Origin: a virus
Taxonomy: Duplodnaviria > Heunggongvirae > Uroviricota > Caudoviricetes
Virus record (IMG/VR): IMGVR_UViG_3300021255_002129
Strand: one strand, 5' to 3'
Length of the DNA stretch: 64,000 nt
The notes beneath the pieces were generated by a model. That model had not been told where the DNA came from. It saw only the letters and a program-made list of their open reading frames with translations, and ran no database searches. The position numbers and the translations under genes are program-made. Positions 1 to 64,000 of this stretch are shown here, one piece after another. How positions within the stretch are numbered: position 1 is the first letter of the stretch; each line of letters opens with the position of its first letter.

Positions 1-1
1 T

Positions 2-1303
2 ATTAATTGTAATATAGATGGAGAACAATTTAATTTTTATTCTCAAAATGGATTAAATGATTTAGTTGATAAGGCTGTAAAAGATAAAGAAATAATAAAT
101 AACAGATTTAATATGAATTTTACAGAAGGTAAAAATAAAATGGATATGGTATTAACATATACCTCTAATTATTCATTAACATTAATTCCTTATGTAAATA
201 CAGGTCTTACGGAAAAAGGACCTCATATAACTCAAGTTAAAACTATTATTACAAGAGAGTTTAATAAATTCTTTAGAGATAAAAAATGGTTAAAAGATAA
301 AGATGAAAATTTAACTGGAGATGATATTCAAGAGGGAATGTATATAGTGTTTAATATCACAGCCCCTAACATCGGATATGATGCTCAAGTTAAATCAACA
401 GTAACTAAAATAGATATGACACCATTTACTCAAACATTGGCAGATACTTTATCAGTATGGTTTAATAATAATGAAAAAGAAGTAAAAAATATATTTGATA
501 AAGCGGCAGCCGCTAGAAAAGCTAGAGAGGCAGCTAAAAATGCTCGTGAGAGAGTAAGAGAAACAAATAAGAAAAAAGAAAAAGCATTAAAATTTGATAG
601 TAAACTTGCAGATTGCTATTCAAAAGATAGAAGTAAATGTGAGATATATATTACAGAGGGAGATTCAGCAAGTGGAAACTTAAAGTCTGCTCGTAATAAT
701 GAATTTCAAGCAGTAATGCCTGTTCGTGGTAAAATACTTAATACTCAAAAAGCAAGTTTAGATAAGATACAAAAAAATGCAGAAATTATGACAATGATTG
801 ATGCTTTTGGATTATACATTGATACTAAAACTATGCAAGTTACTTATGATAAAGATAGTTTAAGATATGGCAAAATTATTATTGAATCTGATGCTGATGT
901 TGACGGAGCGCATATTAAAAACTTATTTTATACTTTTATATGGAATTTCTGCCCTCAATTAATTGAAGATGGATATATATATGCAGGAGTTCCACCACTA
1001 TATAAAGTAACAATAGGTAAAGAATATAAATATATTAAAAATGATGAAGAATTAGAAGAATTTAAAAAATCAATAGGTGACAAAAAAATAACTGTTAATC
1101 GTATGAAAGGTTTAGGTGAAATGTCCGTTGATGAAACTGAAGAAACATTAACTGATCCTGATAATAGAATAATTAAACAAATAACAGTTGAAGATGCGGC
1201 GGCCGCAAATAAATTGTTTAATGATTTAATGGGAACTGCTATTGTTGCTAGAAAGGATTTTATTAAAGAACATAGTAAGGAGGCTACATACAATGCAGAA
1301 TAG
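2..1303 (+). CDS. Type II topoisomerase (gyrase B / T4 gp39-like) large subunit, C-terminal TOPRIM part; 5' end lies upstream of the window
   Basis: Frame is open from position 2. TOPRIM motifs 'YITEGDSA', 'PVRGKILN' and 'ESDADVDGAHI' are present. No in-frame TGA. Confidence 0.85.
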   Translation: MNCNIDGEQFNFYSQNGLNDLVDKAVKDKEIINNRFNMNFTEGKNKMDMVLTYTSNYSLTLIPYVNTGLTEKGPHITQVKTIITREFNKFFRDKKWLKDKDENLTGDDIQEGMYIVFNITAPNIGYDAQVKSTVTKIDMTPFTQTLADTLSVWFNNNEKEVKNIFDKAAAARKAREAAKNARERVRETNKKKEKALKFDSKLADCYSKDRSKCEIYITEGDSASGNLKSARNNEFQAVMPVRGKILNTQKASLDKIQKNAEIMTMIDAFGLYIDTKTMQVTYDKDSLRYGKIIIESDADVDGAHIKNLFYTFIWNFCPQLIEDGYIYAGVPPLYKVTIGKEYKYIKNDEELEEFKKSIGDKKITVNRMKGLGEMSVDETEETLTDPDNRIIKQITVEDAAAANKLFNDLMGTAIVARKDFIKEHSKEATYNAE

Positions 1304-1419
1304 ATGTGTATATTTAAGACCTTTCTTATTTAATGCTTTAAAAAATTTTTTAAATATTGAAATGAATACAAATAAAATTAACTATTTAGGTTATATATTT
1401 ATAAAGGAGGCTACTTATA

Positions 1420-3759
1420 ATGCAGAATAATGATATTTTAAATGAATTAAGCACAAATTTTATTGAATATGCTGTTGCAGTTAATACAGACCGTGCAATT
1501 CCAGATGCAACAAGTGGTCTTAAACCTGTTCATAGAAGAATTTTATGGGGAGCATATGAAAAAGGTTATACTTTTAGTAAACCTCATGTAAAGTCAGCAA
1601 AAATTGTTGGAGATGTAATGGGTACATATCACCCACATGGAGATTCTTCAATATATGGTGCTCTTGTAAGATTGTCACAACCTTGGGTTATGAGATATCC
1701 TCTTATAGATTGGCACGGTTCAAATGGTAATATTGATGGCGATGGACCAGCTCATATGCGTTATACTGAAGCAAGACTTTCAAAACTTGCAGAAGATGGT
1801 ATGTTATTTGGAATAAAGAAAAGAAATGTAGATTTTATTCCTAACTATTCTGAAGATGCAGAAGAACCAGTTACATTACCTGCTATATTTCCTAATTTAT
1901 TATGTAATCCAAACACTGGTATTGGAGTTGCTATGGCTTGTAACTTTGCTCCACATAATTTAAAAGAAGTGGCTCAAGCTATTCATGATTATGTTGAAGG
2001 TAAAGAGCCTATGTTACCTGGGCCAGATTTTCCAACAGGTGGAATCATTATTAATATGAATGATATTCCTGCAATTATGAATACTGGGCATGGTGGCGTA
2101 AAAGTTAGAGCAAAATATAAAGTAGAAAAACAAAATTTAGTATTTTATGAAATTCCTTATGGAACATCTACTGAAGCATTAATTGCGGAAATAGGTAAAG
2201 TAGCAGAAGAAGAATTAAGTGAAATTACTAATATTAGAAATGAAAGTAATAAAAAAGGATTAAGAATTGTTATAGAGTGTAAAAAAGATGTTAATCCTGA
2301 TGCAATAGCAAATAAATTATTTGCAAAAACTAATTTACAAACAAGTTTTTCATATAATCAAGTTGCTTTAATAAATAAAACTCCAACAGAGGTTAATTTA
2401 AAAGATTGTATTAAAATATACCTAAATCATAATATTGAATGTTTAATAAAAGAGTGCGATTTTGATTTAAAGAAGGCGGAAGCCCGCCTAGAAATAGTAG
2501 AAGGTTTATTAAAAGCATTACAAGATATTGATACTATAATTACATTTATTAAAAAGTCTGCTAGTAGTGCTGCCGCAAAAGATGGATTAGTAAGTGATTT
2601 TGGATTTACTGAACCTCAAGCAAAATCTATCGTAGCTATGAGATTAGGTAGTTTAGCTAAACTTGAGGGTGTTGAACTTAATGATGAAAAAGCTAAATTA
2701 AATGAAACAATAGATGATTTAAATAGAATATTAGGTTCAGAAACTGAACAATTAAATGTTATTCTAGGTAGATTAGATGATTTAGTTAAAAAATATGGAG
2801 ATGCAAGAAGAACTGAACTAGCACAAATCGAAGTTCCAAAAGAAGAAAAAGAAATTGCAGAAGTTATTCCTGAAGATGTTGTTGTTATGCTATCACAAAC
2901 AGGAGACATTAAAAGAATACCTAAAGCTAGTTTTAGAACACAAAGAAAAGGCGGAAAAGGAGTTAAAACTGCAGACGATGCGGTAATGGCTACTATTAGA
3001 ACTAATACTATTGATGCTTTATTATTATTTACAAACAAAGGAAAAATGTATAGAATTATAGTAGATAATATACCTATTGGAACAAACGTATCAAAAGGTT
3101 CTAATGTATCAACATTAATTAATTTAGAAAATGATGAAAAAGTTATTGCTATAACTAATTTAGCAAGAGGAAATGAAAATAAATATGTCGTATTTATTAC
3201 AAAGAATGGTTTATTTAAGAAAACATCAATAGAAGAATATACTAAAACTAAAAGAAGTACAGGTATAGCCGCTATAAATCTTAAAGATGGAGATAGTATT
3301 GCTAATATAGAACTAATGAATGATGAAGATATGATTATAATAACTAAAAAAGGTTATTCAATTCATTTTGAAACTAAAGAGATTGCGGCAATCGGTAGAG
3401 TTACTGCTGGAGTTAAGGCGATTAAATTAGCAGATGATGATGAAGTATTAGTAGGTTTACCTATAAGAGATAAAAAAGAAACTATTGCAGTATTTAGTTC
3501 ATTTGGAAATGCTAAAAAAACTAGTATAGATGAATTCCCATTACAAGCTAGAGCTGGGAAAGGCGTGGTTGCTTATAAAGTTAGTCCAGCTACAGGAGAC
3601 GTAGTAGGAGCTACTATGATAAATAATGAAGATAATATCTTATTAGTAGGAAAAACTTCTATATGCGTTGCCGCAACAGATATACCTCAATTAGGTAGAG
3701 CTGCAACAGGAAATATAATGATTAAAAATAGTCAAATAAATTCAGTAACAAAATTATAG
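1420..3759 (+). CDS. Type II topoisomerase subunit A (GyrA/ParC-like)
   Basis: N-terminal 'AVNTDRAIPDATSGLKPVHRRILW' and 'HMRYTEARLS' (active-site Tyr region) match the GyrA signature. RBS AAAGGAGG lies upstream. No in-frame TGA. Confidence 0.9.
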   Translation: MQNNDILNELSTNFIEYAVAVNTDRAIPDATSGLKPVHRRILWGAYEKGYTFSKPHVKSAKIVGDVMGTYHPHGDSSIYGALVRLSQPWVMRYPLIDWHGSNGNIDGDGPAHMRYTEARLSKLAEDGMLFGIKKRNVDFIPNYSEDAEEPVTLPAIFPNLLCNPNTGIGVAMACNFAPHNLKEVAQAIHDYVEGKEPMLPGPDFPTGGIIINMNDIPAIMNTGHGGVKVRAKYKVEKQNLVFYEIPYGTSTEALIAEIGKVAEEELSEITNIRNESNKKGLRIVIECKKDVNPDAIANKLFAKTNLQTSFSYNQVALINKTPTEVNLKDCIKIYLNHNIECLIKECDFDLKKAEARLEIVEGLLKALQDIDTIITFIKKSASSAAAKDGLVSDFGFTEPQAKSIVAMRLGSLAKLEGVELNDEKAKLNETIDDLNRILGSETEQLNVILGRLDDLVKKYGDARRTELAQIEVPKEEKEIAEVIPEDVVVMLSQTGDIKRIPKASFRTQRKGGKGVKTADDAVMATIRTNTIDALLLFTNKGKMYRIIVDNIPIGTNVSKGSNVSTLINLENDEKVIAITNLARGNENKYVVFITKNGLFKKTSIEEYTKTKRSTGIAAINLKDGDSIANIELMNDEDMIIITKKGYSIHFETKEIAAIGRVTAGVKAIKLADDDEVLVGLPIRDKKETIAVFSSFGNAKKTSIDEFPLQARAGKGVVAYKVSPATGDVVGATMINNEDNILLVGKTSICVAATDIPQLGRAATGNIMIKNSQINSVTKL

Positions 3760-3770
3760 AAAGGAGCTTT

Positions 3771-4022
3771 ATGGAGCAAGAGTATTATATAAAAGAAGGA
3801 GATAAATTTATACAAATTGGTTCTCCCTCTTTGCTAGGAGAAAAGATTACAATTCCTTTTGAAGAATATAAAGAACTTTTAATAATTAAAGGTCGTTATG
3901 AAGAATTAAAATCTCAACAAAATATGCCATGGACAGTTAAACCAAATGGAACAACTATAACATATACAAATACAAGAGAACAAGATAAAGAACTAACTCC
4001 TCCATATAAGGTAACTTGTTAA
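3771..4022 (+). CDS. hypothetical protein (83 aa)
   Basis: ORF with RBS AAAGGAGC 6 nt upstream. No similarity recognised. Confidence 0.4.
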   Translation: MEQEYYIKEGDKFIQIGSPSLLGEKITIPFEEYKELLIIKGRYEELKSQQNMPWTVKPNGTTITYTNTREQDKELTPPYKVTC

Positions 4023-4035
4023 AAGTTGCCTTATT

Positions 4036-4064
4036 TTGACTTTTTATAAAAATTTTGATATAAT
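4036..4064 (+). promoter_or_regulatory. sigma-70-type early promoter (TTGACT-N17-TATAAT, extended TG)
   Basis: TTGACT at 4036-4041, 17-nt spacer ending in TG, TATAAT at 4059-4064. It is one member of a 12-copy family in this window. Confidence 0.6.
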
Positions 4065-4096
4065 TTTTATATAAACTTGGAAAGGAGATTTTAAAT

Positions 4097-4393
4097 ATGT
4101 TTAAAGAAGAAGATTTAGTTATTAAAGAAAATTATTTTATTTATAAAGGAAATGCTTATACAGACAAAGAAGATATTACTTACAGTAAAGCAAATTTTTT
4201 AATTAATGAGGAAACTGGTAAAGAATATGATTTAGGATACTGTATTAAAGATGATATATCAGAAGGAACTATTTTTAAATTTAAAAATAAATATAAAGTT
4301 TCTAGAGGATATCGAGAATTAGAAATATTTGATACAGAAGAAGAAGCAAAATATTTTATAGATTTAATAACTAACAAAGAAGAAACTGAATAA
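4097..4393 (+). CDS. hypothetical protein (98 aa)
   Basis: ORF with RBS GGAAAGGAG, located downstream of the 4036 promoter. Confidence 0.45.
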   Translation: MFKEEDLVIKENYFIYKGNAYTDKEDITYSKANFLINEETGKEYDLGYCIKDDISEGTIFKFKNKYKVSRGYRELEIFDTEEEAKYFIDLITNKEETE

Positions 4394-4413
4394 GTTTCTT
4401 TTTGTTTTTTTAT
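4383..4413 (+). terminator. weak rho-independent terminator overlapping the next promoter
   Basis: Hairpin GAAAC-TGAATAA-GTTTC followed by TTTTTGTTTTTTT. Confidence 0.35.
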
Positions 4414-4430
4414 AAAAAATATGATATAAT
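4401..4430 (+). promoter_or_regulatory. early promoter (weak -35 TTTGTT, extended -10 TGATATAAT)
   Basis: TGATATAAT at 4422-4430, the same -10 element as the other family members. Confidence 0.45.
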
Positions 4431-4448
4431 TATTATATAAAAAGGAGA

Positions 4449-4658
4449 ATGCATATGAAAATAAATAATGATAAAATAATTAACTTTTATATTAAAAATA
4501 GTGCAACAATAGAAGAAGTAATTGAATTGCGTAAATATTTAGATGAATTAGAAGATGCCGCAAATAAATATTATGCTCTTGAGGCTGGTGGTGTAGATAA
4601 TTGGGATGGATATTCATACGCTATGGAAGAGTTAAAAGAAAATGAAAAGGAGGACTAA
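4449..4658 (+). CDS. hypothetical protein (69 aa)
   Basis: ORF with RBS AAAGGAGA. Confidence 0.4.
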   Translation: MHMKINNDKIINFYIKNSATIEEVIELRKYLDELEDAANKYYALEAGGVDNWDGYSYAMEELKENEKED

Positions 4659-4660
4659 TT

Positions 4661-4969
4661 ATGTTTTTATTAATCGAAGGTTCAAAAGATAGTTATGAAA
4701 GACCTATTGTTATATCCATTGTTGGAGAATATAAAACATTAGAAGAGGCTTCGGAAGAATTAAAATCTATTTGTTATAATTATGACTATGATTATGAAAA
4801 TAAACTTGATGAAGCTATTAAAAATCATAAAAAATATTATAAAAATGACTATGGAGATTATAGATATTTAGATTATACAGAAAATTATTTAACATATTAT
4901 TCAACAGGTTGTCCAGCTGATAATGAATATGATGGTCGAAGCTATGAAATATTTAAGGTAGGTGAATAA
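4661..4969 (+). CDS. hypothetical protein (102 aa), Tyr/Asp-rich
   Basis: ORF with RBS AAGGAGGA. It is translationally coupled to the preceding gene. Confidence 0.4.
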   Translation: MFLLIEGSKDSYERPIVISIVGEYKTLEEASEELKSICYNYDYDYENKLDEAIKNHKKYYKNDYGDYRYLDYTENYLTYYSTGCPADNEYDGRSYEIFKVGE

Positions 4970-4972
4970 GAT

Positions 4973-6928
4973 ATGGATCCAGATAAGATACATGAATATA
5001 AAATTCAAGAATTAGTTGATAAATTAAATTATTATACTAAACTATATGATGAAGGTCATCCCGCAATTAGTGATAAAGAATGGGATGATATGTATTTTGG
5101 ATTACAACAGTTAGAAAATTATTATGGTATTTATCTCCCAGACAGTCCAACTCAAAAAGTTAATTATCAAGTTGTAAATAAATTAAATAAAGTAAAGCAT
5201 AATCATCCTATGTTATCGCTTGATAAAACTAAATCAATAGATGCAATTAAATCTTTTTTAGGAAATAAAGATTTTATTTGTATGGCAAAAATGGACGGTC
5301 TGACTTGTTCTTTAAGATATTTAGATGGAAAATTAGTATCTGCGGAAACCCGCGGAAATGGTATTGAAGGAGAAGATATTTTTCATAATGCTTTACAAGT
5401 AAAAAATATTCCTAATAAAATTAACTATAAAGAAGAATTAATTATAGATGGAGAAATAATTTGTACTTATAATGATTTTAAAAATTTTGAAAAAGAATAT
5501 AAAAACCCTAGAAATTTTGCAAGTGGTAGTATAAGATTATTAGACAGTAAAGAAAGTTCTATGAGAAATCTTACTTTTATAACATGGGATATTATAAAAG
5601 GTCTAGATGAAGATAGATTAAGTAGCAAATTATTAAAGGCAGATGAATTAGGTTTTACTATTGTTCCTTTTGAAATTAATTTACCTGAATATGAAACAAT
5701 AGAGCAAATTATGGAGATAGTAAAAAAATCTAGCTCTATATATCCAATTGATGGACTTGTTTTTAAGTATGATAATTGTGATGAATATATTGCCGCAGGT
5801 AAAACCGACCATCATTTTAAGGGTGGATTGGCATATAAGTTTTATGATGAAGAATATGAAACTACTTTACAAAATATAGAATGGACTATGGGAAGAACTG
5901 GAGTACTAACTCCCGTAGCTATATTTGAACCTATTGATATAGATGGAACTGAAGTATCAAGAGCTAATTTATTTAATTTAAGTGTGGCTAGAGAGACTCT
6001 TCATGGTACTCAATACAGACTTGGTTGGAAAGGACAAAAAATAAATGTTTTTAAAGCTAATCAAATTATCCCTCAATTAAGTTGGTCAGAAGAAGATGAT
6101 GAGAAAACTAAAGAATATTTTTCTTATCCTGCAAGTTGCCCTATTTGCGGCTATTCAACAAAAATAAAAAAAGAAAATGATGTTGAAGTATTATTTTGCG
6201 ATAATGAACAATGTGAAGGTAAATTATTAAATAGAGTAGAACATTTCTTTAGTAAAAAAGGTTTAAATGCAAAGGGTTTATCAAAAGCAACAATAGAAAA
6301 ATTAATAGATTGGGGATGGATTAATGGAATCAAAGATGTATTCATACTTGATGCGTATGCAGAGGATTGGAAGAAAAAGGCAGGTTTTGGAGAAAAGTCT
6401 GTTAACAATATTATCACATCCATCAGAGAAAATAGTAATACTGACCTCGAATCCGTTATTAGTGCAGCAGGAATTCCACTTATTGGTAGAACAGTGGCTA
6501 GACAAATCGCAAGCATCTTCAATACATACGAGGATTTTAGAAAAGCAATCGGGAATTTTGATTTTTCAGAAATAGATGGCTTTGGATATGAAATGAATAA
6601 ATCATTAAAAAATTATAATTATGATGAATTAGATTATATTGTAGAAAATTTCTTAACTATAAATAATAAAATAGAAGAAAGGAAAGAACAAAAATTAGAA
6701 GGTTTAACTTTTTGTGTAACCGGAAAAATCAAACAATGGAAGAACAGAGATGAACTATCTAGTTTTATTACTTCACTAGGCGGAAAGGTAGTGGGTTCAG
6801 TTTCCGCAAATATGGATTATTTAATAAATAACGACATTAATTCAACATCAAGTAAAAATTTAAGAGCTAAAGAATTGGGCAAACAGATTATTGATGAGCA
6901 AACTTTCATGGATATGTTTGATTTATAA
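4973..6928 (+). CDS. ligA: NAD-dependent DNA ligase
   Basis: Adenylation motif 'MAKMDGL', OB/Zn-finger 'CPICG...C..C' and C-terminal BRCT ('LTFCVTGKI...') are all present. No TGA. Confidence 0.9.
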   Translation: MDPDKIHEYKIQELVDKLNYYTKLYDEGHPAISDKEWDDMYFGLQQLENYYGIYLPDSPTQKVNYQVVNKLNKVKHNHPMLSLDKTKSIDAIKSFLGNKDFICMAKMDGLTCSLRYLDGKLVSAETRGNGIEGEDIFHNALQVKNIPNKINYKEELIIDGEIICTYNDFKNFEKEYKNPRNFASGSIRLLDSKESSMRNLTFITWDIIKGLDEDRLSSKLLKADELGFTIVPFEINLPEYETIEQIMEIVKKSSSIYPIDGLVFKYDNCDEYIAAGKTDHHFKGGLAYKFYDEEYETTLQNIEWTMGRTGVLTPVAIFEPIDIDGTEVSRANLFNLSVARETLHGTQYRLGWKGQKINVFKANQIIPQLSWSEEDDEKTKEYFSYPASCPICGYSTKIKKENDVEVLFCDNEQCEGKLLNRVEHFFSKKGLNAKGLSKATIEKLIDWGWINGIKDVFILDAYAEDWKKKAGFGEKSVNNIITSIRENSNTDLESVISAAGIPLIGRTVARQIASIFNTYEDFRKAIGNFDFSEIDGFGYEMNKSLKNYNYDELDYIVENFLTINNKIEERKEQKLEGLTFCVTGKIKQWKNRDELSSFITSLGGKVVGSVSANMDYLINNDINSTSSKNLRAKELGKQIIDEQTFMDMFDL

Positions 6929-6946
6929 AAAATTTTTTGTTATAAT
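6918..6946 (+). promoter_or_regulatory. early promoter TTGATT-N17-TATAAT (extended TG)
   Basis: TTGATT at 6918-6923 and TGTTATAAT ending at 6946. It overlaps the ligA stop codon. Confidence 0.5.
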
Positions 6947-6952
6947 ATATTT

Positions 6953-7138
6953 ATGAAAGATGAGAAAAAACTAAAAGAGTTGACGGAACAAATAATTAAA
7001 TATGAAAAAGAATGCCAACTCGGAAATAACGTTCAAGAAAATATGAGTAAGATAGAGCAACTTATTCAATCTCTTTCAGTAGAAGAAATGCTCGCTATAG
7101 ATGCATATATAACTAATGAAAATTTTTTGACAAAGTAA
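6953..7138 (+). CDS. hypothetical protein (61 aa)
   Basis: Short ORF downstream of a promoter. Confidence 0.35.
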   Translation: MKDEKKLKELTEQIIKYEKECQLGNNVQENMSKIEQLIQSLSVEEMLAIDAYITNENFLTK

Positions 7139-7155
7139 AATTTTTATGATATAAT
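7127..7155 (+). promoter_or_regulatory. early promoter TTGACA-N17-TATAAT (consensus)
   Basis: TTGACA at 7127-7132 and TGATATAAT ending at 7155. Confidence 0.6.
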
Positions 7156-7218
7156 ATATATGTAAAATGAAAAAGATGAAAAACATCAAAATAGAATAAA
7201 AAAAGGAGAGAAAGAATT

Positions 7219-7491
7219 ATGTTAAAACCAAATAGTAGAACAGTTTATGAATTTGTAAAAGCTAATGACGGTAAGAATATTACTGCAGCTGATATCGCAG
7301 AAAGAACAGGATTAGATACTAAACAAGTAAATGGTATCGTTACATCTGCATTCCAAAGAAAAGGATTAATGGAAAGAATTCCTGCTGAAATCGAATTAGA
7401 AGATGGAAGTCATAAATCAGTTAAATTCATCAGATTAACTGACGAAGGAAAAGCTTTTAATCCAGATGCTGAAGAAACAAAAGCTGAATAA
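7219..7491 (+). CDS. hypothetical protein (90 aa), possible HTH DNA-binding protein
   Basis: RBS AAAGGAGAG. It is followed by a terminator. Confidence 0.4.
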   Translation: MLKPNSRTVYEFVKANDGKNITAADIAERTGLDTKQVNGIVTSAFQRKGLMERIPAEIELEDGSHKSVKFIRLTDEGKAFNPDAEETKAE

Positions 7492-7513
7492 TTTTTAATA
7501 AAAATCTAACATA

Positions 7514-7552
7514 GGAAAGCGGAGGAGGTAATCCTCTGCTTTCCTTTATTTT
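7514..7552 (+). terminator. rho-independent terminator
   Basis: GGAAAGCGGAGG...CCTCTGCTTTCC hairpin followed by TTTATTTT. Confidence 0.6.
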
Positions 7553-7567
7553 AAAAAGGTGATGTAA

Positions 7568-8500
7568 ATGTATTTTATAATATTTCTATTATTATGTATT
7601 TCTTGTTTACTATTTTATTTATATTACAAAGAAAAAAACAAAACAAGAGAAATAGATGAAATAAATGAAAATATTAAAAAAGAAAATGAAAAAATAGAAG
7701 ATGAAAATAAATACTTAAATGAGAAAAAAGATTTTATACAAAAAGAAATTGAAAATAAACAAAATATTTTAAATAAAGTTCAACAATCAATAGAAAGTTC
7801 GGAACAAGTATCCAGAAATGCGTTTGAAAATTATATGGATACTTTAGATAAAGAATACGAGTTAAAAGAAAAAGAATATTATGCGGCAATAGATTTATTA
7901 AACAAAAGTTATGGAGATATACAAAATAAAGTTAATGCGGAAATCGATCAAATCCGTATAGACCTAGATAAAATTTCTGCAACCCGCACCGCCGCAATTC
8001 AAGCACAATTAGAAGAAGAAAAAATACAACAACAAGCAGAATATTATTCTTTATCTATTGATGATGTAGATAAACGAGAAACAAAAATATTGCAATCTAT
8101 TGAAAATGAACTCCGTGATCCTAGGCCTATCCGCATGATTATATGACAAACATATTATTCTAAAAAAGCAAATGAACTTGCTGCAAGAGTATTAGGAACA
8201 GAGGAAAAATGCGGAATATATAAAATTACAAATAAAACAAATAAACTATGTTATATAGGACAAGCTAAAAAAATTAGAGAAAGATGGCGTGAACATATGA
8301 AATGCGGTCTTGGAATAGACACTCCCGCAAATAATAAATTATATCAAGCTATGTATAAAGAAGGAATTGATAACTTTACTTTTGAAATGCTTGAGGAGTG
8401 CGCTACCGCAGATTTAAATGAAAAAGAAGCCTTTTATATTAATTTATATAATTCATATGATTATGGATATAATTCTAATAAGGGAATTAGAAATTCCTAA
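7568..8500 (+). CDS. membrane-anchored coiled-coil protein with a C-terminal GIY-YIG / T5orf172-like nuclease domain (DUF4041-like architecture); contains one in-frame TGA (Trp) at 8144-8146
   Basis: N-terminal TM 'MYFIIFLLLCISCLLFYLYY' is followed by a long coiled coil. The in-frame TGA is followed by 'GIYKITNKTNKLCYIGQAKKIRERWREH', a GIY-YIG/T5orf172 motif. Track ORFs 7568..8146 and 8297..8500 are in the same frame. Confidence 0.55.
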
Positions 8501-8501
8501 T

Positions 8502-8530
8502 TTGATTTATTAAATAAAAAATGATATAAT
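8502..8530 (+). promoter_or_regulatory. early promoter TTGATT-N17-TATAAT
   Basis: TTGATT at 8502-8507 and TGATATAAT ending at 8530. Confidence 0.55.
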
Positions 8531-8560
8531 ATAATTAGAAAATGAAAGGAGAAAAATAAT

Positions 8561-9199
8561 ATGTGGTTATCTTTTCTAAAAAGAATGAACAAAAATAAAC
8601 AATATATTACTTCTCTTGAAGATATTCCAAAATATATGAAAATTAGCAATAGAGAATTACAATTAGATACTTTGACACCTCAAATAGCTGAGTCTATTGA
8701 TGCTTATATTAGATTTTGGAATTTAGCAGATGACGAAATGGGAATTTTATTATCTGAAAGAGAACCTATTAAACTTTATATAAACTCAATTGGTGGAAGT
8801 TTAGATGCAGCAATTACAATTGCTAATTCAATTCAAATATCTAAAACACCTGTTTATACTTTTAATATTGGCTCTGTGCATAAAGAGAGTTTTTTGGTGT
8901 ACTTAGCTGGGCATAAAAGATTTACTTATGTTGATTCAACATTTATGTTTACAGACAGTATTTTTCAAAAGCCAGTTGAAGAAGAAAATGAGTCTACTTT
9001 TTATAGTAAAAATATGTTATTAACTGCTATTCAAGCAAATATAAAAACTTCTTTAATTGAAAAAACAGGAATTACAGAAGCTCAATATGATAAGCATTGC
9101 AAAAATGAATGGTGGTTTAATACTGATGATGCATTTAAATTACATATATGCAACGAAATATCAAGAAGTCATTATCATTATATAAAGAAAGATAGATAG
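8561..9199 (+). CDS. ClpP/S49-like serine peptidase family protein
   Basis: 'YINSIGGSLDAAITIANSIQ' resembles the ClpP 'INSPGGSV' region. The catalytic residues are not confidently assigned. Confidence 0.5.
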   Translation: MWLSFLKRMNKNKQYITSLEDIPKYMKISNRELQLDTLTPQIAESIDAYIRFWNLADDEMGILLSEREPIKLYINSIGGSLDAAITIANSIQISKTPVYTFNIGSVHKESFLVYLAGHKRFTYVDSTFMFTDSIFQKPVEEENESTFYSKNMLLTAIQANIKTSLIEKTGITEAQYDKHCKNEWWFNTDDAFKLHICNEISRSHYHYIKKDR

Positions 9200-9212
9200 G
9201 GAGGGAAATAAT

Positions 9213-9542
9213 ATGACAATGAATGAATTTTTAAAAGAATTAGAAATATATACAAAATATTTTAGTCCTGCGGCAATGGATTTTTATACCGAATTAAAAG
9301 AAAAAACTCAAAATACTTTTACTGAAAATGGTAGAAAAATACTTATTTGTATGCAACAAAATCAAGCAACATATAAAACTTTTAGTTCAAAACAATTAGG
9401 AGAATTATTATTTATACCTCCACGCTCAGTATCTGGAGCTATGAAAAAGTTACTTAATGAGGGGTATTGCCGCAAACAAGCTACAAACCCTGTGACATAT
9501 GAGTTGACAACTTTAGGCAGTGAAACTCAGCTTGACGATTAA
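9213..9542 (+). CDS. hypothetical protein (109 aa)
   Basis: RBS GGGAGGGA. Confidence 0.4.
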   Translation: MTMNEFLKELEIYTKYFSPAAMDFYTELKEKTQNTFTENGRKILICMQQNQATYKTFSSKQLGELLFIPPRSVSGAMKKLLNEGYCRKQATNPVTYELTTLGSETQLDD

Positions 9543-9560
9543 AAAAATTTTTGATATAAT
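9532..9560 (+). promoter_or_regulatory. early promoter TTGACG-N17-TATAAT
   Basis: TTGACG at 9532-9537 and TGATATAAT ending at 9560. Confidence 0.55.
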
Positions 9561-9615
9561 ATTAATATAGAAAAATGAAAATTAAAAGAATAATTAGAAA
9601 AGGAGAAGAAAGTAA

Positions 9616-10578
9616 ATGAAAAAAATGATTAATACTGAAAGAGTAGAAGGTAGAATTTATCAACATAATTTAGTAAAGAAAACTGTACAAAATCAAGCAT
9701 CTCAAAACTTTGGTAAAGAATTTATATCAGGCAATATTGAAGTTGCTGTTGATGAAGAAGGATTAGTAGTAATTCCAGTACACTTTACATATGTTGTAGA
9801 AACAACTAACTCAGGAAATAAAAATGCAACTTATACAAATTTAGATAGAATTATCAATGGTGGCAAAACTTGGGTTACAGATGGAAAAGACGAAGCATTA
9901 AAAGTAAGAATTGATACTGCATTAGCATTAAATGATTTTTATACACAAGATGATAGATTAGTATCAACTAAAGTAAATGAAGGTGGATTTGTTACAATCA
10001 TATCTGACTTAGGTCCAGAAAATGAAAGAAATACATTTACAACCGATATGTTAATCACAAATGTAACAAGAGTTGAAGCTGACCCTGAAAAAAATATAGA
10101 TAAAGATTATGTAGTAGTAAAAGGTGCTATATTTAATTTTAGAAATGCATTATTACCTGTTGATTTTATCGTTAGAAATGATGAAGGTATGGAATATTTT
10201 GAAGATTTAAACGCATCTCAAAATGAACCAGTATTCACAAAAGTATGGGGTAGAATTAATTGTGGTTCAATCGCAAATGAAGTAAAAGAAGAAACTGCAT
10301 TTGGTGAAGAAGCTGTTAGAACTTTTGAAAGAAAAATAAGAGAATGGATTATCACAGGGACATCAAAAGTACCATATGATTTTGGAGATGAAACTGTATT
10401 AACTGTTGCTGAAGTTCAAAAGGCTATGCAAGATAGAGAATTAATGTTAGCAGACACAAAGAAACGTAGTGAAGAATATAGAGCTCAAAAAGACAGAGGA
10501 TCTACTTCAGCTCCAGCAGCTACACCATCAACTACAACTACTACTGTAACTGCAGCTAAAGGAACATTTAATTTTTAA
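9616..10578 (+). CDS. hypothetical protein (320 aa); possibly a single-strand DNA-binding/annealing partner of the downstream ATPase
   Basis: Large ORF with RBS AAAGGAGAAG and a Ser/Thr/Pro/Ala-rich tail ('STSAPAATPSTTTTTVTAAK'). The function is inferred only from its position next to the Sak4-like gene. Confidence 0.4.
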   Translation: MKKMINTERVEGRIYQHNLVKKTVQNQASQNFGKEFISGNIEVAVDEEGLVVIPVHFTYVVETTNSGNKNATYTNLDRIINGGKTWVTDGKDEALKVRIDTALALNDFYTQDDRLVSTKVNEGGFVTIISDLGPENERNTFTTDMLITNVTRVEADPEKNIDKDYVVVKGAIFNFRNALLPVDFIVRNDEGMEYFEDLNASQNEPVFTKVWGRINCGSIANEVKEETAFGEEAVRTFERKIREWIITGTSKVPYDFGDETVLTVAEVQKAMQDRELMLADTKKRSEEYRAQKDRGSTSAPAATPSTTTTTVTAAKGTFNF

Positions 10579-10593
10579 TAAAACTCTATAAAT

Positions 10594-10620
10594 GGAGGAG
10601 CGTAGCCTCCTCCTTATTTA
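10594..10620 (+). terminator. rho-independent terminator
   Basis: GGAGGAG-CGTAGC-CTCCTCC followed by TTATTTA. Confidence 0.6.
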
Positions 10621-10654
10621 ATATATAAGAATAAAGAAGAAGGAGAAATATAAA

Positions 10655-11647
10655 ATGGCTATAGATTTACAAAAATTAACACCTCATAAAGTAAGTAGAG
10701 ATTTAAGTGGATATATTACTTATATATATGGAGCGCCAAAAGTAGGTAAAACTTCTTTAGGTGCAGATATGCCTAAACCATTATTACTAGCATTTGAACG
10801 CGGTTATAATGCTTTAGCTGGAATTATTGCTCAAGATATTTCATCTTGGTCAGAAATTAAACAAGTAGTAAGAGAATTAAAGAAACCTGAAAATAAAGAA
10901 AGCTTCTCAACTATTATAGTAGATACCGTAGATGTTGCGGCAATTCAATGCGAAAAATATATATGCGGACAAAATGGAGTTAATGCTCTAGGAGAAATTC
11001 CTTATGGTCAAGGATGGACTTTACTTAAAAAGGAATTTGAAGAAGTATTCCGTTCAATAGCTCAATTAGGATATGCAGTATATTTCATTGCTCACTATAA
11101 AGAAGGTAGCTTTAAGAAATCAGATGGCTCTGAATTTTCAATTATCAGACCTTCTGTATCAGATACTTATAATAGAATAATTGAAAATATGGCTGATATT
11201 TATGGTTATATGTATGCAGATACAACAGATGGAGTAACAACTCGTAAAATTAGATTACGTTCTCAAGATGGTAGTGTAACATGTGGTTGCCGCTTCAAAC
11301 ATATGGTAGAAGAAGTACCTGCTAATTATGATGCTCTTGTAAAGGCACTTAATGATGCTATAGATGCTGCCGCAAAAGAAAAAGGTGCAGAATTTGTAAC
11401 TAATGAAAAGAATGAATTTAAAGTAGAAGAATTAGATTTTGATACTGTAAAAGCAAAATTTGAAGAAATAGTTACAAAAATTATAACTTCTCATACTGAA
11501 AAAGAAATGGAAGAAGTATGGACACCTAAAATTACACAAATTACTGAAAAGTATCTTGGTAAAGGCAAAAAAGCTAGTCAATGTACAAGAGACCAAGTTG
11601 AAATGCTTAATCTTATTGTAATTGATTTAGAAGATTTGATAAAATAA
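10655..11647 (+). CDS. RecA-like/Sak4-like AAA ATPase (phage recombination protein)
   Basis: Walker A 'GAPKVGKTS' and Walker B 'TIIVDTVD' are present. The ~330-aa size and context are typical of Sak4/AAA_24 phage recombinases. Confidence 0.6.
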   Translation: MAIDLQKLTPHKVSRDLSGYITYIYGAPKVGKTSLGADMPKPLLLAFERGYNALAGIIAQDISSWSEIKQVVRELKKPENKESFSTIIVDTVDVAAIQCEKYICGQNGVNALGEIPYGQGWTLLKKEFEEVFRSIAQLGYAVYFIAHYKEGSFKKSDGSEFSIIRPSVSDTYNRIIENMADIYGYMYADTTDGVTTRKIRLRSQDGSVTCGCRFKHMVEEVPANYDALVKALNDAIDAAAKEKGAEFVTNEKNEFKVEELDFDTVKAKFEEIVTKIITSHTEKEMEEVWTPKITQITEKYLGKGKKASQCTRDQVEMLNLIVIDLEDLIK

Positions 11648-11666
11648 GAATAAAGAGGAGTGATAA

Positions 11667-11712
11667 AGAGAAGATATCTAGACACAAATTATATCTTCTC
11701 TTTTTTGATTTT
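11667..11712 (+). terminator. rho-independent terminator
   Basis: AGAGAAGATAT...ATATCTTCTCT hairpin followed by TTTTTTGATTTTT. Confidence 0.6.
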
Positions 11713-11732
11713 TACTTAAAATTATGTTATAA
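11704..11732 (+). promoter_or_regulatory. early promoter TTGATT-N17-TATAAT
   Basis: TTGATT at 11704-11709 and TGTTATAAT ending at 11732. It overlaps the preceding terminator. Confidence 0.55.
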
Positions 11733-11764
11733 TATAATAAAGAAGAAAAGAAGGTGTATAGAGT

Positions 11765-12270
11765 ATGGCACATTTTGTTACTTGTAAATATTGCGGGATC
11801 CGCTTTGATAGAGATTTAGAACCGGCTATAGAAGTTAGTTCTAGACGATATGCGCATAAGACTTGCGCCGAAAAAGTAGAAGCCACAATTCCGCAAGATG
11901 AAAAAGATTATAACAGTTTAGAATTATATATAAAAAAATTATTTAAAGTAAATACTATTAATGCAAAAACAAGAAAACAAATTAAAGATTTTAGAGAAGA
12001 ATATGGATATAGTTATTCTGGAATGCTAAAGACTTTATATTGATGGTATGAAATACAAGGACATACAACAGAATTAGCTAAAGATGGTATTGGAATAGTC
12101 CCATATGTTTATGATGATGCCGAAAAATATTATTATACACTATATTTGGCAAAATTAGTTAATGATAATATTGGAGAATATAAGCCTAAAGTTGAGGAAG
12201 TAGAAATTGCATCTCCGCGTGTTTATACAAATCCAACAAAATTATTTAAGATAGATGATAATGAAGATTA
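11765..12270 (+). CDS. hypothetical Cys-rich (zinc-finger-like) protein, 168 aa with one in-frame TGA at 12041
   Basis: 'CKYCGIRFD...HKTCAEK' motif. The reading frame continues through TGA ('KTLYWWYEIQG...') to TAG at 12268, and the next RBS follows directly. Confidence 0.45.
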
Positions 12271-12282
12271 GGAGGGTAGCAA

Positions 12283-13818
12283 ATGGCGAAATATGTAGAT
12301 TTATCAGCAACTATTCAAGTGATAGGGTGCATCTATCAAAATCCTTCTTTATTAGATGATGAAAGATATTTCTTCAATGAAGATGATTTTACTGAAGAAT
12401 TTCATAAAATATTATTTGGTTCTATTTACAATCTCCATGCTCTTGGAGCAAAAGAGGTTAATGTTAATACAATAGAAGATTATTTAAAAGATAGACCTAA
12501 AAGTTTAGCAACTTATAAAACATATAAAGGTGCAGAATATTTACAAAAGATAACAAAAAATATACAATTATCAACTTTTGATTATTATTATCAAAGAGTT
12601 AAAAAGATGACTTTACTGCGTATGTATAGCAATGCGGGAATGGATTTATCTTGGTTATATGATATTAATAATATATTAGATGTTAAAAAGAAACAAGCTC
12701 AAGAGGATTGGTTAGACAATTCATCTCTTGATAGTATTGCAGATTTAATAGATAAAAAAATTACTGAAATAAGAATGAAATACGTAGATGACTCAAATGA
12801 AGATTTTATCCAAGCTGGAGATAGAATGGTTGAATTAATTGAAAATCTTCAAAAACGACCTGAGATTGGATATCCAATGTATGGACCTCTCATTAATACA
12901 GTCACACGTGGAGCTCGTTTAAAAAAGTTTTATTTAAGGTCTGCGGCAACAGGTGTTGGTAAAACTCGTAGTATGATTGCAGATGCTTGTTCAATAGCTT
13001 GTGATAAAATATATGATTCAGACTTAGGTAAATGGGTTGAAAATGGAACTAAAGAACCTACTATGTTTATAACAACAGAGCAAGAGGTTGATGAAATACA
13101 AACTATGATGTTAGCATTTTTATCTGATGTAAATGAAAACCATATTATATATAATGCATATGAAGTTGGAGAATTAGAACGTGTTATTTATGCGGCTGAG
13201 CTTATTAAAAAGTGTCCGCTATATATTAAAAAATTACCTGACTTCTCAATGAAAGATATTGAAAATACTATTAAATTTGGTATTCATGAGTGGGATGTTA
13301 GATATGTATTCTTTGACTATTTACATACTTCAATGAAAATATTAAGTGAAGTAACTTCAAAAACTGGAATTAAAGGTTTAAGAGAAGACAATGTATTATT
13401 TATGATTTCAATTAAATTAAAAGATATATGTAATGAATATGGAGTATTTATTCTTACCGCTACTCAGCTTAATGCAGATTATACTACCGCACAACAATAT
13501 GACCAAAACCTATTACGTGGAGCAAAGTCAATAGCAGATAAAATTGATTTAGGTATGATTATGCTTAAGACAAGTAAAGAAGATAAAGAAGCGTTAAGAG
13601 AAGTTATAGCAAGATTTAAGTTTGAAGAACCCGCAATTAAAATATCTGTTTATAAAAATCGTAGAGGTCAATATAAAGATATTTTATTATGGTGTAAAGC
13701 AAATCAAGCCACTTGCCGCGTAATACCTATGTTTGCTACCGATTATAATTATCAATTAGTAGATTTACCTGATTTCAAAATAAATGTTAATCCTAAGTTG
13801 CAAGTTTCTGCTTTCTAA
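12283..13818 (+). CDS. DnaB-like replicative DNA helicase
   Basis: DnaB-like N-terminal domain plus a RecA-like core with 'AATGVGKT' Walker A. No TGA. Confidence 0.8.
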   Translation: MAKYVDLSATIQVIGCIYQNPSLLDDERYFFNEDDFTEEFHKILFGSIYNLHALGAKEVNVNTIEDYLKDRPKSLATYKTYKGAEYLQKITKNIQLSTFDYYYQRVKKMTLLRMYSNAGMDLSWLYDINNILDVKKKQAQEDWLDNSSLDSIADLIDKKITEIRMKYVDDSNEDFIQAGDRMVELIENLQKRPEIGYPMYGPLINTVTRGARLKKFYLRSAATGVGKTRSMIADACSIACDKIYDSDLGKWVENGTKEPTMFITTEQEVDEIQTMMLAFLSDVNENHIIYNAYEVGELERVIYAAELIKKCPLYIKKLPDFSMKDIENTIKFGIHEWDVRYVFFDYLHTSMKILSEVTSKTGIKGLREDNVLFMISIKLKDICNEYGVFILTATQLNADYTTAQQYDQNLLRGAKSIADKIDLGMIMLKTSKEDKEALREVIARFKFEEPAIKISVYKNRRGQYKDILLWCKANQATCRVIPMFATDYNYQLVDLPDFKINVNPKLQVSAF

Positions 13819-13847
13819 TTGATTATATAAATAATTTTTGTTATAAT
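13819..13847 (+). promoter_or_regulatory. early promoter TTGATT-N17-TATAAT
   Basis: TTGATT at 13819-13824 and TGTTATAAT ending at 13847. Confidence 0.55.
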
Positions 13848-13875
13848 ATAATTATATGAAAAGGAGTGAATAGTA

Positions 13876-14970
13876 ATGGATAATATAAAAGAATGGTCTG
13901 AAAATATTAAAAATAGTTTAACAATAGAACAAATAAAAGAATTACTATATGCTCTTGGCGGCGACCCAATACTTAAAGGTGATATTATTATATCTAGGAC
14001 TATATGCCATGGAGGTCAAAGCCACAAATTATATTATTATGACAATACTAAATTATTTAGATGTTATACTGAATGTAGTGACATATTTGATATATATGAT
14101 TTTATTATAAAAAATAAAAAATTAGAAGGTATTGATTTTACTTTATTCCAAGCTATTCAATTTGTAATTACTTTTTTCAATTTGGCAATCTCAAATGAAA
14201 ATTTTGTTTACAGTAATGAAGAAGTAGGGGATTGGCAAATTCTTAATAAATATGAACAAAATAGTTCTCAAGAAAAACAAGAAAAAATAATTGAGTTTAA
14301 ATTTTATGATGATAAAATTTTAAAATATTTGCCAAGACCAAAAATTCCTATGTGGCTAAAAGAAGGTATATCTCAAGAAGCAATGGATAATTGTGGAATT
14401 GCATTTGATCCAGTTTCATGGGGAATAGTAATCCCGCATTATAATATCGATGGTAAATTAATTGGAATTAGAGAAAGAACATTAATTAAAGAAGAAGAGG
14501 AAAATGGAAAATATAAACCTGCTATTTTAAATTATCAAATGTATAATCACCCATTAGGTTTTAATTTATATAATTTAAATAATAGTAAAGATAATATTAG
14601 AAAAATAAAAAAAGCGATTGTATTTGAAGGAGAAAAAAGCTGTTTATTATATCAATCTTATTTTGGAATTGATAATGATATTAGTGTTGCAGTGTGCGGA
14701 AGCAACTTGACAAACTATCAAATACAACTTTTAAAGTCTTTAGATGTTGAAGAAATTGTAATTGCTTTTGATAAGCAATTTAAAGAAATAGGAGATAAAG
14801 AATGGAAGGGCTGGGTTAAAAAATTAACCGATATAAATAAAAAATATAGTTCTATTATTCAAATTAGTTTTATGTTTGATAAATGGAATTTATTAGGATA
14901 TAAAGATGCTCCAATTGATTGCGGTCCTGAAATCTTTACTCAACTTTTTGAAAGGAGAGTAATGTTATAA
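13876..14970 (+). CDS. DNA primase (DnaG-like zinc-binding + TOPRIM)
   Basis: 'CHGGQSHKLYYYDNTKLFRCYTEC' zinc-binding region and 'IVFEGEKS' TOPRIM-like motif, positioned directly after the helicase gene. Confidence 0.6.
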   Translation: MDNIKEWSENIKNSLTIEQIKELLYALGGDPILKGDIIISRTICHGGQSHKLYYYDNTKLFRCYTECSDIFDIYDFIIKNKKLEGIDFTLFQAIQFVITFFNLAISNENFVYSNEEVGDWQILNKYEQNSSQEKQEKIIEFKFYDDKILKYLPRPKIPMWLKEGISQEAMDNCGIAFDPVSWGIVIPHYNIDGKLIGIRERTLIKEEEENGKYKPAILNYQMYNHPLGFNLYNLNNSKDNIRKIKKAIVFEGEKSCLLYQSYFGIDNDISVAVCGSNLTNYQIQLLKSLDVEEIVIAFDKQFKEIGDKEWKGWVKKLTDINKKYSSIIQISFMFDKWNLLGYKDAPIDCGPEIFTQLFERRVML

Positions 14971-15053
14971 TGCAAAATAATTTTGCTGGTTTTATGATAG
15001 GCATTATTTGTGGTTATTTACTTTGATTTTTCGTAGATGATGATGATGAATAA
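14970..15053 (+). CDS. possible 27-aa membrane peptide (contains one TGA)
   Basis: ATG overlaps the primase stop. 'MQNNFAGFMIGIICGYLLWFFVDDDDE'. This is a weak call. Confidence 0.25.
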
Positions 15054-15229
15054 AATAAAAGAATATAGAACAATACATAAAAAATGTAAATGATGCAAAT
15101 ATTATAAATATTATTTATATCCTCATTGATTAACAATAGGATATGGGAAATGTTTATTAAAAGATAAAATAATTAATTATGAAAGTTTGCCGAGATTATG
15201 TAAATATTATGACTTAAAGGAGGATAATA

Positions 15230-15430
15230 ATGACTCAAGAAAAAATTAATGAACTTATAGTTAAAGAGTTAATGGTAAATCAGCAAATGTTAAAAGCAAT
15301 TATTATATTATTATCCCCATCAAGAACAGATGGTATAAAAATAATCAATGAATGTAGAACTAATATTGAAGAAGCATTTAAAATAACAAAGGAGGATAAT
15401 AATGAGATACCAACTAATAAATCCAATTAA
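15230..15430 (+). CDS. hypothetical protein (66 aa)
   Basis: RBS AAGGAGGATAATA. Confidence 0.35.
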   Translation: MTQEKINELIVKELMVNQQMLKAIIILLSPSRTDGIKIINECRTNIEEAFKITKEDNNEIPTNKSN

Positions 15431-17150
15431 TCCAAAATATTCTACAATAGAAACAATATTAACAAATAGACATATTCCACTTGCGGAAGTAGCTCATTAT
15501 TTAAATACCACTGATGAAGATATTAATAAACCAGAAGCATTTGGTCAAAATTGTTTGACACAAGCCGCTCAATGTTTAATACAACACATTGCTGCAGGAA
15601 GTCGTGCTTTAGTCATTGTAGACTGCGATTGTGATGGTTTTACCTCTGCCGCATTACTTATTAATTATCTTCATGACCTAGTCCCAAGTTGGGTAGAGTC
15701 AAATCTTAAATGATGGGTTCATGAAGGAAAGCAACATGGATTAAATGATTGTATGGATTATATTAATTCACATACTTTTGATTTGGTATTAATCCCTGAT
15801 GCTGGGTCAAATGATTATGAAGCCCATGCCGCACTTAAAAAGAAAAATATTGATACAATAATATTAGACCACCACTTAGCTGATAAATTAAGTGATGATG
15901 CTATTGTAATTAATAATCAATTATCAAACTATCCAAACAAAGAATTATCAGGTGTTGGTGTTGTCTATCAATTTTGTAGATATATAGATGAAAAAATGAA
16001 AACTCATTTTGCAGATTATTATTTAGATTTAGTAGCATTAGGTCTTACTGGAGATATGATGTCATTAACATCAATAGAAACAAAGCATTTGATTATGAAA
16101 GGCTTTGAACCTGAAAATATACACAATCCATATATCTATGAAATGTGGCAAAAGAATAAATTTAAACTAGGTGAGCATATTACTTCAATAGATGCAGCGT
16201 TTTATATAGTCCCTATGATTAATGCAGTTCAACGTAGTGGAGAAATTGAAGAAAAAGAATTATTATTCAAATCAATGTTAAAACATGAAGCTTTTGAAAT
16301 GATACCATCTAATAAACGCGGACATGCTTCAGGTGAAATGGAAAGATTAGTAGACCAAGCAGTTCGTATGTCTACAAACGTTAAAAATAGACAAACAAGA
16401 GAACAAGATAAAACAATGGAAGAACTAGAGCTTTTGATAGAAGATTCAGGTTTGTTAGACCATAAAGTTATATTATTTACTCTTGATGATAAAGAATTAA
16501 ATAGAAATATTGCAGGATTAATTGCAAATAAAATTGCTAATAAATATCAAAGACCTTGTTGTATATTAAGTAAAACCTTAGAAATCGATCCTGGACATAC
16601 AACTATGTTGCAAGATGGAACTGAAGTTTTTGTAACTAGTGCTAGTAGAGTATTATATCAAGGTAGCGCAAGAGGGTATGAAGCAACAGGCGTAACTAAT
16701 TTTAAAACTATATGTGAGGCGGCTGGGGCTGAATGGTGCCAAGGTCATGAGAATGCATTTGGTATGTGTCTTGCGGAAGATCAGATTGAAAGATTTTTAA
16801 CTGAGACTGATGCTGCATTAGCAGATATTTCCGCAGAGCCTATATATTATGTAGATTATATTTACAATGGAGCAGATGTTCAAGCAAGTGACATTTTAAC
16901 TATTGCTAATTTAGGTAATTTATGGGGAAAAGACTTTGATGAAGCTCTTGTGGCTGTTGAAAATTTAAAAATAAGTAAAGATATGATAACTGTATATAGA
17001 AAAACAGGAAATACATTAAAAATATCTTTACCAAATAAAATAAGTTTAATGAAATTTAATGCAACTGATGAAGAATGCTTCAAACTAGAAAACTTTGAAG
17101 GTGCATATTTGTCATTAAACATTGTAGGAAAATGTAATCAAAATGAATGA
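15402..17150 (+). CDS. RecJ-like DHH-family single-strand exonuclease; one in-frame TGA (Trp) at 15711
   Basis: DHH motifs 'LVIVDCDCDGFTSAAL' and 'TIILDHH' are present. Track ORFs 15402..15713 and 15753..17150 share a frame and are joined as '...SNLKWVHEGKQHGLN...'. Confidence 0.8.
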
Positions 17151-17222
17151 ATGGGTAATATATCTCCACAAATATTTATAGAAGATTATGAAATTACCGG
17201 TTCAGGAAAATATCTCTTTTAA

Positions 17223-17251
17223 TTGATTTTATTAAATAAAAATGATATAAT
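17223..17251 (+). promoter_or_regulatory. early promoter TTGATT-N17-TATAAT
   Basis: TTGATT at 17223-17228 and TGATATAAT ending at 17251. Confidence 0.55.
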
Positions 17252-17269
17252 ATAAATATATGAAAAGAG

Positions 17270-17545
17270 ATGATAATATTGAATAATAATAATATAAACA
17301 GGAATTTTGATATATTAGATTTTTTATCTTTAATTAGTTTTTTTGCTCAAATGAAAAATATGAATGATGATGATATTGCCGCTTTAAAAAATAATAAAGT
17401 AATTCAAGCAGTTGCAAATGAAGTAGATAAATTACATAAAGAAAATGATGATATTATTAACTATTTAAAAAGAGTAGATGATGATGAGCAAAAAATTATA
17501 AGGAGATTAGATAGTCTAATTACTATATTAGAAAGGAGACTATAA
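17270..17545 (+). CDS. hypothetical protein (91 aa)
   Basis: ORF downstream of a promoter, with a coiled-coil-like C-terminus. Confidence 0.35.
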   Translation: MIILNNNNINRNFDILDFLSLISFFAQMKNMNDDDIAALKNNKVIQAVANEVDKLHKENDDIINYLKRVDDDEQKIIRRLDSLITILERRL

Positions 17546-18739
17546 ATGGAGCTTAATGACAAACAAAAGCAGGGTTTAGATATAGCAGTAGATAGATATA
17601 AACGAAAAGAACGTTACACAGTTATATCTGGATATGCGGGAACAGGTAAGTCGACACTAGTTAAATTTATAGTCGCCGCTTTACCTAATATCAATCCAGA
17701 TGAAGATGTTATATATACATCTTTCACAGGTAAAGCAACACAAGTTTTACAAAAAAAAGGTAATAAAAATGTAAGCACATTACATAAATTATTATTTGAA
17801 AGTATCCCTAAGCCAGATGGAACTTTCTTTCGTAAACCTGTAGAGTTTATACCATATAAAATAGTTATAGTAGATGAATGTAGCATGGTACCAAAAGAGC
17901 TTTTACAACGATTAATTAAATATAATGTTCATATTATATGCTTAGGAGATCCAGGTCAATTGCCACCAATAAATAAAAATGAAGATAATCATTTACTAGA
18001 CCATCCACATATATTCCTAGATGAAATTATGCGTCAAGAGGCAGAAAGTGAAATTATTAATTTAACCATGGATATAAGGGCGGGAAAACCTTTAACTCGT
18101 TATCAAGGAAAAGAAGTTCAAGTTTTAAATAAAGATGAATTAACAACAGGTATGCTATTATGGGCAGACCAGATAATTTGTGCAAAAAATGAAACTAGAA
18201 TAGCTTTAAATAATCAAATGAGAGATTTGCTTGGTAGAAGCGGAGGTCCGCAAAATGGGGATAAAGTTATTTGTTTAAAAAATAATTGGGATATATATTC
18301 AGTTAATGATAACCCTCTTGTTAATGGAACTATTGGATATTTAAAAGATAGTTTTAGTACATATATTAATTTACCTAGACAAATAACTAGTGATGGACAG
18401 CCAAAAAAATTAGATATATTAACTGCTAATTTTATATCGGATACAGAAGAAGATTATGGTATATTAAATATGGATAAACAATTAATCACTACTGGAGTTC
18501 CAGGTTTAGATTGGAAAACAAGTTATAAGATGGGTAGAAATTGGAGATTTCAAGATAAAATTCCAGACCAGTTTACTTATGGTTATGCTATTACCTGTCA
18601 TAAATCACAAGGTTCAGAATGGGATAATGTACTTGTTATAGAAGAAGGTTTCCCTTTTGAAAAAGAAGAACATAAACAATGGTTATATACAGCTGCGACT
18701 AGGGCTGCTAAAAAACTAGTTATTATAAAGAAAGATTAG
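17546..18739 (+). CDS. Dda/RecD-like superfamily 1 DNA helicase
   Basis: Walker A 'GYAGTGKST', Walker B 'IVIVDECSMV', and 'ITCHKSQGSEWDNVLVI' (RecD/Dda motif VI-like). Confidence 0.8.
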   Translation: MELNDKQKQGLDIAVDRYKRKERYTVISGYAGTGKSTLVKFIVAALPNINPDEDVIYTSFTGKATQVLQKKGNKNVSTLHKLLFESIPKPDGTFFRKPVEFIPYKIVIVDECSMVPKELLQRLIKYNVHIICLGDPGQLPPINKNEDNHLLDHPHIFLDEIMRQEAESEIINLTMDIRAGKPLTRYQGKEVQVLNKDELTTGMLLWADQIICAKNETRIALNNQMRDLLGRSGGPQNGDKVICLKNNWDIYSVNDNPLVNGTIGYLKDSFSTYINLPRQITSDGQPKKLDILTANFISDTEEDYGILNMDKQLITTGVPGLDWKTSYKMGRNWRFQDKIPDQFTYGYAITCHKSQGSEWDNVLVIEEGFPFEKEEHKQWLYTAATRAAKKLVIIKKD

Positions 18740-18752
18740 AGGAGAGATTTTA

Positions 18753-19082
18753 ATGAATAAAAAATATAAATTTGATAGACTAATGTTTGATAGATACGCA
18801 GTGTGGTATATGGAAACACCAAAAGATAAAAGTAAATTAGGAGTATGGAAAATTATAGATTGCTTCCCTGGAACTAGACCAGCTAAATTTGCTTTTAGAT
18901 GGAAAGTAAAAGGAAAAGATAAAACACAAGAGCAATTAGATGAACAAATATTAAGTAATGCTACAAGAAACTTTTACAAACCTACTAATGTATTCCGCGG
19001 AAACCGCTCAATGGAGAGTCAAGCTCAGAGTAGAGCTGCACAATCTGCAACCGCAAAGGAGGAAAAATGCAAAAAATTATAA
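18753..19082 (+). CDS. hypothetical protein (109 aa)
   Basis: RBS GAGGAGAG. Trp is encoded by TGG here. Confidence 0.4.
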   Translation: MNKKYKFDRLMFDRYAVWYMETPKDKSKLGVWKIIDCFPGTRPAKFAFRWKVKGKDKTQEQLDEQILSNATRNFYKPTNVFRGNRSMESQAQSRAAQSATAKEEKCKKL

Positions 19083-19375
19083 TTCCTACTTATATTGAAT
19101 ATAATGCTTGTCAATTAACCATTGATAATTTAGATAATTTTAAAAAATTTATTTCAAAAGATGCTTATGATATTAGAATAACATATAAAGAAATGAAAAA
19201 TAAGAATATTCCTGTGGAAATAAGTTTTAGATGAAATCCTCATGGAGATGATTATCCTCCTACTATTTGTGTTCAATTAAATCAATATTTTCTTTATGAA
19301 GAAGAAGAACCAGATAGTTATTGAGTTTTAAATTCAGAAGATATAAGAAGGGAATGATATATTCATGAAAATTAG
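19067..19375 (+). CDS. hypothetical protein (102 aa) containing three in-frame TGA codons
   Basis: ATG at 19067 is preceded by AAGGAGGAAAA. The frame is continuous to TAG at 19373 only if TGA encodes an amino acid ('FRWNPHG', 'SYWVLN', 'REWYIH'). Confidence 0.35.
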
Positions 19376-19880
19376 AACAAGTTATTTTTATCAAATTAGA
19401 AATTTTAAAAAAAATATGATTCCAGTCTCTACTGCAATATGAGATCCAAAGTGGTTTCACGCATTCACTGGGGACTATTTTTATCTATTTAAAGATAAAA
19501 GAGATATATTAAATGGATTGCGCATAGAGCCTATCATTGAACAAGGTAGACAGTCTAATCACGGTCCAGAGATATGTCCATGTGAAGATAAAAATTATAA
19601 TACTTGTTCTTTTTTGCGTCAGTATCGTGAAAACTTAGAAAAAATAGACTTTGATAAAATGATGGCAGATATGGAAGATTTAGCTAATCGCTATGCTATT
19701 GCTAATAAAATAAATGAAGAGATTATAATAGTTCTTATAGTATATGAAACTCCAACTAACCCATGCAGTGAACGTAAGCCGCTACAAGATTTCTTTAATG
19801 CACATGGAGTAGAATGTAAAGAGTTAGATTATCCGATTAATAACCTAGCTTCAATCAAGGACGAACCATTTGATTTTTAA
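19365..19880 (+). CDS. hypothetical protein (171 aa), one in-frame TGA
   Basis: 'MKIRTSYFYQIRNF...STAIW(TGA)DPKWF...' is in frame with track ORF 19518..19880. Confidence 0.45.
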
Positions 19881-19898
19881 GAAAAATAATGATATAAT
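19870..19898 (+). promoter_or_regulatory. early promoter TTGATT-N17-TATAAT
   Basis: TTGATT at 19870-19875 and TGATATAAT ending at 19898. Confidence 0.55.
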
Positions 19899-19930
19899 AT
19901 ATATAGATAAAGTGAAGGAGGAATGATAAT

Positions 19931-22900
19931 ATGGATTGGAGTAAAAGATTTGAAGTACATAGTCATACGCATTATAGTAATTTAAGATTATTAGACTCCA
20001 TTAATCGTCCTAAAGATTTAATTAATCGAGCAATAGAATTAGGATTAGCTGGTATTGCAATTACAGACCATGAAGCATTATGTTCACATCCTGAGATTAA
20101 TTTTTATCAAAAGGAAATAGAAGAAAAAAATCCTGATTTTAAAATTGCTTTAGGAAATGAAATATATTTAACAGATACTCGTGATATGGGACAAAGATAT
20201 TATCACTTTATTTTAATTGCAAAAAATAAAGAAGGTCATAGAGCTTTAAGAGAGTTATCTTCAAGAGCTTGGATGAATAGTTATTGGGATAGAGGTCTTG
20301 AAAGAGTTCCAACTTTAAAAAGTGATTTAGAAGAAATATTATCAAAATATCCAAATAGTTTAATAGGAACAACCGCTTGTTTAGGTGGAGAATTAAGTGT
20401 TAACACTTTAGCATTAATTAACGCAGAAAAGACAGGAGATACAAATGGTGCGGCAACCGCACATAATAATATAGTAAACTTTTTATTATGGTGTAAAGAA
20501 GTATTTGGAGAAGATAATTTTTATATAGAATGTGCACCAGGGGCTAGCCGCGATCAAGTATTAGTAAATAAAAGATTTCCTGCTATTGCAAAAGCATTTG
20601 ATTTAAAAATGGTTATAGGTTCAGATGCACATTATCTTAAAAAAGAAGATAGATATGTTCATAAAGCATATCTTAATAGTAAATTTGGTGAACGTGAAGT
20701 AGATGAGTTTTATGAATTTGCATATCTTCAAGATAATGAAGAAATAAAAGAAAATTTATATGCATCAGAGTTTAGTGATGAATTTATAAATGAAATGTTT
20801 GCAAACAGTTATAACATTTATAATAAGATAGAAAAATTTAGTTTAGCACATAATCAAACTATTCCAAAAGTAGAAGTAGAAGATTATTCAAAAGAAATAA
20901 GAAAAGAATTTGAAGTTGGTTATCCGATATTGGCGGAAATGCTTAACTCAGATGATAAAGTTGAAAGATATTGGGTAAATAAATGTTTAAAAAGATTACA
21001 AAAATTAGATTTATATAATGAAACTTATTTAGATAGACTTGAAGAAGAAGCAGATATAAAAAAGACAATAAGTGAAAAGTTAGGAACTAATATGTTTAGT
21101 TATCCTGTAACTTTGGAACATTATGTTAATTTATTCTGGGAGTGCGGAAGTATGGTAGGTGCAGGTCGTGGTTCAAGTTGTTCAGGATTAAATCACTATC
21201 TTTTAGGAATAACTCAACTTGACCCAATTAAATGGAACTTACCATTCTGGAGATACTTAAATAAAGAACGTGTTGAATTAGGAGATATAGATTTAGATTT
21301 ATGTCCAAGTAAAAGACCAAGAATTTTAAATGAAATTAAAAAAGAAAGAGGTCAAAACTTTAATAAAGACATAGATGAATTAAGTAAAAAGAATTTAGGT
21401 TGTACTTTAATAGCAACTTTTGGAACTGAAGGAACTCGTTCAACAATTTTAACAGCTTGCCGCGGTTATCGTAGTGCAGAATATCCTGATGGTATTGATG
21501 TTGATACAGCACAATATTTAAGTTCATTAATTCCAAGTGAACGTGGTTTTTTATGGTCGTTAGATGATGTTATAAATGGTAATGAAGATAAAGGTAGAAA
21601 GCCAATTAAAATGTTTATTAATGAAGTAAATACATATCCAGGATTGTTAGAAATAATGGAAGGTATTGAAGGTTTAATTAACAAGCGTAGTAGTCATGCA
21701 TCAGGAGTAATATTATTTGATGAAGACCCATATGAATTTGGAACATTTATGAGAACTCCAAAAGGTGAAGTTATAACAGCTTATGATTTACATATGTGTG
21801 AAGCTTGTGGTATGACTAAATATGACTTTTTAGTAACAGAAGTTCAAGATAAATTATGTGAAGCAATAAGATTATTACAAGAGTATAATGAAATAGATAA
21901 TTCTTTGACATTAAGAGAAGTTTATGATAAATATTTTCACCCAAATGTATTGCCTATTGATAATCAAGAGATATGGAAAGCGCTTCAAGAAAATAGTGTA
22001 TTAAATATCTTTCAGTTTGATAGTGAAGTAGGTTCTCAGGCAGCAAAGAAAATTAAACCTAAATCAATGTTGGAGATGGCGGATGCAAATGGTTTAATGA
22101 GACTTATGACTGCAGAAAAGGGACAAGAGTCTCCAATGGAAAAATATATTAAGTTTAAAAATGATATATCATTATGGTATAAAGAAATGAGAGAATATGG
22201 ACTAACTCAAGCAGAACAAAAAACATTAGAGCCATATTTTAAAAGTTCATATGGAGTCCCACCTAGTCAAGAGCAATTAATGAGAATGTTAATGGATGAA
22301 AATATATGCGGATTTACTTTAGCAGAAGCTAACGCCGCACGTAAGATAGTTGGTAAAAAACAAATGAGTAAAATTCCTGAATTAAGAGATAAGGTTTTGA
22401 CACAAGCGAAGTCATCTTGTTTGGGGCATTATGTATGGGCATGCGGAATTGGACCTCAAATGGGTTATTCATTTAGTGTTATTCATGCTCTTGCATATTC
22501 ATTTATAGGTTTTCAAACTATGTTTATAGCAACTAATTGGAATCCGATATATTGGAACACAGCATGTTTAATTGTTAATAGCGGGGGACTTGAAGAAGAA
22601 AGTGACTTTGAAGAAGATGACGATGGATATGTTGTAGAAAAGAAAGAAAAAGCAACTGATTATGGTAAAATTGCAAAGGCTATTGGAGATATAACATCAA
22701 GAGGTATTCAGGTTAGTTTGGTTGATATTAATAAGTCAAGTTATAGTTTTAAGCCAGATGTTGAAAATAATGAAATATTATTTGGTATGAAAGCATTAAG
22801 TAATATAAATGGCCCAACAATAGAACAAATAATAAGTCATAGACCATATGCGGGAATAGCTGATTTTATGTCAAAATGTCCATTAAATAAAAGTGCAATG

Positions 22901-23887
22901 TTTAGTTTAATAAAAGCTGGAGCTTTTGATAAATTAGAAAAAACTTGGGCTGAAGAACTTCACACTACCGCACGTAATGTAACAATGATATATTATATAT
23001 CTAAAGTATGTGAAGCAAAGAAAAGAATAACTTTACAAAACTTTAATGGATTAATTCAACATGATTTAATACCCGCAGAATTAGATTTACAAAAGCAAAC
23101 TTATTTATTCACAAAATATTTAAAAGCAAATAAAAAAGTTGGTAAATATTATGTGTTTGATAATGTTTGTGAAGAATTTTATAATAAGCATTTTGATTTA
23201 GACCAGTTAGAAGTAATTAATGGATTAACTTGTATTTTACAAACTAATTGGGAAAAAATTTATCAAAATGTTATGGATAAAGCTAGAGATTGGGTTAAAG
23301 ATAATCAGGCGGAAATTCTTAATAGATTTAATAATATGTTATTTAAAGAGTGCTGGGATAAATATGCAACAGGAAATATAAGTTCATATGAAATGGAAGC
23401 ATTATGTTTCTATTATCATGAACATGAATTAATAAATGTCAATAATGATAAATATGGTATTGTAGATTTTAATGAATTAGCATCTAATCCTGTTATTGAT
23501 TACTTCTTTAAAAGAAATGGTAGAGATATTCCTATTTATAAAATATATAAAATTGTTGGAACTGTAATTGGAAAAAATGATAATCGTTCATCTATAACAC
23601 TATTAACCCCAACAGGTGTTGTTAATGTTAAGTTTACAAAAGAATATTATGCAATGTTTAATAGACAAATCAGTGAACTTGGTGAAGATGGTATTAAACA
23701 CGTAGTTGAAAAAGGTTGGTTCACAAGAGGAGTTAAATTATTAGTTGCGGGTTTCCGCAGAGATGATACTTTTGTAGGAAAAACATATAAAAATAATGGT
23801 TTTCATCAATTATATAAAATAATTGAAGTATATGATAATGGAGATATTAAATTAACTCATGATAGAGAAGGGTTAGAGACTGAATAA
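19931..23887 (+). CDS. DNA polymerase III alpha subunit (DnaE-type, N-terminal PHP domain)
   Basis: 1318 aa. PHP motif 'FEVHSHTHYS...IAITDHEAL' and polymerase core homology. There is no TGA; every Trp is TGG. Confidence 0.9.
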   Translation: MDWSKRFEVHSHTHYSNLRLLDSINRPKDLINRAIELGLAGIAITDHEALCSHPEINFYQKEIEEKNPDFKIALGNEIYLTDTRDMGQRYYHFILIAKNKEGHRALRELSSRAWMNSYWDRGLERVPTLKSDLEEILSKYPNSLIGTTACLGGELSVNTLALINAEKTGDTNGAATAHNNIVNFLLWCKEVFGEDNFYIECAPGASRDQVLVNKRFPAIAKAFDLKMVIGSDAHYLKKEDRYVHKAYLNSKFGEREVDEFYEFAYLQDNEEIKENLYASEFSDEFINEMFANSYNIYNKIEKFSLAHNQTIPKVEVEDYSKEIRKEFEVGYPILAEMLNSDDKVERYWVNKCLKRLQKLDLYNETYLDRLEEEADIKKTISEKLGTNMFSYPVTLEHYVNLFWECGSMVGAGRGSSCSGLNHYLLGITQLDPIKWNLPFWRYLNKERVELGDIDLDLCPSKRPRILNEIKKERGQNFNKDIDELSKKNLGCTLIATFGTEGTRSTILTACRGYRSAEYPDGIDVDTAQYLSSLIPSERGFLWSLDDVINGNEDKGRKPIKMFINEVNTYPGLLEIMEGIEGLINKRSSHASGVILFDEDPYEFGTFMRTPKGEVITAYDLHMCEACGMTKYDFLVTEVQDKLCEAIRLLQEYNEIDNSLTLREVYDKYFHPNVLPIDNQEIWKALQENSVLNIFQFDSEVGSQAAKKIKPKSMLEMADANGLMRLMTAEKGQESPMEKYIKFKNDISLWYKEMREYGLTQAEQKTLEPYFKSSYGVPPSQEQLMRMLMDENICGFTLAEANAARKIVGKKQMSKIPELRDKVLTQAKSSCLGHYVWACGIGPQMGYSFSVIHALAYSFIGFQTMFIATNWNPIYWNTACLIVNSGGLEEESDFEEDDDGYVVEKKEKATDYGKIAKAIGDITSRGIQVSLVDINKSSYSFKPDVENNEILFGMKALSNINGPTIEQIISHRPYAGIADFMSKCPLNKSAMFSLIKAGAFDKLEKTWAEELHTTARNVTMIYYISKVCEAKKRITLQNFNGLIQHDLIPAELDLQKQTYLFTKYLKANKKVGKYYVFDNVCEEFYNKHFDLDQLEVINGLTCILQTNWEKIYQNVMDKARDWVKDNQAEILNRFNNMLFKECWDKYATGNISSYEMEALCFYYHEHELINVNNDKYGIVDFNELASNPVIDYFFKRNGRDIPIYKIYKIVGTVIGKNDNRSSITLLTPTGVVNVKFTKEYYAMFNRQISELGEDGIKHVVEKGWFTRGVKLLVAGFRRDDTFVGKTYKNNGFHQLYKIIEVYDNGDIKLTHDREGLETE

Positions 23888-23999
23888 TTCTAACTCTTTT
23901 TCTGCCCTTAACCAGATTAGTTTAATCTATTAAAGAAAATTTTAAAATAAATTAAAAGGTTAAATCCTTTAAGATAATTAAATAACTAAGGAGGAACTT

Positions 24000-26249
24000 A
24001 TGAAAGTCATTAAAAGAGACGGTCGTATCGTAGATTTTGATGCGACAAAAATCGAGAGAGCTATTCTCGCAGCATTCCAAGACGTAGATGGTGAAATTAC
24101 TGACTACGCAAAAGAAAAAGCTGAAAATATAGCAAGTTATATTGAAGGGTATTATTTAGATGTAGATGAAACACCTGGAATTGAAGAAATTCAAGATTTA
24201 GTTGAAAAAGGTTTAATGTCAACAAAAAGAAAAGATGTTGCTAAAAATTATATCCTTTATAGAGAAGAAAGAACAAAAATAAGAAATGCAAATAGTAAAT
24301 TGATGCAAAATATTAAAGAGAAGATTGAAGCCTCAGATGTACAAAATCAAAATGCTAATGTTGATGAACATTCATTTGGTGGTCGTATGGGAGAAGCTAG
24401 ATCTGAATTAATGAAAGATTATGCTCTTAATTATATTGTATCTCCTATGGCAAGAGAAAATCATTTAAATAATGAAATATATATTCATGATTTAGATGCG
24501 TATGCAGTTGGTATGCATAACTGTTTAACTGTTCCTTTTGATAAATTATTAGCAGAAGGTTTTAATACTAGACAAACAGATGTAAGACCAGCCCGTTCAA
24601 TTAATACTGCATTTCAATTAGTTGCGGTATTATTCCAATTACAATCTTTACAACAATTTGGCGGAGTTAGTGCGAGTCATTTAGATTGGACTATGGTTCC
24701 ATATGTAAGATTATCATTTAAAAAACATTTTAGAGATGGTATGAAATATTTATGTGATATTGAATTAGATGAAATACCTGATGATACATCCATTGACAAT
24801 GAAATGTATTTAGCATCTCCAAAAGTATATAAGTATGCTATGGATATGACTGAAAAAGAGTTAATGCAAGCTGTCCAAGGAATGTATCATAATTTAAATA
24901 CATTACAAAGTAGAAGCGGAAACCAATTACCATTTACTTCAATTAATTATGGAACTTGTACTTTACCTGAAGGTAGAATGGTTACAAAAGCATTATTAGA
25001 AGGTTCTATTGAAGGTGTTGGTAAAGTTAGAAAAACTCCAATATTCCCATGTGGTATCTTTCAATGTATGAAAGGTGTTAACCGCAAACCAGGAGATCCT
25101 AACTACGATTTATTTAAATTAGCACTTAAATCAACAGCTCAAAGATTGTATCCTAATTATGTTAATGTAGATTGGTCAGTAAATGCTGGATATGATATTA
25201 ACGACCCTAAAACTTATGTTTCAACAATGGGATGCAGAACATACAATGGTGCAGATATCAACGCAGAGCCTGGAACTAATCCTCAAACAAAGGATGGCCG
25301 CGGAAATATTTGTCCTGTTACTATCGTTATGCCGACCTTGGCTATGAAAGCAAAAGAAAAAGCTATTGCAGAAGGTTTTGGAACCACAGACAAAGATTGC
25401 TTAGACCCAGTTAGTGCTTTTATGGAATTATTAGATAAAAAAATTCATGAAGCAAAAGATATGTTATTAGAGAGGTATCATTGGATTATAAATCAATCAC
25501 CTGAAAGTGCTAAGTTTATGTATGAAAATAACATTATGTTAGGTTATGATGGAAAAACAATAGAAAGTGCTATGAAACATGGAACTCTTGTTATTGGTCA
25601 AATAGGTTTGGCGGAAACGCTTCAAATTTTAATTGGTAAAGACCATACAACAAAGGAAGGTATGGAACTTGCTAAAAGAATTGAACAATTATTTAAAGAT
25701 AGATGTGCAGAATTTAAAAAAGATTTGCACTTAAATATAGGGGTATATTATACACCTGCTGAAAATATGTGTTATACTTCAATGAAAAAATTTAAAAAGG
25801 CTTATGGAATTATTCCTAATGTAAGTGATAGAGATTATTTTACAAATAGTATTCATGTTCCAGTATGGAAAGAGATGAGTCCATTTGATAAAATAGACAT
25901 AGAGAGTCAGTTAACTGGTTATAGTAATGCTGGATGTATTACTTATGTAGAATTAGAGGGCGGAGTTAAAAATAATTTAGATGCTCTTGAAGAAATAATT
26001 AATTATGCTATGGATAAAGATATTCCATATTTTGCAATTAATGTTCCAAATGATACTTGTTTAGATTGCGGTTATACTGATGAATTTAATGATAAATGTC
26101 CAATGTGCGGAAGTGAACATATACAACAACTTAGACGTGTTACAGGATATTTAACAGGAGATTACAAAACTGCATTTAATAAAGGAAAACAACAAGAGAC
26201 TGAACAAAGATATAAACATTCTAAAAAATTGGAGAATTGGAATGATTAG
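24000..26249 (+). CDS. nrdD: anaerobic ribonucleoside-triphosphate reductase (class III)
   Basis: N-terminal ATP-cone, C-terminal Zn ribbon 'CLDCGY...CPMCG' and glycyl-radical region 'RRVTGYL'. No TGA. Confidence 0.92.
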   Translation: MKVIKRDGRIVDFDATKIERAILAAFQDVDGEITDYAKEKAENIASYIEGYYLDVDETPGIEEIQDLVEKGLMSTKRKDVAKNYILYREERTKIRNANSKLMQNIKEKIEASDVQNQNANVDEHSFGGRMGEARSELMKDYALNYIVSPMARENHLNNEIYIHDLDAYAVGMHNCLTVPFDKLLAEGFNTRQTDVRPARSINTAFQLVAVLFQLQSLQQFGGVSASHLDWTMVPYVRLSFKKHFRDGMKYLCDIELDEIPDDTSIDNEMYLASPKVYKYAMDMTEKELMQAVQGMYHNLNTLQSRSGNQLPFTSINYGTCTLPEGRMVTKALLEGSIEGVGKVRKTPIFPCGIFQCMKGVNRKPGDPNYDLFKLALKSTAQRLYPNYVNVDWSVNAGYDINDPKTYVSTMGCRTYNGADINAEPGTNPQTKDGRGNICPVTIVMPTLAMKAKEKAIAEGFGTTDKDCLDPVSAFMELLDKKIHEAKDMLLERYHWIINQSPESAKFMYENNIMLGYDGKTIESAMKHGTLVIGQIGLAETLQILIGKDHTTKEGMELAKRIEQLFKDRCAEFKKDLHLNIGVYYTPAENMCYTSMKKFKKAYGIIPNVSDRDYFTNSIHVPVWKEMSPFDKIDIESQLTGYSNAGCITYVELEGGVKNNLDALEEIINYAMDKDIPYFAINVPNDTCLDCGYTDEFNDKCPMCGSEHIQQLRRVTGYLTGDYKTAFNKGKQQETEQRYKHSKKLENWND

Positions 26250-26748
26250 GGTTGCAGGTATTAATGGTAATGATTTCGTCAATGGAGAAGGGGTAAGCGT
26301 TAGTTTATTCCTTCAAGGTTGCCATTTTCATTGTCAGGGATGCCATAATCCAGAAACTTGAGATCCTAACGGCGGAAATATTTGAGATTGAAATGATTTA
26401 ATAAATCATATTATTGAATTAATTTCCGCAAATGGAATACAAAGAAATTTAAGTATTTTAGGTGGAGAACCTTTAGATACTTATGATAAAAGAGATTTCA
26501 TAAAATTACTATTAAAAGTAGTAAAAAATAAATTCCCAAATATTAAAATCTGTTTGTGGACAGGATATACTTTATCTCAATTAAGAGAAGATACTAATTT
26601 AATTGGGGTTGGGGAAATATTAACAACTATAGATTATTTGATTGAAGGCCCTTTTAAACTTAAAGAACGCGACATAACATTAAAATGGCGCGGCAGTCGC
26701 AATCAAAATATTATAAATATGAAAACAGGAGAGATAGAAAATGATTAA
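26242..26748 (+). CDS. nrdG: anaerobic RNR activating protein (radical SAM); three in-frame TGA = Trp
   Basis: 'CHFHCQGCHNPETW' carries the conserved NrdG Trp, which is encoded by TGA. 'NIWDWND' has two more. The ATG overlaps the nrdD end. Confidence 0.85.
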
Positions 26749-26902
26749 CTTTTTAAAAATATTTTTTCCAGCATTAATGGTTACAGGAGCTCTTGGTAGT
26801 TTAATCTTAAATATAATTACTAACAAAACTGAATGACCTGTTTCGTTACAATGGTTTGGAGCAGCATTATTATATACAGCATTATTATTTAGAAATAAAT
26901 AG
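26741..26902 (+). CDS. small two-TM membrane protein (53 aa), one TGA
   Basis: 'MINFLKIFFPALMVTGALGSLILNII...W(TGA)PVSLQWFGAALLY'. It overlaps the nrdG stop. Confidence 0.35.
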
Positions 26903-26907
26903 CAAAG

Positions 26908-26950
26908 GAGGTTAAGTAAGAAATAAAAAATTACTTAACCTCTTTTTTTG
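26908..26950 (+). terminator. rho-independent terminator
   Basis: Perfect 12-bp stem GAGGTTAAGTAA/TTACTTAACCTC followed by TTTTTTTG. Confidence 0.7.
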
Positions 26951-26975
26951 TTATGTTGATAGGAGAGTGTAACAA

Positions 26976-27395
26976 GTGCGAAAAATTACAAAAGAAATGA
27001 TTAAATTATATAATATTAAAAAATTAGGTTATGATTTTATGGGATATACTTTTAGAAATATTAATGAATTAAGTTTTCATCATTTAATAGTTCCTTATAG
27101 AAATTGTAAAAGAGAAGGTCTTGGAGAAGGATATCTATTATGAAATGGTGCAATTCTTAAACAAGAAACTTCCCATGAATATTTACATACTATTGAATTA
27201 TATGATAGAGAATTATTTTTACGAATAACAAAATATATGATACAGGAAAATGAAAATATGAAAATTGATATAGATAATTTAAAAAAAATACGAGAATTAC
27301 TTTTATATTTTGAAGCTGAACATTTAAACGATACAAACAAAAAAGGTAAAAAATTAATTAAAAGAAATTATCTAACAGACCGCATACATTTATAA
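26976..27395 (+). CDS. hypothetical protein (~139 aa), one in-frame TGA at 27141
   Basis: RBS AGGAGAG at 26961, then GTG at 26976 (or ATG at 26997). The frame was verified codon by codon to TAA at 27393. Confidence 0.4.
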
Positions 27396-27397
27396 TT

Positions 27398-27426
27398 TTG
27401 ACTTTTTTTAAAAATAATGATATAAT
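27398..27426 (+). promoter_or_regulatory. early promoter TTGACT-N17-TATAAT
   Basis: TTGACT at 27398-27403 and TGATATAAT ending at 27426. Confidence 0.6.
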
Positions 27427-27456
27427 ATTTATATAAGAATGAAAGGAAGAGTGTAA

Positions 27457-27900
27457 ATGATAAAAAGAATATTAAACTATAGAAATAAAGAAGATAAAGA
27501 GATACTTTCTCAAAAAAGTGAAACAGTAGAAAATATAGATGAAGTAAAAGACCTTATTCAAGATTTAAAAGATACATTACACGCAATTCCAGATGCAAAA
27601 GGACTTTCTGCAATTCAATTAGGAGTTAACAAAAAAGTATGTCTTTGTTCATGGGGCGGTGATGAGATACTACTTATAAACCCAGTTATTACGCGCAGCC
27701 GCGGAGAGCAAGAATATTTAGAAGGTTGTTTAAGTGTCCCTGGAGTATATAAAAAAATAACTAGATTTCAAAAAGTATGGTGTTCATATTTAAATGAAAA
27801 TGGTGAACAACAAGAAATAGCACAGGGTGGTCGTATGAGCGATATTATTCAACATGAGCTAGATCATTTTGAAGGCAAGTGTAAACTATATAATGAATAA
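27457..27900 (+). CDS. def: peptide deformylase
   Basis: Motifs 'EGCLSVPG' and 'HELDH'. Confidence 0.85.
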   Translation: MIKRILNYRNKEDKEILSQKSETVENIDEVKDLIQDLKDTLHAIPDAKGLSAIQLGVNKKVCLCSWGGDEILLINPVITRSRGEQEYLEGCLSVPGVYKKITRFQKVWCSYLNENGEQQEIAQGGRMSDIIQHELDHFEGKCKLYNE

Positions 27901-27916
27901 GAAAGAAGGTATTCAA

Positions 27917-28804
27917 ATGGCAGAGATGAAAATTAAAGGTCTGAAAATGGTTTATTCAGCATCAGAATTAACTATCATCGATAGCTATCAAATTAATAAT
28001 ATTAAAAAAATGAAAAATATTCTAACAGAGGCTTTGGAAAAGGCTGAAACATATATGACCAATAGAAATATGAATTCTCTAATTAATGAATGAATAGCTC
28101 ATAATACTTTTTATAAATTACATTTATTTAGAAAATATACTAAAAATTGTAGTTTTAAAAGAACACAAAATAAAATATTAAATATTATTTATTTTATTTT
28201 TAATATACCAACTAAAATAAAATATAATATAAAAAAATTTAAAGACAATAGAAAAATAAAAAAGCAAGAAAAAAATTATAAAAATTATATAAAAGAACAT
28301 CAAGAAAATGTTAGAAAAGCATTTGAAGAAATTAAAGAAAATCCTATTATATATCAAAGATACAGTGGTGAAATTTTAGATGCTCTATGGGGACGAGTTT
28401 TAATTCACGATAAAAGTAAATATTCTGAAGAAGAATTTGTACCTTATAGAAAAAATTTCTATCCAATAAATGCCGAAGAAAAAGAAGAAAATAAACCAAA
28501 TTTTGATAAAGCCTGGGAGCATCATTGGAAAAACAATTCTCACCATTGGCAATATAGGAAAAATAAAACTTCTTTTGATAAAAATAATAAGGAAGAAGTT
28601 CTTGATGTTTTAGAAAATATATTAGATTGAATTGCTATGGGATATAAATTCAATGACCGCCCATATCAATATTATGAAAATAATAAAAATAATATAATAT
28701 TATGTGAAGATGAAAGAAAATATTTAGAAGATTTAATATATAATGTTATTGATATTGATTATATACAAAAGGAGGATTCAGACGATAATGGAACAAGAGA
28801 ATAA
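27917..28804 (+). CDS. hypothetical protein (295 aa), two in-frame TGA
   Basis: RBS GAAAGAAGG, then ATG at 27917. The frame is open to TAA at 28802 only with TGA read as an amino acid ('LINEWIAHN', 'ILDWIAMG'). The C-terminal part is clearly protein-like. Confidence 0.45.
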
Positions 28805-29201
28805 TGAAAAAAAAGAAATAGAGTTTGGAACTCTTTATGATATAAATAAAAACATAGTAAAACAAAATGAAATAAAATTAAGTGAAGGAGTTTTAAATAG
28901 TAAAAAACAAATTATCGCTGATTTTATTAAAAAATGTAATAACTATTATTATATGTTATTATGCAACGAAAGAAAAGATTATACTGTGTTCCGTTGGGTT
29001 AATATATCTAATGATAATGATGCAAAAGAGATTGCTCAAATACTAGTTGATGAATGCTTAACTAATAGAGGCGAAATCCGCGGAATTGATTTAACAAAAA
29101 CTAAAGATGCTATTGAAATATGGATGGTAATAGATGATGAAGCCTATGTGTATTACTTCTTCCCATATGATAATGCAATAATAGAGGTAGGAGGATTTTA
29201 A
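28788..29201 (+). CDS. hypothetical protein (137 aa)
   Basis: RBS AAAAGGAGGA, then 'MEQENNEKKEIEF...'. Confidence 0.4.
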   Translation: MEQENNEKKEIEFGTLYDINKNIVKQNEIKLSEGVLNSKKQIIADFIKKCNNYYYMLLCNERKDYTVFRWVNISNDNDAKEIAQILVDECLTNRGEIRGIDLTKTKDAIEIWMVIDDEAYVYYFFPYDNAIIEVGGF

Positions 29202-29203
29202 TA

Positions 29204-29470
29204 ATGAAAAAAATTGTTAGTGTTATTAAACCATTTATAGTAAATCAAAATGTTTTTGTTTATGAAGATGGAAATAAAATAGACGTTTTATCTGTGCCTT
29301 TAAATGATATTCAAAACATTTTAGTTAATACAGCTACTCAATATGAAGTAACTGATATAGAATTAATAGGTTCTAAAAAATACTTAAATGGTATTGTTAA
29401 TAAAATTAAAGAAACAGAAATGTCTCAATATAATGAACATAAATTAAATATTAATATAATTAATGGATAG
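29204..29470 (+). CDS. hypothetical protein (88 aa)
   Basis: RBS GGAGGA. Confidence 0.4.
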   Translation: MKKIVSVIKPFIVNQNVFVYEDGNKIDVLSVPLNDIQNILVNTATQYEVTDIELIGSKKYLNGIVNKIKETEMSQYNEHKLNINIING

Positions 29471-29479
29471 GAGGTAAAC

Positions 29480-29731
29480 ATGAAATATCTTATAACTACA
29501 ACTGAAGTTTATAGATTTAGTAGTGAAGATGAAGCAACTAATTTTATTGAAGCTGCAAAGAAAGAGTCTGGATACGTATTAACTAAACATACAGTTGAAT
29601 ATAAAGAAAGAAAACAAAAAGGTGAAGTAATTGATTTTTGGTGAAAGGTTACCCTTGTTAAAAGTTTTAATAATGAAAAAGAACCTGAAACTGATGTTGA
29701 TGTAGAATATAAAGTAGGGAGTGCATTTTAA
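29480..29731 (+). CDS. hypothetical protein (83 aa), one TGA ('DFWW')
   Basis: RBS GGAGGTAAACA, then ATG. Confidence 0.4.
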
Positions 29732-29732
29732 T

Positions 29733-30203
29733 ATGTTTGGAATAGATATACTTGGTAGATATGAAGATAAATTAATTAAATATACAAAATTAAATGAATA
29801 CGCACAAGAGCCAACTAGAGGAAGTGCGGCAGCAGCTGGCTATGACCTTTATGCTGCGATTAGTGATTCTGTAACGATTCCCGCACATTCAACAGTAAAA
29901 ATAGGAACAGGATTAGCTTTTGCATTACCTGATAATACTTTTGCGGCAATATTTGCTAGAAGTGGTCTTGCAACAAAGCAAGGTTTAAGACCTGCTAATT
30001 GCGTTGGTGTATGCGATAGCGATTATCGCGGAGAATATATAGTAGCAGTTCATAATGATACTAATGAAGAAAAAATAATTGAACCAAATGAAAGAATTGC
30101 TCAAATGATATTAATGCCATATATCCCAATGATGTTTGGAGAGGTTGAATCTCTAGATGAAACAGAACGCGGAGAAGGCGGATTTGGAAGCACAGGTGTT
30201 TAA
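29733..30203 (+). CDS. dut: dUTP diphosphatase
   Basis: Motifs 'AAGYDLYA', 'RSGLA', 'DSDYRGE' and 'RGEGGFGSTG'. Confidence 0.9.
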   Translation: MFGIDILGRYEDKLIKYTKLNEYAQEPTRGSAAAAGYDLYAAISDSVTIPAHSTVKIGTGLAFALPDNTFAAIFARSGLATKQGLRPANCVGVCDSDYRGEYIVAVHNDTNEEKIIEPNERIAQMILMPYIPMMFGEVESLDETERGEGGFGSTGV

Positions 30204-30204
30204 T

Positions 30205-30507
30205 ATGGATAAAATACAAAGACATCAAGAATTATTAAATACAATGCATGAATTATACGTAACTAAAAATCATGATTATGGAGATAGTGTTCATGATACA
30301 TATTTAAAATATGGTTTAACATCTTTTTTAGTACGTTTAGAAGATAAGTTAAATAGAGCAAGAACAATTAGTCAAAAAGAACAATTAGTAAAAGACGAAA
30401 AAATTAAAGATACTTTATTAGATTTAGCTAATTATGCAACATTAGCAGTATTAGAATTAGAATGGGAGGAAAGTCAACGTGTACAAGGTGGAGATACAAA
30501 CAACTAA
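30205..30507 (+). CDS. putative MazG-like nucleotide pyrophosphohydrolase-domain protein
   Basis: 'HDYGDSVHDTYLKYGL...FLVRLEDKLNRA' resembles small MazG-like phage proteins. The call rests on recalled motifs only. Confidence 0.35.
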   Translation: MDKIQRHQELLNTMHELYVTKNHDYGDSVHDTYLKYGLTSFLVRLEDKLNRARTISQKEQLVKDEKIKDTLLDLANYATLAVLELEWEESQRVQGGDTNN

Positions 30508-31261
30508 AGGTCAAGTTACAGTAGAAATTAATGACATGACAGAATTGGGAAAAGCATTAGCTCCTTATGAAGATATATACATTAGCTGTAGAGCAAAATA
30601 TTGTGATGGTGTAGCAGAACCTTTAAAAGAAATAAAAAAACCTAAAAAAGAATATAATACAAATGTAACAATTACTAATTTTAATATTGATTGAATGAAA
30701 ATTAAATCAGCATGTATGACTACTATTTCTAAACAAGCTGGAGATAAAGAGCCTTCAGATAACTGGAAAAAGAAATTATTATTAGCAGAGCACTCACCTA
30801 TTAGAAGAGGACAAATAAGTTGGAAATGGGATGAGATTCCTTATGCTATTTCAACTCACTTTGCTAGACATCACGAAGGATGTGAAAAATTTGTAGGAAC
30901 TTCAAGAGAAGATAGAACTGGTGTAGATAGAACAACTCGCTCTCAAATGGATTGTGTTCCTATGGAAATGGATGCTAATATACAAGCATTAATTAACATA
31001 TCTTGGCGTAGATTATGTACATGTGCAGATCCAACTACTAGAAAGTATTGGGAAGCAGTATTAGAAGCTATTAGAGAATATGATGAAAATATTTATTGGG
31101 CTTGTGTTCCTCAATGCATAAGATGCGGCGGATGTGTAGAATTTTCTAATTGTGGTTTCTATGACACATTAATGAAAGATAGTCAACCAGAAGAACAAAA
31201 AGTATTAAAATTAAGATACGATAAATACAATCAATTTAGAGATAAGAAAAATCATAGATAA
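30479..31261 (+). CDS. ThyX-like flavin-dependent thymidylate synthase (divergent), one in-frame TGA at 30692
   Basis: GTG start after GGAGGA. N-terminus 'MYKVEIQTT...CRAKYCDG' and 'LAEHSPIRR...THFARHHEG...TSRE' resemble ThyX. Track ORFs 30479..30694 and 30695..31261 are contiguous in one frame. Confidence 0.5.
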
Positions 31262-31294
31262 AAAATTTTTGGAGATAAAAGGAGAAAAAAGAGA

Positions 31295-32743
31295 ATGAAT
31301 TTAATATTATTAGGAATTATTATTGCAGTAATTATTTTAGTGAGCATATTAGTTGCTGTTAGTTATGTAAAATGCCCGCCCGACATGGTATTTTTAATCT
31401 CAGGTATTAAAAAAGAGCCTAGAGTTATTACAGGAAAGGCCGCATTTAGAATACCTTTCTTTGAAAGGATAGATAAAATACCTTTAAAATTAATTCAAAT
31501 AGATGTTAGAGCAAACAGAGTTCCAACAAATGATTTTATTAATGTTGATGTAGATGCAGTAGCAAATGTAAGAATTTCAACTAAAAATGAATTAATACAA
31601 ATTGCTGCAAAACATTTCTTAAATCAAACAACAAAAGATATTGCAACTAATGTTCAACAAATACTTGAAGGTAATATGCGTGAGATTATTGGACAAATGA
31701 TACTTACTGATTTAGTAAATAATAAACAATTATTCTCACAAAAAATACAAGAAAATGCAATAGATGATATTGAAAAATTAGGACTTGAAATTGTAAATTT
31801 AAATGTTCAAAATGTATCCGATGAAAATGGAGCTATTACAGATTTAGGAATTGATAATCTATCACAAATTAAGAAAAATGCTAAAATAGCAAAAGCTCAA
31901 GCTGATAAAGAAGTAAAAGTTGCTGAAGCGGCGGCAGATGAAGAAGGAGCTCGTGCACGTGCGGAAGCTGACGAAAAAATAGCAGAACAACAAAAAAATT
32001 TATCAATTAAAAAAGCCGAATACAAAATTGAACAGGATAAAAAACAAGCTGATGCAGATGCTGCATATGATATCCAAAAAGCAATACAACAAAAAACTAT
32101 TAACGAAAAACAAGTTGATGCTCAAATAACTAAAACTGAAAAATCAACTGAATTAAAACAAAAAGAAGTCGCTCTAAAAGAGCAAGAACTTGAAGCTGAA
32201 ATTAAAAAACAAGCAGATGCAGAAAAATACGCTGCAGAAATCCAAGCTGAAGTTGATAAAACTCGTGCTATAAAAGCTGCAGAAGCTAAAGCCCAAGCTC
32301 GTATTGCTGAAGCGGAAGCAGAAAAAGAAGCCAATATTAAAGAAGCTGAGGGAATTAAAGCAAAATTATTAGCAGAGGCCGAAGGTAAAAAAGCTATCCT
32401 TCAAGCTGAAGCAGAAGGTATTCGTGCTAAAGGTGTTGCAGAAGCTGAAGGTATTGAAAAGAAAGCTGAGGCTCAAAAGAAAATGGGTGAAGCGTCTATC
32501 GTTGAAATGATTATGAATGCCTTACCACAAGTTGCAAAAGAAGTATCTGCTCCATTAGCTAACGTAGATAATATTACAATGTATGGTGACCAATCAACTA
32601 AACTTATTGAAAATAATACACAAAAAATAGACCAAGTATTAAAAGTAGCTCAAGATAGTTTAGGATTAGACTTAAAGAGTCTTATAGCAGGGTTTGCCGC
32701 AAATAAAGTAATACAAGATAATAAAAAGAAAAGTGATGAATAA
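31295..32743 (+). CDS. SPFH/band-7 flotillin-like membrane protein
   Basis: N-terminal TM segment, an SPFH core ('KCPPDMVFLISGIKK...') and a long Ala/Glu/Lys-rich coiled coil typical of FloT/YuaG. Confidence 0.8.
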   Translation: MNLILLGIIIAVIILVSILVAVSYVKCPPDMVFLISGIKKEPRVITGKAAFRIPFFERIDKIPLKLIQIDVRANRVPTNDFINVDVDAVANVRISTKNELIQIAAKHFLNQTTKDIATNVQQILEGNMREIIGQMILTDLVNNKQLFSQKIQENAIDDIEKLGLEIVNLNVQNVSDENGAITDLGIDNLSQIKKNAKIAKAQADKEVKVAEAAADEEGARARAEADEKIAEQQKNLSIKKAEYKIEQDKKQADADAAYDIQKAIQQKTINEKQVDAQITKTEKSTELKQKEVALKEQELEAEIKKQADAEKYAAEIQAEVDKTRAIKAAEAKAQARIAEAEAEKEANIKEAEGIKAKLLAEAEGKKAILQAEAEGIRAKGVAEAEGIEKKAEAQKKMGEASIVEMIMNALPQVAKEVSAPLANVDNITMYGDQSTKLIENNTQKIDQVLKVAQDSLGLDLKSLIAGFAANKVIQDNKKKSDE

Positions 32744-32760
32744 TCACTTTTTTATTTTAT
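32728..32760 (+). terminator. rho-independent terminator overlapping the flotillin stop
   Basis: AAGTGAT-GAATA-ATCACTT followed by TTTTATTTTAT. Confidence 0.5.
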
Positions 32761-32767
32761 ATAAATT

Positions 32768-32796
32768 TTGACAGTTCTAGAATTTTATGATATAAT
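32768..32796 (+). promoter_or_regulatory. promoter TTGACA-N17-TATAAT (consensus)
   Basis: TTGACA at 32768-32773 and TGATATAAT ending at 32796. It drives the glycosylation cluster. Confidence 0.6.
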
Positions 32797-32823
32797 GTAA
32801 ATATAAAGAAAGAAGGCTTTACT

Positions 32824-33768
32824 ATGAATGATAAAATAGATATAGTAGTTACATACTTAAATGATCAAGACCAGCAGTGACAAGAAGAATTTAATAAATA
32901 TAAACAATATGAAGTTTCTAAAGGATGAATAAATCCCAATAGTATTCAAGCCTTCGGAGAAGAAAGAATAAGAAATTGAGATTTTACTCAGTATTGGTTT
33001 AGAGGAGTAGAAAAATGCTGCCCATGAGTTAATAAAATATTTTTTATAATTCAAAATGAACATCATATTCCAGAATGATTAAATACTACTAATCCAAAAA
33101 TTCGTATAGTATATCATAATGAGTTTATACCAAAAGAATTATTACCTACATTTAATCCTATGACTATTGGATTATATATTAATCAAATTAAAGATTTAAG
33201 CGATAATTATATTATGTGTGACGATGATTATTTCTTTTTAAATCCGATAGATGAAACTAAGTTTTTTATAAATAATAAACCTCAGCATGAAGATAACCAA
33301 GCTCCATATGGATACTTTTACGATGGTGATGAATTTTTACATATAATGAATAATTGCTTTGATTTTGAAAAAAAATATGACGATGGTAAAACAAAATATC
33401 ATTTTTATCATTTACCGACAGCAAGAAATAAAACATTAGAACAAAAAATTTTAAAAGATAATTATAATGATATATTAAATTCTCAAAGAGTTAGTAGATT
33501 TAGATACCCAACTAATTTAGATGCAAATATTTATTCTAATATTTTAAAATTAACTCACAATGCAGATATCCTACCAAAAGGTACTATCTATGGAAATAGT
33601 GCTTATGTTGCATTACAACCAAATATTGATTTTTATCAATATAAAGATAAAGAAATGGTTTGTTTCAATGACGTAGATTTAGTAACAGGGCATTTTGAAG
33701 AAATACAAAAATCTCTTATTGAATTTTTAAAATATAAATTCCCAAATAAGAGTTCGTTTGAGGTGTAA
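32824..33768 (+). CDS. Stealth-family (CR1-CR4) sugar-phosphate transferase; at least six in-frame TGA
   Basis: 'IDIVVTYLNDQDQQW' (CR1-like) and '[37 protein letters not shown]' (CR2-like). In frame with track ORF 33160..33768. Confidence 0.6.
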
Positions 33769-33770
33769 AA

Positions 33771-34565
33771 ATGAAAGAAAAATTTTTTAGTGTTATAATT
33801 CCTAATTACAATAATTCAACATATTTAGAAAAATGTTTAAAATCAGTATTAAATCAAACTTTTACTAATTATGAATTAATTGTAATAGATGATGTTTCAA
33901 CAGATAATAGTGTTGAAATAATTAAAAATATTTTTAATGAATACAAAGATAAAGATACAAAATTAATTGAATTAAAAGAAAAAGCTTGAAATGGCGGTAG
34001 CCGCAATATTGGTATTAAACAAGCTACCGGAAAATATTTTCTATTTTTAGATAGCGACGATTGATTTATGAATAATACTATATTCCAACAAGTCTATGAT
34101 TTTATCATAAGTAAAAATAACCCAGAATTAATTAGACTTTCTTTTGATATATTAACAAAAGATAATTGGCAATTTACAGTATGACTAGATGAAAAAGATT
34201 TAGATGAATTAGCAAATACTTGTTATGTAGCTTCTTGAATAAAATGCATTAGAGCAGATAAAATGATACCCTTTGAAGAAGATACATTAATGGAAGATGC
34301 AATTCAACATATTAAACAAATTGATGTCTTAACTAATTTTGAAGTTTTAAAAATATCCGCCGTATGTCATAATACTCAAAATCCAAATCAATGTAGCTCA
34401 CAAGAAAATAAAAAATTACAAGATGCTAAATGAGAAAAATCAATGCATAAATTTTATCAAAGTTTATTAGATTTAAAATGTAATCACGACTATTGTGAAA
34501 AAAGAAGATTATGAAAAATAGAAGAAGCAAAAGGCCATATTGAAAGAGGAGAGGCTTGACAATAA
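33771..34565 (+). CDS. family 2 glycosyltransferase (GT-A); about seven in-frame TGA
   Basis: 'FSVIIPNYNNSTYLEKCLKSVLNQT...IVIDDVSTD' followed by 'FLDSDD'. Confidence 0.7.
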
Positions 34566-35140
34566 TGAAATTATCAATAATAACACCATATTATAATTGT
34601 CTAAACTATCTTCAAAACTTAGTAAAGGTTTTAGAACCACAATTAACCAATGAAGTCGAATGAATTATTATTGATGATGGCTGCCATGAACAAGAACTTG
34701 ATAAAATTAAAGCAACTATAATACATTTATTAAATAATAGCGGATGTGCAGGAGTCCCTCGCAATTATGGATTAGATATTGCAAAAGGAGATTATATAAC
34801 TTTCGTTGATGCAGATGATTTAGTTTCTAAAGATTTTGTATCTAAAATAATAAATAAAATAAATTTAACAACATTTGATTATTGTTTAATGAGTTGAGAA
34901 AAAATAGATAAATCATTTTATGTAGACGTAACAACTGGAAGACCAGATTGAAACTGTAGTGTGTGAGGTATTATATATAACAAAAATAATTTAAAAAATG
35001 TGCGTTTTAATAATAAAAAATTTGCAGAAGATTATGATTTTAATCAAATAGCATTAAAAGGAAAAGAAGAGAGAATACTTGATTACTTATATTTTTATAA
35101 TAGCAATGAAAATGGACTATCTGCAAATTGGGAAGGATAG
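34565..35140 (+). CDS. family 2 glycosyltransferase (GT-A); four in-frame TGA
   Basis: 'LSIITPYYNC...IIIDDGC...FVDADD'. The ATG overlaps the preceding TAA. Confidence 0.7.
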
Positions 35141-35143
35141 AGT

Positions 35144-36256
35144 ATGGAAAATCAAGAACAATTTTATACAAATATATTCTATTTTGATAGAATAAATAAA
35201 ATAGGCGGAGTTGAGACTTTCTTTTACGAAATAGCAAAAAAATATTGTAATAATGATATTACTGTATTTTATTCTTTTGGAGATTTAAAACAAATCCAAA
35301 GATTAAAAAAGCTTATAAGAGTAGTTAAATACACAGGACAAAAAATAAAATGTAAAAAAGCATTTTTCAATTACAGTTTAAAGCCTATCGACAATATACA
35401 GGCGGAAAAATATTATGAAATTATCCATGCTAATTATAAAGATTTAGGTATTTATCCTAATGTTAGTCCAAAAATAGATGAATATATTGGAGTTAGTCAA
35501 TCTGTATGCAATGCATTTACAGAATTAACTGGTTTACCTTGCACGCTATGTTATAACCCAATTACAATAGATAAGCCTAAAAGAGTATTATATCTTATTT
35601 CTGCAACTAGATTAACAAGAGAAAAAGGAAAAGATAGAATATTAAAACTTGCAAAAGCATTAGATGATGCGAAAATCCCCTATGTTTGAACTATATTTAC
35701 AAATGATACTAAAGAGATAAAACATCCCAGAATAATCTTTATGGAGCCACAATTAAATATTAGAGATTATATCGCTAAATCAGATTATACTGTTCAATTA
35801 AGTGATACAGAAGCTTATTGTTACACGATGATTGAAAGTTTATTATTAAACGTCCCTATTATTGTAACTCCATGAAAATGTTTAAAAGAGTTAAATATAA
35901 CAGAAGAATATGGATTTATATTACCTTTTGATATGGAAGATATTCCTGTAAAAGATATTTATAATAAAGAATTTAATTTTAAATATAAATTAATTCCAGA
36001 TACTTGAAATAAAATAATTGAACCAAGCAAATCTACTTATCAAGAAGAATTAAATGCCAAATATATTGTAGAAGCATTAAAAACATATCAAGATAGAAAT
36101 TTCAAAGATGTTCAATTAGGAATTATTCCTAGTCCTGGTTCTAGATGGACGGTTACAAAAGATAGATTGGATTTATTGTTAGGAGAAAATGAAAATCAAG
36201 AGGCTTATGTAAAATTAATTGACATAGTTAAAGATGATAAAGGAGATGATATATAA
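35144..36256 (+). CDS. GT-B fold (GT1/GT4-like) glycosyltransferase; three in-frame TGA
   Basis: 'GGVETFFYEIAKK', 'ISATRLTREKGKDRIL' and an E-X7-E-like 'ESLLLNVPIIVTP' motif. Confidence 0.65.
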
Positions 36257-36762
36257 TGAATATCTTATCATTAGACCTTTCAACCAAATCAAGCGGCTGA
36301 GCTTATTTTGAAGATGGAGAACTTAAAGATCATGGATGCATTACATCTGCATCTACTGATTTAATTAAAAGAATATATATTATGAGAGATGGGATTGCGG
36401 AAATCCTTGATAAATATGCTGTAACCAAGATTGTTGTAGAAGAAGTTAGACCTGAAGGTGGTTACGGAGTAGGCAATACAAAAACTCATCGAGCTTTAAT
36501 GTGACTTCAGGCAGCAACCGCATTTTTAATTCATGATAATTACCCTTCTATTGAAATAGAATATATATATCCAAGTTCATGACGTGCAGCTTTAGGTATT
36601 AAAAATGGTCGCGGAATAAAGAGGACATCATTAAAAGAGCAAGATATACAATATGTTCAAGATAAATATAATATAAATGTAAATGATGATGAAGCAGATG
36701 CAATATGCATAGGTTTATCACAATATAAAGAAAAAGATGATAATGAAATAAATTGAGCATAA
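36256..36762 (+). CDS. RuvC-like Holliday-junction resolvase; three in-frame TGA
   Basis: 'LSLDLSTKSSGWAYF' (RuvC motif I-like) and 'DDEADAICIG' (catalytic Asp pair). It is the last gene before the convergent terminator. Confidence 0.7.
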
Positions 36763-36801
36763 AAAAAAAGAGGTGGATTAATTTCCACCTCTTTTTTATT
36801 T
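36762..36801. terminator. bidirectional rho-independent terminator at the early/late convergence point
   Basis: A7-AGAGGTGGA-TTAATT-TCCACCTCT-T6ATTTTTATT: a perfect 9-bp stem flanked by an A-tract and a T-tract. Confidence 0.8.
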
Positions 36802-36804
36802 TTA

Positions 36805-37380
36805 TTATAATTCAGCTACAGTTTTTACATTAGTTAAATTAGAAAATTTACTTGTTATCCATCTTTTTGCATTATCATCTGCAACAATTATTTTACAATC
36901 ACTAGGTACGCTATTAAACATTCCAGTATATGAAGTAACATTACCAAAATTAAAATTGCGAATATCTAATAATGTTAATCTTTCACAATTTGCAAACATA
37001 TAGCTCATATCCGTAACCCTATTAGTATTAAAATTACTTAAATCTAAATTAATAATATGATTACAAGCATAGAACATATATCTCATATTATTAACATTTT
37101 CTGTATTAAAAGTACTTACATTTAAACTTGCTAAAACATCACAGTAATAAAACATTTGTGCCATAGTTGTCATTTTAGAAGTATCTAATGCAGCCAATTC
37201 AGGATTTAAGTCTCCTCCCTTATATTCCCTAAAAGATATAAATCTTGGAGAGTATGTAGTAGTAATACTATCAATAGCTTCACTCATATCTTCTGGTTTA
37301 TATTTAGTTGTATTTCCTTTTTTGCCACGAATACTATTTGCAATATTAGTTAAGTATTCTTTAGTTACTAATACTTTCAT
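36805..37380 (-). CDS. DUF285 (BspA/'Mycoplasma-type') repeat protein
   Basis: Tandem ~25-aa repeats such as 'NFNTNRVTDMSYMFANC' and 'NMRYMFYACNHIINLDLSNF' are characteristic of PF03382. Confidence 0.6.
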   Translation of the reverse strand: MKVLVTKEYLTNIANSIRGKKGNTTKYKPEDMSEAIDSITTTYSPRFISFREYKGGDLNPELAALDTSKMTTMAQMFYYCDVLASLNVSTFNTENVNNMRYMFYACNHIINLDLSNFNTNRVTDMSYMFANCERLTLLDIRNFNFGNVTSYTGMFNSVPSDCKIIVADDNAKRWITSKFSNLTNVKTVAEL

Positions 37381-37919
37381 TAAAATTCCACCTCGTCTCC
37401 ATCGATAATTGAATTAATTGCTGCCTCGATTGCCGCTTTCATTTCACTAGTAGTAGGATAATTTGATAAATCAACAGTTTGTGTTCCTAATTTTTCCCAT
37501 TGAGTTGTATATATATATTCATCATATAAATTACTTGTTTCTCCACTATTATTAGGTACTAAATATACAGTAGTTGTACTTATATCTAAAACAGGTAACG
37601 TTTCTACAACAGCAATAGCAAATTTAGGGATAACACTAATCATATTATCTACTTCTGCTTTTGTATATCTGTCATCAATTTCTTCTCTTAATTCAGTATC
37701 ATCATATTCAACTGAGTCCCCTTTTGGACCTTTTAATATAGGAGAAGTATATACATTTCCATTAGTTAAAGTTATTATTAATTCATACTCCGCATTCATT
37801 GTGATTGATGCAATACCTACACCATCTTCACCTTTAGGACCAGCGACACCTAAGTTAGCAAGAGTTAAACCTTTAATTTTATTTCCTGTTTTTCCATTTA
37901 AATCTGCCATCCTACGCAT
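37380..37919 (-). CDS. hypothetical protein with short collagen-like G-X-Y stretches
   Basis: Contains 'GVAGPKGEDGVG' and 'GPKGDS'. Confidence 0.45.
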   Translation of the reverse strand: MRRMADLNGKTGNKIKGLTLANLGVAGPKGEDGVGIASITMNAEYELIITLTNGNVYTSPILKGPKGDSVEYDDTELREEIDDRYTKAEVDNMISVIPKFAIAVVETLPVLDISTTTVYLVPNNSGETSNLYDEYIYTTQWEKLGTQTVDLSNYPTTSEMKAAIEAAINSIIDGDEVEF

Positions 37920-38298
37920 CCTCCTTTATACTTTCTGGATATAGTTTAAAAATCTTTGGACCTTCATCATCATAACCTAAAAGCATTTGTGCGATTGATG
38001 AATCTGGATTTAATTCTATATCATACCAATAATCAGTTGGTTTGTTAATCACAGTTCCTATTTTTGAATCGAAGCTAGTTATAGAAATAGTTACTTCTTC
38101 AGTATCTTCTTCTACTATTGTATCAACAGACATTACAACCATATTTTCTTTGCCTTCTTTTGTAACATTTAATCTAACAACATCTCCTGCAACAAAAGTA
38201 TATGGTTCGCCTTCAGGTGTCAATGCACCAAAAGTAATAGAACCAGATTGACCTCTAGTTACTTTTAAAGTTGTGCCGTCTTCATCTATTATAAACAT
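37912..38298 (-). CDS. hypothetical protein (128 aa)
   Basis: RBS AAAGGAGGCTGG. A TATAAATA element lies upstream. Confidence 0.45.
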   Translation of the reverse strand: MFIIDEDGTTLKVTRGQSGSITFGALTPEGEPYTFVAGDVVRLNVTKEGKENMVVMSVDTIVEEDTEEVTISITSFDSKIGTVINKPTDYWYDIELNPDSSIAQMLLGYDDEGPKIFKLYPESIKEDA

Positions 38299-38369
38299 AA
38301 TATCCAGCCTCCTTTTGAATCTTCTATTTATAAATAAAAACTATCTTTTGTATATTTATTATTTTTACC

Positions 38370-38407
38370 CAAAAAAAAGAAAGCTACAACTAAATATGTT
38401 GTAGCTT
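38370..38407 (-). terminator. rho-independent terminator (minus strand) followed by a conserved TTTTGGGTAAA element
   Basis: AAGCTACAAC...GTTGTAGCTT hairpin, then a T-tract on the minus strand. Confidence 0.6.
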
Positions 38408-38704
38408 ATAGAACACTTTATTTGTTATATTAATTATTTCTTCGCCATAAGTAGCAATAATATCTGCAATTACTTCTTCCTGTTCAAGAGAAAGATAGAC
38501 ATTATAGGAGAACATTGCGGCATGCACTAACTCATGACAAATAACTTTCTTTAGCATACTTCCTTCTAAATTCTCTGCTAAATATATGGTTTTAGTATCT
38601 TTATCGCACATTCCTAATGTACGAACTCCATCCTCGCGGATAAGTATCTCATCTCAAGGATGAACGAATTTCACTCTCCATCCTATTCCATTAATTGTAA
38701 TCAT
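38390..38704 (-). CDS. ImmA/IrrE-family (DUF955) zinc metallopeptidase-like protein, one in-frame TGA
   Basis: HEXXH motif 'ICHELVHAAM' with upstream 'GWRVKFVHPW(TGA)DEI...IYLAENL'. It is extended 5' of track ORF 38390..38611 through the TGA to the ATG at 38702-38704. Confidence 0.55.
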
Positions 38705-39291
38705 TATTTAATTTTTTCTGCTAAAGTGCTTAATTTTTGAGAAAGAATTTCTTTTTCTTCTGGAGTGGCATCATTAATCATTTCCATCATATCTCCGCTT
38801 AATTCTTTCATATATTTTTCTAATTCCATCATTTGTTTTTCTTTTCCTTCATGCATTTCTTTAGATTCCATATACATACGTCTTGAATTGCCACTTCTAC
38901 CTTCGCGGTAATCTCTTAATTCTCTAGGATATACATTTCCATAGTCACGCATTCCGCGGCTATATGCATCTCCATAGTAATAAGGTTCAGGATAATAATA
39001 TCTACCATCTGAATATCCTCTTCCATTACCACGAGCGTTATTTCCCACAGAACCACTTGACATATCTCCACCATTATAATACATAACTGGATAATACATC
39101 ATATTACGAGTTGGTTCTTTTTCTTTATCTTCCATTGCTTCTACGACAGTGCAATAATAAATAGTTTCCTCCAAGTCTTTAATCATATCAACAACTTCGC
39201 CTAATTCTTCAGCATTAGTTTTTGATAAATCTCCCATTTGGCTTTCTACACAAGACATTAGTCTTTCTTTCATTGCTTTTAATCTCTCCAT
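38704..39291 (-). CDS. hypothetical Tyr/Gly/Arg-rich intrinsically disordered protein
   Basis: Low-complexity core 'YYPVMYYNGGDMSSG...RGNGRGYSDGRYYYPEPYYYGDAYSRGMRDYG' flanked by helical Met/Glu/Lys-rich ends. Confidence 0.45.
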   Translation of the reverse strand: MERLKAMKERLMSCVESQMGDLSKTNAEELGEVVDMIKDLEETIYYCTVVEAMEDKEKEPTRNMMYYPVMYYNGGDMSSGSVGNNARGNGRGYSDGRYYYPEPYYYGDAYSRGMRDYGNVYPRELRDYREGRSGNSRRMYMESKEMHEGKEKQMMELEKYMKELSGDMMEMINDATPEEKEILSQKLSTLAEKIK

Positions 39292-39292
39292 A

Positions 39293-39718
39293 TTACGCCA
39301 CCCTTTCCACGATTAAATTAGCGTTTTCCACTAATATATCGTCTGCACTTGTATTTTCTACACTAACTTGAGCGCAACATCCTGCAGGAACATCAATATT
39401 AACATCTCTGCTTACATTGAAAAATTCTTCTACTGCAGCTGGAGTAACTATCATTTTTGTACTAGCAACAGGTTCTCCATCAATAGCAATAGCTACTGAA
39501 ATTGCATCTACAGTTCCTCCTGTTGGTATAGCGATATTACCTCCAAAAGACACTTTAAATCTTGCACGAGGTTGGCAGCAAGTTAGTCCTCTTAAAGAAA
39601 CTAACCCACTTCCATCTCTATGCATTATGGAGTTATTACCACGCACTGGGGTATCTGTAAATAAAATAACTTGATTTGGTTCAACTGTTTGTTGAGCCAC
39701 AGCTGTAAATTCTGCCAT
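39293..39718 (-). CDS. hypothetical protein, possibly a TNF/C1q-like beta-sandwich, with paired Cys-Cys motifs
   Basis: 'LRGLTCCQPRARFKVSFGG' and 'PAGCCAQVSV'. The fold assignment is a guess. Confidence 0.4.
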   Translation of the reverse strand: MAEFTAVAQQTVEPNQVILFTDTPVRGNNSIMHRDGSGLVSLRGLTCCQPRARFKVSFGGNIAIPTGGTVDAISVAIAIDGEPVASTKMIVTPAAVEEFFNVSRDVNIDVPAGCCAQVSVENTSADDILVENANLIVERVA

Positions 39719-39745
39719 ATTTTTATTACCTCCATTTAATTAATT

Positions 39746-40579
39746 TTAATAATTATAGTTGTTAAAGCATCCACCATTGCAGCAATAAGGATTTGGTACA
39801 TTATATGCTGGGATTGGACATGGTCTTAATTGGTCAACTAAATAATTATTTTGTGCGGCTTGAGATGCAGCAAATTTTAATGCTTGATTTTCATCTCTTA
39901 AATCAGCCATCTTATCACTAGTTAATCTATCTAAGATAGCTCTAGTGTTTGCGTTTTGATTTTCTACGATGTCTCTAGTTTGGTCGCAAATATCTTGTCT
40001 AATTCCATTTACTTGAGTTGCTAAGTTGTAATTAGTGTCTGAGAAACCTTTTTCAACTTGGTATCTCATATCGCAGCAGCAACTAGCCATTTGATTTCCT
40101 AATGCAGTAATTTGTGAACCAATAGCATAAGTATTTTGCATATTATTAACATTAACGTCATTAATACCAGATTGTAATTGATATCCTAAATTAGATATAT
40201 TGGTATTAATTGAATTAACACCACTATTAATAGTACCATTTAAATCACAAATACCTTGAATAACATTTGTAGATAAGTTATGATAATCATTACTTAAGTC
40301 TACTCTAGTATCTCTAACTGCATGGTCTAAATCAGAGAAGTTAATTTCATCGGTTAAATCGGCTCTAGTTAAAGCACCTTGCATTGCGGCACTATTGAAA
40401 CTTCCATTTCCGTTACCGAACCAACCTCCATTTCCTCCCCATCCGCCAAATGCGAATAAGAATAAGATGATAATCCACCATCCATCTCCACCGAAGCCAT
40501 TACCAAAGAATCCGCCACGGTTTCCATCTGTTACTGCAGCTATATCTGCTAAACTGTAACCATTATTTGAGCTAAACAT
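39746..40579 (-). CDS. hypothetical Gly/Trp-rich membrane protein with Cys-rich C-terminus
   Basis: 'GFFGNGFGGDGWWIIILFLFAFGGWGGNGGWFGNGNG' (TM segment), 'ASCCCDMRY' and 'PYCCNGGCFNNYNY'. Confidence 0.45.
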   Translation of the reverse strand: MFSSNNGYSLADIAAVTDGNRGGFFGNGFGGDGWWIIILFLFAFGGWGGNGGWFGNGNGSFNSAAMQGALTRADLTDEINFSDLDHAVRDTRVDLSNDYHNLSTNVIQGICDLNGTINSGVNSINTNISNLGYQLQSGINDVNVNNMQNTYAIGSQITALGNQMASCCCDMRYQVEKGFSDTNYNLATQVNGIRQDICDQTRDIVENQNANTRAILDRLTSDKMADLRDENQALKFAASQAAQNNYLVDQLRPCPIPAYNVPNPYCCNGGCFNNYNY

Positions 40580-40619
40580 ACAAACTCTCCTTTCCTATAA
40601 ATATATTATATCTATATCT

Positions 40620-40871
40620 TTAAAGCTTAAAGGTATCCCTAAAAGCTTTAAATTCTTTATCATAATCCATACCACGCTCTTTAGCAATATTACGAACAAC
40701 TTTTTCTATTTCTTCTGTTTTTCCTTCTTTGATTAGATTTGCTAAATTTTGCATGATTGGATTTCCTTGACTTGCAGCTTCATTAACCATGTTTGAAACA
40801 AGAGCTGATGGATCTTGACTCTTAAAGCTACTAATCAATCTAAACATATCTTGAGGACTTCTAATAAGCAT
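40620..40871 (-). CDS. hypothetical protein (83 aa)
   Basis: ORF overlapping the upstream gene's end by 11 nt. Confidence 0.4.
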   Translation of the reverse strand: MLIRSPQDMFRLISSFKSQDPSALVSNMVNEAASQGNPIMQNLANLIKEGKTEEIEKVVRNIAKERGMDYDKEFKAFRDTFKL

Positions 40872-41274
40872 TTACTTTCACATCCTTTGCGGCGGCAGGT
40901 GCTGCAGGCGTAGGGGCTTGCTTTGCCGTACTATTCATCAACGCATCTAATTTTTCATTTAAAGCATTGATTTTTTCTAATAATTCATCTCTTGATGAGA
41001 TTTCTTTTGCTTCCTTAGTTTCCTCTACAGGAATAGGTTTATAAGTGTTGATTTGAGTAGTTCCATTATTATTCCATGACTTGACATAGATTTCACTTAG
41101 GTCTCCTTTTGGGAATACTCCAAATCCGCCAAATGGAACTTCATTCACTCTAACCATATCTACGCTATCAACCACTTTTCCTTGTAATGCGGCAACCGCA
41201 GGTTGAGCTTGTTGAGGCTGATACATATTGCCATACGAATAGTTTTGATAAAAATTATTTGGATAATAGTTCAT
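40861..41274 (-). CDS. hypothetical protein with Q/N/Y-rich N-terminus
   Basis: 'MNYYPNNFYQNYSYGNMYQPQQAQP'. RBS GAAAGGAG, with a TATAAT-like element just upstream. Confidence 0.45.
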   Translation of the reverse strand: MNYYPNNFYQNYSYGNMYQPQQAQPAVAALQGKVVDSVDMVRVNEVPFGGFGVFPKGDLSEIYVKSWNNNGTTQINTYKPIPVEETKEAKEISSRDELLEKINALNEKLDALMNSTAKQAPTPAAPAAAKDVKVNAY

Positions 41275-41480
41275 AATTTTAAATACTCCTTTCTATTATA
41301 TCCTTTCCTTTCACTAATATCTGAGTTTTTATCAAAACTTATTTTTCAAGTTTGACTAAGTTTTTATTAAAACTTTTAAATTTAGCAGGTAGTAAATTTT
41401 ATTTACAACTTACGATTAAAAGTTTATCATTACAAACAAAAAAATGCTCAGAAAGTGGAAATTAATCCAAATTCTGAGCA

Positions 41481-41520
41481 TAAAAAAAGAGGATAACTTA
41501 ATTTTATAAGTTATCCTCTT
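41481..41520 (-). terminator. rho-independent terminator (minus strand)
   Basis: Perfect 13-bp stem AGAGGATAACTTA/TAAGTTATCCTCT flanked by an A/T tract. Confidence 0.65.
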
Positions 41521-41797
41521 TACTAACTTGTATAGTATAATCTATAATACTATTTTCATCTGTATTTTGAGCAAAATATATTGAAGTAATTTCAGTATTT
41601 CCTATTTCATAAATACCTGTTTTACCAATTTCATATTCTTTGCCATTTATATAAATGTAATTTCTTACATCAGTTTGTACACCAATATGACTCACATAGT
41701 CGATCGGATAGGCGGCTGCCGCAACTATTTTATCATATAATTCATCATTTGCAGTGAAAGGCCCGATTAATTGACCTGTATATCCATTAACGCCCAT
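41504..41797 (-). CDS. small tail-fibre-like protein (97 aa)
   Basis: C-terminal 'EIGKTGIYEIGNTEITSIYF' motif is shared with the 43085..43789 protein. Confidence 0.45.
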   Translation of the reverse strand: MGVNGYTGQLIGPFTANDELYDKIVAAAAYPIDYVSHIGVQTDVRNYIYINGKEYEIGKTGIYEIGNTEITSIYFAQNTDENSIIDYTIQVSKEDNL

Positions 41798-43071
41798 TAA
41801 ATACTACCTGGCTCTCCGTCATCTTCTACGATTAACCAAGCACTATATGGTGGCATCGTATTAGCAACAGATGTAACTCCACTATCGCTTTCCTCTCCAG
41901 CAATAGCTCCAACTCCAGTTCCATTACCAATATAGCCTAAATCCGCCCAATCATTTTTACCATTATAAGTTGCTTTTGGTGAGAATGCACTTCTTTTTGC
42001 AGGATCTGCATAATAAACTAATAAATGATATCTATTATCAATAGCAGTAGCCATAATATAATTTAATGGTTGACCAATTTCTTCAGTGTCTCCATTTGCA
42101 TACGTAATAACTACTTTTTGAGTTCCTGTACCTTCAGTAGAACCAGTATTAATACTAACACTTGTAGGTATTCTTAATTGATAAGCATCATTATCATCAT
42201 GAGTATATTCAATAGTAACCAAACCTGTTGCGGAAACTGTAATATTACTAATTTTATTATAATCTCCTACGTAATAAGTTTTCATATCACCATTTTCTTT
42301 TTCATCATAATGATAATAATCATATACTAATACTTGTCTATTATTAGCAATATCGTCCGCTTGTCCTGTATAATTTTGAATAGTGTTATCGGCAACCATT
42401 ACTCTAAAATTCTTAAAAGCATCTCCCTTAACACCTTTAGGAATTGAAATGTTTCATTTTTCATAAAATGGATGAGATCCATCATCTATCCTCATTGCGG
42501 CTGATGTATCTGCATAATTTCCATTTTCATAAGTACTAACTGAAGTAGTTGTATAATCAATTACTGTATATGGGAATTTAAATCCAATATGAGCAGTTGA
42601 TTCATGAGAGTTCATATCTCTTACTGAACAATAAGCCCAAGAAATTTTATCATTATATTTGATAATTCCAGTTCCTGGTTCTACATATTTACCTGGAATA
42701 ATATTCTCACCAATTGGACTATATTCTCCACTTCCACGTCTATAAGTAAAATCTTCCCTTTGTTCAATTTGTTCTACTTCATCGATAGTATGCATTTCAG
42801 TATGTGGAGCTAATCCTGCAGGTCCAACTATTTGACCTTCATATATAGCACCACCCATAGAGTTGTTGTATTCATAACCCCTACGATATATCTTACCATT
42901 ATCTGGGTTATTTTTATTTTCAGTATCAATTAAAACATATTCATCATAATTAACAGTTTTGTAATCTCCACCTTGACTAAAGGCGGCAACCATTTCTGCA
43001 ATTGTTGAATATCTTTTGGCTATAACGAAGGAAGCACCTCTTCTTCCTCCATAAAAACTATTATATTCCAT
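41797..43071 (-). CDS. tail-fibre/baseplate-associated structural protein (424 aa), one in-frame TGA at 42454
   Basis: Track ORFs 42454..43071 and 41797..42399 share a frame. The junction reads '...HPFYEKW(TGA)NISIPKGVKG...'. Confidence 0.5.
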
Positions 43072-43084
43072 GTGCTTACCCTCC

Positions 43085-43789
43085 TTAATATTGATAATCT
43101 AGAATAAAGTATTTTTCATCAGCTTCAACTATAAAACCAATAAAAGTTGTATTTATTCCATTATTTATCTCATATAGTCCACTTCTACCAATTCTAATGG
43201 CTTCACCATTAATGCTCATTAATAATCCTGGAGGCCCTTGAACACCAATTTGTTTTAATGTGCCTTTATTATCAATAGAAGTATTTAAATAATTTATAAC
43301 ATTATATATTTCATCTAATCTATCTATTGAAATATTCATTTCTCGTCCATAAGTTCCATCTGGTTTTAAAGTATTATAATCAATCAATTCTCTATTTAAT
43401 TGAAAATAAATTTGATTATAAGTATGATTATCATTAGGACTTAACACTAATTCAAATATATCATAATCAGTTGGGTTTCCCGCTGGTATTTCAATATCTT
43501 CAATTAGTTGTGTATTATCTGACGTTTTTTCTGTATTAACAAGTCTTACAGTTATTTTTTGAACAGTATCTAGTTTATATATTTTAAATCTTATATAATA
43601 ACTTCTTTGTTTTCCATCACTTGTTAATGCTTGTAATATATTATCTCCATCTAAGTCAATACCTTTATCTATAAAAACTACACCTGTAGAAAGACTTGAT
43701 TCAACTCTTAAATCATTAAGAGTATAGTCTAAAGGTGATAAATAATCAGAGTATTGACTCTTACGGAATTGTCCAAATTTGTAACTCAT
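43085..43789 (-). CDS. tail-fibre-like structural protein
   Basis: RBS AAAAGGAGTG, then ATG ('MSYKFGQF...'). C-terminal 'RIGRSGLYEINNGINTTFIGF' motif. Confidence 0.5.
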   Translation of the reverse strand: MSYKFGQFRKSQYSDYLSPLDYTLNDLRVESSLSTGVVFIDKGIDLDGDNILQALTSDGKQRSYYIRFKIYKLDTVQKITVRLVNTEKTSDNTQLIEDIEIPAGNPTDYDIFELVLSPNDNHTYNQIYFQLNRELIDYNTLKPDGTYGREMNISIDRLDEIYNVINYLNTSIDNKGTLKQIGVQGPPGLLMSINGEAIRIGRSGLYEINNGINTTFIGFIVEADEKYFILDYQY

Positions 43790-43808
43790 TCTAAACACTC
43801 CTTTTTAT

Positions 43809-45860
43809 CTAAAATCTTTCTAAAGCTCTTGTAGCTGATATTGACATCGTACTACTTATATCAAGAGGAATAGAAATACTTGAAATCATATAATCTCCAT
43901 AAATATCACTTTCAATATCCCTAACCCCAATTCTTGTATTCGGTTCTAAATGATAGATTGGAATACTTTGAATAGTAATACTTTCATTATAACTTGTATA
44001 TTCATGCAACATCATTTTTATTTCATTAAATGCTGAATTGGATGTTCCACCAAGAGCAAGTAAGTTAAATATTCCTGTAGTTACTTGAATATAGTTTTGA
44101 CCTTTAGCTTCACATTCTGCGCGTTTTTCATCAGTATCAGGTTGACCTAATTCTATAATAATAAAATCAGGTATATCTGGTTCAAATACGCAATTTATAT
44201 CATTTCTATTAACGACTTGACTGCGGCGACCGATATTACGAACACTGAACTTCGATATTGCTGCAGCAGAGTCTATAAAATCTAAATAGTAATCTATATC
44301 ACTAGGTGTTTTTAAGACCTCATCATAAAAGCCACCTGTATAAATAGTTTCACCTTTATCATCTATGTAAAAATCCTTTTGTAGATTATACAGCTTTGGC
44401 CACTCGTTCATTAATTCAGTATAGTAGTAATTAGAATCTATGCCCAGTGGCTCAGCTTGAACTCCTTGTAAATATAATTCACTTCTTCAATCTGTTGTTT
44501 TAACTTTAACAAATTGAGTTGTTTCACTATCTACTTCAACATATTGTTTTAAATCTCCATCTCAATAGTAAATAGTTCCTGTACTAGTGTCTTTATAATA
44601 TACACCTGCCGCACCATCAGTTTTAACTATTTCTGCATAACTACTATATAATATAGGCATTTTTGCTTTTGTTAATCCATCATCTGGGTCTTCATAGAAA
44701 AATACATCATATATATTTCCAATAGCAGGTTTAGTATCAATAGCTAAATGATATCTAATAGGAACATCGTTACCATTAGCATTTTTTCTAATTCCCCAAA
44801 CTACAAAATCATTTTTAATTTTATTAAATTGAGGACTATTAGAAAATGATGTAACTAAATTACTATTATTAAATTCATATACTGTTTTACCTTTACTAGC
44901 ATCAATTAAATAATCATTCTTATTCATTGTTTCTAAATCTAATGTTGCTTTTGTTGTGTTTAAATAATTTTTAATTTCTTGCCAATGAAAATTTCCTTCT
45001 GTATCATAAAAATATTCATAATTACCTAGCATATTTTTAATTTTATCTAAGATAACACACACATTATCTCCAGCATTTCCAATTAATTCACTAGGGCAAG
45101 TAAAGTTTGTAAACATATAACCAATATCTTCACCATACTCAAACATTTGATAAGTATGACCCGCGGCGTCCGCATAATTAGTTGACATTGTGTATGAACC
45201 ACTATCTTCAATTAAATACAATGGTGTATTTCCAATTCATTTCATTACTTTTTTTATTCTTGAAGGTACATCAGATATAATTATCTTACTTAATTGTTCT
45301 CCTCCAAAATGATTAACTACCTCCCTAATAATTTGTTCAAAGGTAGGTTTTGATATAACTCAATTTCCATTCTCGTCAATGGTTTCATATTGATCGAATT
45401 GCGTTGATGCAGGAATCACACCTCCGCATTCTCCATTTAACAAACACATTTTATCTCTTAATGAAACTTGTAATGAAGCTCCTCCAGTCGAACGGCTTAA
45501 TGAAGGAGCTATCATAACAAATGTCCCTTGTGGAAATCAAATCTTTTTATGTCTAATATATTGGTCTGTTGTATTAACATAACCAATTTCTAAATACATT
45601 TTTTTATTTATTGAAAACAAATTATCTAAACTTGTTATATTTGCATTTTCTTCTTTATCTATATAGCAAGATAAATTGACAGTTCTTCTTACATTTGAAT
45701 TACCATCTAAATTAAGATTGCCACCTGTTACAATTCCTTGAACTTCTTGTATAGGTCTTTCTTCTCAATCTAATATGGTGATTTTAACAAACTGTTCTTT
45801 TAAATGTTCATTATCTATTAGTTCTAAAAAACTTTTATCACTAGAATATTCATATACTTT
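43809..45860 (-). CDS. large tail tip/baseplate hub (Tal-like) structural protein, 683 aa with at least five in-frame TGA
   Basis: Continuous hand translation from the ATG at 45858-45860 (overlapping the upstream TAA) to TAG at 43809. It incorporates track ORFs 44562..45221 and 43809..44411, which share a frame. Confidence 0.5.
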
Positions 45861-48800
45861 TTTCATTACTCTGCATACCTACCTTTCATAATTTCACAAT
45901 GATAATCAATCAAGGCTTCAACAGGACAAAGTAAATCATCATTATTTGTAAATAGCCATCATTGGTCATTATGCCAAATAAATCTACTATTTGCTTCATC
46001 TATTAATCTTTGTAATATTAAAGCATATTGTCTATCTATTTCTTTATTTAATACTAAATGATAATAATCATCATAAGCTCTATCTAAACTAATAGTATAT
46101 GTTGAACCTAATTTTGACAATTGATCTGGATCTGTGGAAGCAGTCGCCTCATCAGGCCACTGTTCACGAGATTTCATTATATAAACTCCATCTCTATATT
46201 GTCTATCACCTGTTGGTATTAAATCTTCTTCATGATTTAAATTATTTTGAGTTTCATTTTCCTCATCTTTAGTTCCATCAATATATAATGAGCCTGTCCA
46301 TACATCTCCACCAACTTGTTCAATTCATTCTTCGTCTACTATTAATCCACCATCATCATCAATAGGTTGCAATACTCTATCAAATAATAATGTATAACTT
46401 GATGAAGGATGTTCTATATTATCTTGATTAACTGATGCAGTGTATTGTTCTGGTCATTGTTCTTTAGATTTAATGCTATATCATCCAGCAAATTGGTCAA
46501 TAGCTTCTAAATAATCATCTGCAAGAGTATAAACCCCATTTTTAATTAATTGAGATGTATCACTTACATATTTATCTAATATTATATTTGTTTCAATATA
46601 TTTATTATCGGGTAATGTTTCTCTTTCTTGCTCTGCGGCAGTAGCAGGTTCAAGATGGATACCAGCGAAATATAATCCCTCAATAGCAGAGCCCTCCGCA
46701 TCAAGAGCTAAAGTATGTGTTGGTCCAATAACATGTCTTTCAAAATCTGTATCTGCAGACTCTTTAACAAATATTACAGTACCTGGTTCAGCTTCAATTT
46801 TTACTCCATCTAAAGATAACATTATTTGTTGATAATTTGAATATTTTTCAAAATATTTATTCCATATATTTTGATAGATTGAATCATTTGGTTTAAATGC
46901 TCCTCATTTTTGTCCAACTCTTCTATAAAAACTACTAGTTTGAAATACTTTACTAGTATCTTCAGTTTGTTGTAAATTAATATGGTACTCTAAATTAACT
47001 TGAGTATCAACAGGAAAAAATAATGAAGTAATTTCTACGTTCTCACCTTTTAATTCATATATACCTTCTGGATTTATTATAATAGGTTTATTATTAACAT
47101 AAACTAAATAACCTAAGATTGCGGAATCTGGATTTTCTTTATCATCACCAAGATCATCTACTACACAGGGGCCATCTTCACCCTCTTTAATTAGGTATGG
47201 GTCACTTTCAAATTCTAATCTTAAGAAATCTAAATTTTGAATTGCAATTTTATAATTTTCTTTTGCATATTTTTCATATTTCTTTTGAATTAAACTTAAA
47301 GCCTCTGTATTTGCAGGTATTATTTCATTATATTGTCCTACATAATCACTAGCAAATTGTAATAATGTATCATAAGTTCCTAATGGAGAAATATTATATT
47401 TATCATAATTTTTAATTGTTGCCGCATCCACTTCATAAGCAGTTGCTGTAAATGAATATATTCTTCTACCTAATGTTGAATTAGGTGTTAAATTAATATC
47501 CATAATTTTAACAAGTATATTTCCTTCAGTAGCTGACCTGAATAATCTAACTTTATTTGCATATAAGAAATCCATAACTTTTTCTCTGAATTCACGCTCA
47601 TAAGTCCAATCGTTAAAATCATCTATTCTTACATTTTTATCTTTATTAAATTCAATATAATTATCTAGGCTGTCTCTAAACATTTCTTCTTTTGATGTTA
47701 TTAGATGTGATGGATCCATTAAATGAGTTATCGTACCTCCAATAGGAAATTGTCTATATTCAACATAGCCATTTCTTTTAATATATGGATATTTACTTCC
47801 TATTGTATCTGTGCGGGATTCACTTACTGTACGTTTGAACGAACTTACTGATGGATCAAATCTAATATTAAGTTGCCCATCTCCGCCAGTTAAATACATA
47901 TCATCAAATAACATCATGAATGGTTCATCCTCTGCGTGAATTGCGATACCTCTATTTCCAACACTACTTCTTCTTTGTGCTATATATTTATAATACACTC
48001 CACTTTTAATAGTATAGTCATATCAAGTATAATTTAATTTACTATTTTCTTCAAAAGACTCTGTATGAACATCTTCTCATATTGTAAAATTACTTTCACT
48101 TGATGTTCTTCTAATAGTTATATTACCAATAAAAGAATCGTCATCATCTTTGCTTTTAACATTAAGTACAATACAACCATTAATATTATCAAGAGTAGCA
48201 GTTAATGTAGCTTCAAGTTTATCAGCGTTTTCTTGGACTACCATAAATTCATATGTATCTTTTTCAGTATACATATTAGCAGTTTCATATTCAAAAGTAA
48301 AATAATAGCTTTCTCCTTCATTAAAAGCATATTCAAAAGTATAGTTAAATTCATTAATATTAAAATAAATATTTGAATATATTACACCACTATCTGATAA
48401 TAATTGATTATTTATATCGTATAATTTTATTTGATAACTTTTTAATGTATCTGTTTCCGCGGAATCCGCATATGTTAATCTACCAACCACATCTACATTA
48501 TTTAATGACCATAACGTTGTGTCTGCGGAAATATCGAATCCTGAAACACTAAGACTAGGTACACTAATCCCTCTAACTAAACATACTGTTGATCATTCAG
48601 AGAAGTTTGATAAATTTGCAGCAAGCCAGCTATCGATCGCTTGAGGCGTGTTTAAAGATACATCGGCGGCGCCTGCCGCAGTAAATCTAATTTGAACTTT
48701 GTAATATTGATTTATTTGAAAACCTTCTTCAATATCACTAGTTTTTATCTCAATATAATATTTATTATCTGATACTCTTGTTAAATCAGTTTTAATGTCA

Positions 48801-49024
48801 GTTAACATAATTTCACAAGGATATTTGCTTTTATCTAATACAGATAAATTGGTATTTTGATTAACAACTGTTACTTGTGCATTTTTTATATCATTTAAAC
48901 TATTATATAAAGAAATAGAGAAATATACTCTACAAGTATTTTTTTGTATATCACTACTTCCTACTAAAAACGCAGGCATGTAGGTATCCACAACTGGTGG
49001 ATATAAATTAATATTAACTGCCAT
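45861..49024 (-). CDS. very large tail/baseplate structural protein (~1054 aa, Dit-like position) with at least five in-frame TGA
   Basis: Track ORFs 48593..49024, 48077..48490, 46904..47998, 46481..46822 and 45959..46177 all share a frame and are each bounded by TGA. Gaps read without TAA/TAG. An internal repeat 'KSKEQWPEQYTAS'/'KSREQWPDEATAS' is present. Confidence 0.5.
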
Positions 49025-49055
49025 ATCATCTCTCTCCTTTTTCTCTTAATCTTTA

Positions 49056-49508
49056 TTACTTATTTTCTTCTTTTTTATGAATTACTGATACTATTGGTAA
49101 TACTCTTATATCTTTCATAAAACCATCTATAAAAGTATTTCCGTTTTCTTCTTTATAATGTTTGTATCTAGCTTCTATACATTGAAGATTATAGTCATCA
49201 ATATAACCTAAATCATAACAAAAATAATGATGTTTTTCAGTAATCCAAGCTTTAATATCGTCTTTATCTGACTCTATTAAAACACTAATTGATTTAGCCA
49301 TTTTATCAATTTGTTTATTATGTGATTCTAACGTATCTATCATCTTTTGATGTAATTCTTCTACCGATTGTTGCTTACTTGTTGTTTTTGTTATTCTATT
49401 TTTTGCTCAATCATAAAAATCAACAACACCCTTAATAGCAAATGCTAACATTACAACAAAAATAGCTATATCAGTTAATGAATAATTTTTAAGTAAATCT
49501 AACATTCT
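49056..49508 (-). CDS. N-terminally membrane-anchored protein (150 aa), one TGA; possible lysis-associated protein
   Basis: Strong RBS GGAAGGAGATATAGA, then ATG. TM segment 'IAIFVVMLAFAIKGVV', then 'DFYDW(TGA)AKN...', in frame with track ORF 49056..49343. Confidence 0.45.
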
Positions 49509-49589
49509 ATATCTCCTTCCTATATAATTCTCATAATTCTATCTAATAATATATAAAAGTTACAGAAGAAAGATTAGATAAATTAGACC

Positions 49590-49630
49590 AAAATAAAAAA
49601 GATACTTTGCTTTATAAAGCAAAGTATCTA
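49590..49630 (-). terminator. rho-independent terminator (minus strand)
   Basis: GATACTTTGC...GCAAAGTATC hairpin with a flanking A/T tract. Confidence 0.6.
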
Positions 49631-49648
49631 TTATTTATAAAAATATTT

Positions 49649-49867
49649 TTAATTATTACTTTCTTCTAATGCTTCTAACCTTTCAATTATATTTTTTAAT
49701 TGTTCAGCAATACTACCATCTCTATCTACATTAATATCTCCAATAGTATCTTGTAAATCTTTACCATTTTTCATATCAACATCTTTAGCATCAACTGAAA
49801 TAGTATAAGTTTCTTCACTAACTGAACCGTCTGGATTTTTTATCTTAACAGTTTTAATTTTATCCAT
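49649..49867 (-). CDS. 72-aa protein consisting of the receptor-binding-protein N-terminal anchor module plus a short coiled coil
   Basis: 'MDKIKTVKIKNPDGSVSEETYTI' matches the N-termini of the 52379..54190 and 54889..57066 products. Confidence 0.4.
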   Translation of the reverse strand: MDKIKTVKIKNPDGSVSEETYTISVDAKDVDMKNGKDLQDTIGDINVDRDGSIAEQLKNIIERLEALEESNN

Positions 49868-49943
49868 AAATTAAACCTCCTTTTACGTCTTTGTTTCTAA
49901 TACTATGTGAAAAAGGATTAATTAAGATGGGTTATTTTTGACC

Positions 49944-49976
49944 AAAATAAAAAAGAGGAGTATTTAGTTACTCCTC
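49944..49976 (-). terminator. rho-independent terminator after the holin gene
   Basis: GAGGAGTA-TTTAGT-TACTCCTC with a flanking A/T tract. Confidence 0.6.
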
Positions 49977-50393
49977 ATCATCTTTAACTTCCCAAGTAAT
50001 GACTTCAGTGTCTGAACTAATATTTGCTAAATCTACAACTCCTTGAATTGCTTTCTTTCCTTGTGCCACAATAGTTGCAGTGACTACACCTAATACTGCA
50101 ACACTTGATAATGTATTAAGTAATTCGCTTGATAATAATATTACTCCAAATGCACTTGTAATCATTTTATTAATAAATGGTAACATAGTAAATGCAACAG
50201 CAACAAACACTGAGCATACATAAAACGCTAATATTTTTGTAATACCTTTAATCATTTTCTTTCCATTAAAAGTTTCTTTTCCTGACCAAATATTAATTAA
50301 TGTTCCAGTTACAATATTAACAATAGCAAGAATAGCTAATGCAATACCTAACCATCCCATTATTTGTAAAGTTTTTAAAATTGCTTCTACCAT
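49968..50393 (-). CDS. holin (multi-TM)
   Basis: 141 aa with three or four predicted TM helices and a charged C-terminus, located next to the endolysin. Confidence 0.6.
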   Translation of the reverse strand: MVEAILKTLQIMGWLGIALAILAIVNIVTGTLINIWSGKETFNGKKMIKGITKILAFYVCSVFVAVAFTMLPFINKMITSAFGVILLSSELLNTLSSVAVLGVVTATIVAQGKKAIQGVVDLANISSDTEVITWEVKDDEE

Positions 50394-50767
50394 AATATCA
50401 TGCGGCGGTCGTCGGTCTTAGAACTTTTAGTCTTGCTCTTACGCATGCCTGATCGGCTCCCGCGCCTCCTTTCCTTATTGTTTCCGCACTCTCCACCTTT
50501 AGTGCAATTATAACCAAAAAGTGGAATATTACTTTTGTAATAACCTATTAAATATTTTTCTAACCTAACAGCTTGCTCTTGTGTCAATCCACTAGATATT
50601 ACAATGTGTTTAATGTTTTTTCAGCCATATTTTTTAATAGGTTTATAGACTAACTGGCCTTTATAGCCTCGCCCATTTTTCCATCTAGACTCAGGTTTTT
50701 GGCCAGTTAATCCAATATATCGTTTCCCATTAGGGAAAATTAATTCATATACACAATAATTATGCAT
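50387..50767 (-). CDS. GIY-YIG homing-endonuclease-like protein inserted between endolysin and holin; at least one in-frame TGA
   Basis: 'VYELIFPNGKRYIGLTGQKPESRWKNGRGY' is a GIY-YIG motif and '...LEKYLIGYYKS...FGYNCTKGG' is I-TevI-like. The ATG overlaps the endolysin TAA, and the TAG stop overlaps the holin start. The C-terminal basic tail is encoded by an anomalously GC-rich patch (~50400-50480). Confidence 0.55.
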
Positions 50768-51945
50768 TATAGTTTTTGTAGACTTGATGCTGGGTAGAAT
50801 CCTGTAGTTCCAGATCCATTTCCAACTTGATATGGATAAGGTCTTCCATCCCAAATTCTTAAAATTTGTCTAGTCCATCCAATACCATATGCAGTATTAC
50901 TTCCACCATAAGAACTTCCATTACCAGTTCCTATAATCTTAACTTTATCTCCTACTTGTAATCCAGTTGGTTGTGGTGTAGGTTGTGGAGCAGGTTCATC
51001 ATATTTTTTAATTGAACTTTGATCCATCCATCCTAAGTCTCCTGTTGTATTATATGGATGCGCGCTTCCTGGGTTTTTTCTTGTAATATAAGTAACTTTA
51101 TTACTTACACTTCCTGCAGGACTAGCTGCATTAGAATTAACATATAGAGGTCCATTGATTATTACATGGTCTCCAATATTAAATGCATCACTTGGACCTG
51201 GAGTAGGTGTAGGGGCAGGACTTCCGCCATCTATTAATTTTTGAACGTCATCTGGTAAATATATAAAACATCTAAAGTAATAATTACTTGAACATCCCCA
51301 TCTACCATTATTATTTGTTCTAATTTGGTTCCAGAATATTGTGCTTGAGCCCCATCCAGATTCAGATGTATAAACTTGATTATTACTATCTACTCTTTCA
51401 ACGATTGCTACATGACCAGCGCCTGAGTTTCCCCAGCACATAATTGCTCCACGTTTTGGGGTTGAACCAGTTTTAAGCCCCGCTGTCTCCGCTCTTTCTT
51501 TAAAATTAATAGCATTGCAATTTAAAGTTTTATAAGTACATCCGCTTGTATCTCTTGCAATATTTATAATTTCATTAAATCTACCACTTGCATAACCTAC
51601 GCAGTTTGCTAATGCATTTGCTGGTGCATATAATGGATTACCTTTGATACAAGTATTCCATCCACCAGAACCTGTAACTATAAAGTTTTTGTTATTAGCA
51701 GGTCTGCTAATTCTCATTATAAAACCCGCAGCACCTATACCTTCAGGTTCATCTGCGTTAAGGTTTTCAATTTCATAATGCTCATCCGCATCATTTAATT
51801 CTTCAGGTGTGTCTGTGTTAAATAAATATTGAACATTTTCGTCATCAATATCATCTCTTAAAAAAGCTTTAGCAACCATAGTTTGCACTTCTGTAGGTGC
51901 CATTTCCACTCTTTTAATTCTTTCTTCACTTGATAATTGTGCCAT
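50767..51945 (-). CDS. endolysin: CHAP-domain peptidoglycan hydrolase with two C-terminal SH3b-like cell-wall-binding domains
   Basis: CHAP catalytic Cys 'ANCVGYASGRF' and His 'GAGHVAIVERVD'. A Pro/Thr linker 'PAPTPTPGP' precedes two SH3b-like repeats ('GDHVIINGPLYV...', 'LQVGDKVKIIGTGNG...'). Confidence 0.8.
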   Translation of the reverse strand: MAQLSSEERIKRVEMAPTEVQTMVAKAFLRDDIDDENVQYLFNTDTPEELNDADEHYEIENLNADEPEGIGAAGFIMRISRPANNKNFIVTGSGGWNTCIKGNPLYAPANALANCVGYASGRFNEIINIARDTSGCTYKTLNCNAINFKERAETAGLKTGSTPKRGAIMCWGNSGAGHVAIVERVDSNNQVYTSESGWGSSTIFWNQIRTNNNGRWGCSSNYYFRCFIYLPDDVQKLIDGGSPAPTPTPGPSDAFNIGDHVIINGPLYVNSNAASPAGSVSNKVTYITRKNPGSAHPYNTTGDLGWMDQSSIKKYDEPAPQPTPQPTGLQVGDKVKIIGTGNGSSYGGSNTAYGIGWTRQILRIWDGRPYPYQVGNGSGTTGFYPASSLQKL

Positions 51946-52029
51946 AGATTTTTACCTCCTTTATATAATTTGTAAAAAATAAAAACAACAATTAAAATAT
52001 TATCTTTCTCTTAATTATTTTTGAAATTT

Positions 52030-52060
52030 TAATTAAAATTATTATATATTTTAGCCCAAA
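52030..52060 (-). promoter_or_regulatory. candidate late promoter element (minus strand GGGCTAAAATATATAAT)
   Basis: One of three near-identical TTTTGGGYWAAAWATAWATAAT elements found just downstream of minus-strand terminators. Confidence 0.3.
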
Positions 52061-52378
52061 AAAAAAGAAGCAAAAACAATTTTACTTTTCCTTTTATTAT
52101 AGTAATTCTAGAATCTAACTTATTTTGTTCTTCTTTCGCATATTTTATCTTAATAATAAGTTTTTCTGTAGATATAGCTGTAGTATTAACTCTATCAAAT
52201 GTTTTTTAAGTCCTTTACATTGTTTTTTAATCATCAAATTTATGTCTAAAAGTTTTTCTTTCATATTTTGTGACATTCTTTACTCTTTCTTTTTTTATTA
52301 ACTATTATACAAAATATTTATTAGCAATAGTTGGTAAAGTTTTAATAGTTTTTATTTTGCTTCTTTTTTAAATATTAA

Positions 52379-54190
52379 TTAGGATGTTGTTTTTTGTATT
52401 GTAACACTTGCCAAGATATTACCCGATTCTATACTTTCAGCAGACGGAAATCGTTTTCTATATGAAAAAATAGGCACATTCGATGAATCTATACTTATAT
52501 TAGTGTTAACATCATTTGTTAAAGCATTATTTCCTACTTGTGCATATAAATCGTATACGTCTATAGATGAGTCATTACTAAAAGTAATAGTTCTTTTTTT
52601 AACCATTACAAAAGTCCACGTTCTAATATATGAATTGTATTTGTCAATTACTTCAATTGTGTTTGAATTGCGAATTTTTATTGTTGCATCAAAAACTATT
52701 CCATTTCTGATTCTTATTATTGGCGAATTTAAAGTAGTAGAAAGTATAAAACTACATAAATAATAATACGAATTTAAATCAAACGTTTGTCCACTATAAT
52801 ATGGTGTTATTTCAGAATTATTATTTAACTGTAAACAATATGCTGGATCATCATAATTAACTAAATTATTAGTATTATTAAATTTATTATTGGACAAATG
52901 AATATTATCATTAGCTATCATATATCTATAATCACTAGCATGATTAAATCTTATAAAAGCACAATCACCTTTTAAAGCTGAATTAAACTTACTATTTGTA
53001 ATTGAAATATATGCTTGTTTTCTTTCTCCAATATAAATTGCTGAAGTTTCACTATTTTCACTAAATGCATCATAATAATACACACAACAATTTGTTAAAA
53101 AGTAGTTTCCATTATCATTATCAAATTCAAAACCTCTAGCATAAGTATCAGCATAACAATTTGAAAGAACAGCACTCCCTTGTGTAAACAAAAAACCAAT
53201 AGTCGTATTTTTTAAATCATCTGTAGATTGGCTATTATATAAAGCTGTACAATGAATATCATCAAACGTTTGAAAACCACCTGTCATTTTAATACCAATC
53301 TGACATCCATCAATTCTTATATGAACTATTTCATTATCATAAGAGTCAATCTTAATAGCTGTTCCTTGATTACTATCTTTTCTAAAAAAATCACAATATG
53401 ATACTTTTACATCACCACTTGTATAACGTTGGTTAAGAGATAAATACAACCCAAAATCTTCTATATTTTTAAATACTGTTTTTGCTAATTGCACTAGTTG
53501 TCTACCACTGTCTATTACCATACCTTTTGATACATTAGAACAATCAATAATACCGCCTTCAACAAAAATAACATTATTAGCCTTTGTTCTACTATAAGTT
53601 CCTTTAGTATCATCTAAGCCAATTTCAATCAATGTCTCTAGTTTTTCATTAGAAATATTTTTAATTAGTGCATTTTCATCTAGTTTAAGATTTACACCAT
53701 AATTATTAGCTTGATAAACTATAATTTTATTTGTTATTCCATAGTCTCCTTTTGGGAAATAAATTGTCTTTAGAGGGTTCTCATCAATAGCTTTTTGAAT
53801 GGCTTGTATATCATCATGTATTCCATCGCCATAAGCACCATATTGTTTAATATTAATAAAATCTTCAGCAATCAATGTAGCATATTTATCATTGCTTAAT
53901 ACTTCTTGATAATCAGTTTCACTTTTTTCATCAGTTATCTTATATGTAGCTCCACCACCATCATTAATCTCATAATATCCAAGCGTTACTACCATATCTC
54001 CAACTTTTAATTTCGTATCAGCTTTCATGTCTGCAACACTGTTATAATAATAAGGTTTTTTATTCAACTTTAATTGAACAGACTCACCATCACTAGTCGA
54101 TACATTCTGAGCTTCTGCTCCAATAGGAATATAATCAGTAAAAGTGCCATCTTGTTTTTTTATTTTAATTTTCTTAAATAAATCTGCCAT
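52379..54190 (-). CDS. tailspike/receptor-binding protein with pectate-lyase-superfamily (right-handed beta-helix) depolymerase domain
   Basis: 'IKQYGAYGDGIHDDIQAIQKAID' is the hallmark motif of PF12708. The N-terminal anchor 'MADLFKKIKIKKQDGTFTDYIPI' is shared with the other fibre proteins. Confidence 0.7.
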   Translation of the reverse strand: MADLFKKIKIKKQDGTFTDYIPIGAEAQNVSTSDGESVQLKLNKKPYYYNSVADMKADTKLKVGDMVVTLGYYEINDGGGATYKITDEKSETDYQEVLSNDKYATLIAEDFINIKQYGAYGDGIHDDIQAIQKAIDENPLKTIYFPKGDYGITNKIIVYQANNYGVNLKLDENALIKNISNEKLETLIEIGLDDTKGTYSRTKANNVIFVEGGIIDCSNVSKGMVIDSGRQLVQLAKTVFKNIEDFGLYLSLNQRYTSGDVKVSYCDFFRKDSNQGTAIKIDSYDNEIVHIRIDGCQIGIKMTGGFQTFDDIHCTALYNSQSTDDLKNTTIGFLFTQGSAVLSNCYADTYARGFEFDNDNGNYFLTNCCVYYYDAFSENSETSAIYIGERKQAYISITNSKFNSALKGDCAFIRFNHASDYRYMIANDNIHLSNNKFNNTNNLVNYDDPAYCLQLNNNSEITPYYSGQTFDLNSYYYLCSFILSTTLNSPIIRIRNGIVFDATIKIRNSNTIEVIDKYNSYIRTWTFVMVKKRTITFSNDSSIDVYDLYAQVGNNALTNDVNTNISIDSSNVPIFSYRKRFPSAESIESGNILASVTIQKTTS

Positions 54191-54327
54191 AAAGCGCGTC
54201 TCCTTTCATTCTTTTAAATTAAAACTAATGTATAATAAAATTATATATACTATAATTCATTCTTTCTAATTCTATTTAAATATTGATTAAAATAAATGAG
54301 TTGTTTTTGTCCAACCAATGTTTAAAC

Positions 54328-54370
54328 AAAATAAAAAAGACTGCGGCAATCACAGTCTTTTTTATTTTTA
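54328..54370. terminator. bidirectional-looking rho-independent terminator
   Basis: AAGACTG-CGGCAATCA-CAGTCTT with an A-tract 5' and a T-tract 3'. Confidence 0.5.
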
Positions 54371-54392
54371 TATACTTTATTTCAATAGTAAA

Positions 54393-54870
54393 ATTATCTC
54401 TTGCTAAATGCCCATCTTTCTATAACTATATTTACAGCCTCATATAGCGACTTTCTAACACATCTAAAGGAATTTATATTAGCTATATTAGAAAGTGTTG
54501 TAAAAGGGCTATGATTATCTATTGTACTATTCAAATGGTCTAAAACATCATTACAATTTTTATCTACAACAGAACTATCTGCAATTAAGTAGTTCTTATT
54601 ATCATAAAATACATGATATGCTCTAACTTTTATTTTACTTTTAGTTTTTTCTGGATTAGATAATCTAAAAGCTTGTCCACCTTGTGGGTAGCAGCAACTA
54701 TTATATTTCCCTGTACTAAATCATTTACATATTCAAGTCCAGTTTCTAAATCTAAATAGTATGTTCCATTATCTTCTTTATGAATTTTAAGCTTCAGTCG
54801 GAATTATTATTTTATCTCCATTTGATGAAAACAACTTGTCTGTTGAATTAAATAATTTAATCTTAAATTA
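54393..54870 (-). pseudogene. disrupted small gene downstream of the M14 fibre gene (possible fibre-assembly chaperone remnant or -1 frameshift site)
   Basis: Two protein-like minus-strand frames abut at an A6 run (~54640-54660) and there is no clean start (ATG-GAG-ATA-AAA-TAA-TAA). The downstream frame ends with '...VNIVIERWAFSKR*'. Confidence 0.3.
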
Positions 54871-54888
54871 AATAGTTTAAATATAAAA

Positions 54889-57066
54889 TTAGTCAATAAC
54901 ACTAACTTCATTAAATTTATAATCATTCTCACAAATATACTTATTCTTTATAATAACATTTTCAAGTAATGAAACAACTGTTGTTATTGCAATTTTCCTC
55001 ATGTCATCTCTACTTCCTGTATAATCATCACCAGACGTTGTAGCAAGTTCAATTAAAAAACCATGCAAATTCATAACACCACTATACCATTCATCAAAAG
55101 AACCATGAAACTCACCAGTTTTCTTTAAAGTAAAGCAATTTTGGTTATTTGTATATTCTGTTTTTAACCAATCAAAATTAGAACGCATTTGTGAATTTAA
55201 GGCTTTAATGGTAGAATAACCAATATCCAAATCTGATTTAAAGCCACTTGCAAAATATCCAATAACACCACCAGCAGTCAAAGAAGCTGTTGAATGTCTA
55301 TTAATAACTAAGAATATTTTATCTTTGTTGTTACGAATATAGTCACATAATATTTGAGTTTCAATTTCACTTTCAGGATATTGTCCTGAAGAATTGTATT
55401 CATTATCACTATATACCCAATTTGCATTGAAATTTCTATTAATATTCACATTATTTCCATTATTTCTTATATGGTGTTCATAACCATATGGGTTTATTGT
55501 TGGTATTACTTCAAATATGACATTATCAAATAAATTCTTTAAAGCATCATTTGTACCATAATTGTCCAATATGTCTTTAAACATCATATAGTCATCTAAT
55601 GCAATAGTTTCTTCATTACCATGCATTGAACCAACATATAGAATTGTTAATTTTTGTTTTGGTATCTGTTGTAATGCTATATTTTCATTGTGTGAATTAA
55701 TAGTGTATTTTCTTATTTCTAGGTTATCTGTAGTAGTCCCAAGAACTGTTTTAGTAATAAATGATGAATAAGTATTTAGTAACCCATCCCATAAATCATA
55801 TAATGTTGATAATTTATTTGTAGTATAATATGGAACAATTGCCTGATTAAAATTATATTTAGAAAATTGAGAGCAAATTTCTATAATTTTACTTATATTA
55901 TTATTTTCAGGATTAATTATATATTTATCATAGTATAAATTTAATGTCATATGATTTAATGCATTATTTACTCTTTTGGCATTAAAATTTTCAGATGATG
56001 AACCATCATCGATTGAAAATCTAATATAACAATCTTGATTAATGATGAATTTATCTATTCCATATGTTCTATAATCTATTAAATACGATGAATCTTTATC
56101 ACTAAAAGTACAAATATTAAATTGAACATTGCCATCACTACTAATTGATGAACCTTTTAACACTTTAATATAATCAATTGTTCTAAAACGTGATGGGAAT
56201 GTATTATTAATTCCTGTTGATGAAATTTGACCCTGTTCAAAATTTGAATATGATAAATTATGTTTATTATACAAATTATCATTAATATTTTGTATTCTGT
56301 TCTCTATGTCTGTATTTTTTGATTCTTCTAATAAATTTAATGTTATATGAGATAAAGCTGAGTCTACTCTTTCTTCATTAAATGTTTCAGATGAGCTACC
56401 ATCATTAATTGAAAATCTAATATAACAGTTTTGAGAAACAATGTAAATGTTTGTTGAAAATGTTCTATACTCTAACAAAGAGCTTGTATTTTTATCACTA
56501 AAAGTACAAATATTAAATTGAACATTGCCATCTGTTTCAATAGAAGTTCCTTTAAGCACTTTAATATAATCTTTAGTTCTAAATCGTGATGGAAATGTTG
56601 TGTTTATTCCAGAAGAACTTATTTGACCTTGTTCAAATTTTGAATATGATAAATTATACTTATTATACGAATTATCAATAATATTTTGTATTTTTTTATC
56701 GTCTTCATTTAATCTTTCATTAATTTCTTCATAATCGCTACTTGCTTGATAAAGTCCACCATCTACCCAAGTTGTACCATTGTAATAATACCAATGACCA
56801 TCAATAGTTAAAACATAAACTCTTGTTGTATCAGTCATTTTACTTATTGAATTTGCTACTAATGGGCTTCCACTTGCTAAGCTATTTATTTGATTTTGTA
56901 AACTATTGATACTAGAATTAACATTTATAACATTAGCTTTATTATTTAATTCATTAGTCAATGTATTTCCATTAACATCGACATGGTCACTATCAACAGC
57001 TAATGGAATACTATCACTATATGAACCATCTTTATTTTCTAATTTAACATATTTTAATTTATCCAT
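54889..57066 (-). CDS. tail fibre with internal duplicated domain and C-terminal M14 zinc-carboxypeptidase-like domain
   Basis: Shared N-terminal anchor 'MDKLKYVKLENKDGSYSDSIPL'. Two ~120-aa repeats are ~70% identical ('NLSYSKFEQGQISSSGINTTFPSRFRT...' and 'NLSYSNFEQGQISSTGINNTFPSRFRT...'). M14 motifs 'SMHGNEET' (HxxE), 'NPYG', 'NRNF' and 'INRHS' are present. Confidence 0.7.
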   Translation of the reverse strand: MDKLKYVKLENKDGSYSDSIPLAVDSDHVDVNGNTLTNELNNKANVINVNSSINSLQNQINSLASGSPLVANSISKMTDTTRVYVLTIDGHWYYYNGTTWVDGGLYQASSDYEEINERLNEDDKKIQNIIDNSYNKYNLSYSKFEQGQISSSGINTTFPSRFRTKDYIKVLKGTSIETDGNVQFNICTFSDKNTSSLLEYRTFSTNIYIVSQNCYIRFSINDGSSSETFNEERVDSALSHITLNLLEESKNTDIENRIQNINDNLYNKHNLSYSNFEQGQISSTGINNTFPSRFRTIDYIKVLKGSSISSDGNVQFNICTFSDKDSSYLIDYRTYGIDKFIINQDCYIRFSIDDGSSSENFNAKRVNNALNHMTLNLYYDKYIINPENNNISKIIEICSQFSKYNFNQAIVPYYTTNKLSTLYDLWDGLLNTYSSFITKTVLGTTTDNLEIRKYTINSHNENIALQQIPKQKLTILYVGSMHGNEETIALDDYMMFKDILDNYGTNDALKNLFDNVIFEVIPTINPYGYEHHIRNNGNNVNINRNFNANWVYSDNEYNSSGQYPESEIETQILCDYIRNNKDKIFLVINRHSTASLTAGGVIGYFASGFKSDLDIGYSTIKALNSQMRSNFDWLKTEYTNNQNCFTLKKTGEFHGSFDEWYSGVMNLHGFLIELATTSGDDYTGSRDDMRKIAITTVVSLLENVIIKNKYICENDYKFNEVSVID

Positions 57067-57121
57067 TAAAATCTTCTCTCCTTTCTTAAGATTGAGATTA
57101 TATATCTCATTTCTAAATCTA

Positions 57122-57163
57122 TATCAAAAGAAGGGACAAATAATTATCTTATTTTGTCCCTTC
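57122..57163 (-). terminator. rho-independent terminator (minus strand)
   Basis: Perfect 11-bp stem GAAGGGACAAA/TTTGTCCCTTC flanked by an A/T tract. Confidence 0.6.
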
Positions 57164-57406
57164 TTCATTAATACTTGCGGCAACCGACTCTTCGGTTTTA
57201 GAATTAGATTCTTCATTTGTTTGGCTAGCTTTCAATTCTTTTTTAGCCATTTCTGCACGTTCTATATCTTCTTTTTTACAAAATTCAAAATATTGTTGTT
57301 CAATTTCTGTCATTATACTTTTCATAATAAAATATATTGCATCTATTGATATTCCACTTTCATTTAAATCCTGTACAATTTTTTGTTCTAAATCTCTAAA
57401 TATCAT
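57149..57406 (-). CDS. hypothetical protein (85 aa)
   Basis: RBS AAAGGAGTAAAAAG, then ATG. True TAA stop. Confidence 0.45.
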   Translation of the reverse strand: MIFRDLEQKIVQDLNESGISIDAIYFIMKSIMTEIEQQYFEFCKKEDIERAEMAKKELKASQTNEESNSKTEESVAASINEEGTK

Positions 57407-57425
57407 ATCTTTTTACTCCTTTAAA

Positions 57426-60400
57426 CTAATAATCTTTAACCGCAACAAGAATTCCATTTGTAAAACGTAATCCAATAACACTATTATCTGTTTTTCTAAT
57501 AATAATTTCATTTGTTGCTTGGCCAGTCTCTCCAGAAGAAGTATGTAAATTTCCAATATTATACAATCCATTTCCATTCATTTGAATAGCTCCTCTAACA
57601 TTTAAACCAGATACTTTTGGATGATTAGTTTCTATTCCCATTTCAAGATAATATTCTCCCTTATGAATACTAATACTTCCACCTGTAATAGTAGCTCCTC
57701 CAACAGTACCTCCATTAATACTAGAACCACTAATATTTCCACTAAACTGTCCATTACTAGCATGAAGAGTTCCATTACTTTCAATTCTAAAACGAGTACC
57801 ATAATTAATTAAATCAGCAGTCCCTTGTGACCATCCACCATTATCTATTCTAATATTTTTAAAGTGGGCGTTTCCTGCTGCATTAATCTCTCAATTTGGT
57901 CCTTTAAGAGTTCCATTTGCAGAGATATGTGTATTTCCATTATTGCTTTGTAATTCAGTTCCATTAATAGTTCATCCACCTATTTGACCGCTAGACGAAT
58001 ATAAAGCCCCATCTTTATCAACAGCAAATTTATTGTTAATAGCTAAATTTAAGTTATCTCTATTAGTTCCATTAATAGTTCTACTAAATAATCCATTATT
58101 ACTTGAAAATCTAATATTTGCAGAACTACTTTTTGTTCCCGTATAAATTGAATCATCATCAATATTAAACCCAGCTAAAGTACCTCCGCCTTTTGCAGTT
58201 AGATGTCCATCTTTATCAACTTTAAAATTACCATTTCCTCATTCAATTAATGGCGTAGTTAAATCAATTAACATTCCTTGATTATTTTTATTTCCAACGC
58301 CATAATTTAAAGGTTTTCCACTATCATCATAATTTTTTCAATAAGCGCTACTATATAACATAGCTTTTTCTGCGGCGGGGTCTAAAATAATTTGACCTGG
58401 GCCATGTTTACCAAATATTGCAGATCCATCTTCTGCATTTAAGAACATTGTACGTTCACCAAAATTATATCCAAACATACCAATATCTTTTTTATTTTTA
58501 CCAGCTTCTTTAACACTACCCATTAACATACCAGTAAAACTATTATCTGCTTCTTTTTGACCTGCACCAACTTGTGGAGCTAATATAACTCCATTACCAT
58601 TTTTATCTATGCTAACACTATTACCATCTCATCCGTTAATAGCTGCATTTCCATATTTATTTAATAATAAATGAATTGGTATATGAATTCTAGCAACTTC
58701 ATTTGCACTCTTATCTATTATGATACATTCAAGAGCATTAGTTACACACTCACCATCAAAATCATCTATTGGTTTATATGATTTTGTATTCCTTGCTGCG
58801 GGAATATCACCTCTTGAATATTCTTTTAAGAATTCTTTATTTATCCAACTTCTATTAACTGAGTCATATATTCTTCCTCGAATATTCCAATCATAATTAA
58901 CTCCATTAGTTTTAGTTAATACGCTGATATCTTCAGTGATATTATTTATTACTTTCGTTACTTTTAATTCAAAAGGCTTTGAATTATCATATTGCGGCTT
59001 GCGGCCATCTGCACTATAAGTCGCATATCTAAATCCTGTGTCTTCAACTAATGAAACTCCATATCCGCTTACCGCAGTTGCAGTTATAACAGGCATTGTA
59101 GCATAATATTCAATATTATCATAAGTAATTATAACTTTAACAATATTAGCAGGTGAATTAACACCTTTATATCCGCTATAACTAAATGTTCCATTATCTG
59201 TAACACCTAAACTAGTTTCATCATAAACATTGCTTGTGTATTTATTTTGTAAAATAGTTCATTTAACATTTGCAGTTTTTCCTTCAGTAGTATTACCACT
59301 TGAACTACCATCAAATATTTTTTCTCCACTATGCCATAATTGAGCATTAAACCATTTATTATTTTGTCTTGGAGTATAATTAATATTTCCATTTAATATC
59401 ATTGGATATCCAAAACCAGTGTTTTGAGTATTAGGAACTATTTTACATACGAATTCAGTTCCATTAGTTCCTGGTTCTCCTTCTTTAACAAAAGTAAAAT
59501 CAGTTTCCGCAACTAAATTCATATCTTTATAATCAACCGTTAATTTAATTTTATTATTGTTCTTTTTAATATCATACTTATCTCTAATTGTATATTGAAG
59601 ATACATTTCTCCTTCAACTGTTTTATAATCATCTTGAACAATCCAATCATAGCTATCAGGAACTTTTAGCATCGTATCTTCAAGAGGAACTGTTCAACTA
59701 AACTTACATTTATCTATAATATCATCTGCTAAAGCATTACCTAAATTATCATAAACTGTAAAACTTAATGGTAATATAACTTGAGGATTATCTAAACTAT
59801 CACTTACAGGTGATATACCAGCCTCATCGTATTTAAAAGTTTGTGTTCCATTATTTATAATTAAAGTATAAGCATCTTTTTTATCTAAATCATTTCTAAT
59901 AACAATAGAAGCAGTTCCAATATATATTCCATTGTGGTAAACTGAACATTTATAAGTACTAAAATTAGTTATTGTATTCACTTGTAAATGATGTATTTTT
60001 CTACCTTCTACTCTCATTATTTTATCATATCTATTTATAATTGTCAAGTATTGATTTAATTGTCCTTGACTTGCTGCGGCCATAGCTCTTTCTGCAGCAA
60101 TGTCAGCTTTAAGTTGCGTATAACCGACAACTGCATTGTTATATTCTGTATTATCTTCAGTGGTTTCCGTCAAAGCATAGAAATTATTATTATTATCTAT
60201 TTCAACTCATTGATAAGTATATTCATTACTAGTTGACTCTTGACCATTAATTTTACAAGTTAATGTAGGATTTCCAATATCATAATAGAATTGTTCGCCC
60301 TTATCGCTTTCAATACTAATCTCATAATTAGATGAATAATTAGTAACAGTAATAACCCTACTTAATTGAATATTATTATAAATAACAACACATTTATATT

Positions 60401-61559
60401 TAGTTTCTTTTGCTTCGCTATCGCTTTTCTTTACAATATATTTAAAATCTGCGGGAATCCATTCTACTACAGGTGCAGTTCCAGCAGATGCGTTTTTAAT
60501 TACGTTCTTTTGATTTAAACATTTCCATCCTTGTCCGCCATAAGCATTAAAATCTTCACTTAAACTAGTTACACCATTGTTTTCAACAAACCAATAATAT
60601 GGTAATCTTTGACTATCAGGATTAATATATTTACCTTTAACTCTTACTTGTGCCATTAATGTTCTAGTTGCACTAGGTAAATCATTTTCATCAAAATAAA
60701 CTCCTTGTGGAGTAACAAAACTTAAACTACATGACTCTAGGTCTACTGCACTTAAAGCCTGACTTCCGCATATTTCAAAATCTTTAATAAATATATCATT
60801 AAGTTTTGTTTCATCTTGATTTGGAAAATCATAACAGAATAGAGATATTTTATTTATATATTGAAAATTAACACCATCTATATCAAATATTCCAACTTGT
60901 CTTTTGAAATTAGGTATTTTATATGGATTACCTTCGAATTGATTAACATCAAGAGCATAATTTCTAGTAACTAATTCTTCACTAGCATTATCTTTAAAAA
61001 CCATTTCATATAAAATTCCGTAGTTTCCTCTAAATTGTTGTTCAGTAGGTAAGCTAGTTTTTATTGTAGCTGCTAAAAGTATTGATGTAGATGACTTTAT
61101 ATATTCGTTTATACTTTTTAGGTTAAGTCTTAAATTATTAGCAGAACTGCTATTTCTATCATATATTACATATTCATTAGTAGTTTTATATGAACATAAT
61201 TCATATTGGTTATTACTTTCTACACAGTTATTACCAATTATTTCAAAAGCCTCTTCACCTTCTGCGGCAACCGCATAATTCTTTCCTAATCGACTTACCG
61301 CACCTAGAATAGTTTTATCCCTACTCATATCATTATTAGGAATTAAAACATAGACTTCAGAGCCATTCATATAACTGATTTCAGAACTACCTGAATATGC
61401 ATAAAAATTACTATCTTGATATTGGACTTTGTATTTACCAATAGTTGGGTCTTCACAGTTAATAATCTTAGCTTGAACTGTCTTATCATATCCAGCATTT
61501 TTAACTCTTTGGTTTACAATAGTTTCAATAGCATCAAGTATTTGGTTTTCATATTTCAC
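57426..61559 (-). CDS. giant tail-tip structural protein (~1377 aa) with a C-terminal Gly/Asn-rich fibre-like repeat region; at least five in-frame TGA
   Basis: Six track ORFs (60207..61559, 59694..60173, 59259..59672, 58629..59096, 58338..58529, 57426..57641) share one frame and are each separated by a TGA. The gaps were translated by hand without TAA/TAG. Start is 'MKYENQILDAIE' after AAGGAG; stop is TAG at 57426. Confidence 0.5.
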
Positions 61560-61599
61560 TCCTTGTCATCTCCTTTTCTCTCTAAATTTCTTATTTTTT

Positions 61600-61640
61600 C
61601 TTCAATATTCTATTAGAAATATTATTTATATTTACCCAAA
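61600..61640 (-). promoter_or_regulatory. candidate late promoter element (minus strand GGGTAAATATAAATAAT) directly after the tape-measure terminator
   Basis: TATAAATA-like element in a conserved context that recurs at 52030-52060 and 38345-38370. Confidence 0.3.
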
Positions 61641-61673
61641 ATAAAAAAGAAGGTAACCTTCCGATTACCTTCT
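61638..61673 (-). terminator. rho-independent terminator overlapping the tape-measure stop codon
   Basis: GAAGGTAA...TTACCTTC hairpin with a flanking A/T tract. Confidence 0.5.
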
Positions 61674-64000
61674 GTTAGCTCTCATACTAGCCATATTAAC
61701 TAAGTTGTTTAGAGCTTCTTCTATTTCTCTTGAGTCTTTTACGTTAGGGAATTGAGCATCAATGTGAACATTTTGTTCTAATACATCTCCACCAACTTCA
61801 GTACCTAATCCTCCTGCGGTTGCCGCAGCAAGTTTTCCTAACACTGAACTTCCTAACATATTAGTTATATTTCTCATAATACTAATAGCATTTAACATAT
61901 TAGCAGTATCTTCTTTATTTAATACTAATTCCTTTTGATGTAATAGAGCTAGGCGACCATCACTTCCCCATTCGCCTGTGTATCCACCAGTATCATATCC
62001 AGATAATTGAGATTTCTTAACCCATCCAAGGTCTCTATATCTACCATCTGCACTATGAATATGAATACCATAAGGATTATTAGTAATTCTATCAACTACT
62101 ATACCATTAGCAACTCCTGAATATTTACTTCCAGTTGGACTAGAACCATAAGAGTCATAATAGTATCTACCAGAATATGTTGCGGTTTCACCTACAACTA
62201 AATTATTGTCTCCACCTAGTGCGGAACCTCCTCCAGCACCAGAGCCAGATGAGTCACTTCCTGAACCTGAACTTCCACTTCCAGATCCAGAACCTCCATT
62301 AGCATTACCGGCTGCTGCAGCAGCTTGTCTTTGTTGTTCTGACCAATATTCATAAGCAGCTTTAGTAGCAGCGATTGCCGCATCCTTAGCAGCATTATAT
62401 TTATTAACCAAATCATCAAGCTGAGCTATAACATTACCAATAGCAGTTAATTCTTGTTCATAACTATTGATTAATTCAGTATTATCACTAATTAATTGTT
62501 GAGTTCTATTGATATTTTCATCAATGCCTTCTCCAATACTTTCAAAATCAATTCTACCAGTATTTTCTAATTCATCTAATCCATCTTCATAATCTTTAGT
62601 TGCATCATGAAGTTGATCAAAGGCGTCTTTACATACTCCTAAGAATCCACCCTCCCCAGCAAACACATCAGTCATATGTTGAACTCCAGATTCCCAATAA
62701 GGTAATAAATCGCCCATTAATACATCTTTTTCTTCATCAGACATATTTTGGAAATTTGCAACATCTATATCATATAATCTAGATAAATCATTAAAAGCTG
62801 ACTCATGTAAATTATTTCTAACAGTTGTATTTTGTTCAGTTAAACCATTTATTAATTGTTCATATTGATTTTGTAATAATAGTTCTCTTTCACTTCTTGC
62901 AACTGGGTCATTGATTTGAGCGGCTTCAGCCATTTTTTCTTGGAATTCAACTCAAACGTCATACATTTGATTTAAGTTATCTTGATATCTTGCTTTATCA
63001 AAGTTATAAAGTGAATTATACATATCATTTAATTCGTCTTGTAATTGACCAATTTGGTCTCCATCCGCAGTATATTCATATCTATAATTACCTTGACTAT
63101 CTCTTCTTAATCTCATTTTAGATTTATTTTGTTGAGCTTCTTGAAGAGCAATTTGTTTTAAAGCAATTTCATATTTTTTATTAGCTCTTTCAATATCATA
63201 TTCAGTTAATTTATCTCTTTCACGTAAATCCGCAAGTTCTTCATCCATAATCTTTTTAAGTTGTCTTTGTGCGGAAATACTATCAGTTTGGTCTAAAGCA
63301 TCTAAATATTTACCTTCAAGTTTTTGAACTTCATATAATGAATTAATTGTATCTAAATATTGGTCTGCATTTTTATTAATTAAATTCCATTCTTCTTCAA
63401 TATATTCAAGTCCTAAATTATCAGTAATTTTATTATTTAAGTTTTGGAATATTAAATTAATTGCATTTAAATATTTATCTTGAAGATTTTGAATTGATTC
63501 TTCAATTAAATCATTCATTGATTGAACTGCATCAGCTCATTTTTCTCTTGCGTTTTCTCATTCATCAGAACCCTCTTCTAAAGTATCTAACTGTTGTCTC
63601 CAGAAATCCGCTTGTTGTCTTTGAAAATCTAATTGACTATTAAAGTTTTGTTGTTGTTTATCATAATATTTAGCTAATTGACTATAAGATTGTTCTCCAT
63701 ATACTAATGATATTACTTCCATATCATGTTCGATTAAATCACTAATCATTTCATATGCTTCAATTTGTTCATCAAATTTCTCTTGAGCCTCATCCATCAT
63801 ATCTATATAAGATTCATGAATTTCTTTTTGAAGTTCAAGCACGTCTGTAAGATTAGACATTAATTCTTCATAATATTTCTTTAAGTCATCTAATGCAGCA
63901 GTTCTATTATCACCATAAACATTAGACCAACCATTAGTATCCATTTGATTTAATTCAGCTAATGTATTATCTACTTGTTTTCTTAATGCTTGAACTATAC
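61665..64000 (-). CDS. tail tape-measure protein, C-terminal ~780 aa (5' end beyond window); at least two in-frame TGA
   Basis: Track ORFs 63558..63944, 62952..63518 and 61665..62933 share a frame and are bounded by TGA. Extensive coiled coil, a Gly/Ser linker 'GSGSGSGSSGSGSDSSGSGAGGG', and a true TAA stop at 61665. Confidence 0.6.

What the first reader, a model, noticed from the sequence alone, without database searches (positions are those of the whole stretch)
32768..36256. Four-gene glycosylation module: Stealth-family hexose-1-phosphate transferase, two GT2 and one GT-B glycosyltransferase, all TGA-rich
CR1/CR2-like Stealth motifs ('IDIVVTYLNDQDQQW', '...[22 protein letters not shown]') identify a capsule-type sugar-phosphate transferase. 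It is followed by two DxD GT-A enzymes and a GT4-like enzyme with overlapping start/stop codons, under one consensus promoter. Stealth enzymes normally build phosphodiester-linked capsular or teichoic-like polymers. In a phage this suggests remodelling of host surface polysaccharide or glycosylation of phage components. These genes carry 3-7 TGA each, so they behave like late genes in code terms despite their position in the early-strand block.
Basis: partly seen in the sequence, partly recalled or inferred. Interest (0 to 1): 0.75.

Follow-up and report, generated by a model that had tools for sequence, protein, structure and literature searches.

The report
Phage sugar-phosphate glycosylation gene cassette
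A large gut or rumen phage that reads the stop codon TGA as tryptophan carries four soluble sugar-transferring enzymes, one of a sugar-phosphate-adding type not found in the phage collections searched; they form one version of a swappable glycosylation kit shared by many phages, and its target is still unknown.

Summary
With TGA read as Trp, 32824-36256 holds four tightly packed genes:
- G1, a 314-aa Stealth-family enzyme (Pfam CR2 E=1e-30; fold matches GNPTAB and CpsY).
- G2 and G3, two GT2 (DxD) enzymes.
- G4, a GT4-type GT-B with an EX7E motif.

They lie behind the only 12/12 sigma-70 consensus promoter in the 10 kb scanned. The operon has five genes: a RuvC-like resolvase (36256-36762) follows, then a bidirectional terminator.

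The window matches the ~125-kb TGA-recoded "Agate" phages. TGA makes up 83% of the cassette's Trp codons, against 14% in the replication arm and 32% in the structural arm. That equals the genome's neutral A-ending bias (~90%), so the cassette is TGA-unconstrained rather than TGA-enriched.

Comparative data reframe the module. G4 is the conserved core. Its upstream partners are swapped among relatives and among ~30-kb siphophages, where the cassette lies inside the terminase operon.

No Stealth homologue appears in 50,697 deposited phage genomes or in PHROGs.

The acceptor is unresolved: virion proteins ~0.4, host wall glycopolymer ~0.3, DNA ~0.1. I rate it a new variant of a known kind.

The parts
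32729..32759 (+). Weak hairpin (AAAAGTGAT-GAATA-ATCACTTTT) plus a T-run, overlapping the stop codon of the upstream SPFH/flotillin gene. Probable terminator that insulates the cassette operon.
   Evidence: Read directly from the sequence. It has too few G-C pairs for the terminator scan's threshold.
32768..32796 (+). Sigma-70/sigma-A consensus promoter TTGACA-17-TATAAT with a TG-extended -10.
   Evidence: 12/12 match, the only one in 29000-39000. One of 2 in the window against 0.18 expected. Same TGnTATAAT class as sites in front of many replication-arm genes.
32824..33768 (+). G1: minimal (314 aa) Stealth-family hexose-1-phosphate transferase. Soluble. 5 in-frame TGA (Trp).
   Evidence: Pfam Stealth_CR2 E=1e-30 and CR4 E=2.5e-5. 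Family profile against PDB sequences: GNPTAB E=8e-23, CpsY E=3e-20. AF2 model of the 97%-identical P0001 has pLDDT 95. The top 13 Foldseek PDB hits are all GNPTAB or CpsY. TGA aligns to invariant W. No TM segment.
33771..34565 (+). G2: GT2 (GT-A) glycosyltransferase, DSDD at residues 94-97, with an unassigned C-terminal half. 7 TGA.
   Evidence: Pfam Glycos_transf_2 E=2.2e-31. The PDB sequence hits cover only residues ~5-140: K4CP, GalT1, TarS, TarP. A homologue sits next to the GT-B in small phage L030.
34565..35140 (+). G3: short (191 aa) GT2 glycosyltransferase, DADD at residues 82-85. 4 TGA. Its ATG overlaps the G2 stop (TAATG).
   Evidence: Pfam Glycos_transf_2 E=2e-19. G3-type partners are found at 45-50% identity in small phages such as L003, L012 and L038.
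35144..36256 (+). G4: GT4-type retaining GT-B glycosyltransferase with EX7E (E223-E231) and a ~60-aa C-terminal beta-rich extension. It is the conserved core of the cassette. 3 TGA.
36256..36762 (+). G5: RuvC-like Holliday-junction resolvase, last gene of the same operon. 4 TGA, 0 TGG. Its ATG overlaps the G4 stop.
   Evidence: PHROG 827 E=7.5e-20 and PHROG 159 E=4e-17. The G4-RuvC adjacency is conserved in L001, L026, L027 and L028.
36764..36797 (.). Bidirectional intrinsic terminator at the point where the + and - arms converge.
   Evidence: 14-bp stem with T-runs on both strands.

Best explanation
Shown:
- 32768-36797 is a five-gene operon of a ~125-kb Agate-like phage that reads TGA as Trp.
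- Its promoter looks like a host-type consensus promoter, but its mRNA can only be translated once TGA is read through.
- G1-G4 are four soluble enzymes with no TM segment or signal peptide.
- They form one allele of a modular, horizontally shuffled phage glycosylation cassette. G4 is the conserved core. G2, G3 and the Stealth enzyme G1 are exchangeable accessories.

Inferred mechanism:
- G4 (retaining GT4) puts the first sugar on the acceptor.
- The two inverting GT2 enzymes extend it.
- The Stealth enzyme transfers a hexose-1-phosphate from a UDP-sugar onto a sugar hydroxyl and releases UMP.
- The product is a short, negatively charged oligosaccharide containing a phosphodiester.

Most likely acceptor (about 0.4): the phage's own virion proteins, made in the same late window. 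This would parallel the virion glycosylation by phage-encoded enzymes known in mycobacteriophages, and the self-encoded fibril glycosylation of giant viruses. The variable partner set would then diversify the glycan exposed on the particle.
For: Enzyme identities.

Soluble enzymes: max Kyte-Doolittle (19-residue window) <=1.37 for G1-G4, against 3.47 for the flotillin TM segment.

Translation is not possible before the code switch, and TGA is unconstrained in the block:
- 19 of 23 Trp codons in the cassette are TGA, and 4 of 4 in RuvC.
- Other NNA/NNG codon pairs are 89-93% A-ending.
- The replication arm uses 14% TGA and the structural arm 32%.
- The same pattern holds in four relatives whatever their cassette content.

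Modularity:
- G4 plus RuvC is conserved in L026, L027 and L028. Their upstream partners are an NTP-transferase-like protein (L026, L028) or a methyltransferase-GT2-GT8 fusion (L027).
- In small phages whose TerL is 66-88% identical to that of L003, the same slot is empty, or holds GT-B alone, or GT-B plus GT2, or GT-B plus an NTP-transferase-like protein, or GT-B plus GT2 plus Stealth.
- A GT2 partner occurs in 15 of 19 non-redundant Stealth loci and the GT-B in 7 of 19, in shuffled gene order.

Late context in small phages:
- The cassette is co-oriented with TerL, portal and capsid and lies just upstream of them in L003, L023, L024 and L025.
- In L003 no terminator-like site separates it from TerL.
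- In L016 it follows a tail-fibre-like gene.

Donor self-supply, as in viruses that glycosylate themselves:
- The L016 Stealth domain is fused to a TagD-like cytidylyltransferase and an EcbF/BcbF-type phosphatase.
- It sits beside a UDP-Glc/GDP-Man-dehydrogenase-like gene.

In BFVD the only proteins sharing the whole Stealth fold (TM-score 0.65-0.78, E<=2e-13) are the two named 'Stealth protein', from Megaviridae environmental samples.

Precedent for late-expressed phage glycosyltransferases that glycosylate capsid and tail tube (Freeman et al. 2023) comes from my own knowledge. The title phrase is cited in papers listed.
Against: - No glycoprotein evidence of any kind.
- The visible virion proteins have no Ser/Thr-rich tails like those glycosylated in mycobacteriophages. 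The major capsid and tail-tube genes were not identified among the window's genes.
- In the cultured Butyrivibrio phage Arawn the G4-type GT sits in the replication module, between SSB and a replication initiator, not with structural genes.
- In two small phages (L032, L035) the same slot also holds DNA methyltransferases.
- The nearest characterised relatives of all the enzymes act on cell-envelope polymers or lipids.
- Known Stealth acceptors are sugars, not amino acids, so the order of action is inferred.
- High TGA use could also simply mark low-abundance enzymes that tolerate inefficient read-through, rather than strict lateness.
Confidence: 0.4

Rival explanations
1. Host envelope remodelling. 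The soluble enzymes act at the cytoplasmic face on lipid-linked precursors of a host wall teichoic acid, lipoteichoic acid, capsule or EPS, as TarM, TarS and prophage TarP do. They add a sugar and sugar-phosphate side chain. This would mask the receptor against superinfecting phages or against re-adsorption of progeny to debris.
For: - The closest characterised relatives are envelope-polymer enzymes. G2 and G3 hit TarS, TarP, the TagF N-domain and TuaG. G4 hits TarM and TuaC. Stealth hits CpsY and capsule polymerases.
- The L016 fusion of a TagD-like domain, an EcbF/BcbF 'capsule biosynthesis phosphatase' and Stealth is teichoic-acid or group-2-capsule chemistry.
- The phage carries a pectate-lyase-type tailspike (52379-54190), so a surface polysaccharide is a likely receptor.
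- Lack of TM segments does not argue against this, because TarM, TarS and TarP are also soluble.
- The cultured hosts are Butyrivibrio. These are Gram-positive-type rumen bacteria rich in EPS and teichoic acids (my own knowledge).
- Arawn has the GT in an early or middle module.
Against: - This phage has a virulent-type genome. The cassette cannot be translated before the code switch, which is late for surface remodelling to matter.
- In the integrase-bearing small phages the cassette is inside the terminase operon, with no terminator of its own in L003. It would therefore not be expressed in lysogens, which removes the usual serotype-conversion rationale.
- There is no flippase, GtrA/GtrB-type or Wzx/Wzy component.
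- Only 1 of 185,579 species-representative genomes carries this Stealth subfamily.
Confidence: 0.3
2. DNA hypermodification. The phage makes a hydroxymethylated pyrimidine. G4 glycosylates it in DNA, and G2, G3 and G1 elaborate the sugar into a phospho-oligosaccharide that blocks restriction or CRISPR, like T-even glucosyl-hmC but more complex.
For: - The cassette lies at the end of the replication arm in an operon with a DNA resolvase.
- It is just downstream of a dUTPase, a DUF1599 'nucleotide modification associated domain 1' protein, and a conserved divergent ThyX-like protein.
- The 125-kb relative has SHMT there.
- In Arawn the G4-type GT sits between SSB and a replication initiator, near a nucleoside 2-deoxyribosyltransferase-like gene.
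- DNA methyltransferases share the slot in L032 and L035.
- Variable sugar-adding sets are typical of DNA-glycosylating phages (my own knowledge).
Against: - No ThyA-type hydroxymethylase, TET/JBP dioxygenase or hmdNMP kinase was detected in the window or in the small phages.
- Some carriers have G4 as the only cassette gene (L033) or are 31-kb phages with no annotated means of making an acceptor base (Arawn).
- DNA-modifying enzymes would be expected to act from early replication, yet this block is the least translatable early.
- The ThyX-like call itself is sub-threshold (best E=2e-4 among 17 members).
Confidence: 0.1
3. Lysis-assisting or pool-draining activity. The enzymes build dead-end products on undecaprenyl-phosphate-linked or nucleotide-sugar intermediates late in infection. 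This starves wall synthesis and helps lysis, which would explain why early translation is so strictly prevented.
For: - Borges et al. found that the most strongly recoded genes in Agate and crAss-like phages are lysis-related.
- The cassette plus RuvC is the only block in the window with unconstrained TGA use.
Against: - The phage has conventional lysis candidates: a CHAP/SH3-like lysin at 50767-51945 (judged from the translation, not tested with a tool) and membrane proteins.
- Four different transferases and swappable partners are far more elaborate than a pool drain needs.
- The slot is empty in close relatives, so the cassette is dispensable.
- The TGA level equals neutral expectation, so no special selection for TGA need be invoked.
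Confidence: 0.05
4. Host-derived or mis-assembled DNA: the cluster is bacterial capsule or teichoic DNA flanking or chimeric with a phage.
For: None found. The enzyme families are typical of bacterial polysaccharide loci.
Against: - Same GC3 (0.12 against 0.14) and the same TGA=Trp code as the rest of the phage.
- Flanked on both sides by phage genes.
- Syntenic in a 125,690-bp viral contig and in other 99-139 kb relatives.
- Essentially absent from bacterial genomes.
Confidence: 0.01

Closest known systems
Stealth protein family (Sperisen et al. 2005): human and zebrafish GlcNAc-1-phosphotransferase GNPTAB, M. tuberculosis CpsY, and the meningococcal capsule polymerases CsaB and CsxA
   Same: - The CR2 region with the invariant DD(D) motif, a CR4-like C-terminus and a CR1-like N-terminal DIVxTY strand are present.
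- The whole-domain fold matches (TM-score 0.7-0.83).
- The enzyme is therefore expected to transfer hexose-1-phosphate from a UDP-sugar and release UMP.
   Different: - It is a bare 314-aa catalytic core with no TM, spacer, Notch/DMAP or polymerase-extension domains.
- The Pfam CR1 and CR3 models do not score.
- It is encoded by a tailed phage, in an operon with three other transferases and a resolvase.
- Acceptor and donor are unknown.
- It is absent from PHROGs and from 50,697 deposited phage genomes.
Mycobacteriophage virion glycosylation by phage-encoded glycosyltransferases (Freeman et al. 2023; my own knowledge, title phrase seen)
   Same: Soluble phage-encoded glycosyltransferases that are accessory, variable between related phages, and expressed with late genes. 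This is the leading functional analogy.
   Different: - The hosts differ: Clostridia-type here, Actinobacteria there.
- That system has no Stealth or sugar-phosphate step.
- No glycosylated target sequence is recognisable here.
- No experimental evidence exists for this cassette.
Giant-virus (Mimivirus/Megaviridae) self-encoded glycosylation clusters
   Same: - These viruses carry their own, clade-variable sets of glycosyltransferases and nucleotide-sugar enzymes to decorate the particle.
- In BFVD, the Megaviridae 'Stealth protein' entries are the only proteins that share the whole fold of G1 (E=4e-14 and 2e-13).
   Different: - Eukaryotic viruses, unrelated genomes, 14-18% identity.
- No evidence that the Megaviridae Stealth proteins act on virions.
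Prophage or host WTA glycosyltransferases TarP, TarS and TarM of Staphylococcus aureus, and Gtr serotype-conversion modules
   Same: G2 and G3 share the GT-A nucleotide-binding half with TarS and TarP. G4 shares the GT4 fold with TarM. All are soluble enzymes that could act on lipid-linked polymers from the cytoplasm.
   Different: - The similarity is generic: only the N-terminal ~100 aa for G2 and G3, and only the C-domain for G4.
- There are no GtrA/GtrB-type membrane parts.
- The cassette is not placed or insulated like a lysogenic-conversion moron.
TGA-recoded 'Agate' phages (Borges et al., bioRxiv 10.1101/2021.08.26.457843)
   Same: - A relative of about 125 kb, and animal-gut or rumen sources.
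- TGA read as Trp.
- The replication genes are largely free of TGA, while the structural genes and this operon use it.
   Different: - That paper highlights lysis genes, a tail gene and an intron endonuclease as the preferentially recoded families and does not mention glycosyltransferases.
- Here the cassette plus RuvC is the most fully recoded block.
- No suppressor tRNA lies in this 64-kb window.

Membership tests
Stealth (hexose-1-phosphate transferase) family | Conserved region 2 (PF11380), including the acidic DD(D) metal- and donor-binding motif | tested here: met
   G1 residues 48-152: E=9.9e-31, 106.6 bits against a cut-off of 39.4. 35 of 35 family members hit. D134 and D135 are invariant and D133 is >=90% conserved. 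They align to the GNPTAB 'LNDD' motif.
Stealth (hexose-1-phosphate transferase) family | Conserved region 4 (PF17103) | tested here: inconclusive
   G1 scores 24.6 bits, just under the 27.4 cut-off (E=2.5e-5). 34 of 35 family members match at E<=1, best 3.9e-8. The L016 relative scores 29.2 bits, above the cut-off. The VCFND motif is invariant.
Stealth (hexose-1-phosphate transferase) family | Conserved region 1 (PF17101) | tested here: inconclusive
   The Pfam model hits only 2 of 35 members, weakly (E=0.07). However, the family profile aligns 'IDIVVTYLN.RD' to GNPTAB 'IDVVYTWVNGTD', and the L016 relative hits CR1 at E=1e-5.
Stealth (hexose-1-phosphate transferase) family | Conserved region 3 (PF17102) | tested here: inconclusive
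   No Pfam CR3 hit in 0 of 35 members. The corresponding part of the fold is present: the profile aligns to CpsY over residues 43-311 and the TM-score normalised to CpsY is 0.82. An invariant H196-L197-(P198) motif lies where GNPTAB has 'HMP'. Sequence-model test negative, structure-level test positive.
Stealth (hexose-1-phosphate transferase) family | Overall catalytic-domain fold | tested here: met
   AF2 model pLDDT 95.3. The 13 best Foldseek PDB hits are all GNPTAB or CpsY, E=1e-18 to 5e-15. The next hits are generic GT-A enzymes at E>2e-4.
Stealth (hexose-1-phosphate transferase) family | Transfers sugar-1-phosphate (UMP released), forming a phosphodiester | not testable with these tools
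   Needs an enzyme assay with the recoded protein.
GT2 (GT-A, inverting) glycosyltransferases | PF00535 domain with a DxD motif | tested here: met
   G2: E=2.2e-31, DSDD at 94-97. G3: E=2e-19, DADD at 82-85.
GT4-type GT-B (retaining) glycosyltransferases | Glycos_transf_1 C-domain, two-Rossmann fold, EX7E motif | tested here: met
Gtr-type O-antigen / serotype-conversion module | GtrA flippase, membrane-anchored GtrB bactoprenol glycosyltransferase and membrane GtrC; expressed from the prophage | tested here: not met
   No TM segment in G1-G4. The PHROG 'GtrB-like' hits cover only the soluble GT-A half. The cassette is embedded in the late operon in small phages.
T-even-type DNA glucosylation system | A phage enzyme that makes a hydroxymethyl pyrimidine, plus a DNA-specific GT-B | tested here: not met
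Phage virion-glycosylation systems (mycobacteriophage type) | Glycans detected on capsid or tail proteins, dependent on phage glycosyltransferases | not testable with these tools
   Only context is available: late-type coding and position. No Ser/Thr-rich tails in the visible virion proteins.
TGA-recoded Agate-like phage (context) | TGA decoded as Trp, a ~100-140 kb genome, replication genes in the standard code, and a suppressor tRNA | tested here: inconclusive
   TGA=Trp. No TGA stops in 61 genes. Relatives lie on contigs of 99-139 kb. But no tRNA is found in this window; a suppressor, if any, lies elsewhere in the genome. Clade membership was judged by description only, not by phylogeny.

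The most novel reading that the evidence does not exclude
The cassette hypermodifies the phage's DNA. A hydroxymethyl pyrimidine would be made with the help of the conserved divergent ThyX-like/Cys-cluster protein and the DUF1599 (NMAD1) protein just upstream. G4 would glycosylate it, and the GT2 and Stealth enzymes would extend the sugar into a phosphodiester-bearing oligosaccharide. That would be a sugar-phosphate DNA modification with swappable 'serotypes' across phage lineages.

A second, more probable novel reading (~0.25) is a teichoic-acid-like phosphoglycan on the virion itself, that is, a phosphoglycosylated virus particle.
Probability: 0.08. Interest if true: 0.9.

Novelty: new variant of a known kind. 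Interest (0 to 1): 0.55.

Why it matters
Phage-encoded glycosyltransferases are known in three settings: DNA glucosylation, O-antigen or teichoic-acid conversion, and mycobacteriophage virion glycosylation.

A Stealth sugar-1-phosphate transferase in a tailed phage appears in none of the resources searched. It is absent from PHROGs, from 50,697 deposited phage genomes, and from the papers found. In BFVD, the only proteins matching the whole Stealth fold come from giant viruses.

The comparative data show a portable glycosylation toolkit in gut and rumen Firmicute phages:
- A conserved GT4-type core enzyme with more than 1,000 homologues.
- A shared pool of exchangeable partners: two kinds of GT2, Stealth, an NTP-transferase-like protein, methyltransferase-GT fusions, and cytidylyltransferase/phosphatase fusions.

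This is the signature of a surface or identity-determining glycan under diversifying selection. Whichever acceptor proves right, the chemistry would be new for phages:
- A phosphoglycan on virions.
- Wall remodelling during the lytic cycle.
- A sugar-phosphate modification of DNA.

The cassette is also a clean internal marker for how stop-codon recoding partitions a genome. It is the only block in the window where TGA is used at the neutral rate, behind an early-type consensus promoter. That makes the 'translation gated by code switch' idea directly testable.

A cultured handle exists: Butyrivibrio phages Arawn and Idris carry the core enzyme.

Tried and rejected
1. Deposited phage relatives of the Stealth protein. 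tblastn against INPHARED found none. PHROGs found none. blastn of the 8-kb region gave only short, weak matches.
2. Host assignment through prophages. A scan of 185,579 species genomes gave a single 12-kb Clostridia MAG contig that is itself phage-like. A 'Methanobrevibacter' label on one homologue is probably a binning artefact and I disregarded it.
3. Recurrent neighbours as extra module parts.
   - C30 is an SbcD-like exonuclease.
   - C3 is a Metallophos protein typical of that genome region.
   - C25-C27, C4 and C11 are unknown or terminase-side genes.
   - None could be tied to glycosylation. A possible 'uncovering-enzyme' role for the Metallophos proteins was considered and dropped for lack of consistent linkage.
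4. Looking for glycosylation targets. No Ser/Thr-rich tails in the 22 minus-arm proteins.
5. Testing G4 for kinship with DNA glucosyltransferases. Not supported. There is no sequence-level PDB match either.
6. Testing the neighbouring 188/260-aa protein as ThyX. No PDB, PHROG or NCBIfam hit, and only sub-threshold Thy1 hits. It stays unassigned.
7. Literature. No paper on phage Stealth enzymes. The Butyrivibrio phage paper does not discuss its GT.
8. 'TGA enrichment' as evidence of special selection. Rejected after the neutral-expectation control.
9. The structure tool would not accept my code-4 translations, so the models are of near-identical database proteins: P0001 (97% identical to G1) and P0121 (96% identical to G4).

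Full report
**1. What is in the sequence**

Under the standard bacterial code, 32768-36256 contains only fragments. Reading TGA as a sense codon joins them into four long, tightly packed plus-strand genes, followed by a fifth:

| Gene | Coordinates | Length | In-frame TGA / TGG |
|---|---|---|---|
| G1 | 32824-33768 | 314 aa | 5 / 1 |
| G2 | 33771-34565 | 264 aa | 7 / 1 |
| G3 | 34565-35140 | 191 aa | 4 / 1 |
| G4 | 35144-36256 | 370 aa | 3 / 1 |
| G5 | 36256-36762 | 168 aa | 4 / 0 |

- Four of the five TGA sites in G1 fall in columns that are Trp in 118 of 118 homologues.
- None of the 61 genes I listed in the window ends in TGA.
- So the code is TGA=Trp, not TGA=Gly and not a set of pseudogenes.

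**2. Enzyme identities**

*G1 is a Stealth-family protein.*
- Pfam Stealth_CR2 scores E=1e-30, far above the curated cut-off. CR4 falls just below its cut-off.
- A profile of the phage family hits the catalytic domains of GlcNAc-1-phosphotransferase (E=8e-23) and M. tuberculosis CpsY (E=3e-20).
- An AlphaFold model of a 97%-identical database protein has pLDDT 95.
- The 13 best PDB matches to that model are all GNPTAB or CpsY.
- Across 35 family members, the Pfam models for CR1 and CR3 score in 2 and 0 members respectively. This is therefore a divergent, minimal Stealth domain.

*G2 and G3 are GT2 enzymes.*
- Pfam E=2e-31 and 2e-19, with DSDD and DADD motifs.
- Only their N-terminal nucleotide-binding halves resemble solved enzymes: K4CP, GalT1, TarS, TarP.

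*G4 is a GT4-type GT-B.*
- It passes the Pfam cut-off.
- E223 is invariant and E231 near-invariant, giving an EX7E motif.

*Other points.*
- G5 is a RuvC-like resolvase (PHROG 827, E=7.5e-20).
- None of G1-G4 has a membrane segment.

**3. The transcription unit**

- A weak hairpin with a T-run overlaps the stop codon of the upstream SPFH/flotillin gene.
- At 32768-32796 lies a perfect TTGACA-17-TATAAT promoter with a TG extension. It is the only 12/12 match in the 10 kb scanned and one of two in the window, where 0.18 are expected.
- A 14-bp bidirectional terminator at 36764-36797 follows G5, at the point where the two arms converge.
- The unit is therefore five genes, not four.
- Only the G2/G3 and G4/G5 junctions overlap. 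The other two have gaps of 2 and 3 nt.
- TGnTATAAT sites of the same kind precede many replication-arm genes. The promoter is thus of the 'early' class.

**4. Genome context and the TGA pattern**

*Layout.*
- The window is a phage with GC ~28%.
- The plus strand carries a replication and nucleotide-metabolism arm. By reading the translations it includes gyrase/topoisomerase, ligase, DnaB, primase, PolIII alpha and NrdD/NrdG. The Pfam tags on the homologous genes of relative L001 agree.
- The minus strand carries a structural arm.
- Pfam identifies the genes just upstream of the cassette as a dUTPase, a DUF1599 protein and a flotillin.
- This matches the ~127-kb virulent TGA-recoded 'Agate' phages of Borges et al..
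- A 125,690-bp relative carries the same five genes at 76-88% amino-acid identity.

*TGA as a share of Trp codons.*

| Block | TGA / all Trp codons | Share |
|---|---|---|
| Cassette G1-G4 | 19 / 23 | 83% |
| RuvC (G5) | 4 / 4 | 100% |
| Upstream plus arm | 16 / 114 | 14% |
| Structural arm | 31 / 96 | 32% |

- The cassette differs from the structural arm at Fisher p=1.4e-5.
- The pattern recurs in four relatives whatever their cassette content.

*Neutral control.*
- Other two-fold A/G-ending codon pairs are 89-93% A-ending throughout the window.
- The cassette therefore sits at the neutral expectation, and every other block is depleted of TGA.
- The careful reading is this: this block has never needed to be translated before TGA becomes readable, and it tolerates whatever inefficiency read-through has.
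- It does not show positive selection for TGA.

**5. The module is one allele of a variable cassette**

*Agate-like relatives.*
- G4 has 1077 homologues, more than 100 of them at >=55% identity, many on 90-139 kb contigs.
- G1 has only about 14 homologues at >=68% identity.
- In three other Agate-like contigs the G4-RuvC pair is conserved at the same locus, but the upstream genes differ:
  - L026 and L028: a ~220-aa NTP-transferase-like protein.
  - L027: a 620-aa methyltransferase-GT2-GT8 fusion.

*Small phages.* The same parts occur in unrelated ~30-56 kb phages, most of them with an integrase.
- Stealth, a G3-type GT2 and a G4-type GT-B appear in shuffled order, just upstream of and co-oriented with terminase, portal and capsid genes.
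- In L003 a terminator precedes the block, and the next one comes only after TerL. The cassette is therefore part of the late packaging operon, not an insulated moron.
- Among phages whose TerL is 66-88% identical to that of L003, the slot varies:

| Slot content | Loci |
|---|---|
| Empty | L029, L031, L036 |
| GT-B alone | L033 |
| GT-B + G2-type GT2 | L030 |
| GT-B + the NTP-transferase-like protein | L034 |
| GT-B + a DNA methyltransferase | L032, L035 |
| GT-B + unknown 226-aa protein + G3-type GT2 | L038 |
| GT-B + GT2 + Stealth | L003 |

  More distant members of the same TerL family (L008, L009, L012, L022; TerL 53-61% identical) also carry the Stealth-containing version.

*Another TGA-recoded lineage (L016, L018).*
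- The Stealth domain is fused to a TagD-like cytidylyltransferase and an EcbF/BcbF-type 'capsule biosynthesis phosphatase'.
- It sits beside a GT2, a GT1 and a UDP-Glc/GDP-Man-dehydrogenase-like gene.

*Distribution.*
- Only one of 185,579 species-representative genomes has this Stealth subfamily, on a phage-like 12-kb contig.
- No deposited phage has it, and no PHROG matches it.
- In BFVD the only proteins that share the whole fold are Megaviridae 'Stealth proteins'.
- The cultured Butyrivibrio phages Arawn, Idris and Closwp03 carry a G4-type GT at 37% identity. This points to rumen Lachnospiraceae-type hosts.

**6. How it probably works**

*Shown.*
- Four soluble transferases are encoded by one operon.
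- They can only be translated after the code switch.
- The cassette is accessory and modular.

*Inferred from family chemistry.*
- G4 (retaining) primes an acceptor.
- The GT2 enzymes (inverting) extend it.
- The Stealth enzyme adds a hexose-1-phosphate to a sugar hydroxyl, producing a phosphodiester-bearing oligosaccharide.

*The acceptor is the open question.*

I favour the phage's own virion proteins (~0.4) for these reasons:
- The cassette is co-expressed with late genes, both in the small phages and, by its codon use, here.
- It is dispensable and allele-variable, like an exposed surface glycan.
- Some lineages supply their own activated donors, as self-glycosylating viruses do.
- Virion glycosylation by late phage glycosyltransferases has precedent.

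Against this reading:
- No target motif is visible.
- In Arawn the GT sits in the replication module.

Remodelling of a host wall glycopolymer (~0.3):
- For: the enzyme kinships and the teichoic-type fusion.
- For: a pectate-lyase-type tailspike at 52379-54190.
- Against: the late-operon placement, the late translatability, and the lack of expression expected in lysogens.

DNA hypermodification (~0.1):
- For: the neighbours, namely dUTPase, DUF1599/NMAD1, a divergent ThyX-like protein, SHMT in the relative, and RuvC.
- Against: no hydroxymethylase or TET/JBP was detected anywhere, including in 31-kb carriers.
- Against: G4 has no special likeness to DNA glucosyltransferases.

**7. Verdict**

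The functional options it offered are still the two leading ones.
- The 'fixed four-gene capsule-type module' picture should be replaced by a swappable cassette built around a conserved GT-B.
- This is a new variant of a known kind, phage-encoded glycosylation. It has a component (Stealth) absent from every phage resource searched here, and there is a cultured entry point for experiments.

Noticed in passing
window 30479-31261 (+); the ATG at 30695 gives 188 aa, and the code-4 ORF from 30479 gives 260 aa with one TGA: A very conserved family (1162 homologues, >73% identity among the best 120) with no Pfam, PHROG, NCBIfam or PDB match. 13 of 17 members give sub-threshold ThyX (Thy1) hits, best E=2e-4. 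It has an invariant Cys cluster (CVPxC..C..GC.E...C). It sits next to DUF1599 and dUTPase and could be a novel pyrimidine-metabolising enzyme.
   Followed up: partly
window 30157-30507 (+): A DUF1599 protein, 'nucleotide modification associated domain 1' (Pfam E=2.4e-10; PHROG 1485 E=2.7e-30), overlapping the end of the dUTPase gene (29721-30203).
   Followed up: partly
window 31295-32743 (+): A phage-encoded SPFH/Band-7 flotillin-like protein (482 aa) with an N-terminal TM helix, a long Ala/Glu/Lys coiled coil and no Trp codon at all. It is present at the same locus in relative L027 but replaced by SHMT in L001. The region upstream of the cassette is a plasticity zone.
   Followed up: partly
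window, structural (-) arm 36805-63944: The structural genes use TGA for only 32% of Trp codons, although the neutral expectation is ~90%. Several (for example the lysin at 50767-51945, 0 TGA and 8 TGG) avoid it completely. Either recoding is recent, or highly expressed late proteins still avoid inefficient read-through.
   Followed up: partly
window 1-64000: ARAGORN finds no tRNA gene of any kind in the 64 kb, so the TGA suppressor (if the phage encodes one) lies in the unseen half of the ~125-kb genome.
   Followed up: no
window 7127-7155 (+): The only other perfect TTGACA-N17-TATAAT promoter in the window. It shares the extended TTTATGATATAAT -10 region with the cassette promoter and sits upstream of 7219-7491 and of a gene at 7568-8500 that looks like a GIY-YIG protein in the translation (not tested with a tool).
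   Followed up: no
window 52379-54190 (-): A 603-aa protein with a pectate-lyase/rhamnogalacturonase-like N-terminal beta-helix signature (Pfam E=3.8e-11). It is probably a polysaccharide-binding or depolymerising tailspike, which implies a surface-glycan receptor.
   Followed up: no
window 36805-37380 (-): A 191-aa protein with DUF285 (BspA-like leucine-rich repeats, Pfam E=8e-22). Its N-terminal motif (L..IA.aIR.K.G) recurs in a 341-aa protein just upstream of the glycosylation cassette of L016. It is likely a fibre or receptor-binding protein.
   Followed up: no
L016 9221-10951 (also L018): A tri-domain fusion in another TGA-recoded phage lineage: a TagD-like glycerol-3-phosphate cytidylyltransferase (TIGR01518, E=2.4e-25), an EcbF/BcbF 'capsule biosynthesis phosphatase' HAD domain (E=1.4e-16), and a Stealth domain with CR1, CR2 and CR4 all detected. 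Neighbours are a UDP-Glc/GDP-Man-dehydrogenase-like gene, a GT2, a GT1 and a GIY-YIG-looking gene (judged by eye from the translation).
   Followed up: partly
L024 10953-11534; also L006, with related copies elsewhere in L013 and L017: A ~190-aa NUMOD4/HNH-type homing-endonuclease-like gene is inserted between the Stealth gene and the downstream GT2 in L024 and L006. It is absent from the otherwise syntenic L025.
   Followed up: no
L041 (Butyrivibrio phage Arawn, NC_048848.1) 8968-10047: The cultured phage's G4-type glycosyltransferase overlaps the SSB gene by 22 nt and precedes a replication initiator. A nucleoside 2-deoxyribosyltransferase-like gene lies about 1 kb upstream. The published description does not comment on the GT.
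   Followed up: partly
window 54889-57258 (-): By eye, the 789-aa protein contains two near-identical ~130-aa internal repeats (…YNK(Y/H)NLSYS.FEQGQISS.GIN.TFPSRFRT.DYIKVLKG…). Not examined with any tool.
   Followed up: no

What the first reader, a model, noticed from the sequence alone, without database searches (positions are those of the whole stretch)
38345..61640. Recurrent terminator-plus-TTTTGGGYWAAAWATAWATAAT cassettes on the minus strand (candidate late promoters with a T4-like TATAAATA core)
After the tape-measure gene (~61600-61673), after the tailspike-region terminator (~52030-52060) and after the ImmA-like gene (~38345-38407), a hairpin and T-tract are followed immediately by near-identical sequence: GGGTAAATATAAATAAT, GGGCTAAAATATATAAT and GGGTAAAAATAATAAATATA. 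In addition, TATAAATA- or TATATAAT-like elements sit 5-25 nt upstream of the RBS of several late genes (38298, 41274, 49508, 51945, 54190, 57066). None has a -35 box, unlike the early promoters. This is the pattern expected for late promoters recognised by a phage-encoded sigma or activator.
Basis: seen in the sequence. Interest (0 to 1): 0.5.

Follow-up and report, generated by a model that had tools for sequence, protein, structure and literature searches.

The report
Late-strand terminators with a shared tail
The recurring "cassettes" are ordinary hairpin transcription terminators in the tail and lysis gene cluster of a rumen phage; they share an unusually constant T-rich tail ending in GG, and the A/T-rich stretch after them, read as a T4-like late promoter, is no more alike than A/T-only spacer DNA gives by chance.

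Summary
The three sites exist. They belong to a family of six minus-strand sites, each a hairpin followed by TTTT(A/T)TTTTG(G/T)(G/T): 61646, 54336, 52066, 49952, 49598 and 38378. The repeat finder recovers them independently, and the tail pattern occurs 6 times against 1.1 expected.

What recurs beyond chance is the terminator and its tail. At seven orthologous junctions after the tape-measure gene, the stems differ but TTTTTTATTTTGG is invariant.

The supposed promoter half (GGGTAAATATAAATAAT and similar) is no more alike than three random A/T-only intergenic 20-mers (P=0.25). TATAAATA-like elements at up to one mismatch are as common before early genes.

In relatives the same tail sits 6-30 nt before a ribosome-binding site, and a T9 terminator lies 16 nt before the tape-measure RBS, so read-through must occur.

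Canonical sigma-A promoters exist on the late strand. No sigma factor, RNA polymerase or YonO was found in the sequence examined.

A different motif, T-run-TATAGT-ATTAGAA, follows several terminators. It is the better candidate for a promoter without a -35 box.

Overall the finding is mostly ordinary, and the late-promoter reading is only partly supported.

The parts
61635..61673 (-). Terminator after the tape-measure gene. Stem-loop at 61673-61648; the TAA stop of the gene (61667-61665) lies inside the stem. Tail TTTTTTATTTTGGG at 61648-61635.
   Evidence: Hairpin centroid -14.9 kcal/mol, z -2.8. The tail is invariant in 7 orthologues that carry 5 different stems.
61621..61634 (-).
   Evidence: A TATAAT or AATAAT hexamer is kept in window, L020, L021 and L056. 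Its similarity to the other two sites is not above the A/T-only background.
54325..54365 (-). Strong two-way terminator with tail TTTTTTATTTTGTT. It lies in the 698-nt non-coding spacer upstream of the 603-aa fibre gene.
   Evidence: Hairpin -20.8 kcal/mol, z -7.4. No ORF in the spacer.
52041..52095 (-). Site 2: weak A/U-rich hairpin, then T9 GGG, then CTAAAATATATAAT.
   Evidence: Hairpin -9.7 kcal/mol, z -1.55, 16 of 200 shuffles as good. Lies in a 433-nt spacer holding only a 43-aa ORF.
49941..49976 (-). Terminator after the 141-aa membrane (holin-like) gene, with tail TTTTTTATTTTGGT. It sits exactly at a mosaic junction.
   Evidence: Fold -13.0 kcal/mol, z -2.7. The homology block shared with L003-L017 ends at 49983. 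The blocks shared with L020 and L021 begin at 49960 and 49955.
49587..49629 (-). Terminator after the 72-aa truncated fibre paralogue, with tail TTTTTTATTTTGGT.
   Evidence: Hairpin -17.5 kcal/mol, z -6.1. The orthologue L021:18429 has a different stem but the same tail and downstream sequence.
38366..38407 (-). Site 3: terminator after the ImmA-like metallopeptidase gene (38390-38704), with tail T8 GGG.
   Evidence: Hairpin -12.7 kcal/mol, z -3.2. Orthologues L023, L024 and L025 keep T-tract+GG with changed stems.
57109..57163 (-). Hairpin at 57163-57126 with a short T4 tract, running straight into the motif TTTTGATATAGATTTAGAAAT (57129-57109). This is 43 nt upstream of the 725-aa fibre gene.
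   Evidence: Hairpin -18.1 kcal/mol, z -4.6. Hit of 13.3 bits with a weight matrix built from relatives only. Orthologues L020:14502 and L021:14691.
49893..49913 (-). Motif TTTTCACATAGTATTAGAAAC, the candidate promoter without a -35 box upstream of the 72-aa gene.
   Evidence: Weight-matrix hit of 14.2 bits.
49539..49559 (-). Motif CTTTTATATATTATTAGATAG, upstream of the 149-aa gene.
   Evidence: Best weight-matrix hit in the window, 21.8 bits. Conserved in L021:18470, L047:18063 and L048:18111.
38321..38340 (-). Weaker copy of the motif, TTTTTATTTATAAATAGAAG. It contains the only exact TATAAATA seen in the intergenic stretches after these terminator sites and lies upstream of the 128-aa gene.
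   Evidence: TATA(A/T)(A/T)TAGAA is kept at the same distance from the RBS in L023, L024 and L025.
41407..41521 (-). Twin terminators whose tail is of another kind (TTTTTTTATGCTCA...). The second stem is ATGCTCAGAA...TTCTGAGCAT.
   Evidence: (-18.3 and -20.2 kcal/mol).
36764..36797 (.). Two-way terminator at the point where the two gene clusters converge. On the minus strand its tail is TTTTTTTTTATGCTCA.
   Evidence: -19.5 kcal/mol, z -7.3.
60019..60047 (-). Canonical sigma-A-type promoter sequence TTGACA-N14-TGATAAAAT inside the 1377-aa late gene.
   Evidence: In L021:11513 both boxes are identical while the spacer has 5 substitutions.

Best explanation
The cassettes are Rho-independent terminators that punctuate the tail, fibre and lysis part of the structural-gene cluster. 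The phage is a ~136-kb rumen phage related to SPbeta that reads TGA as a sense codon.

Each unit is a stem-loop followed by a tail typical of this lineage: T6-A-T4 (or T8-9) ending in GG. The A/T-rich DNA after it is the spacer and 5' leader of the next gene. It is not a conserved T4-type late promoter.

The terminators most likely act as leaky attenuators or insulators. Host RNA polymerase starts at canonical sigma-A promoters on this strand and partly reads through. Some spacers may add an extra promoter without a -35 box, of the form T-run-TATAGT-ATTAGAA.

The units also mark the borders of exchangeable modules (fibre paralogues and the lysis block). This partly explains why they recur.

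Shown: the hairpins, the tails, their conservation, the chance level of the A/T-rich half, and the cases with no room for a promoter.

Inferred: termination itself, leakiness, and the role of the GG. One possibility from general knowledge is that the GG gives a T-then-G step like that of the consensus elemental pause.
For: - Hairpins fold at -12.7 to -20.8 kcal/mol, z -2.7 to -7.4, each followed by 8-11 T.
- Tail pattern: 6 matches against 1.1 expected, 0 of 100 shuffles.
- Seven orthologous junctions after the tape-measure gene carry 5 unrelated stems but an invariant TTTTTTATTTTGG. The same holds at 38378 and 49598.
- Across the family, GG follows the T-tract in 32 of 322 non-redundant late-strand terminators. 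On the other strand it is 9 of 259, and 6 of those read GGCG.
- In L054, L056, L061, L067, L073, L074 and L077 the RBS follows the GG within about 6-30 nt.
- In the same phage a T9 terminator lies 16 nt before the tape-measure RBS, and another lies 10 nt before the RBS after the tube gene. Read-through is therefore required.
- The A/T-rich half is at chance level.
- Sigma-A promoters occur on the late strand.
- No sigma factor or polymerase was found (YonO tblastn).
- The 49952 unit sits at a homology breakpoint on both sides.
- The genes after three units are paralogues.
Against: - No transcript data exist, so neither termination nor read-through is shown.
- Nine or ten consecutive strong terminators would starve the distal genes unless there is re-initiation or antitermination. 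That argues for promoters in at least some spacers.
- An ordinary terminator does not need an invariant GG 11-13 nt after the stem, and it remains unexplained.
- A TATAAT-like hexamer at a fixed 9-14 nt after the GGG is kept in several orthologues of site 1.
- One relative, L107, has a full sigma-A promoter in that same spacer.
- Only about 90 kb of the ~136-kb genome type was examined for regulators.
Confidence: 0.6

Rival explanations
1. These are terminator-promoter cassettes. Each terminator ends one late transcription unit, and the spacer after it carries a promoter without a -35 box that restarts transcription. The promoter could be the first reader's TATAAATA/TATATAAT element or, more likely, T-run-TATAGT-ATTAGAA. 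It would be read either by sigma-A holoenzyme helped by a phage activator or by a phage-modified polymerase.
For: - On the early strand, terminators run straight into sigma-A promoters (4399, 11701 and 32748), so this architecture is used in this genome.
- A weight matrix built only from relatives puts 3 of its 4 best window hits in late intergenic regions, 30-50 nt before start codons.
- In the 48 loci then held there were 18 hits on the late strand against 3 on the other, most of them before an RBS.
- Motif search by expectation-maximisation (EM) on 54 non-redundant late spacers scores 336 against 214-256 in shuffles. Its core T-A-T-A-W-T looks like a -10 box.
- TATAWWTAGAA is kept at a fixed distance from the RBS in L023, L024 and L025.
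- Exact TATAAATA or TATATAAT is enriched, 3 of 10 against 0.33 expected.
- L107 carries a true sigma-A promoter in the spacer after the tape-measure gene.
Against: - The family-wide motif carries little information. It hits early promoters and coding DNA alike: 51 of 60 hits lie outside intergenic DNA.
- Many copies of the specific motif precede paralogous fibre genes, so they may be inherited leaders rather than independent sites.
- It is absent from sites 1 and 2 of the finding.
- No activator or sigma factor was found.
- Some terminators are followed by an RBS with no room for a promoter.
Confidence: 0.25
2. These are module-junction cassettes of the PeSL kind. The conserved tail and leader serve mainly as short stretches of homology at which fibre, lysis and accessory modules are swapped between related phages. 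Their recurrence would then reflect duplication and recombination rather than a shared regulatory signal.
For: - Homology blocks shared with different relatives end or begin at the 49952 hairpin.
- The lysis block 49983-51946 is shared at 71-80% identity with at least 16 otherwise non-syntenic contigs.
- The order of fibre modules differs between the window, L020 and L021, and a terminator lies at each border.
- Orthologous sites have unrelated stems joined to identical tails and leaders.
- The 725-aa, 603-aa and 72-aa genes share an N-terminal domain.
Against: - The exact shared stretch is only about 13 nt, which is short for homologous recombination.
- The junction after the tape-measure gene is collinear in close relatives, with no breakpoint.
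- Breakpoints at gene borders are expected anyway.
- This reading is compatible with the other two rather than exclusive of them.
Confidence: 0.1
3. Hairpin plus tail is itself the recognition signal of a phage-encoded polymerase. This could be a hairpin promoter as in N4, or a start at GGG as in T7-like phages. It could also be a signal that couples termination to re-initiation.
For: The GG is invariant and lies beyond the usual release point. GGG is a common start for phage polymerases (general knowledge).
Against: - The stems are not conserved in sequence.
- No phage polymerase was found in the window or in the parts of relatives examined.
- The same tail occurs before an RBS only 6-10 nt away.
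Confidence: 0.05

Closest known systems
Rho-independent (intrinsic) terminators inside phage late operons, acting as attenuators
   Same: - A G+C-containing stem-loop followed directly by a run of T on the coding strand.
- Placed at gene ends.
- The stems change by replacement or compensation while the structure is kept.
   Different: - The tail is unusually uniform (T6-A-T4-GG) across a whole phage lineage.
- The GG lies beyond the usual release point.
- The density is high, about 10 in 27 kb.
PeSL composite terminator/promoter motifs of T4-like phages (PMC2839356, PMC4122927)
   Same: - Short stem-loop-containing intergenic cassettes repeated many times.
- Found at the borders of variable genes.
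- At least one lies at a replacement junction between related genomes.
   Different: - PeSLs carry a recognisable early sigma-70 promoter, and none is seen here.
- These lie in the late (tail, fibre, lysis) region of a siphovirus-type phage of low-G+C Gram-positive bacteria.
- A role in recombination was examined at only a few junctions here.
T4 late promoters (TATAAATA at -10, read by gp55/gp33 with the sliding clamp)
   Same: A/T-rich, with no -35 box, upstream of late genes. One exact TATAAATA is present, at 38330.
   Different: - The element is not conserved in sequence or position among the sites.
- Its frequency at one mismatch equals that before early genes.
- No gp55-like sigma factor was found.
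SPbeta late transcription by the single-chain polymerase YonO (PMC5467207)
   Same: - The phage is related to SPbeta: YorL-type DNA polymerase at 39% identity, and YomU/YomV tail proteins.
- SPbeta also has annotated stem-loops inside its late operon, including one after the tape-measure gene.
   Different: - No YonO homologue was detected by tblastn.
- Relatives start the late operon with a canonical sigma-A promoter rather than the unknown YonO promoter.
TGA-recoded 'Agate' phages of animal guts (Borges et al. preprint 10.1101/2021.08.26.457843)
   Same: - Genome size (~127 kb for Agate, 136 kb here) and ruminant gut source.
[quoted passage not shown]
   Different: Clade membership was not tested by phylogeny. 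That paper does not deal with promoters ('promoter' occurs 0 times in it).

Membership tests
Rho-independent terminator | Stable stem-loop, more stable than shuffled sequence | tested here: met
   Five of the six tail-bearing sites have z -2.7 to -7.4. The 52066 site fails (z -1.55).
Rho-independent terminator | Run of T directly after the stem on the transcribed strand | tested here: met
   8-11 T within 11 nt at all six sites.
Rho-independent terminator | Structure kept while sequence changes in relatives | tested here: met
   5 different stems at one orthologous junction. Searches show the same at two other sites.
Rho-independent terminator | RNA 3' ends in the T-tract in vivo or in vitro | not testable with these tools
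   No transcript data are available.
T4-type late promoter | TATAAATA at -10 with a conserved position relative to the start site | tested here: not met
   Exact TATAAATA occurs at one site only (38330). The title consensus matches 1 site. The shared A/T-rich half is at chance level.
T4-type late promoter | Phage-encoded late sigma factor (gp55-like) or co-activator | tested here: not met
   Pfam and PHROGs scans of 50 window proteins and 8 proteins of relative L132 found none. Roughly a third of the genome type was not examined.
Sigma-A (sigma-70) promoter | TTGACA-like box, 17 +/- 1 nt, TATAAT-like box in the spacer after the terminator | tested here: not met
   none in the late intergenic regions. 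There are 12 on the early strand and one inside a late gene.
PeSL-type cassette | Stem-loop joined to a recognisable promoter | tested here: inconclusive
   The stem-loop is present. The only promoter-like element is one without a -35 box, at a variable distance.
PeSL-type cassette | Located at indel or replacement junctions between related genomes | tested here: inconclusive
   Met at 49952. Not met at 61646, which is collinear. Not surveyed systematically.
YonO-dependent late operon (SPbeta) | YonO homologue encoded upstream of the late operon | tested here: not met
   tblastn with SPbeta YonO against the window and 211 loci found nothing at E<=0.01. There is no ORF above 600 aa in the 6.8 kb upstream of the operon in L132. 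YonO is very divergent, so a weak homologue could be missed.

The most novel reading that the evidence does not exclude
TGA-recoded rumen phages related to SPbeta might use their own class of late promoter that needs no -35 box. It would be T-run-TATAGT-ATTAGAA placed directly after each terminator. Possibly the invariant T6-A-T4-GG tail is also part of a signal that couples termination to re-initiation. Such a signal would be read by a factor not yet identified.
Probability: 0.15. Interest if true: 0.5.

Novelty: new member of a known kind. Interest (0 to 1): 0.25.

Why it matters
If the main reading holds, nothing new is needed. The tail and lysis genes of this phage are expressed by host polymerase reading through a string of attenuating terminators, and temporal control could instead come from TGA recoding.

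The practical value is for annotation. The window must be read with TGA as a sense codon, and A/T-rich 'TATA' elements in 27%-G+C DNA should not be called promoters without a background test.

Two points could repay experiments in a cultured relative: the very uniform terminator tail, and the motif that follows several terminators. They would give a handle on how long recoded late operons are transcribed, and on how fibre modules are exchanged.

Tried and rejected
- Close DNA relatives among deposited phages: none.
- tRNA and Rfam scans of the window: nothing found.
- T-tract+GG read as a -35 box (TTGGGT or TTGGTC): no consistent -10 box at 16-18 nt, or at any other fixed distance, in the six sites. 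This was checked by reading the sequences.
- GGGTAA read as a sigma-B-type -10 box, and AGGAGA/TTTNTTT read as a SPO1 middle promoter: the upstream boxes would fall in stems that are not conserved, so both were rejected (recalled consensus compared).
- TTAGA read as a SPO1-late-type -35 box: no GATATT-like box downstream.
- YonO: no hit in the window or in any of 211 loci. SPbeta's own stem-loops show no similar tail.
- k-mer enrichment in the late spacers recovered only the RBS, T-runs and TTTTGG. ATAGA (9 against 2.8 expected) does not survive correction for multiple testing.
- The family-wide EM motif is real but generic. It does not separate late from early promoters.
- Looking up the left end of the window (GyrB fragment) in public contigs failed.
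- Host search: relatives of the tail tube protein are binned with Bacilli, Erysipelotrichaceae, Clostridia and Mollicutes MAGs. This indicates a low-G+C Gram-positive host but nothing more precise.

Full report
**What is in the window.**
- G+C is 25-34%.
- Genes run on the plus strand from 1 to about 36.7 kb: gyrase, NAD-dependent ligase, DnaB, primase-like protein, PolIII alpha, NrdD/NrdG, dUTPase-like protein, glycosyltransferases.
- Genes run on the minus strand from 64 kb down to 36.8 kb: tape measure, tail and fibre proteins, a CHAP lysin, membrane proteins, an ImmA-like peptidase.
- PolIII alpha is 39% identical to YorL of SPbeta.
- The exact source contig is a 136,410-bp scaffold from a sheep-rumen metagenome. 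Its upstream genes carry the Pfam families YomU_Tube and YomV_2nd.
- This is therefore an uncultured phage related to SPbeta.

**Genetic code.**
- Many 'gaps' between table-11 ORFs on the minus strand are coding sequence interrupted by in-frame TGA.
- Read through, they give genes of 1377 aa (57426-61559, 8 TGA), 1052 aa (45866-49024), 685 aa, and a tape-measure protein of 2625 aa.
- Replication genes have no TGA and use TGG.
Only about 1.3 kb of the late region is truly intergenic.

**The observation.**
- The three quoted sequences are present.
- The repeat finder independently returns them as family D4. It also returns wider families D2 and D5, which add three more minus-strand sites.
- All six sites have a stem-loop followed by TTTT(A/T)TTTTG(G/T)(G/T): 61646, 54336, 52066, 49952, 49598 and 38378.
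- The pattern TTTTWTTTTGKK occurs 6 times against 1.11 expected, and none of 100 shuffles reached 6.
- The consensus written in the title matches only one site at up to 3 mismatches.
- Hairpins fold at -12.7 to -20.8 kcal/mol (z -2.7 to -7.4). The exception is 52066, at -9.7 kcal/mol and z -1.55.
- Further late-strand terminators carry other tails: 57163-57126, 41521-41407 (twin) and 36797-36764.

**Is the 'promoter half' more than chance?**
- The 20 nt after TTTTGGG at the three sites have a mean pairwise alignment score of 9.0.
- Triples of random intergenic 20-mers reach this in 0.6% of trials. Triples of A/T-only intergenic 20-mers reach it in 25%. The resemblance is low-complexity A/T richness.
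- Exact TATAAATA or TATATAAT occurs in the 60 nt upstream of 3 of 10 late genes (0.33 expected, P=0.002).
- At one mismatch, which is what the finding actually lists, it is 7 of 10 against 4.25 expected (P=0.05).
- Upstream of early genes it is 13 of 16, where it is simply the sigma-A -10 box.
- Several listed elements abut the RBS. A -10 box there would put the transcript start inside the RBS.

**What is conserved in relatives.**
- Searches with five proteins from this phage or close relatives, including the tail tube, brought in 211 loci from IMG/VR.
- At the junction after the tape-measure gene, seven orthologues carry five unrelated stems. TTTTTTATTTTGG is invariant in all of them.
- The same holds at 38378 and at 49598.
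- In a non-redundant set of late-strand terminators across the family, GG follows the T-tract in 32 of 322. On the other strand it is 9 of 259, and 6 of those read GGCG.
- In many relatives this tail is followed within about 6-30 nt by the RBS of the tape-measure gene.
- In the same phage, a T9 terminator lies 16 nt before the tape-measure RBS. Another lies 10 nt before the RBS of the gene after the tube gene.
- No promoter fits in those spaces. The tail therefore belongs to the terminator, and essential downstream genes must be expressed by read-through.

**Promoters on the two strands.**
- The early strand has twelve near-identical sigma-A promoters, TTGAYW-N14-TG(A/T)TATAAT. Several start within the T-tract of the preceding terminator.
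- No such promoter lies in a late intergenic region.
- The late strand is not free of them, however. In relatives the structural operon begins with TTGACA-17-TGnTAnAAT and has a second one after the terminase gene. Both positions are conserved in dozens of contigs.
- In the window, TTGACA-N14-TGATAAAAT lies inside the 1377-aa gene (60047-60019). Both boxes are unchanged in L021 while the spacer between them differs at 5 positions.
- No sigma factor, activator or polymerase was recognised in 50 window proteins or in 8 proteins around the operon start of a relative.
- SPbeta's YonO polymerase transcribes its late operon from a promoter whose sequence is unknown (PMC5467207). It has no detectable homologue in the window or in any locus.

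**A better promoter candidate.**
- In the closest relatives, several late terminators run straight into TTTTTATATAGTATTAGAA or TTTTTTATATCTTATTAGATAA.
- A weight matrix built only from those relatives gives four hits in the 128 kb of both window strands.
- Three of the four lie in late intergenic regions 30-50 nt before start codons: 49559, 49913 and 57129.
- In the loci then held there were 18 hits on the late strand against 3 on the other.
- A weaker form, TATA(A/T)(A/T)TAGAA, is kept at a fixed distance from the RBS downstream of the 38378 terminator in L023, L024 and L025.
- Motif search by expectation-maximisation (EM) on 54 non-redundant spacers gives T-run-(TG)n-TATAWT-...AGA, scoring 336 against 214-256 in shuffles.
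- That general motif is only about 7 bits. It also hits early promoters and coding DNA.
- Several copies of the specific motif precede paralogous fibre genes: the 725-aa, 603-aa and 72-aa proteins share an N-terminal domain. Part of the recurrence is therefore inheritance by duplication.
- This element remains a candidate only.

**Module borders.**
- The lysis block 49983-51946 is shared at 71-80% identity with at least 16 contigs that are otherwise not syntenic.
- Blocks shared with L020 and L021 begin at 49960 and 49955. The 49976-49955 hairpin therefore sits exactly between two blocks of different ancestry.
- The order of fibre modules differs among the window, L020 and L021, and a terminator lies at each border.
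- This resembles the PeSL cassettes of T4-like phages (PMC2839356, PMC4122927). It was not tested systematically here.

**Conclusion.**
- The recurrent units are intrinsic terminators with a lineage-typical tail. They most likely act as leaky attenuators and as borders of modules.
- The T4-like late-promoter reading rests on A/T-rich similarity that is at chance level, so it is only partly supported.
- Some spacers may hold promoters without a -35 box. If so, the best candidate is a different motif.
- The invariant GG is unexplained. It may give the T-then-G step of the consensus elemental pause, which is an inference from general knowledge.
- Transcript end mapping would settle all of this.

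Noticed in passing
window 36800-64000 (-) and 32824-36762 (+): TGA is read as a sense codon, probably Trp, in tail, fibre and glycosyltransferase genes. Examples are 57426-61559 with 8 TGA and 33771-34565 with 7. Replication genes have none and use TGG. There is no tRNA in the window. This fits the TGA-recoded 'Agate' phages described in 10.1101/2021.08.26.457843.
   Followed up: partly
window + strand: 4036, 6918, 7127, 8502, 9532, 11705, 13819, 17223, 19870, 27398, 32768: A set of near-identical strong sigma-A promoters, TTGAYW-N14-TG(A/T)TATAAT, lies before early genes. Several start inside the T-tract of the preceding terminator. The one at 32768 drives the TGA-rich glycosyltransferase genes.
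   Followed up: partly
window 60047-60019 (-): A canonical promoter sequence, TTGACA-N14-TGATAAAAT, lies inside the 1377-aa tail gene. In relative L021:11513 both boxes are unchanged while the spacer has 5 substitutions, which suggests a working internal promoter.
   Followed up: partly
window 54889-57066, 52379-54190, 49649-49867 (-): Three paralogous fibre genes share an N-terminal domain (MDKxKxVKxxxxDGS...). The 72-aa copy is a truncated remnant. The 725-aa gene also contains an internal repeat with 396-nt spacing between copies (55935-56234 and 56331-56630, 76% identity) and a zinc carboxypeptidase (M14) domain.
   Followed up: partly
window 54191-54888 and 51946-52378: Two long stretches without ORFs (698 and 433 nt) flank the 603-aa pectate-lyase-like fibre gene. 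They are probably decayed gene remnants left by module exchange.
   Followed up: no
window 41521-41407 and 36797-36764 (-): Terminators at 41488 and 36769 share a different tail, T7-9 ATGCTCA. At 41444 this tail forms the 5' arm of a second strong hairpin (ATGCTCAGAA...TTCTGAGCAT), which gives a twin terminator.
   Followed up: no
relatives L195 (488-5109), L209 (276-4328), L199, L198, L172, L142, upstream of the late operon: Arrays of 3-7 strong sigma-A promoters (TTGACAAA...TGGTATAAT) lie in the stretch of each contig that precedes the structural operon. Most are followed within about 10 nt by a G+C-rich palindromic stretch. They look like batteries of small structured RNAs. Their function is unknown, and they are not in the window.
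   Followed up: no
L132 6630-6830 (relative): The first ORF of the structural operon has no obvious start codon in its reading frame. The ATG after the RBS runs into TAG after five more codons, and the long frame is offset from it. This could be a frameshift, TAG read-through or a sequencing error.
   Followed up: no
window 31295-32743 (+) and 36805-37380 (-): The phage encodes an SPFH/flotillin-like protein of 482 aa. At the very end of the late cluster it encodes a DUF285 (BspA-type leucine-rich repeat) protein.
   Followed up: no
window 113-1303 (+): The GyrB-like ORF covers only the second half of GyrB (transducer, Toprim and C-terminal domains). The ATPase half must lie upstream of the window or be encoded separately.
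   Followed up: no

What the first reader, a model, noticed from the sequence alone, without database searches (positions are those of the whole stretch)
38704..41274. Cluster of unusual low-complexity proteins: a YG/RG-rich disordered protein, a Gly/Trp-rich membrane protein with Cys-rich tail, a CC-motif beta-sandwich candidate, and a Q/N/Y-rich protein
Four consecutive late genes encode proteins of atypical composition: 'YYPVMYYNGG...RGNGRGYSDGRYYYPEPYYYGDAYSRGMRDYG'; 'GFFGNGFGGDGWWIIILFLFAFGGWGGNGGWFGNGNG...PYCCNGGCFNNYNY'; 'CCQPRARF...PAGCCAQV'; and 'MNYYPNNFYQNYSYGNMYQPQQAQP'. This composition is reminiscent of spore-coat or exosporium proteins or of phase-separating and cross-linked (di-Tyr/disulfide) assemblies. 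They may form a proteinaceous layer or decoration, or be morons affecting host envelope or sporulation.
Basis: partly seen in the sequence, partly recalled or inferred. Interest (0 to 1): 0.55.

Follow-up and report, generated by a model that had tools for sequence, protein, structure and literature searches.

The report
Conserved mobile phage operon, function unknown
The odd-composition genes are real and form a six-gene operon found in thousands of gut phages and prophages, with one protein folding like the knob proteins on bacterial spore surfaces, but no part of it has a known function.

Summary
The four flagged ORFs, an 83-aa ORF between them and a downstream 104-aa HExxH gene form one minus-strand unit (41274→38390), bracketed by two terminator hairpins. 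The host genome is a large low-GC gut phage that reads TGA as Trp.

The same collinear cassette recurs in 92 loci:
- A: Q/N/P/Y-rich protein.
- B: small Q/N/M-rich helical protein.
- C: Gly/Trp-flanked hydrophobic anchor, ~170-aa helix, invariant CCC, Pro motif and Cys/Gly/Tyr tail.
- D: Cys-pair β-protein, or an unrelated Cys-rich β-protein D2.
- E: helix, R/G/Y/S/D-rich linker, helix.
- Often a small peptidase.

Carriers include Butyrivibrio phage Ceridwen, Clostridium perfringens phages, Clostridia prophages and 124–158 kb phage contigs. Diverged versions occur in crAss-like and Bacteroides phages, and C alone in Methanomassiliicoccales viruses. C has 2,789 representatives at 50% identity.

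D models confidently as a C1q/TNF jelly roll closest to spore-surface proteins F-BclA, BclA and ExsFA. Nothing matches Pfam, NCBIfam, PADLOC or PDB by sequence.

My best reading (about 0.4) is a self-assembling, cross-link-prone stalk-and-knob structural assembly made late in infection. A spore-specific role is contradicted by non-sporulating hosts. The function remains untested.

The parts
41486..41521 (-). Terminator-like hairpin (15-bp stem followed by a T run) ending the preceding transcription unit, immediately upstream of the cassette
   Evidence: sequence read
41459..41471 (-). TTTGGATTAATTT: one copy of a motif (TTTGGNYWAAWWT) that recurs upstream of minus-strand late units. Candidate shared promoter element; the motif was defined post hoc.
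   Evidence: 7 hits against 1.5 expected, 0 of 100 shuffles reach 7. Six hits are on the minus strand; five are intergenic just upstream of transcription units.
40861..41274 (-). Gene A (137 aa): Q/N/Y-rich N-terminus, conserved ~55-aa central domain, C-terminal helix. PHROG 21718, unknown function.
   Evidence: Found in 77 of 92 loci. No signal peptide or TM segment.
40620..40871 (-). Gene B (83 aa): small helical protein of a Q/N/M-rich family. Overlaps the end of gene A by 11 nt.
   Evidence: Found in 79 of 92 loci. The Ceridwen homolog is PHROG 22984.
39746..40579 (-). Gene C (277 aa), the core of the system. Conserved N-terminal MFxSNxGYSLADIAA, Gly-rich flanks around the hydrophobic WWIIILFLFAFGGW segment, ~170 aa of long helix, invariant CCC (residues 167-169), the motif RPCPIPAYNVPNP, and the Cys/Gly/Tyr/Asn tail CCNGGCFNNYNY. 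PHROG 16490.
   Evidence: Found in 91 of 92 loci. 2,789 representatives at 50% identity.
39293..39718 (-). Gene D (141 aa): stand-alone C1q/TNF-like jelly-roll protein with conserved Cys pairs (C47-C48 here; C114-C115 invariant). PHROG 20016.
   Evidence: Found in 61 of 92 loci. Replaced by the unrelated Cys-rich beta-protein D2 in 25 loci.
38704..39291 (-). Gene E (195 aa): conserved N-terminal helix, variable R/G/Y/S/D-rich disordered linker, conserved C-terminal helix.
   Evidence: Found in 71 of 92 loci.
38390..38704 (-). Gene H (104 aa): minimal HExxH metallopeptidase-like protein (CHELVH). Its start ATG overlaps the stop codon of gene E. One in-frame TGA (38656-38654) is read as Trp.
   Evidence: The family was found in 27 of the 92 loci; 24 of its 29 matching ORFs lie within 400 bp of gene E (three of the 24 are the window and near-identical contigs L003 and L005).
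38381..38407 (-). Terminator-like hairpin (10-bp stem followed by a T run) closing the cassette

Best explanation
The region is a self-contained, horizontally mobile phage operon, A-B-C-D-E-H. In this phage it is transcribed with the late tail, fibre and lysis genes. I propose that it builds a multi-protein structural assembly in four steps.

1. Protein C oligomerises through its ~170-residue helical region into a stalk. One end is anchored by the Gly/Trp-flanked hydrophobic segment, either in the cytoplasmic membrane or in a hydrophobic core.
2. The conserved Pro-rich motif and Cys/Gly/Tyr tail at C's other end engage protein D. D is a trimeric C1q/TNF-type knob of the stand-alone ExsFA kind. 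It acts as a docking hub, and the conserved thiols (CCC and the tail in C; the Cys pairs in D or D2) lock the contacts by disulfide or metal bridging once conditions allow.
3. Proteins A (Tyr/Gln/Pro-rich) and E (Arg/Gly/Tyr/Ser/Asp-rich), each carrying conserved helices, self-associate through their low-complexity segments to form a matrix or adaptor layer. B is a small adaptor.
4. The small peptidase (H here, a papain-like P elsewhere) matures one of the components.

All soluble parts lack export signals, so assembly starts in the cytoplasm, as it does for virions and for spore coats. The most likely destination is the released particle (virion, or virion plus membrane debris), where the assembly would act as a fibre or coat that aids survival or adhesion in the gut.

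Shown: the operon structure, its conservation and mobility, D's fold, the conserved motifs and composition, and the absence of signal peptides.

Inferred: the oligomeric states, the C-D contact, cross-linking, expression timing, the destination and the benefit.
For: Operon structure:
- Six co-directional, tightly packed or overlapping genes are bracketed by two terminator-like hairpins.
- The unit is preceded by a motif shared with other late units.
- It is embedded in the tail/fibre/lysis block: CHAP endolysin, pectate-lyase-like tailspike, tape-measure-like protein.

Conservation:
- The order (P)-A-B-C-(D or D2)-E-(F/H) is collinear in nearly all of 92 loci.
- Genomic positions and neighbours vary, which indicates a functionally autonomous module whose parts work together.
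- C has 2,789 representatives at 50% identity. The best 150 listed are 126-340 aa, so there are no domain fusions.

Fold of D:
- pLDDT 85, pTM 0.81.

Conserved motifs:
- CCC in 83 of 84 full-length C proteins.
- At least 3 Cys in the last 30 residues in 75 of 84 C proteins.
- CC in 55 of 58 D proteins.
- D2 has about 9 conserved Cys.

Low-complexity composition is conserved well outside background: A median 0.63 against 0.27, E 0.80 against 0.43, B 0.53 against 0.27.

No signal peptide or TM segment in A, B, D, D2, E or H.

Docking analogy:
- ExsF, a stand-alone TNF-like trimer, binds Pro-rich leader peptides of fibre proteins in its trimer clefts (PMC12357932).
- C carries P-[VI]-P-[AS]-[YF]-x-V-P 18-43 residues from its C-terminus. 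The strict pattern is found in 34 of 84 C proteins and in 0 of 1,207 background ORFs.
Against: - There is no experimental evidence of any kind for any family member: no virion proteomics, no expression data, no literature.
- The C model is of low confidence (pLDDT 50), and its membrane topology is undetermined because there is almost no K/R on either side of the hydrophobic segment.
- C's tail motif does not change between loci with D and loci with D2. A specific tail-D contact is therefore not supported by covariation.
- D2 is not detectably related to D.
- In two cultured phages the cassette lies next to early, recombination or replication genes rather than structural genes. That argues against a strictly structural role.
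- A virion add-on that fits siphoviruses, crAss-like phages and archaeal viruses alike would need a generic attachment mode, and none is evident.
- The promoter-like motif was defined after seeing the data.
- The BclA leader motif comparison rests on a sequence recalled from memory.
Confidence: 0.4

Rival explanations
1. Intracellular organiser. C sits in the cytoplasmic membrane with its helical domain inside the cell. A (prion-like Tyr/Gln-rich) and E (Arg/Gly/Tyr-rich) form a membrane-tethered condensate or scaffold that concentrates phage replication, assembly or packaging. D is a client or adaptor.
For: - All partners lack export signals. C's acidic, K/R-poor N-side would be compatible with an N-out, C-in orientation.
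- The Tyr-rich plus Arg-rich composition of A and E is conserved. It matches the sticker pattern known from phase-separating proteins (established knowledge, not tested here).
- The cassette lies beside replication or recombination genes in C. perfringens phage 17DYC and Bacteroides phage C3_41T2LP.
Against: - The C1q/TNF fold is overwhelmingly used on surfaces of viruses, spores and cells.
- Dense conserved cysteines are unusual for a cytoplasmic scaffold.
- The cassette is accessory, present in only some members of each phage group, so it cannot be core replication or assembly machinery.
Confidence: 0.2
2. Conflict system. The cassette is a membrane-associated superinfection-exclusion, abortive-infection or anti-defence module carried as a portable accessory operon.
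For: - It is an autonomous, mobile, accessory unit with variable neighbours. In temperate phages it sits at the classical moron site between the lysis genes and the integrase.
- It is accompanied by small HExxH peptidases of the type found in phage conflict proteins. The Bacteroides phage homolog is annotated as PolyVal metallopeptidase superfamily.
- There are weak coiled-coil hits to ZorA.
Against: - No significant PADLOC or NCBIfam match. The ZorA hits are far below threshold and cover only the coiled-coil region.
- No NTPase, nuclease or sensor-type domain is present.
- The structural-protein-like composition and fold are atypical for defence systems.
- The cassette is present in virulent phages within late structural blocks.
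Confidence: 0.15
3. Lysis or egress accessory. C acts at the membrane with the holin and endolysin, for example by controlling timing, remodelling the membrane or releasing particles. The soluble partners regulate it.
For: - The cassette directly follows holin and endolysin genes in Ceridwen, Dulem virus 33 and bajarodcaudo virus 5. It follows lysis genes in crAss-like cr116_1.
- Lysis-type genes (holins, GH25, amidase, M23) recur among its upstream neighbours.
- C's N-terminal YSLADIA resembles YSLTDIA at the N-terminus of the window's holin-like 149-aa protein (not followed up).
Against: - The adjacency is not consistent.
- In this window the endolysin is 10 kb away.
- No partner has a lipoprotein or signal sequence, as a spanin-like system would need.
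- A 170-residue Cys-rich helix plus a TNF-like knob and two low-complexity proteins has no precedent in lysis systems.
Confidence: 0.08
4. Spore-surface moron. Prophage-encoded coat or exosporium-like proteins are incorporated into host spores.
For: - D's best structural matches are F-BclA, BclA and ExsFA.
- The composition resembles coat proteins.
- Many carriers are prophages of spore-forming Clostridia. Sigma-factor-like genes lie upstream in 3 of 29 sampled loci.
Against: - The complete cassette is in a phage of non-sporulating Butyrivibrio fibrisolvens. Versions occur in crAss-like and Bacteroides phages, and the core gene in viruses assigned to archaea.
- It is present in virulent phages.
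- No sequence homology to any coat or exosporium family.
Confidence: 0.07
5. The ORFs are chance low-complexity reading frames or decaying genes with no function.
For: The genome is AT-rich and has many spurious ORFs.
Against: - Thousands of homologs with conserved motifs, lengths and gene order across phyla.
- Composition is conserved against background.
- A confident fold for D.
Confidence: 0.01

Closest known systems
ExsFA/BxpB (ExsF) of the Bacillus cereus group exosporium
   Different: There is no detectable sequence homology. D has conserved Cys pairs. D is encoded by phages, many of whose hosts do not sporulate. No ExsY/CotY-type basal-layer partner is present.
BclA and F-BclA C-terminal domains (Pfam BclA_C, TNF/C1q superfamily)
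   Different: BclA proteins carry an N-terminal leader and a long collagen-like stalk in the same polypeptide. D is the knob alone. Any stalk would have to be the separate coiled-coil protein C. There is no Pfam BclA_C match.
Phage and viral fibre tips with C1q/TNF-like knobs (collagen-C1q fibres, PRD1 P5, cyanophage A4 and A-1(L) fibres, lactococcal phage 1358 receptor-binding protein)
   Same: Same fold class, used at the distal end of a trimeric shaft. In this window the cassette lies among fibre-like genes.
   Different: In those proteins the virion-attachment domain, shaft and knob are one chain. Here the candidate shaft (C) has a hydrophobic membrane-type anchor. The knob is a separate gene. 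Three further conserved proteins of unusual composition belong to the unit.
TNF-ligand superfamily architecture (type II membrane anchor, stalk, TNF homology domain)
   Same: C plus D together reproduce the order: N-terminal anchor, stalk, TNF-fold trimer.
   Different: The architecture is split over two genes. D has no export signal. There is no sequence relationship.
Disulfide-cross-linked endospore appendage subunits (Ena family)
   Same: D2, the alternative partner in 25 loci, is a small beta-type protein with an N-terminal Cys cluster (C-x4-C-x2-C) and further conserved Cys. That resembles the Cys-bearing N-terminal connectors of Ena subunits (my own recollection).
   Different: There is no sequence match of the D2 profile to any solved structure. 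The fold was not predicted. D2 is absent from this window.

Membership tests
C1q/TNF-like jelly-roll superfamily (protein D) | Compact ten-strand jelly-roll beta-sandwich superimposable on C1q, TNF and BclA C-terminal domains | tested here: met
C1q/TNF-like jelly-roll superfamily (protein D) | Homotrimer formation | not testable with these tools
   Only single-chain prediction was available.
BclA-type exosporium glycoproteins (Pfam BclA_C) | Sequence match to the BclA_C family | tested here: not met
   No Pfam hit at E ≤ 1. No PDB sequence hit to BclA.
BclA-type exosporium glycoproteins (Pfam BclA_C) | N-terminal exosporium leader plus collagen-like GXY stalk in the same polypeptide | tested here: not met
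   D is 141 aa and consists of the globular domain only.
   No Pfam, NCBIfam or PDB sequence matches for any cassette protein or its relatives.
   The full cassette is in Butyrivibrio fibrisolvens phage Ceridwen. Diverged versions are in crAss-like and Bacteroides uniformis phages. C is in Methanomassiliicoccales viruses.
Spanin-type lysis proteins (protein C as i-spanin) | N-terminal TM anchor with a coiled-coil domain, paired with an outer-membrane lipoprotein partner | tested here: not met
   The anchor and helix are present. No partner has a signal peptide or lipobox-like N-terminus. Most hosts are monoderm.
Zincin-like minimal metallopeptidases (protein H; ImmA/IrrE, SprT, PolyVal-type) | HExxH motif in a small alpha/beta domain with family-level sequence match | tested here: inconclusive
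   HELVH is present and conserved. Pfam hits to DUF6782, SNF2_assoc, Peptidase_M78 and SprT-like are all below the curated cut-offs. PHROG 1233 matches at 4e-16 but has unknown function, and the peptidase PHROGs match more weakly.
Known anti-phage defence systems (PADLOC) | Significant match of any component to a defence-system model | tested here: not met
   Only sub-threshold coiled-coil hits to ZorA, E 0.006-0.03.
TGA-recoded 'Agate'-type gut phages (the host genome of the cassette) | Genome of ~127 kb or more, with in-frame TGA read as Trp concentrated in structural and lysis genes and absent from core replication genes | tested here: met
   A 3.1-kb frame has 8 in-frame TGA and no TAA or TAG. 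The large replication genes tabulated (gyrase, ligase, helicase, polymerase, NrdD) have TGA counts of 0, against 1-8 in many late genes. TGA alternates with TGG in near-identical homologs. Identical proteins lie on contigs of 105-136 kb. The description is in bioRxiv 10.1101/2021.08.26.457843. Clade membership by phylogeny was not tested.

The most novel reading that the evidence does not exclude
A previously unrecognised portable operon is shared by viruses of Firmicutes, Bacteroidota and methanogenic archaea in animal guts. It builds an exosporium-like, thiol- and tyrosine-cross-linkable coat or appendage on virions or on virion-carrying membrane debris. The thiols stay reduced inside the anaerobic host and harden on release or on exposure to oxygen. 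The assembly would serve as armour or glue for gut-to-gut transmission.
Probability: 0.15. Interest if true: 0.85.

Novelty: categorically new. Interest (0 to 1): 0.62.

Why it matters
Gut phage genomes are dominated by genes of unknown function, and most are orphans. This is instead a multi-gene system with a fixed architecture, very high prevalence and strong selection on unusual features: an invariant CCC, Cys-rich tails, and prion-like and Arg/Gly/Tyr-rich segments. It crosses phage morphotypes, host phyla and possibly domains. That pattern implies a general and important function that current annotation misses entirely.

If it is a particle coat or appendage, it would be a new class of virion accessory structure, relevant to phage persistence, transmission and therapeutic stability. 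If it is a membrane-tethered condensate or a conflict system, it would be a new mechanism in either field.

It is directly testable, because at least three cultured phage-host pairs carry it: Butyrivibrio fibrisolvens with Ceridwen, Clostridium perfringens with 17DYC-type phages, and Bacteroides uniformis with C3_41T2LP.

Tried and rejected
Searches with no usable result:
- Nucleotide search of the region against GenBank phages: no match.
- Pfam, NCBIfam, PADLOC and PDB sequence searches with single proteins, relatives and family profiles for A, D2 and P: nothing significant.
- The AFDB fold library was unavailable.
- A genome scan with the most diverse C alignment failed for lack of a conserved block. 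It worked with a narrower alignment.
- Literature searches on Ceridwen, the C. perfringens phages, prophage BclA/C1q proteins and crAss 'spike protein' labels: no data on these genes.

Leads tested and dropped:
- The faint DUF6847 hit of p195 is not a family property: 0 of 45 E members match.
- The sub-threshold Baculo_PEP_C hit of p277 (E 7.6e-4, 20 bits against a cut-off of 38) falls in the N/Q-rich helical region. I treat it as a composition effect.
- The structure model of p277 is too poor for fold search.
- D and D2 as remote homologs: rejected (hhalign probability 0.2%).
- Covariation between C's tail and the partner type: none seen.
- TGA avoidance in the cassette as a timing clue: too few Trp codons to judge.
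- Upstream neighbours as a guide to function: heterogeneous.
- tRNA scan for a suppressor: none in this window.

That followed by construction from calling ORFs with only TAA and TAG as stops, so it should not be taken as evidence.


Full report
**What is in the sequence.**
All ORFs named in the finding exist on the minus strand, with the quoted peptides. They are packed head to tail with an 83-aa ORF between p277 and p137.

Downstream lies an ORF first listed as 73 aa. Once TGA is read as a sense codon, this ORF is a 104-aa HExxH gene whose ATG overlaps the stop codon of p195.

Two terminator-like hairpins on the minus strand bracket exactly these six genes, at 41521-41486 and 38407-38381. 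I call the genes A (137 aa), B (83), C (277), D (141), E (195) and H (104).

The compositional oddities are real outliers within the window's 64-protein set:
- 60% Y+G+R over 40 residues in E. Other proteins reach at most 42%.
- 70% G+W+F in C. Other proteins reach at most 40%.
- Five of the window's eight CC dipeptides lie in the cassette.

**The genome around it.**
The window is ~29% GC.
- The plus-strand half encodes gyrase B and A, NAD-ligase, DnaB, PolIII alpha, NrdD and a flotillin.
- The minus-strand half encodes a tape-measure-like protein, large fibre and baseplate-like proteins, a pectate-lyase-like tailspike, a CHAP endolysin and a holin-like protein.

A 3.1-kb reading frame contains eight TGA and no TAA or TAG. 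TGA alternates with TGG at the same codon in near-identical relatives. The large replication genes tabulated (gyrase, ligase, helicase, polymerase, NrdD) contain no in-frame TGA, whereas many late genes contain 1-8. Identical proteins lie on contigs of 105-136 kb.

This matches the published TGA-recoded 'Agate'-type gut phages (bioRxiv 10.1101/2021.08.26.457843). It is a known phenomenon. Five of the six cassette genes contain no in-frame TGA, so their boundaries are unaffected.

**Conservation.**
- PHROGs place D, C and A in families 20016, 16490 and 21718, all of unknown function.
- D and C each have more than 7,000 related clusters at 90% identity, all unnamed.
- An exhaustive profile search finds 2,789 representatives of C at 50% identity (1,405 at E ≤ 1e-10). 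The best 150 listed are 126-340 aa, so there are no fusions to other domains.

Reading the neighbours of the C/D pair in distant phages showed the same ordered set of proteins with the same peculiar compositions, although sequence identity is low. These phages are Butyrivibrio phage Ceridwen, Dulem viruses 33 and 35, bajarodcaudo virus 5 and C. perfringens phage 17DYC.

A scan of 185,579 species genomes returned 173 relatives. I kept 80 loci:
- Prophages or phage contigs in Lachnospiraceae, Oscillospiraceae, Acutalibacteraceae and cultured Anaerotruncus colihominis, Agathobaculum desmolans and Enterocloster hominis.
- Contigs of 124-158 kb binned with uncultured 'Bacilli' and Anaeroplasmatales. 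Together with one 43.5-kb Clostridia-MAG contig (L012, 50% identity), these are the closest relatives, at 45-50% identity.
- A few contigs binned with Bacteroidota.

Local iterative HMMs over 92 loci gave these counts:

| Family | Loci (of 92) |
|---|---|
| C | 91 |
| A | 77 |
| B | 79 |
| D | 61 |
| D2 (alternative, unrelated Cys-rich beta-protein) | 25 |
| E | 71 |
| Papain-like P, upstream | 37 |
| H | 27 |

The order (P)-A-B-C-(D or D2)-E-(F/H) is collinear almost everywhere.

crAss-like phages and the cultured Bacteroides uniformis phage C3_41T2LP carry a clear C homolog. It is followed by a different Cys-bearing beta-protein, a beta-plus-coiled-coil protein, a small helix plus R/D/Y-rich protein and an HExxH peptidase. 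The logic is therefore kept while the parts diverge.

Viruses assigned to Methanomassiliicoccales carry C with two CCC motifs but no recognisable partners.

**Where the cassette sits.**
Its position varies between phages:

| Position | Phages |
|---|---|
| After holin/endolysin and before the integrase | Dulem 33 |
| After the lysis genes | Ceridwen, bajarodcaudo 5 |
| Between the portal/minor-capsid and scaffold/major-capsid genes | Dulem 35 |
| Between the lysis/small-terminase and capsid genes | cr116_1 |
| Beside antirepressor, recombination or replication genes | 17DYC, C3_41T2LP |
| Among tail-fibre-like genes | this window |

A bulk Pfam scan of 145 upstream neighbours was heterogeneous. 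In Ceridwen the unit is also flanked by annotated terminators.

In this window a motif, TTTGGNYWAAWWT, occurs seven times against 1.5 expected. Six hits are on the minus strand. Five lie in intergenic regions just upstream of minus-strand transcription units, including the cassette and the endolysin gene. The sixth lies just upstream of the ORF at 60207-61559. The motif was defined post hoc, but it suggests co-regulation with the late genes.

The cassette's GC (0.31-0.38; five of the six genes at 0.33 or above) is somewhat above the rest of the phage (typically ~0.29). That is compatible with horizontal acquisition.

**The proteins.**
- **C.** Its model is poor (pLDDT 50). The model and the alignments agree on a short conserved N-terminal helix, Gly-rich flanks around one hydrophobic segment, ~170 residues of long helix, an invariant CCC, a Pro-rich motif (P-[VI]-P-[AS]-[YF]-x-V-P) 18-43 residues from the end, and a Cys/Gly/Tyr/Asn tail.
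- **A.** It has a Y/P/Q/N-rich N-terminus with a 'PPMxDxLAQLR' element, a conserved ~55-aa central domain and a 'YVTRxEFDAL' helix.
- **E.** It has conserved N- and C-terminal helices around a variable-length R/G/Y/S/D-rich linker, with recurring 'GRYSRDG' and 'HYVRGHYSR' strings.
- **B.** It is small, helical and Q/N/M-rich.

The biased compositions lie far outside background in nearly all family members. That indicates selection on composition. None of A, B, D, D2, E or H has a signal peptide or TM segment. C's hydrophobic segment has almost no K/R on either side and a more acidic N-side, so its topology is open.

**Mechanism.**
No homology-based function is available. Pfam, NCBIfam, PADLOC and PDB sequence searches, including family profiles, were negative. 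The literature searches found nothing on these genes.

From the anatomy, I favour a stalk-and-knob structural assembly embedded in self-associating low-complexity proteins, with confidence about 0.4:
- C forms an oligomeric stalk, anchored at one end by the hydrophobic segment.
- The Pro-motif and Cys tail at its other end engage the trimeric knob D.
- Conserved thiols lock the contacts.
- A and E form a matrix or adaptor layer through their Tyr/Gln and Arg/Gly/Tyr segments.
- H, or P elsewhere, processes a component.

The analogy is ExsF, a stand-alone TNF-like trimer that binds Pro-rich leader peptides of exosporium fibre proteins in its trimer clefts (PMC12357932). The strict form of C's motif occurs in 34 of 84 C proteins and in none of 1,207 background ORFs. 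It also matches 'PIPPFTLP' in the BclA leader, a sequence I recalled from memory, so this is a lead and not a test.

All soluble parts are made in the cytoplasm, so the assembly would form there, as virions and spore coats do. It could end up on released particles. The wide host range, spanning monoderms, diderms and possibly archaea, argues for a role tied to the particle or the shared gut habitat rather than to one envelope type.

**What weakens this reading.**
- There are no experimental data.
- C's tail does not co-vary with D against D2, and D2 is unrelated to D.
- In two cultured phages the cassette lies among early-type genes.

The spore-surface idea is contradicted as a general function by non-sporulating hosts.

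**Novelty and verdict.**
It is a six-gene, terminator-bounded operon belonging to a very widespread, collinear and mobile cassette. All its families are unannotated, and only one of its proteins has a recognisable fold.

I found no described system that it matches, so I rate it as categorically new in the sense of lying outside known kinds. Its function is inferred, not shown. Interest is 0.62.

Noticed in passing
window, whole; e.g. 45866-49024 (-), 43809-45866 (-), 57426-61370 (-), 32824-36762 (+), 38654-38656: TGA is read as a sense codon (Trp). One 3.1-kb frame has 8 in-frame TGA and no TAA or TAG. TGA alternates with TGG in near-identical relatives. The large replication genes tabulated have none, whereas late genes and a glycosyltransferase block have 1-8 each. 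No tRNA gene lies in the window. This matches the published TGA-recoded 'Agate'-type gut phages.
   Followed up: yes
window 38361-38373, 41459-41471, 49580-49592, 49934-49946, 52048-52060, 61628-61640 (all minus strand); 15540-15552 (+): The motif TTTGGNYWAAWWT occurs 7 times against 1.5 expected. Five of the six minus-strand copies lie in intergenic regions just upstream of minus-strand transcription units, several of them shortly after a terminator-like hairpin. It is a candidate late promoter element, defined post hoc.
   Followed up: partly
window 32824-36762 (+): Five consecutive genes are heavily TGA-recoded (3-7 TGA each). In related contigs they are called as glycosyltransferases (GT2, GT4) and a Stealth CR2-type protein. 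This is a phage-encoded polysaccharide-modification block next to the strand switch.
   Followed up: no
window 31295-32743 (+): The phage encodes a 482-aa SPFH/flotillin protein (Band_7 plus Flot domains) with no Trp codons at all. That is unusual cargo for a phage and possibly relevant to membrane organisation.
   Followed up: no
window ~36000-37000: Cumulative GC skew peaks here and coding strand switches from plus to minus (convergent transcription). This is consistent with a replication terminus or origin boundary, as described for bidirectionally replicating Agate phages.
   Followed up: no
window 36805-37380 (-) and 37380-37919 (-): Directly downstream of the cassette lie a DUF285/BspA-type leucine-rich-repeat protein (E 8e-22) and a fibre-like protein with short collagen-like GxY stretches (PHROG 24103). 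They are probably host-recognition proteins.
   Followed up: no
window 49056-49505 (-) versus 39746-40579 (-): The holin-like 149-aa protein begins MLDLLKNYSLTDIAIFVVMLAF. Its 'YSLTDIA' resembles the conserved 'GYSLADIAA' N-terminal element of protein C. This may be coincidence or a shared membrane-insertion or interaction motif.
   Followed up: no
L001 7074-7448, L002 6334-6714 and 35 other loci (absent from the window): A ~125-aa protein (PHROG 3754) with invariant D-C...H...D/S residues, suggestive of a papain-fold enzyme, precedes gene A in 37 of 92 loci. Protease or transglutaminase activity on the Gln-rich A and B proteins would fit, but the fold was not predicted.
   Followed up: partly
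L011 (Caudoviricetes sp. vir215, assigned to Methanomassiliicoccales) 4878-5759: The core protein C, with two CCC motifs and no Cys tail, occurs in viruses assigned to gut methanogenic archaea. It lies next to a reverse transcriptase and membrane proteins but without the other cassette genes.
   Followed up: partly
window 38390-41274 versus the rest: The cassette genes have GC 0.31-0.38 (five of the six at 0.33 or above) and GC3 0.17-0.27. Most other genes have GC ~0.29 and GC3 0.10-0.16. This is compatible with horizontal acquisition or with the Gly-rich coding.
   Followed up: no
window 39746-40579 (-), residues 120-221: There is a sub-threshold Pfam hit to Baculo_PEP_C, the baculovirus polyhedron envelope protein (E 7.6e-4, 20 bits against a cut-off of 38). 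It is probably an effect of the N/Q-rich helix, but I note it because that protein forms a thiol-linked protective envelope around occlusion bodies.
   Followed up: no

What the first reader, a model, noticed from the sequence alone, without database searches (positions are those of the whole stretch)
43809..49024. Two very large TGA-rich structural ORFs (683 and ~1054 codons) that are invisible to a standard-code ORF caller
All track fragments in 45959-49024 share one frame and are separated only by TGA, and the same holds for 43809-45221. Hand translation of the gaps gave no TAA/TAG, no internal RBS-plus-start pairs, and one TAA-ATG overlap between the two giants. A standard annotation would shatter these into about ten short 'hypotheticals'. 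Their position and size suggest Dit/Tal-like baseplate or tail-tip proteins.
Basis: seen in the sequence. Interest (0 to 1): 0.6.

Follow-up and report, generated by a model that had tools for sequence, protein, structure and literature searches.

The report
TGA-recoded phage tail-tip genes
Two long genes of a large gut phage are interrupted 14 times by TGA, which this phage reads as tryptophan; this kind of stop-codon recoding is already known, and one gene encodes the central hub of the tail tip.

Summary
ORF A (49024→45866, 1052 aa, 8 in-frame TGA) and ORF B (45866→43809, 685 aa, 6 TGA) have no TAA or TAG in frame. They are joined by a TAATG stop/start overlap.

TGA means tryptophan. Across 68 in-frame TGA sites in the B orthologs of the ten TGA-recoded members (window included), standard-code relatives have Trp at 70% (background 1.1%), then Phe and Tyr. 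TGA and TGG also swap between close relatives. A 94–97% identical relative carries a Trp-type tRNA with anticodon UCA beside its normal tRNA-Trp(CCA).

The phenomenon is known: the phage resembles the described 'Agate' phages and is a distant relative of phAss-1. Full-length 1052-aa and 685-aa proteins are already in public protein collections. This is therefore a new member of a known kind.

Two side observations in related loci may be more novel:
- The UCA tRNAs carry a conserved extra arm that mimics a Trp anticodon loop.
- Some TAG-recoded relatives appear to read TAG as Glu rather than Gln.

The parts
45866..49024 (-). ORF A, 1052 aa, stop TAA. In-frame TGA codons start at window coordinates 48595, 48079, 48025, 46906, 46483, 46456, 46327 and 45961 (aa 144, 316, 334, 707, 848, 857, 900, 1022). 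A multi-domain beta-sandwich virion protein, PHROG 30026, function unassigned. Residues about 836-1012 are acidic and predicted disordered.
   Evidence: (P0121 100% identical)
43809..45866 (-). ORF B, 685 aa, stop TAG. In-frame TGA codons start at 45767, 45539, 45362, 45239, 44564 and 44489 (aa 34, 110, 169, 210, 435, 460). A gp27/Mu gp44-like baseplate hub or Tal-type protein. Hits PHROG 32343 and PHROG 1887 'tail protein', plus a weak C-terminal DUF5048 match.
45864..45868 (-). TAATG junction. The TAA stop of A overlaps the ATG of B by one base, which suggests translational coupling.
61665..63944 (-). C-terminal part of the tail tape measure protein, with 3 in-frame TGA. The frame stays open to the window end. 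It is upstream in the same transcription direction.
57426..61370 (-). 1314-aa tail-region protein directly after the tape measure gene, with 8 in-frame TGA. No family hit.
49056..57216 (-). Genes between the tail genes and A, in transcription order: a Zn-carboxypeptidase-domain protein, a pectate-lyase-like tail fibre, a CHAP endolysin (0 TGA), and small membrane proteins (holin-like by eye).
32824..36762 (+). The most TGA-dense block of the window, with 24 TGA against 4 TGG. It holds a Stealth-type glycosyltransferase, two GT2 and one GT1 glycosyltransferases. A fifth ORF looks RuvC-like by eye only (no Pfam hit).

Best explanation
The window is part of a roughly 135-145 kb phage from gut or rumen metagenomes. 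The phage is siphovirus-like and most likely infects Bacillota. It reads TGA as tryptophan in many of its genes.

ORFs A and B are each translated as one polypeptide through 8 and 6 UGA codons. Decoding is done by a phage-encoded suppressor tRNA with anticodon UCA and tRNA-Trp identity elements, most likely charged by the host TrpRS. That tRNA lies outside the window, in the tRNA array about 19-20 kb beyond its left edge.

B is the gp27/Mu gp44-type hub (Tal-like) of the tail tip. A is made just before it, from a coupled TAATG junction. A is a large beta-sandwich-rich partner protein of the tail tip whose precise role is unknown.

Replication genes are nearly free of TGA, so recoded genes can be completed only once the suppressor is expressed. 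This is the published 'code switch as late-gene timer' model.

Shown here: the ORFs, TGA = Trp, the hub fold of B, and the suppressor in a near-identical relative.
Inferred: charging by host TrpRS, the timing role, and A's location in the virion.

TGA = Trp:
- In a standard-code relative (L002), TGG sits opposite 8 of the 14 window TGAs, TAT or TTT opposite 3, GGA opposite 1, and gaps opposite 2.
- The window and L001 swap TGA and TGG at six positions.
- Across the 68 TGA sites in the B orthologs of the ten TGA-recoded members, the 43 standard-code members have W 70%, F 11% and Y 7%, against a W background of 1.1%. At columns at least 90% conserved, 39 of 40 TGA occurrences fall on Trp columns.
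- The cultured standard-code Enterococcus phage VRE9_2 has W at A316, B34 and B110.
- AlphaFold models fold continuously through the TGA sites.

Suppressor tRNA:
- Contig IMGVR_UViG_3300037400_002591 is 94-97% identical to window 48-9487.
- It carries a tRNA with anticodon TCA at L086 17176-17271, 5 nt before tRNA-Trp(CCA).
- That tRNA has A1-U72, G2-C71, G3-C70, G4-C69, G5-C68 and G73, the bacterial Trp identity set described in PMC9976931.
- All 13 phage tRNA(UCA) tested in an E. coli extract inserted Trp (PMC12636597).
- One contig has both a TGA-recoded B gene (L127) and this tRNA type (L098).

Uneven use of TGA:
- Plus strand 1-32.8 kb: 18 TGA against 98 TGG. The 1318-aa Pol III alpha gene has 0 against 19.
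- Glycosyltransferase block: 24 against 4.
- Minus strand: 30 against 60.

Hub fold of B:
-.

Synteny:
- Enterococcus phage VRE9_2 has the order tail, holin, endolysin, A-like, B-like, then a convergent replication block.
Against: - No tRNA lies in the window itself. The suppressor is inferred from a relative, not from this exact genome.
- Some replication-side genes also carry in-frame TGA. The RecJ-like gene 15402-17222 has one at codon 104, just after its DHH-type motif (by eye). The early/late split is therefore not clean.
- The endolysin has no TGA at all.
- B's structure was predicted on a 98% identical proxy with a shallow alignment (pLDDT 73).
- No peptide data exist.
- A's function is not established by any hit.
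Confidence: 0.88

Rival explanations
1. The host itself uses genetic code 4 (a Mollicutes-like bacterium), and the phage simply follows its host. There is no phage-driven code switch.
For: - The GC content is low, at 28.6%.
- When TGA is read as sense, all 67 ORFs I called end in TAA (52) or TAG (15), so none needs TGA as a stop.
- TGA also occurs in some replication-side genes.
Against: - TGA use is very uneven. Long Trp-rich replication genes have none, including Pol III alpha at 0 TGA against 19 TGG.
- A near-identical relative encodes its own tRNA(UCA) next to tRNA-Trp(CCA).
- The B gene exists in standard (43), TAG-sense (28) and TGA-sense (9) forms within one phage family.
- Cultured relatives infect Enterococcus, a standard-code host. 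The literature also lists an Enterocloster phage in the group.
- The published survey infers standard-code hosts for such phages.
Confidence: 0.08
2. TGA is decoded as something other than Trp: selenocysteine (ARAGORN labels the tRNA 'SeC') or glycine (code 25).
For: - ARAGORN calls the 96-nt tRNA(TCA) 'tRNA-SeC'.
- One window TGA (A707) aligns with Gly in L002.
Against: - Of the 68 TGA sites in the B family, 70% align with Trp and most of the rest with Phe or Tyr. Gly is not among the top eight residues.
- The tRNA has the 7-bp acceptor and 5-bp T stem of an ordinary tRNA and the Trp acceptor identity set.
- True tRNA-Sec-like genes found in the same search look different by eye: a longer acceptor stem and no CCA-type loop.
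- Fourteen Sec residues in two structural proteins would be without precedent.
Confidence: 0.02
3. The TGAs are real stops. The region encodes many short products or decaying pseudogenes.
For: This is what a table-11 gene call gives. Deposited records of relatives are annotated that way.
Against: - One frame stays free of TAA/TAG over 1052 and 685 codons (P about 1e-33 and 1e-22).
- There are thousands of full-length homologs.
- Amino-acid conservation of 90-96% with L001 runs across the TGAs.
- Standard-code orthologs are uninterrupted.
- No in-frame ATG follows any TGA within 8 codons.
Confidence: 0.01

Closest known systems
'Agate' clade of stop-codon-recoded gut phages (Borges et al., bioRxiv 10.1101/2021.08.26.457843)
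   Same: - Genome size class of about 127-154 kb.
- TGA-, TAG- and standard-code members in one clade.
- Replication genes largely in standard code, with structural and lysis-side modules recoded.
- A GC-skew switch, and a suppressor tRNA.
   Different: Clade membership is defined by terminase phylogeny, and no Agate sequence was available to compare, so it was not tested. Here the densest TGA use is in a glycosyltransferase block, and the endolysin has none.
phAss-1 / proposed Phassvirus group (Babkin et al. 2023, PMC10607447; OQ749652)
   Same: A distant homolog of B (32% aa identity, 99% coverage). Both are roughly 136-kb human-gut phages with a very long tape measure protein, large tRNA arrays and recoded structural genes.
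   Different: phAss-1 recodes TAG to Gln using tRNA-Sup(CTA). The paper describes no TGA recoding in the group (one mention of TGA in the whole text).
Enterococcus phages EF1, EF5, VRE9_1-4 and H1 (about 134-142 kb, cultured, standard code)
   Same: Syntenic A-like (PHROG 30026) and B-like (PHROG 32343) gene pair after the lysis cassette, next to a convergent replication block. Trp at three aligned TGA positions.
   Different: Only 26-28% identity. The A-like protein is 617 aa and the B-like protein 921 aa. There is no recoding.
gp27 / Mu gp44 / Tal N-terminal hub fold (T4 gp27, Mu gp44 1WRU, 80alpha gp59, phi812 hub)
   Different: Sequence identity is 8-16%. B is 685 aa with additional C-terminal domains. 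Its gene does not directly follow the tape measure and Dit genes.
crAss-like and Lak phages with late-gene stop-codon recoding (Yutin 2021, PMC7886860; Peters 2022, PMC9523058)
   Same: The same principle: a stop codon read as sense in late genes with the help of a phage suppressor tRNA.
   Different: These are unrelated phage lineages infecting Bacteroidota hosts (from the paper abstract and my own knowledge). The codon mostly recoded, and proteomically validated, is TAG to Gln.

Membership tests
Stop-codon-recoded phage, TGA to Trp (code-4-type) | Conserved long ORFs interrupted only by TGA, never by TAA or TAG | tested here: met
Stop-codon-recoded phage, TGA to Trp (code-4-type) | In-frame TGA aligns with Trp in standard-code homologs | tested here: met
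   70% W at the 68 TGA sites of the B family, and 39 of 40 occurrences at conserved columns.
Stop-codon-recoded phage, TGA to Trp (code-4-type) | Phage-encoded suppressor tRNA with anticodon UCA | tested here: inconclusive
   None in the window. Present in a 94-97% identical relative about 19-20 kb beyond the window's left edge.
Stop-codon-recoded phage, TGA to Trp (code-4-type) | Recoding concentrated in late (structural and lysis) genes, with early genes compatible with the standard code | tested here: inconclusive
   There is a strong bias: 18 TGA against 98 TGG in the replication block, versus 30:60 and 24:4 elsewhere. But some replication-side genes contain TGA, and the endolysin has none.
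Stop-codon-recoded phage, TGA to Trp (code-4-type) | Peptides spanning the recoded codon | not testable with these tools
   Needs virion or metaproteome mass spectrometry.
gp27-like baseplate hub / Tal | gp27 / Mu gp44 hub fold | tested here: met
gp27-like baseplate hub / Tal | Gene immediately downstream of the tape measure and Dit genes | tested here: not met
   B lies about 12 kb downstream of the TMP stop, after four tail or enzyme genes and the lysis cassette.
gp27-like baseplate hub / Tal | Trimer at the distal end of the tail tube | not testable with these tools
   Needs cryo-EM of a cultured relative.
Dit (distal tail protein) | N-terminal Dit / tail-tube-like ring domain, or a Sipho_tail-type family match | tested here: not met
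Dit (distal tail protein) | Gene directly upstream of the Tal/hub gene | tested here: met
   The TAATG overlap between A and B.
'Agate' clade (Borges et al.) | Placement within the clade on the large-terminase tree | not tested
   The terminase is outside the window, and no Agate reference sequences were available. The resemblance rests on described traits only.

The most novel reading that the evidence does not exclude
The recoding system behind these ORFs may itself be unusual, in two ways.

(1) The UGA-reading tRNA of this phage group is a 93-97-nt tRNA-Trp derivative. After its UCA anticodon arm it carries a second arm with a 5-bp stem and a 7-nt loop. The stem covaries, while the loop (C/G)UCCAAA is conserved and mimics the tRNA-Trp anticodon loop. 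It may keep TrpRS recognition of a tRNA whose real anticodon has changed.

(2) The same phage family seems to flip between four code states: standard, TGA to Trp, TAG to Gln, and TAG to Glu. I found no report of the last one for phages.
Probability: 0.35. Interest if true: 0.75.

Novelty: new member of a known kind. Interest (0 to 1): 0.3.

Why it matters
For this window, the main consequence is practical. With table 11, about a third of the late region would be annotated as fragments, and the tail-tip hub would be missed. Such genomes need TGA read as Trp (table 4 or a multi-code caller).

Biologically, it adds one more lineage to the known set of gut phages that recode TGA. This lineage is abundant in metagenomes and has cultured standard-code relatives on Enterococcus.

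The family has standard, TGA-sense and TAG-sense members, plus cultured relatives. That makes it a good system for testing how and why phages switch codes. The side observations (the anticodon-mimic arm and the possible TAG to Glu code) would matter for tRNA identity rules and for genetic-code engineering, if confirmed.

Tried and rejected
- **Plus-strand reading of the coordinates.** Rejected because all three frames are full of TAA/TAG.
- **TAG or TAA as the sense codon in the window.** Neither opens these frames.
- **Pfam and PDB searches for A and B.** Pfam on A, and PDB sequence and profile searches for both, gave nothing usable.
- **Structure prediction on B itself.** I used P0001, which is 98% identical.
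- **tRNA and Rfam scans of the window.** None found.
- **Walking along the relative's contig with exact-match DNA search.** Gave only about 3 kb per scan. I switched to protein-anchored loci.
- **Search for CUA suppressor tRNAs in the Glu-type contigs.** No locus I hold contains one. tRNA-Glu anticodon stems are too variable to design a probe. A generic anticodon-loop pattern would also hit tRNA-Arg(UCU), so I did not run it.
- **Selenocysteine, glycine and pseudogene readings.** Rejected (see the rival explanations).
- **Literature searches** for the extra tRNA arm and for TAG to Glu in phages found nothing specific. The searchable library is incomplete, so this is not proof of novelty.
Full report
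**1. The observation**

The window has 28.6% GC, and its GC/AT skew flips at about 37 kb. Genes therefore run on the plus strand up to about 36.8 kb and on the minus strand after that.

On the plus strand, the interval 43809-49024 is full of TAA/TAG in every frame.

- ORF A starts at ATG 49024, preceded by a GGAG-rich RBS, and ends at TAA 45868-45866. It is 1052 aa with 8 TGA and 8 TGG.
- ORF B starts at ATG 45866 and ends at TAG 43811-43809. It is 685 aa with 6 TGA and 3 TGG.
- The two overlap in TAATG.

From base composition, the probability of no TAA/TAG is about 1e-33 for A and about 1e-22 for B. After each TGA, the next in-frame ATG lies 8-107 codons away, and nine of the fourteen have no SD-like motif upstream.

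**2. What TGA encodes**

Three related IMG/VR loci gave a natural experiment:
- L001 (94% B identity) is TGA-recoded.
- L002 (56%) has no in-frame TGA, so it uses the standard code.
- L003 (49%) is open only if TAG is sense.

Codon-level alignment places TGG of L002 opposite 8 of the 14 window TGAs, TAT or TTT opposite 3, GGA opposite 1, and gaps opposite 2. The window and L001 exchange TGA and TGG at six positions.

A larger set of 80 B-family loci splits into 43 standard, 28 TAG-sense and 9 TGA-sense. Across the 68 TGA sites of the ten TGA-recoded members (window included), standard-code members have W 70%, F 11% and Y 7%, against a Trp background of 1.1%. At columns at least 90% conserved, 39 of 40 TGA occurrences fall on Trp columns. 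Five of the six TGAs in the window's B gene lie on columns where W is the commonest residue among the 43 standard-code members (25 to 42 of 43).

The cultured, standard-code Enterococcus phage VRE9_2 has Trp at A316, B34 and B110. TGA = Trp is therefore well supported. Gly, Sec and 'real stop' are not.

**3. How it is decoded**

The window has no tRNA and no Rfam match. Contig IMGVR_UViG_3300037400_002591 is 94-97% identical to window 48-9487. Walking upstream along it reached a tRNA array holding 13 tRNAs and a tmRNA.

The array includes a 96-nt tRNA with anticodon TCA at L086 17176-17271. It sits 5 nt before an ordinary tRNA-Trp(CCA). ARAGORN calls it 'SeC', but it has an ordinary 7-bp acceptor stem and 5-bp T stem. 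It also carries A1-U72, G2-C71, G3-C70, G4-C69, G5-C68 and G73. This is the bacterial Trp identity set summarised in PMC9976931.

A 2025 preprint found that all 13 phage tRNA(UCA) tested inserted Trp (PMC12636597). One contig carries both a TGA-recoded B gene (L127) and this tRNA type (L098). Charging by the host TrpRS is inferred, not shown.

**4. Distribution of TGA in the window**

I called ORFs with TGA as sense and counted Trp codons by region:

| Region | TGA | TGG |
|---|---|---|
| Plus strand, 1-32.8 kb (replication block) | 18 | 98 |
| Plus strand, 32.8-36.8 kb (glycosyltransferase block) | 24 | 4 |
| Minus strand (tail and lysis side) | 30 | 60 |

- In the replication block, Pol III alpha was confirmed by Pfam and has 0 TGA against 19 TGG. 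The other assignments there (gyrase, ligase, DnaB, RecJ-like, NrdD) were made by eye.
- The glycosyltransferase block holds one Stealth, two GT2 and one GT1 enzyme by Pfam. A fifth ORF looks RuvC-like by eye only.
- All 67 ORFs end in TAA (52) or TAG (15).

The bias fits the published 'late genes are recoded' picture, but it is not clean. The RecJ-like gene has a TGA just after its DHH-type motif (by eye), and the CHAP endolysin has none.

**5. What the proteins are**

The transcription order on the minus strand is as follows:
1. Tape measure protein (PHROG 34405/4211).
2. A 1314-aa protein with no family hit.
3. A Zn-carboxypeptidase-domain protein.
4. A pectate-lyase-like tail fibre.
5. A CHAP endolysin.
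6. Small membrane proteins.
7. A, then B.
8. A 234-aa and a 424-aa protein, then further ORFs ending in fibre-like proteins (collagen-like and LRR by eye).

A matches PHROG 30026, of unknown function. Its model has pLDDT 74.9, with residues 836-1012 disordered. It matches only generic FN3/macroglobulin-type beta-sandwich arrays. No Pfam or PDB signal appeared, even for separate segments. 'Dit' is therefore unsupported. What remains is a position directly upstream of the hub gene, with a coupled junction.

Enterococcus phage VRE9_2 has the same A-like/B-like pair after its lysis cassette, an 8-kb tape measure gene and no annotated sheath.

**6. Comparison with what is known**

Stop-codon recoding in late genes of large gut phages is established (Borges et al.; Yutin 2021 and Peters 2022). 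The description of the 'Agate' clade fits this window well: 127-154 kb genomes, members with TGA, TAG and standard codes, standard-code replication genes, and a GC-skew switch. I could not test membership.

phAss-1 is a distant relative that recodes TAG (Babkin 2023). That paper describes no TGA recoding in the group.

Public protein collections already contain A at 100% identity and B at 98%, as full-length proteins, with thousands of relatives on contigs of up to about 145 kb. In contrast, the GenBank record of phAss-1 still shows the B ortholog as five fragments.

Verdict: a real and correctly perceived feature, and a new member of a known kind.

**7. Side observations in related loci (outside the finding)**

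(a) *Extra arm in the UCA tRNAs.* An exact search for the UCA anticodon arm in IMG/VR returned 32 loci. Thirteen distinct Trp-like tRNA(UCA) carry an extra arm right after the anticodon arm, with a 5-bp stem and, in most, a 7-nt loop.
- The stem covaries: 4 of 5 pairs change on both sides and 95% of cells are paired, against 38-47% in the slid controls.
- The loop UCCAAA is invariant and resembles the tRNA-Trp anticodon loop CUCCAAA.
- The invariance of the UCA arm itself is by construction of the search.

(b) *TAG read as Glu or as Gln.* Among TAG-recoded relatives, TAG falls either on conserved Gln positions or on conserved Glu positions, lineage by lineage. The pattern was found in B and agrees in A, in the replication-side genes and in codon swaps:
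- B gene.
- A gene.
- Replication-side genes.
- Codon swaps between close relatives: TAG exchanges with CAA/CAG in one group, and with GAA/GAG (158 Glu against 9 Gln) in the B genes of the other. In the A genes of that second group the signal was mixed (23 Glu, 18 Gln).
- Per-locus typing gave 14 'Glu', 4 'Gln' and 6 unclear.

I could not recover the CUA tRNAs of the Glu-type contigs, and I found no report of TAG to Glu in phages.

Noticed in passing
L086 17176-17271 (contig IMGVR_UViG_3300037400_002591). Also L095, L096, L098-L100, L102-L106, L109-L111, L114, L115, L118.: UGA-reading tRNAs with a Trp-type acceptor (A1-U72, G73) carry an extra arm after the UCA anticodon arm, with a 5-bp stem and, in most, a 7-nt loop. 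The stem covaries in 4 of 5 pairs. The loop UCCAAA is invariant and mimics the tRNA-Trp anticodon loop. It may preserve TrpRS recognition. ARAGORN mislabels them tRNA-SeC.
   Followed up: partly
B/A loci L142, L144, L146, L151, L152, L154-L157, L165, L166, L169, L172, L177 (Glu-type) versus L135, L145, L153, L168 (Gln-type). Replication loci L056, L068, L070, L071, L082 versus L022, L027, L035.: In TAG-recoded relatives, in-frame TAG aligns with conserved Glu in many lineages (for example VNHFGG[TAG]QL, LAF[TAG]KGYNAL) and swaps with GAA/GAG. In others it aligns with conserved Gln and swaps with CAA/CAG. This suggests a TAG to Glu code next to TAG to Gln in one phage family. The matching CUA tRNAs were not recovered.
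   Followed up: partly
window 32824-36762 (+): This five-gene block has the highest TGA density in the window, at 24 TGA against 4 TGG. It holds Stealth, GT2 (two) and GT1 glycosyltransferases, plus an ORF that looks RuvC-like by eye. It is not a structural or lysis module.
   Followed up: partly
L086 12587-13009; L009 781-1189: Relatives encode a tmRNA inside the tRNA array (Rfam RF00023, 76.6 bits). This is intriguing in a phage that creates stop-codon ambiguity.
   Followed up: no
window 7568-8500 (+): A 310-aa ORF needs one TGA, at codon 193, to join an N-terminal coiled-coil part to a C-terminal part that looks like a GIY-YIG nuclease by eye. It recalls the TGA-rich intron or homing endonuclease described for Agate phages.
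   Followed up: no
window 15402-17222 (+): The RecJ-like gene has in-frame TGAs at codons 104 and 583, the first just after its DHH-type motif (by eye). Recoding is therefore not confined to late genes.
   Followed up: no
window 33771-34565, 36256-36762 and 19067-19375 (+): A TGA lies 1-5 codons before the TAA/TAG stop (codons 263 of 264, 167 of 168, 97 of 102). These may be relic TGA stops backed up by a second stop.
   Followed up: no
L176 and L099 (contig IMGVR_UViG_3300032038_000012): This contig carries the extra-arm tRNA(UCA), yet its B ortholog has no in-frame TGA. Either the suppressor arrived before recoding of this gene, or recoding lies elsewhere in the genome.
   Followed up: no
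window 45866-49024 (-), A residues about 836-1012: This acidic region is predicted disordered (pLDDT 26-47). It contains an internal repeat, SKEQ[TGA]PEQYTAS and SREQWPDEATAS, in which TGA and TGG occupy the same repeat position.
   Followed up: no
L014 10998-12911 versus window 1110-1425: The near-identical relative has about 1.6 kb of extra DNA between the gyrB and gyrA regions compared with the window. This could be a mobile insertion or a homing endonuclease.
   Followed up: no
OQ749652.1 33178-35358 (L200): The deposited phAss-1 record annotates its B ortholog as five separate hypothetical proteins. The published genome thus still carries the standard-code fragmentation in GenBank.
   Followed up: yes
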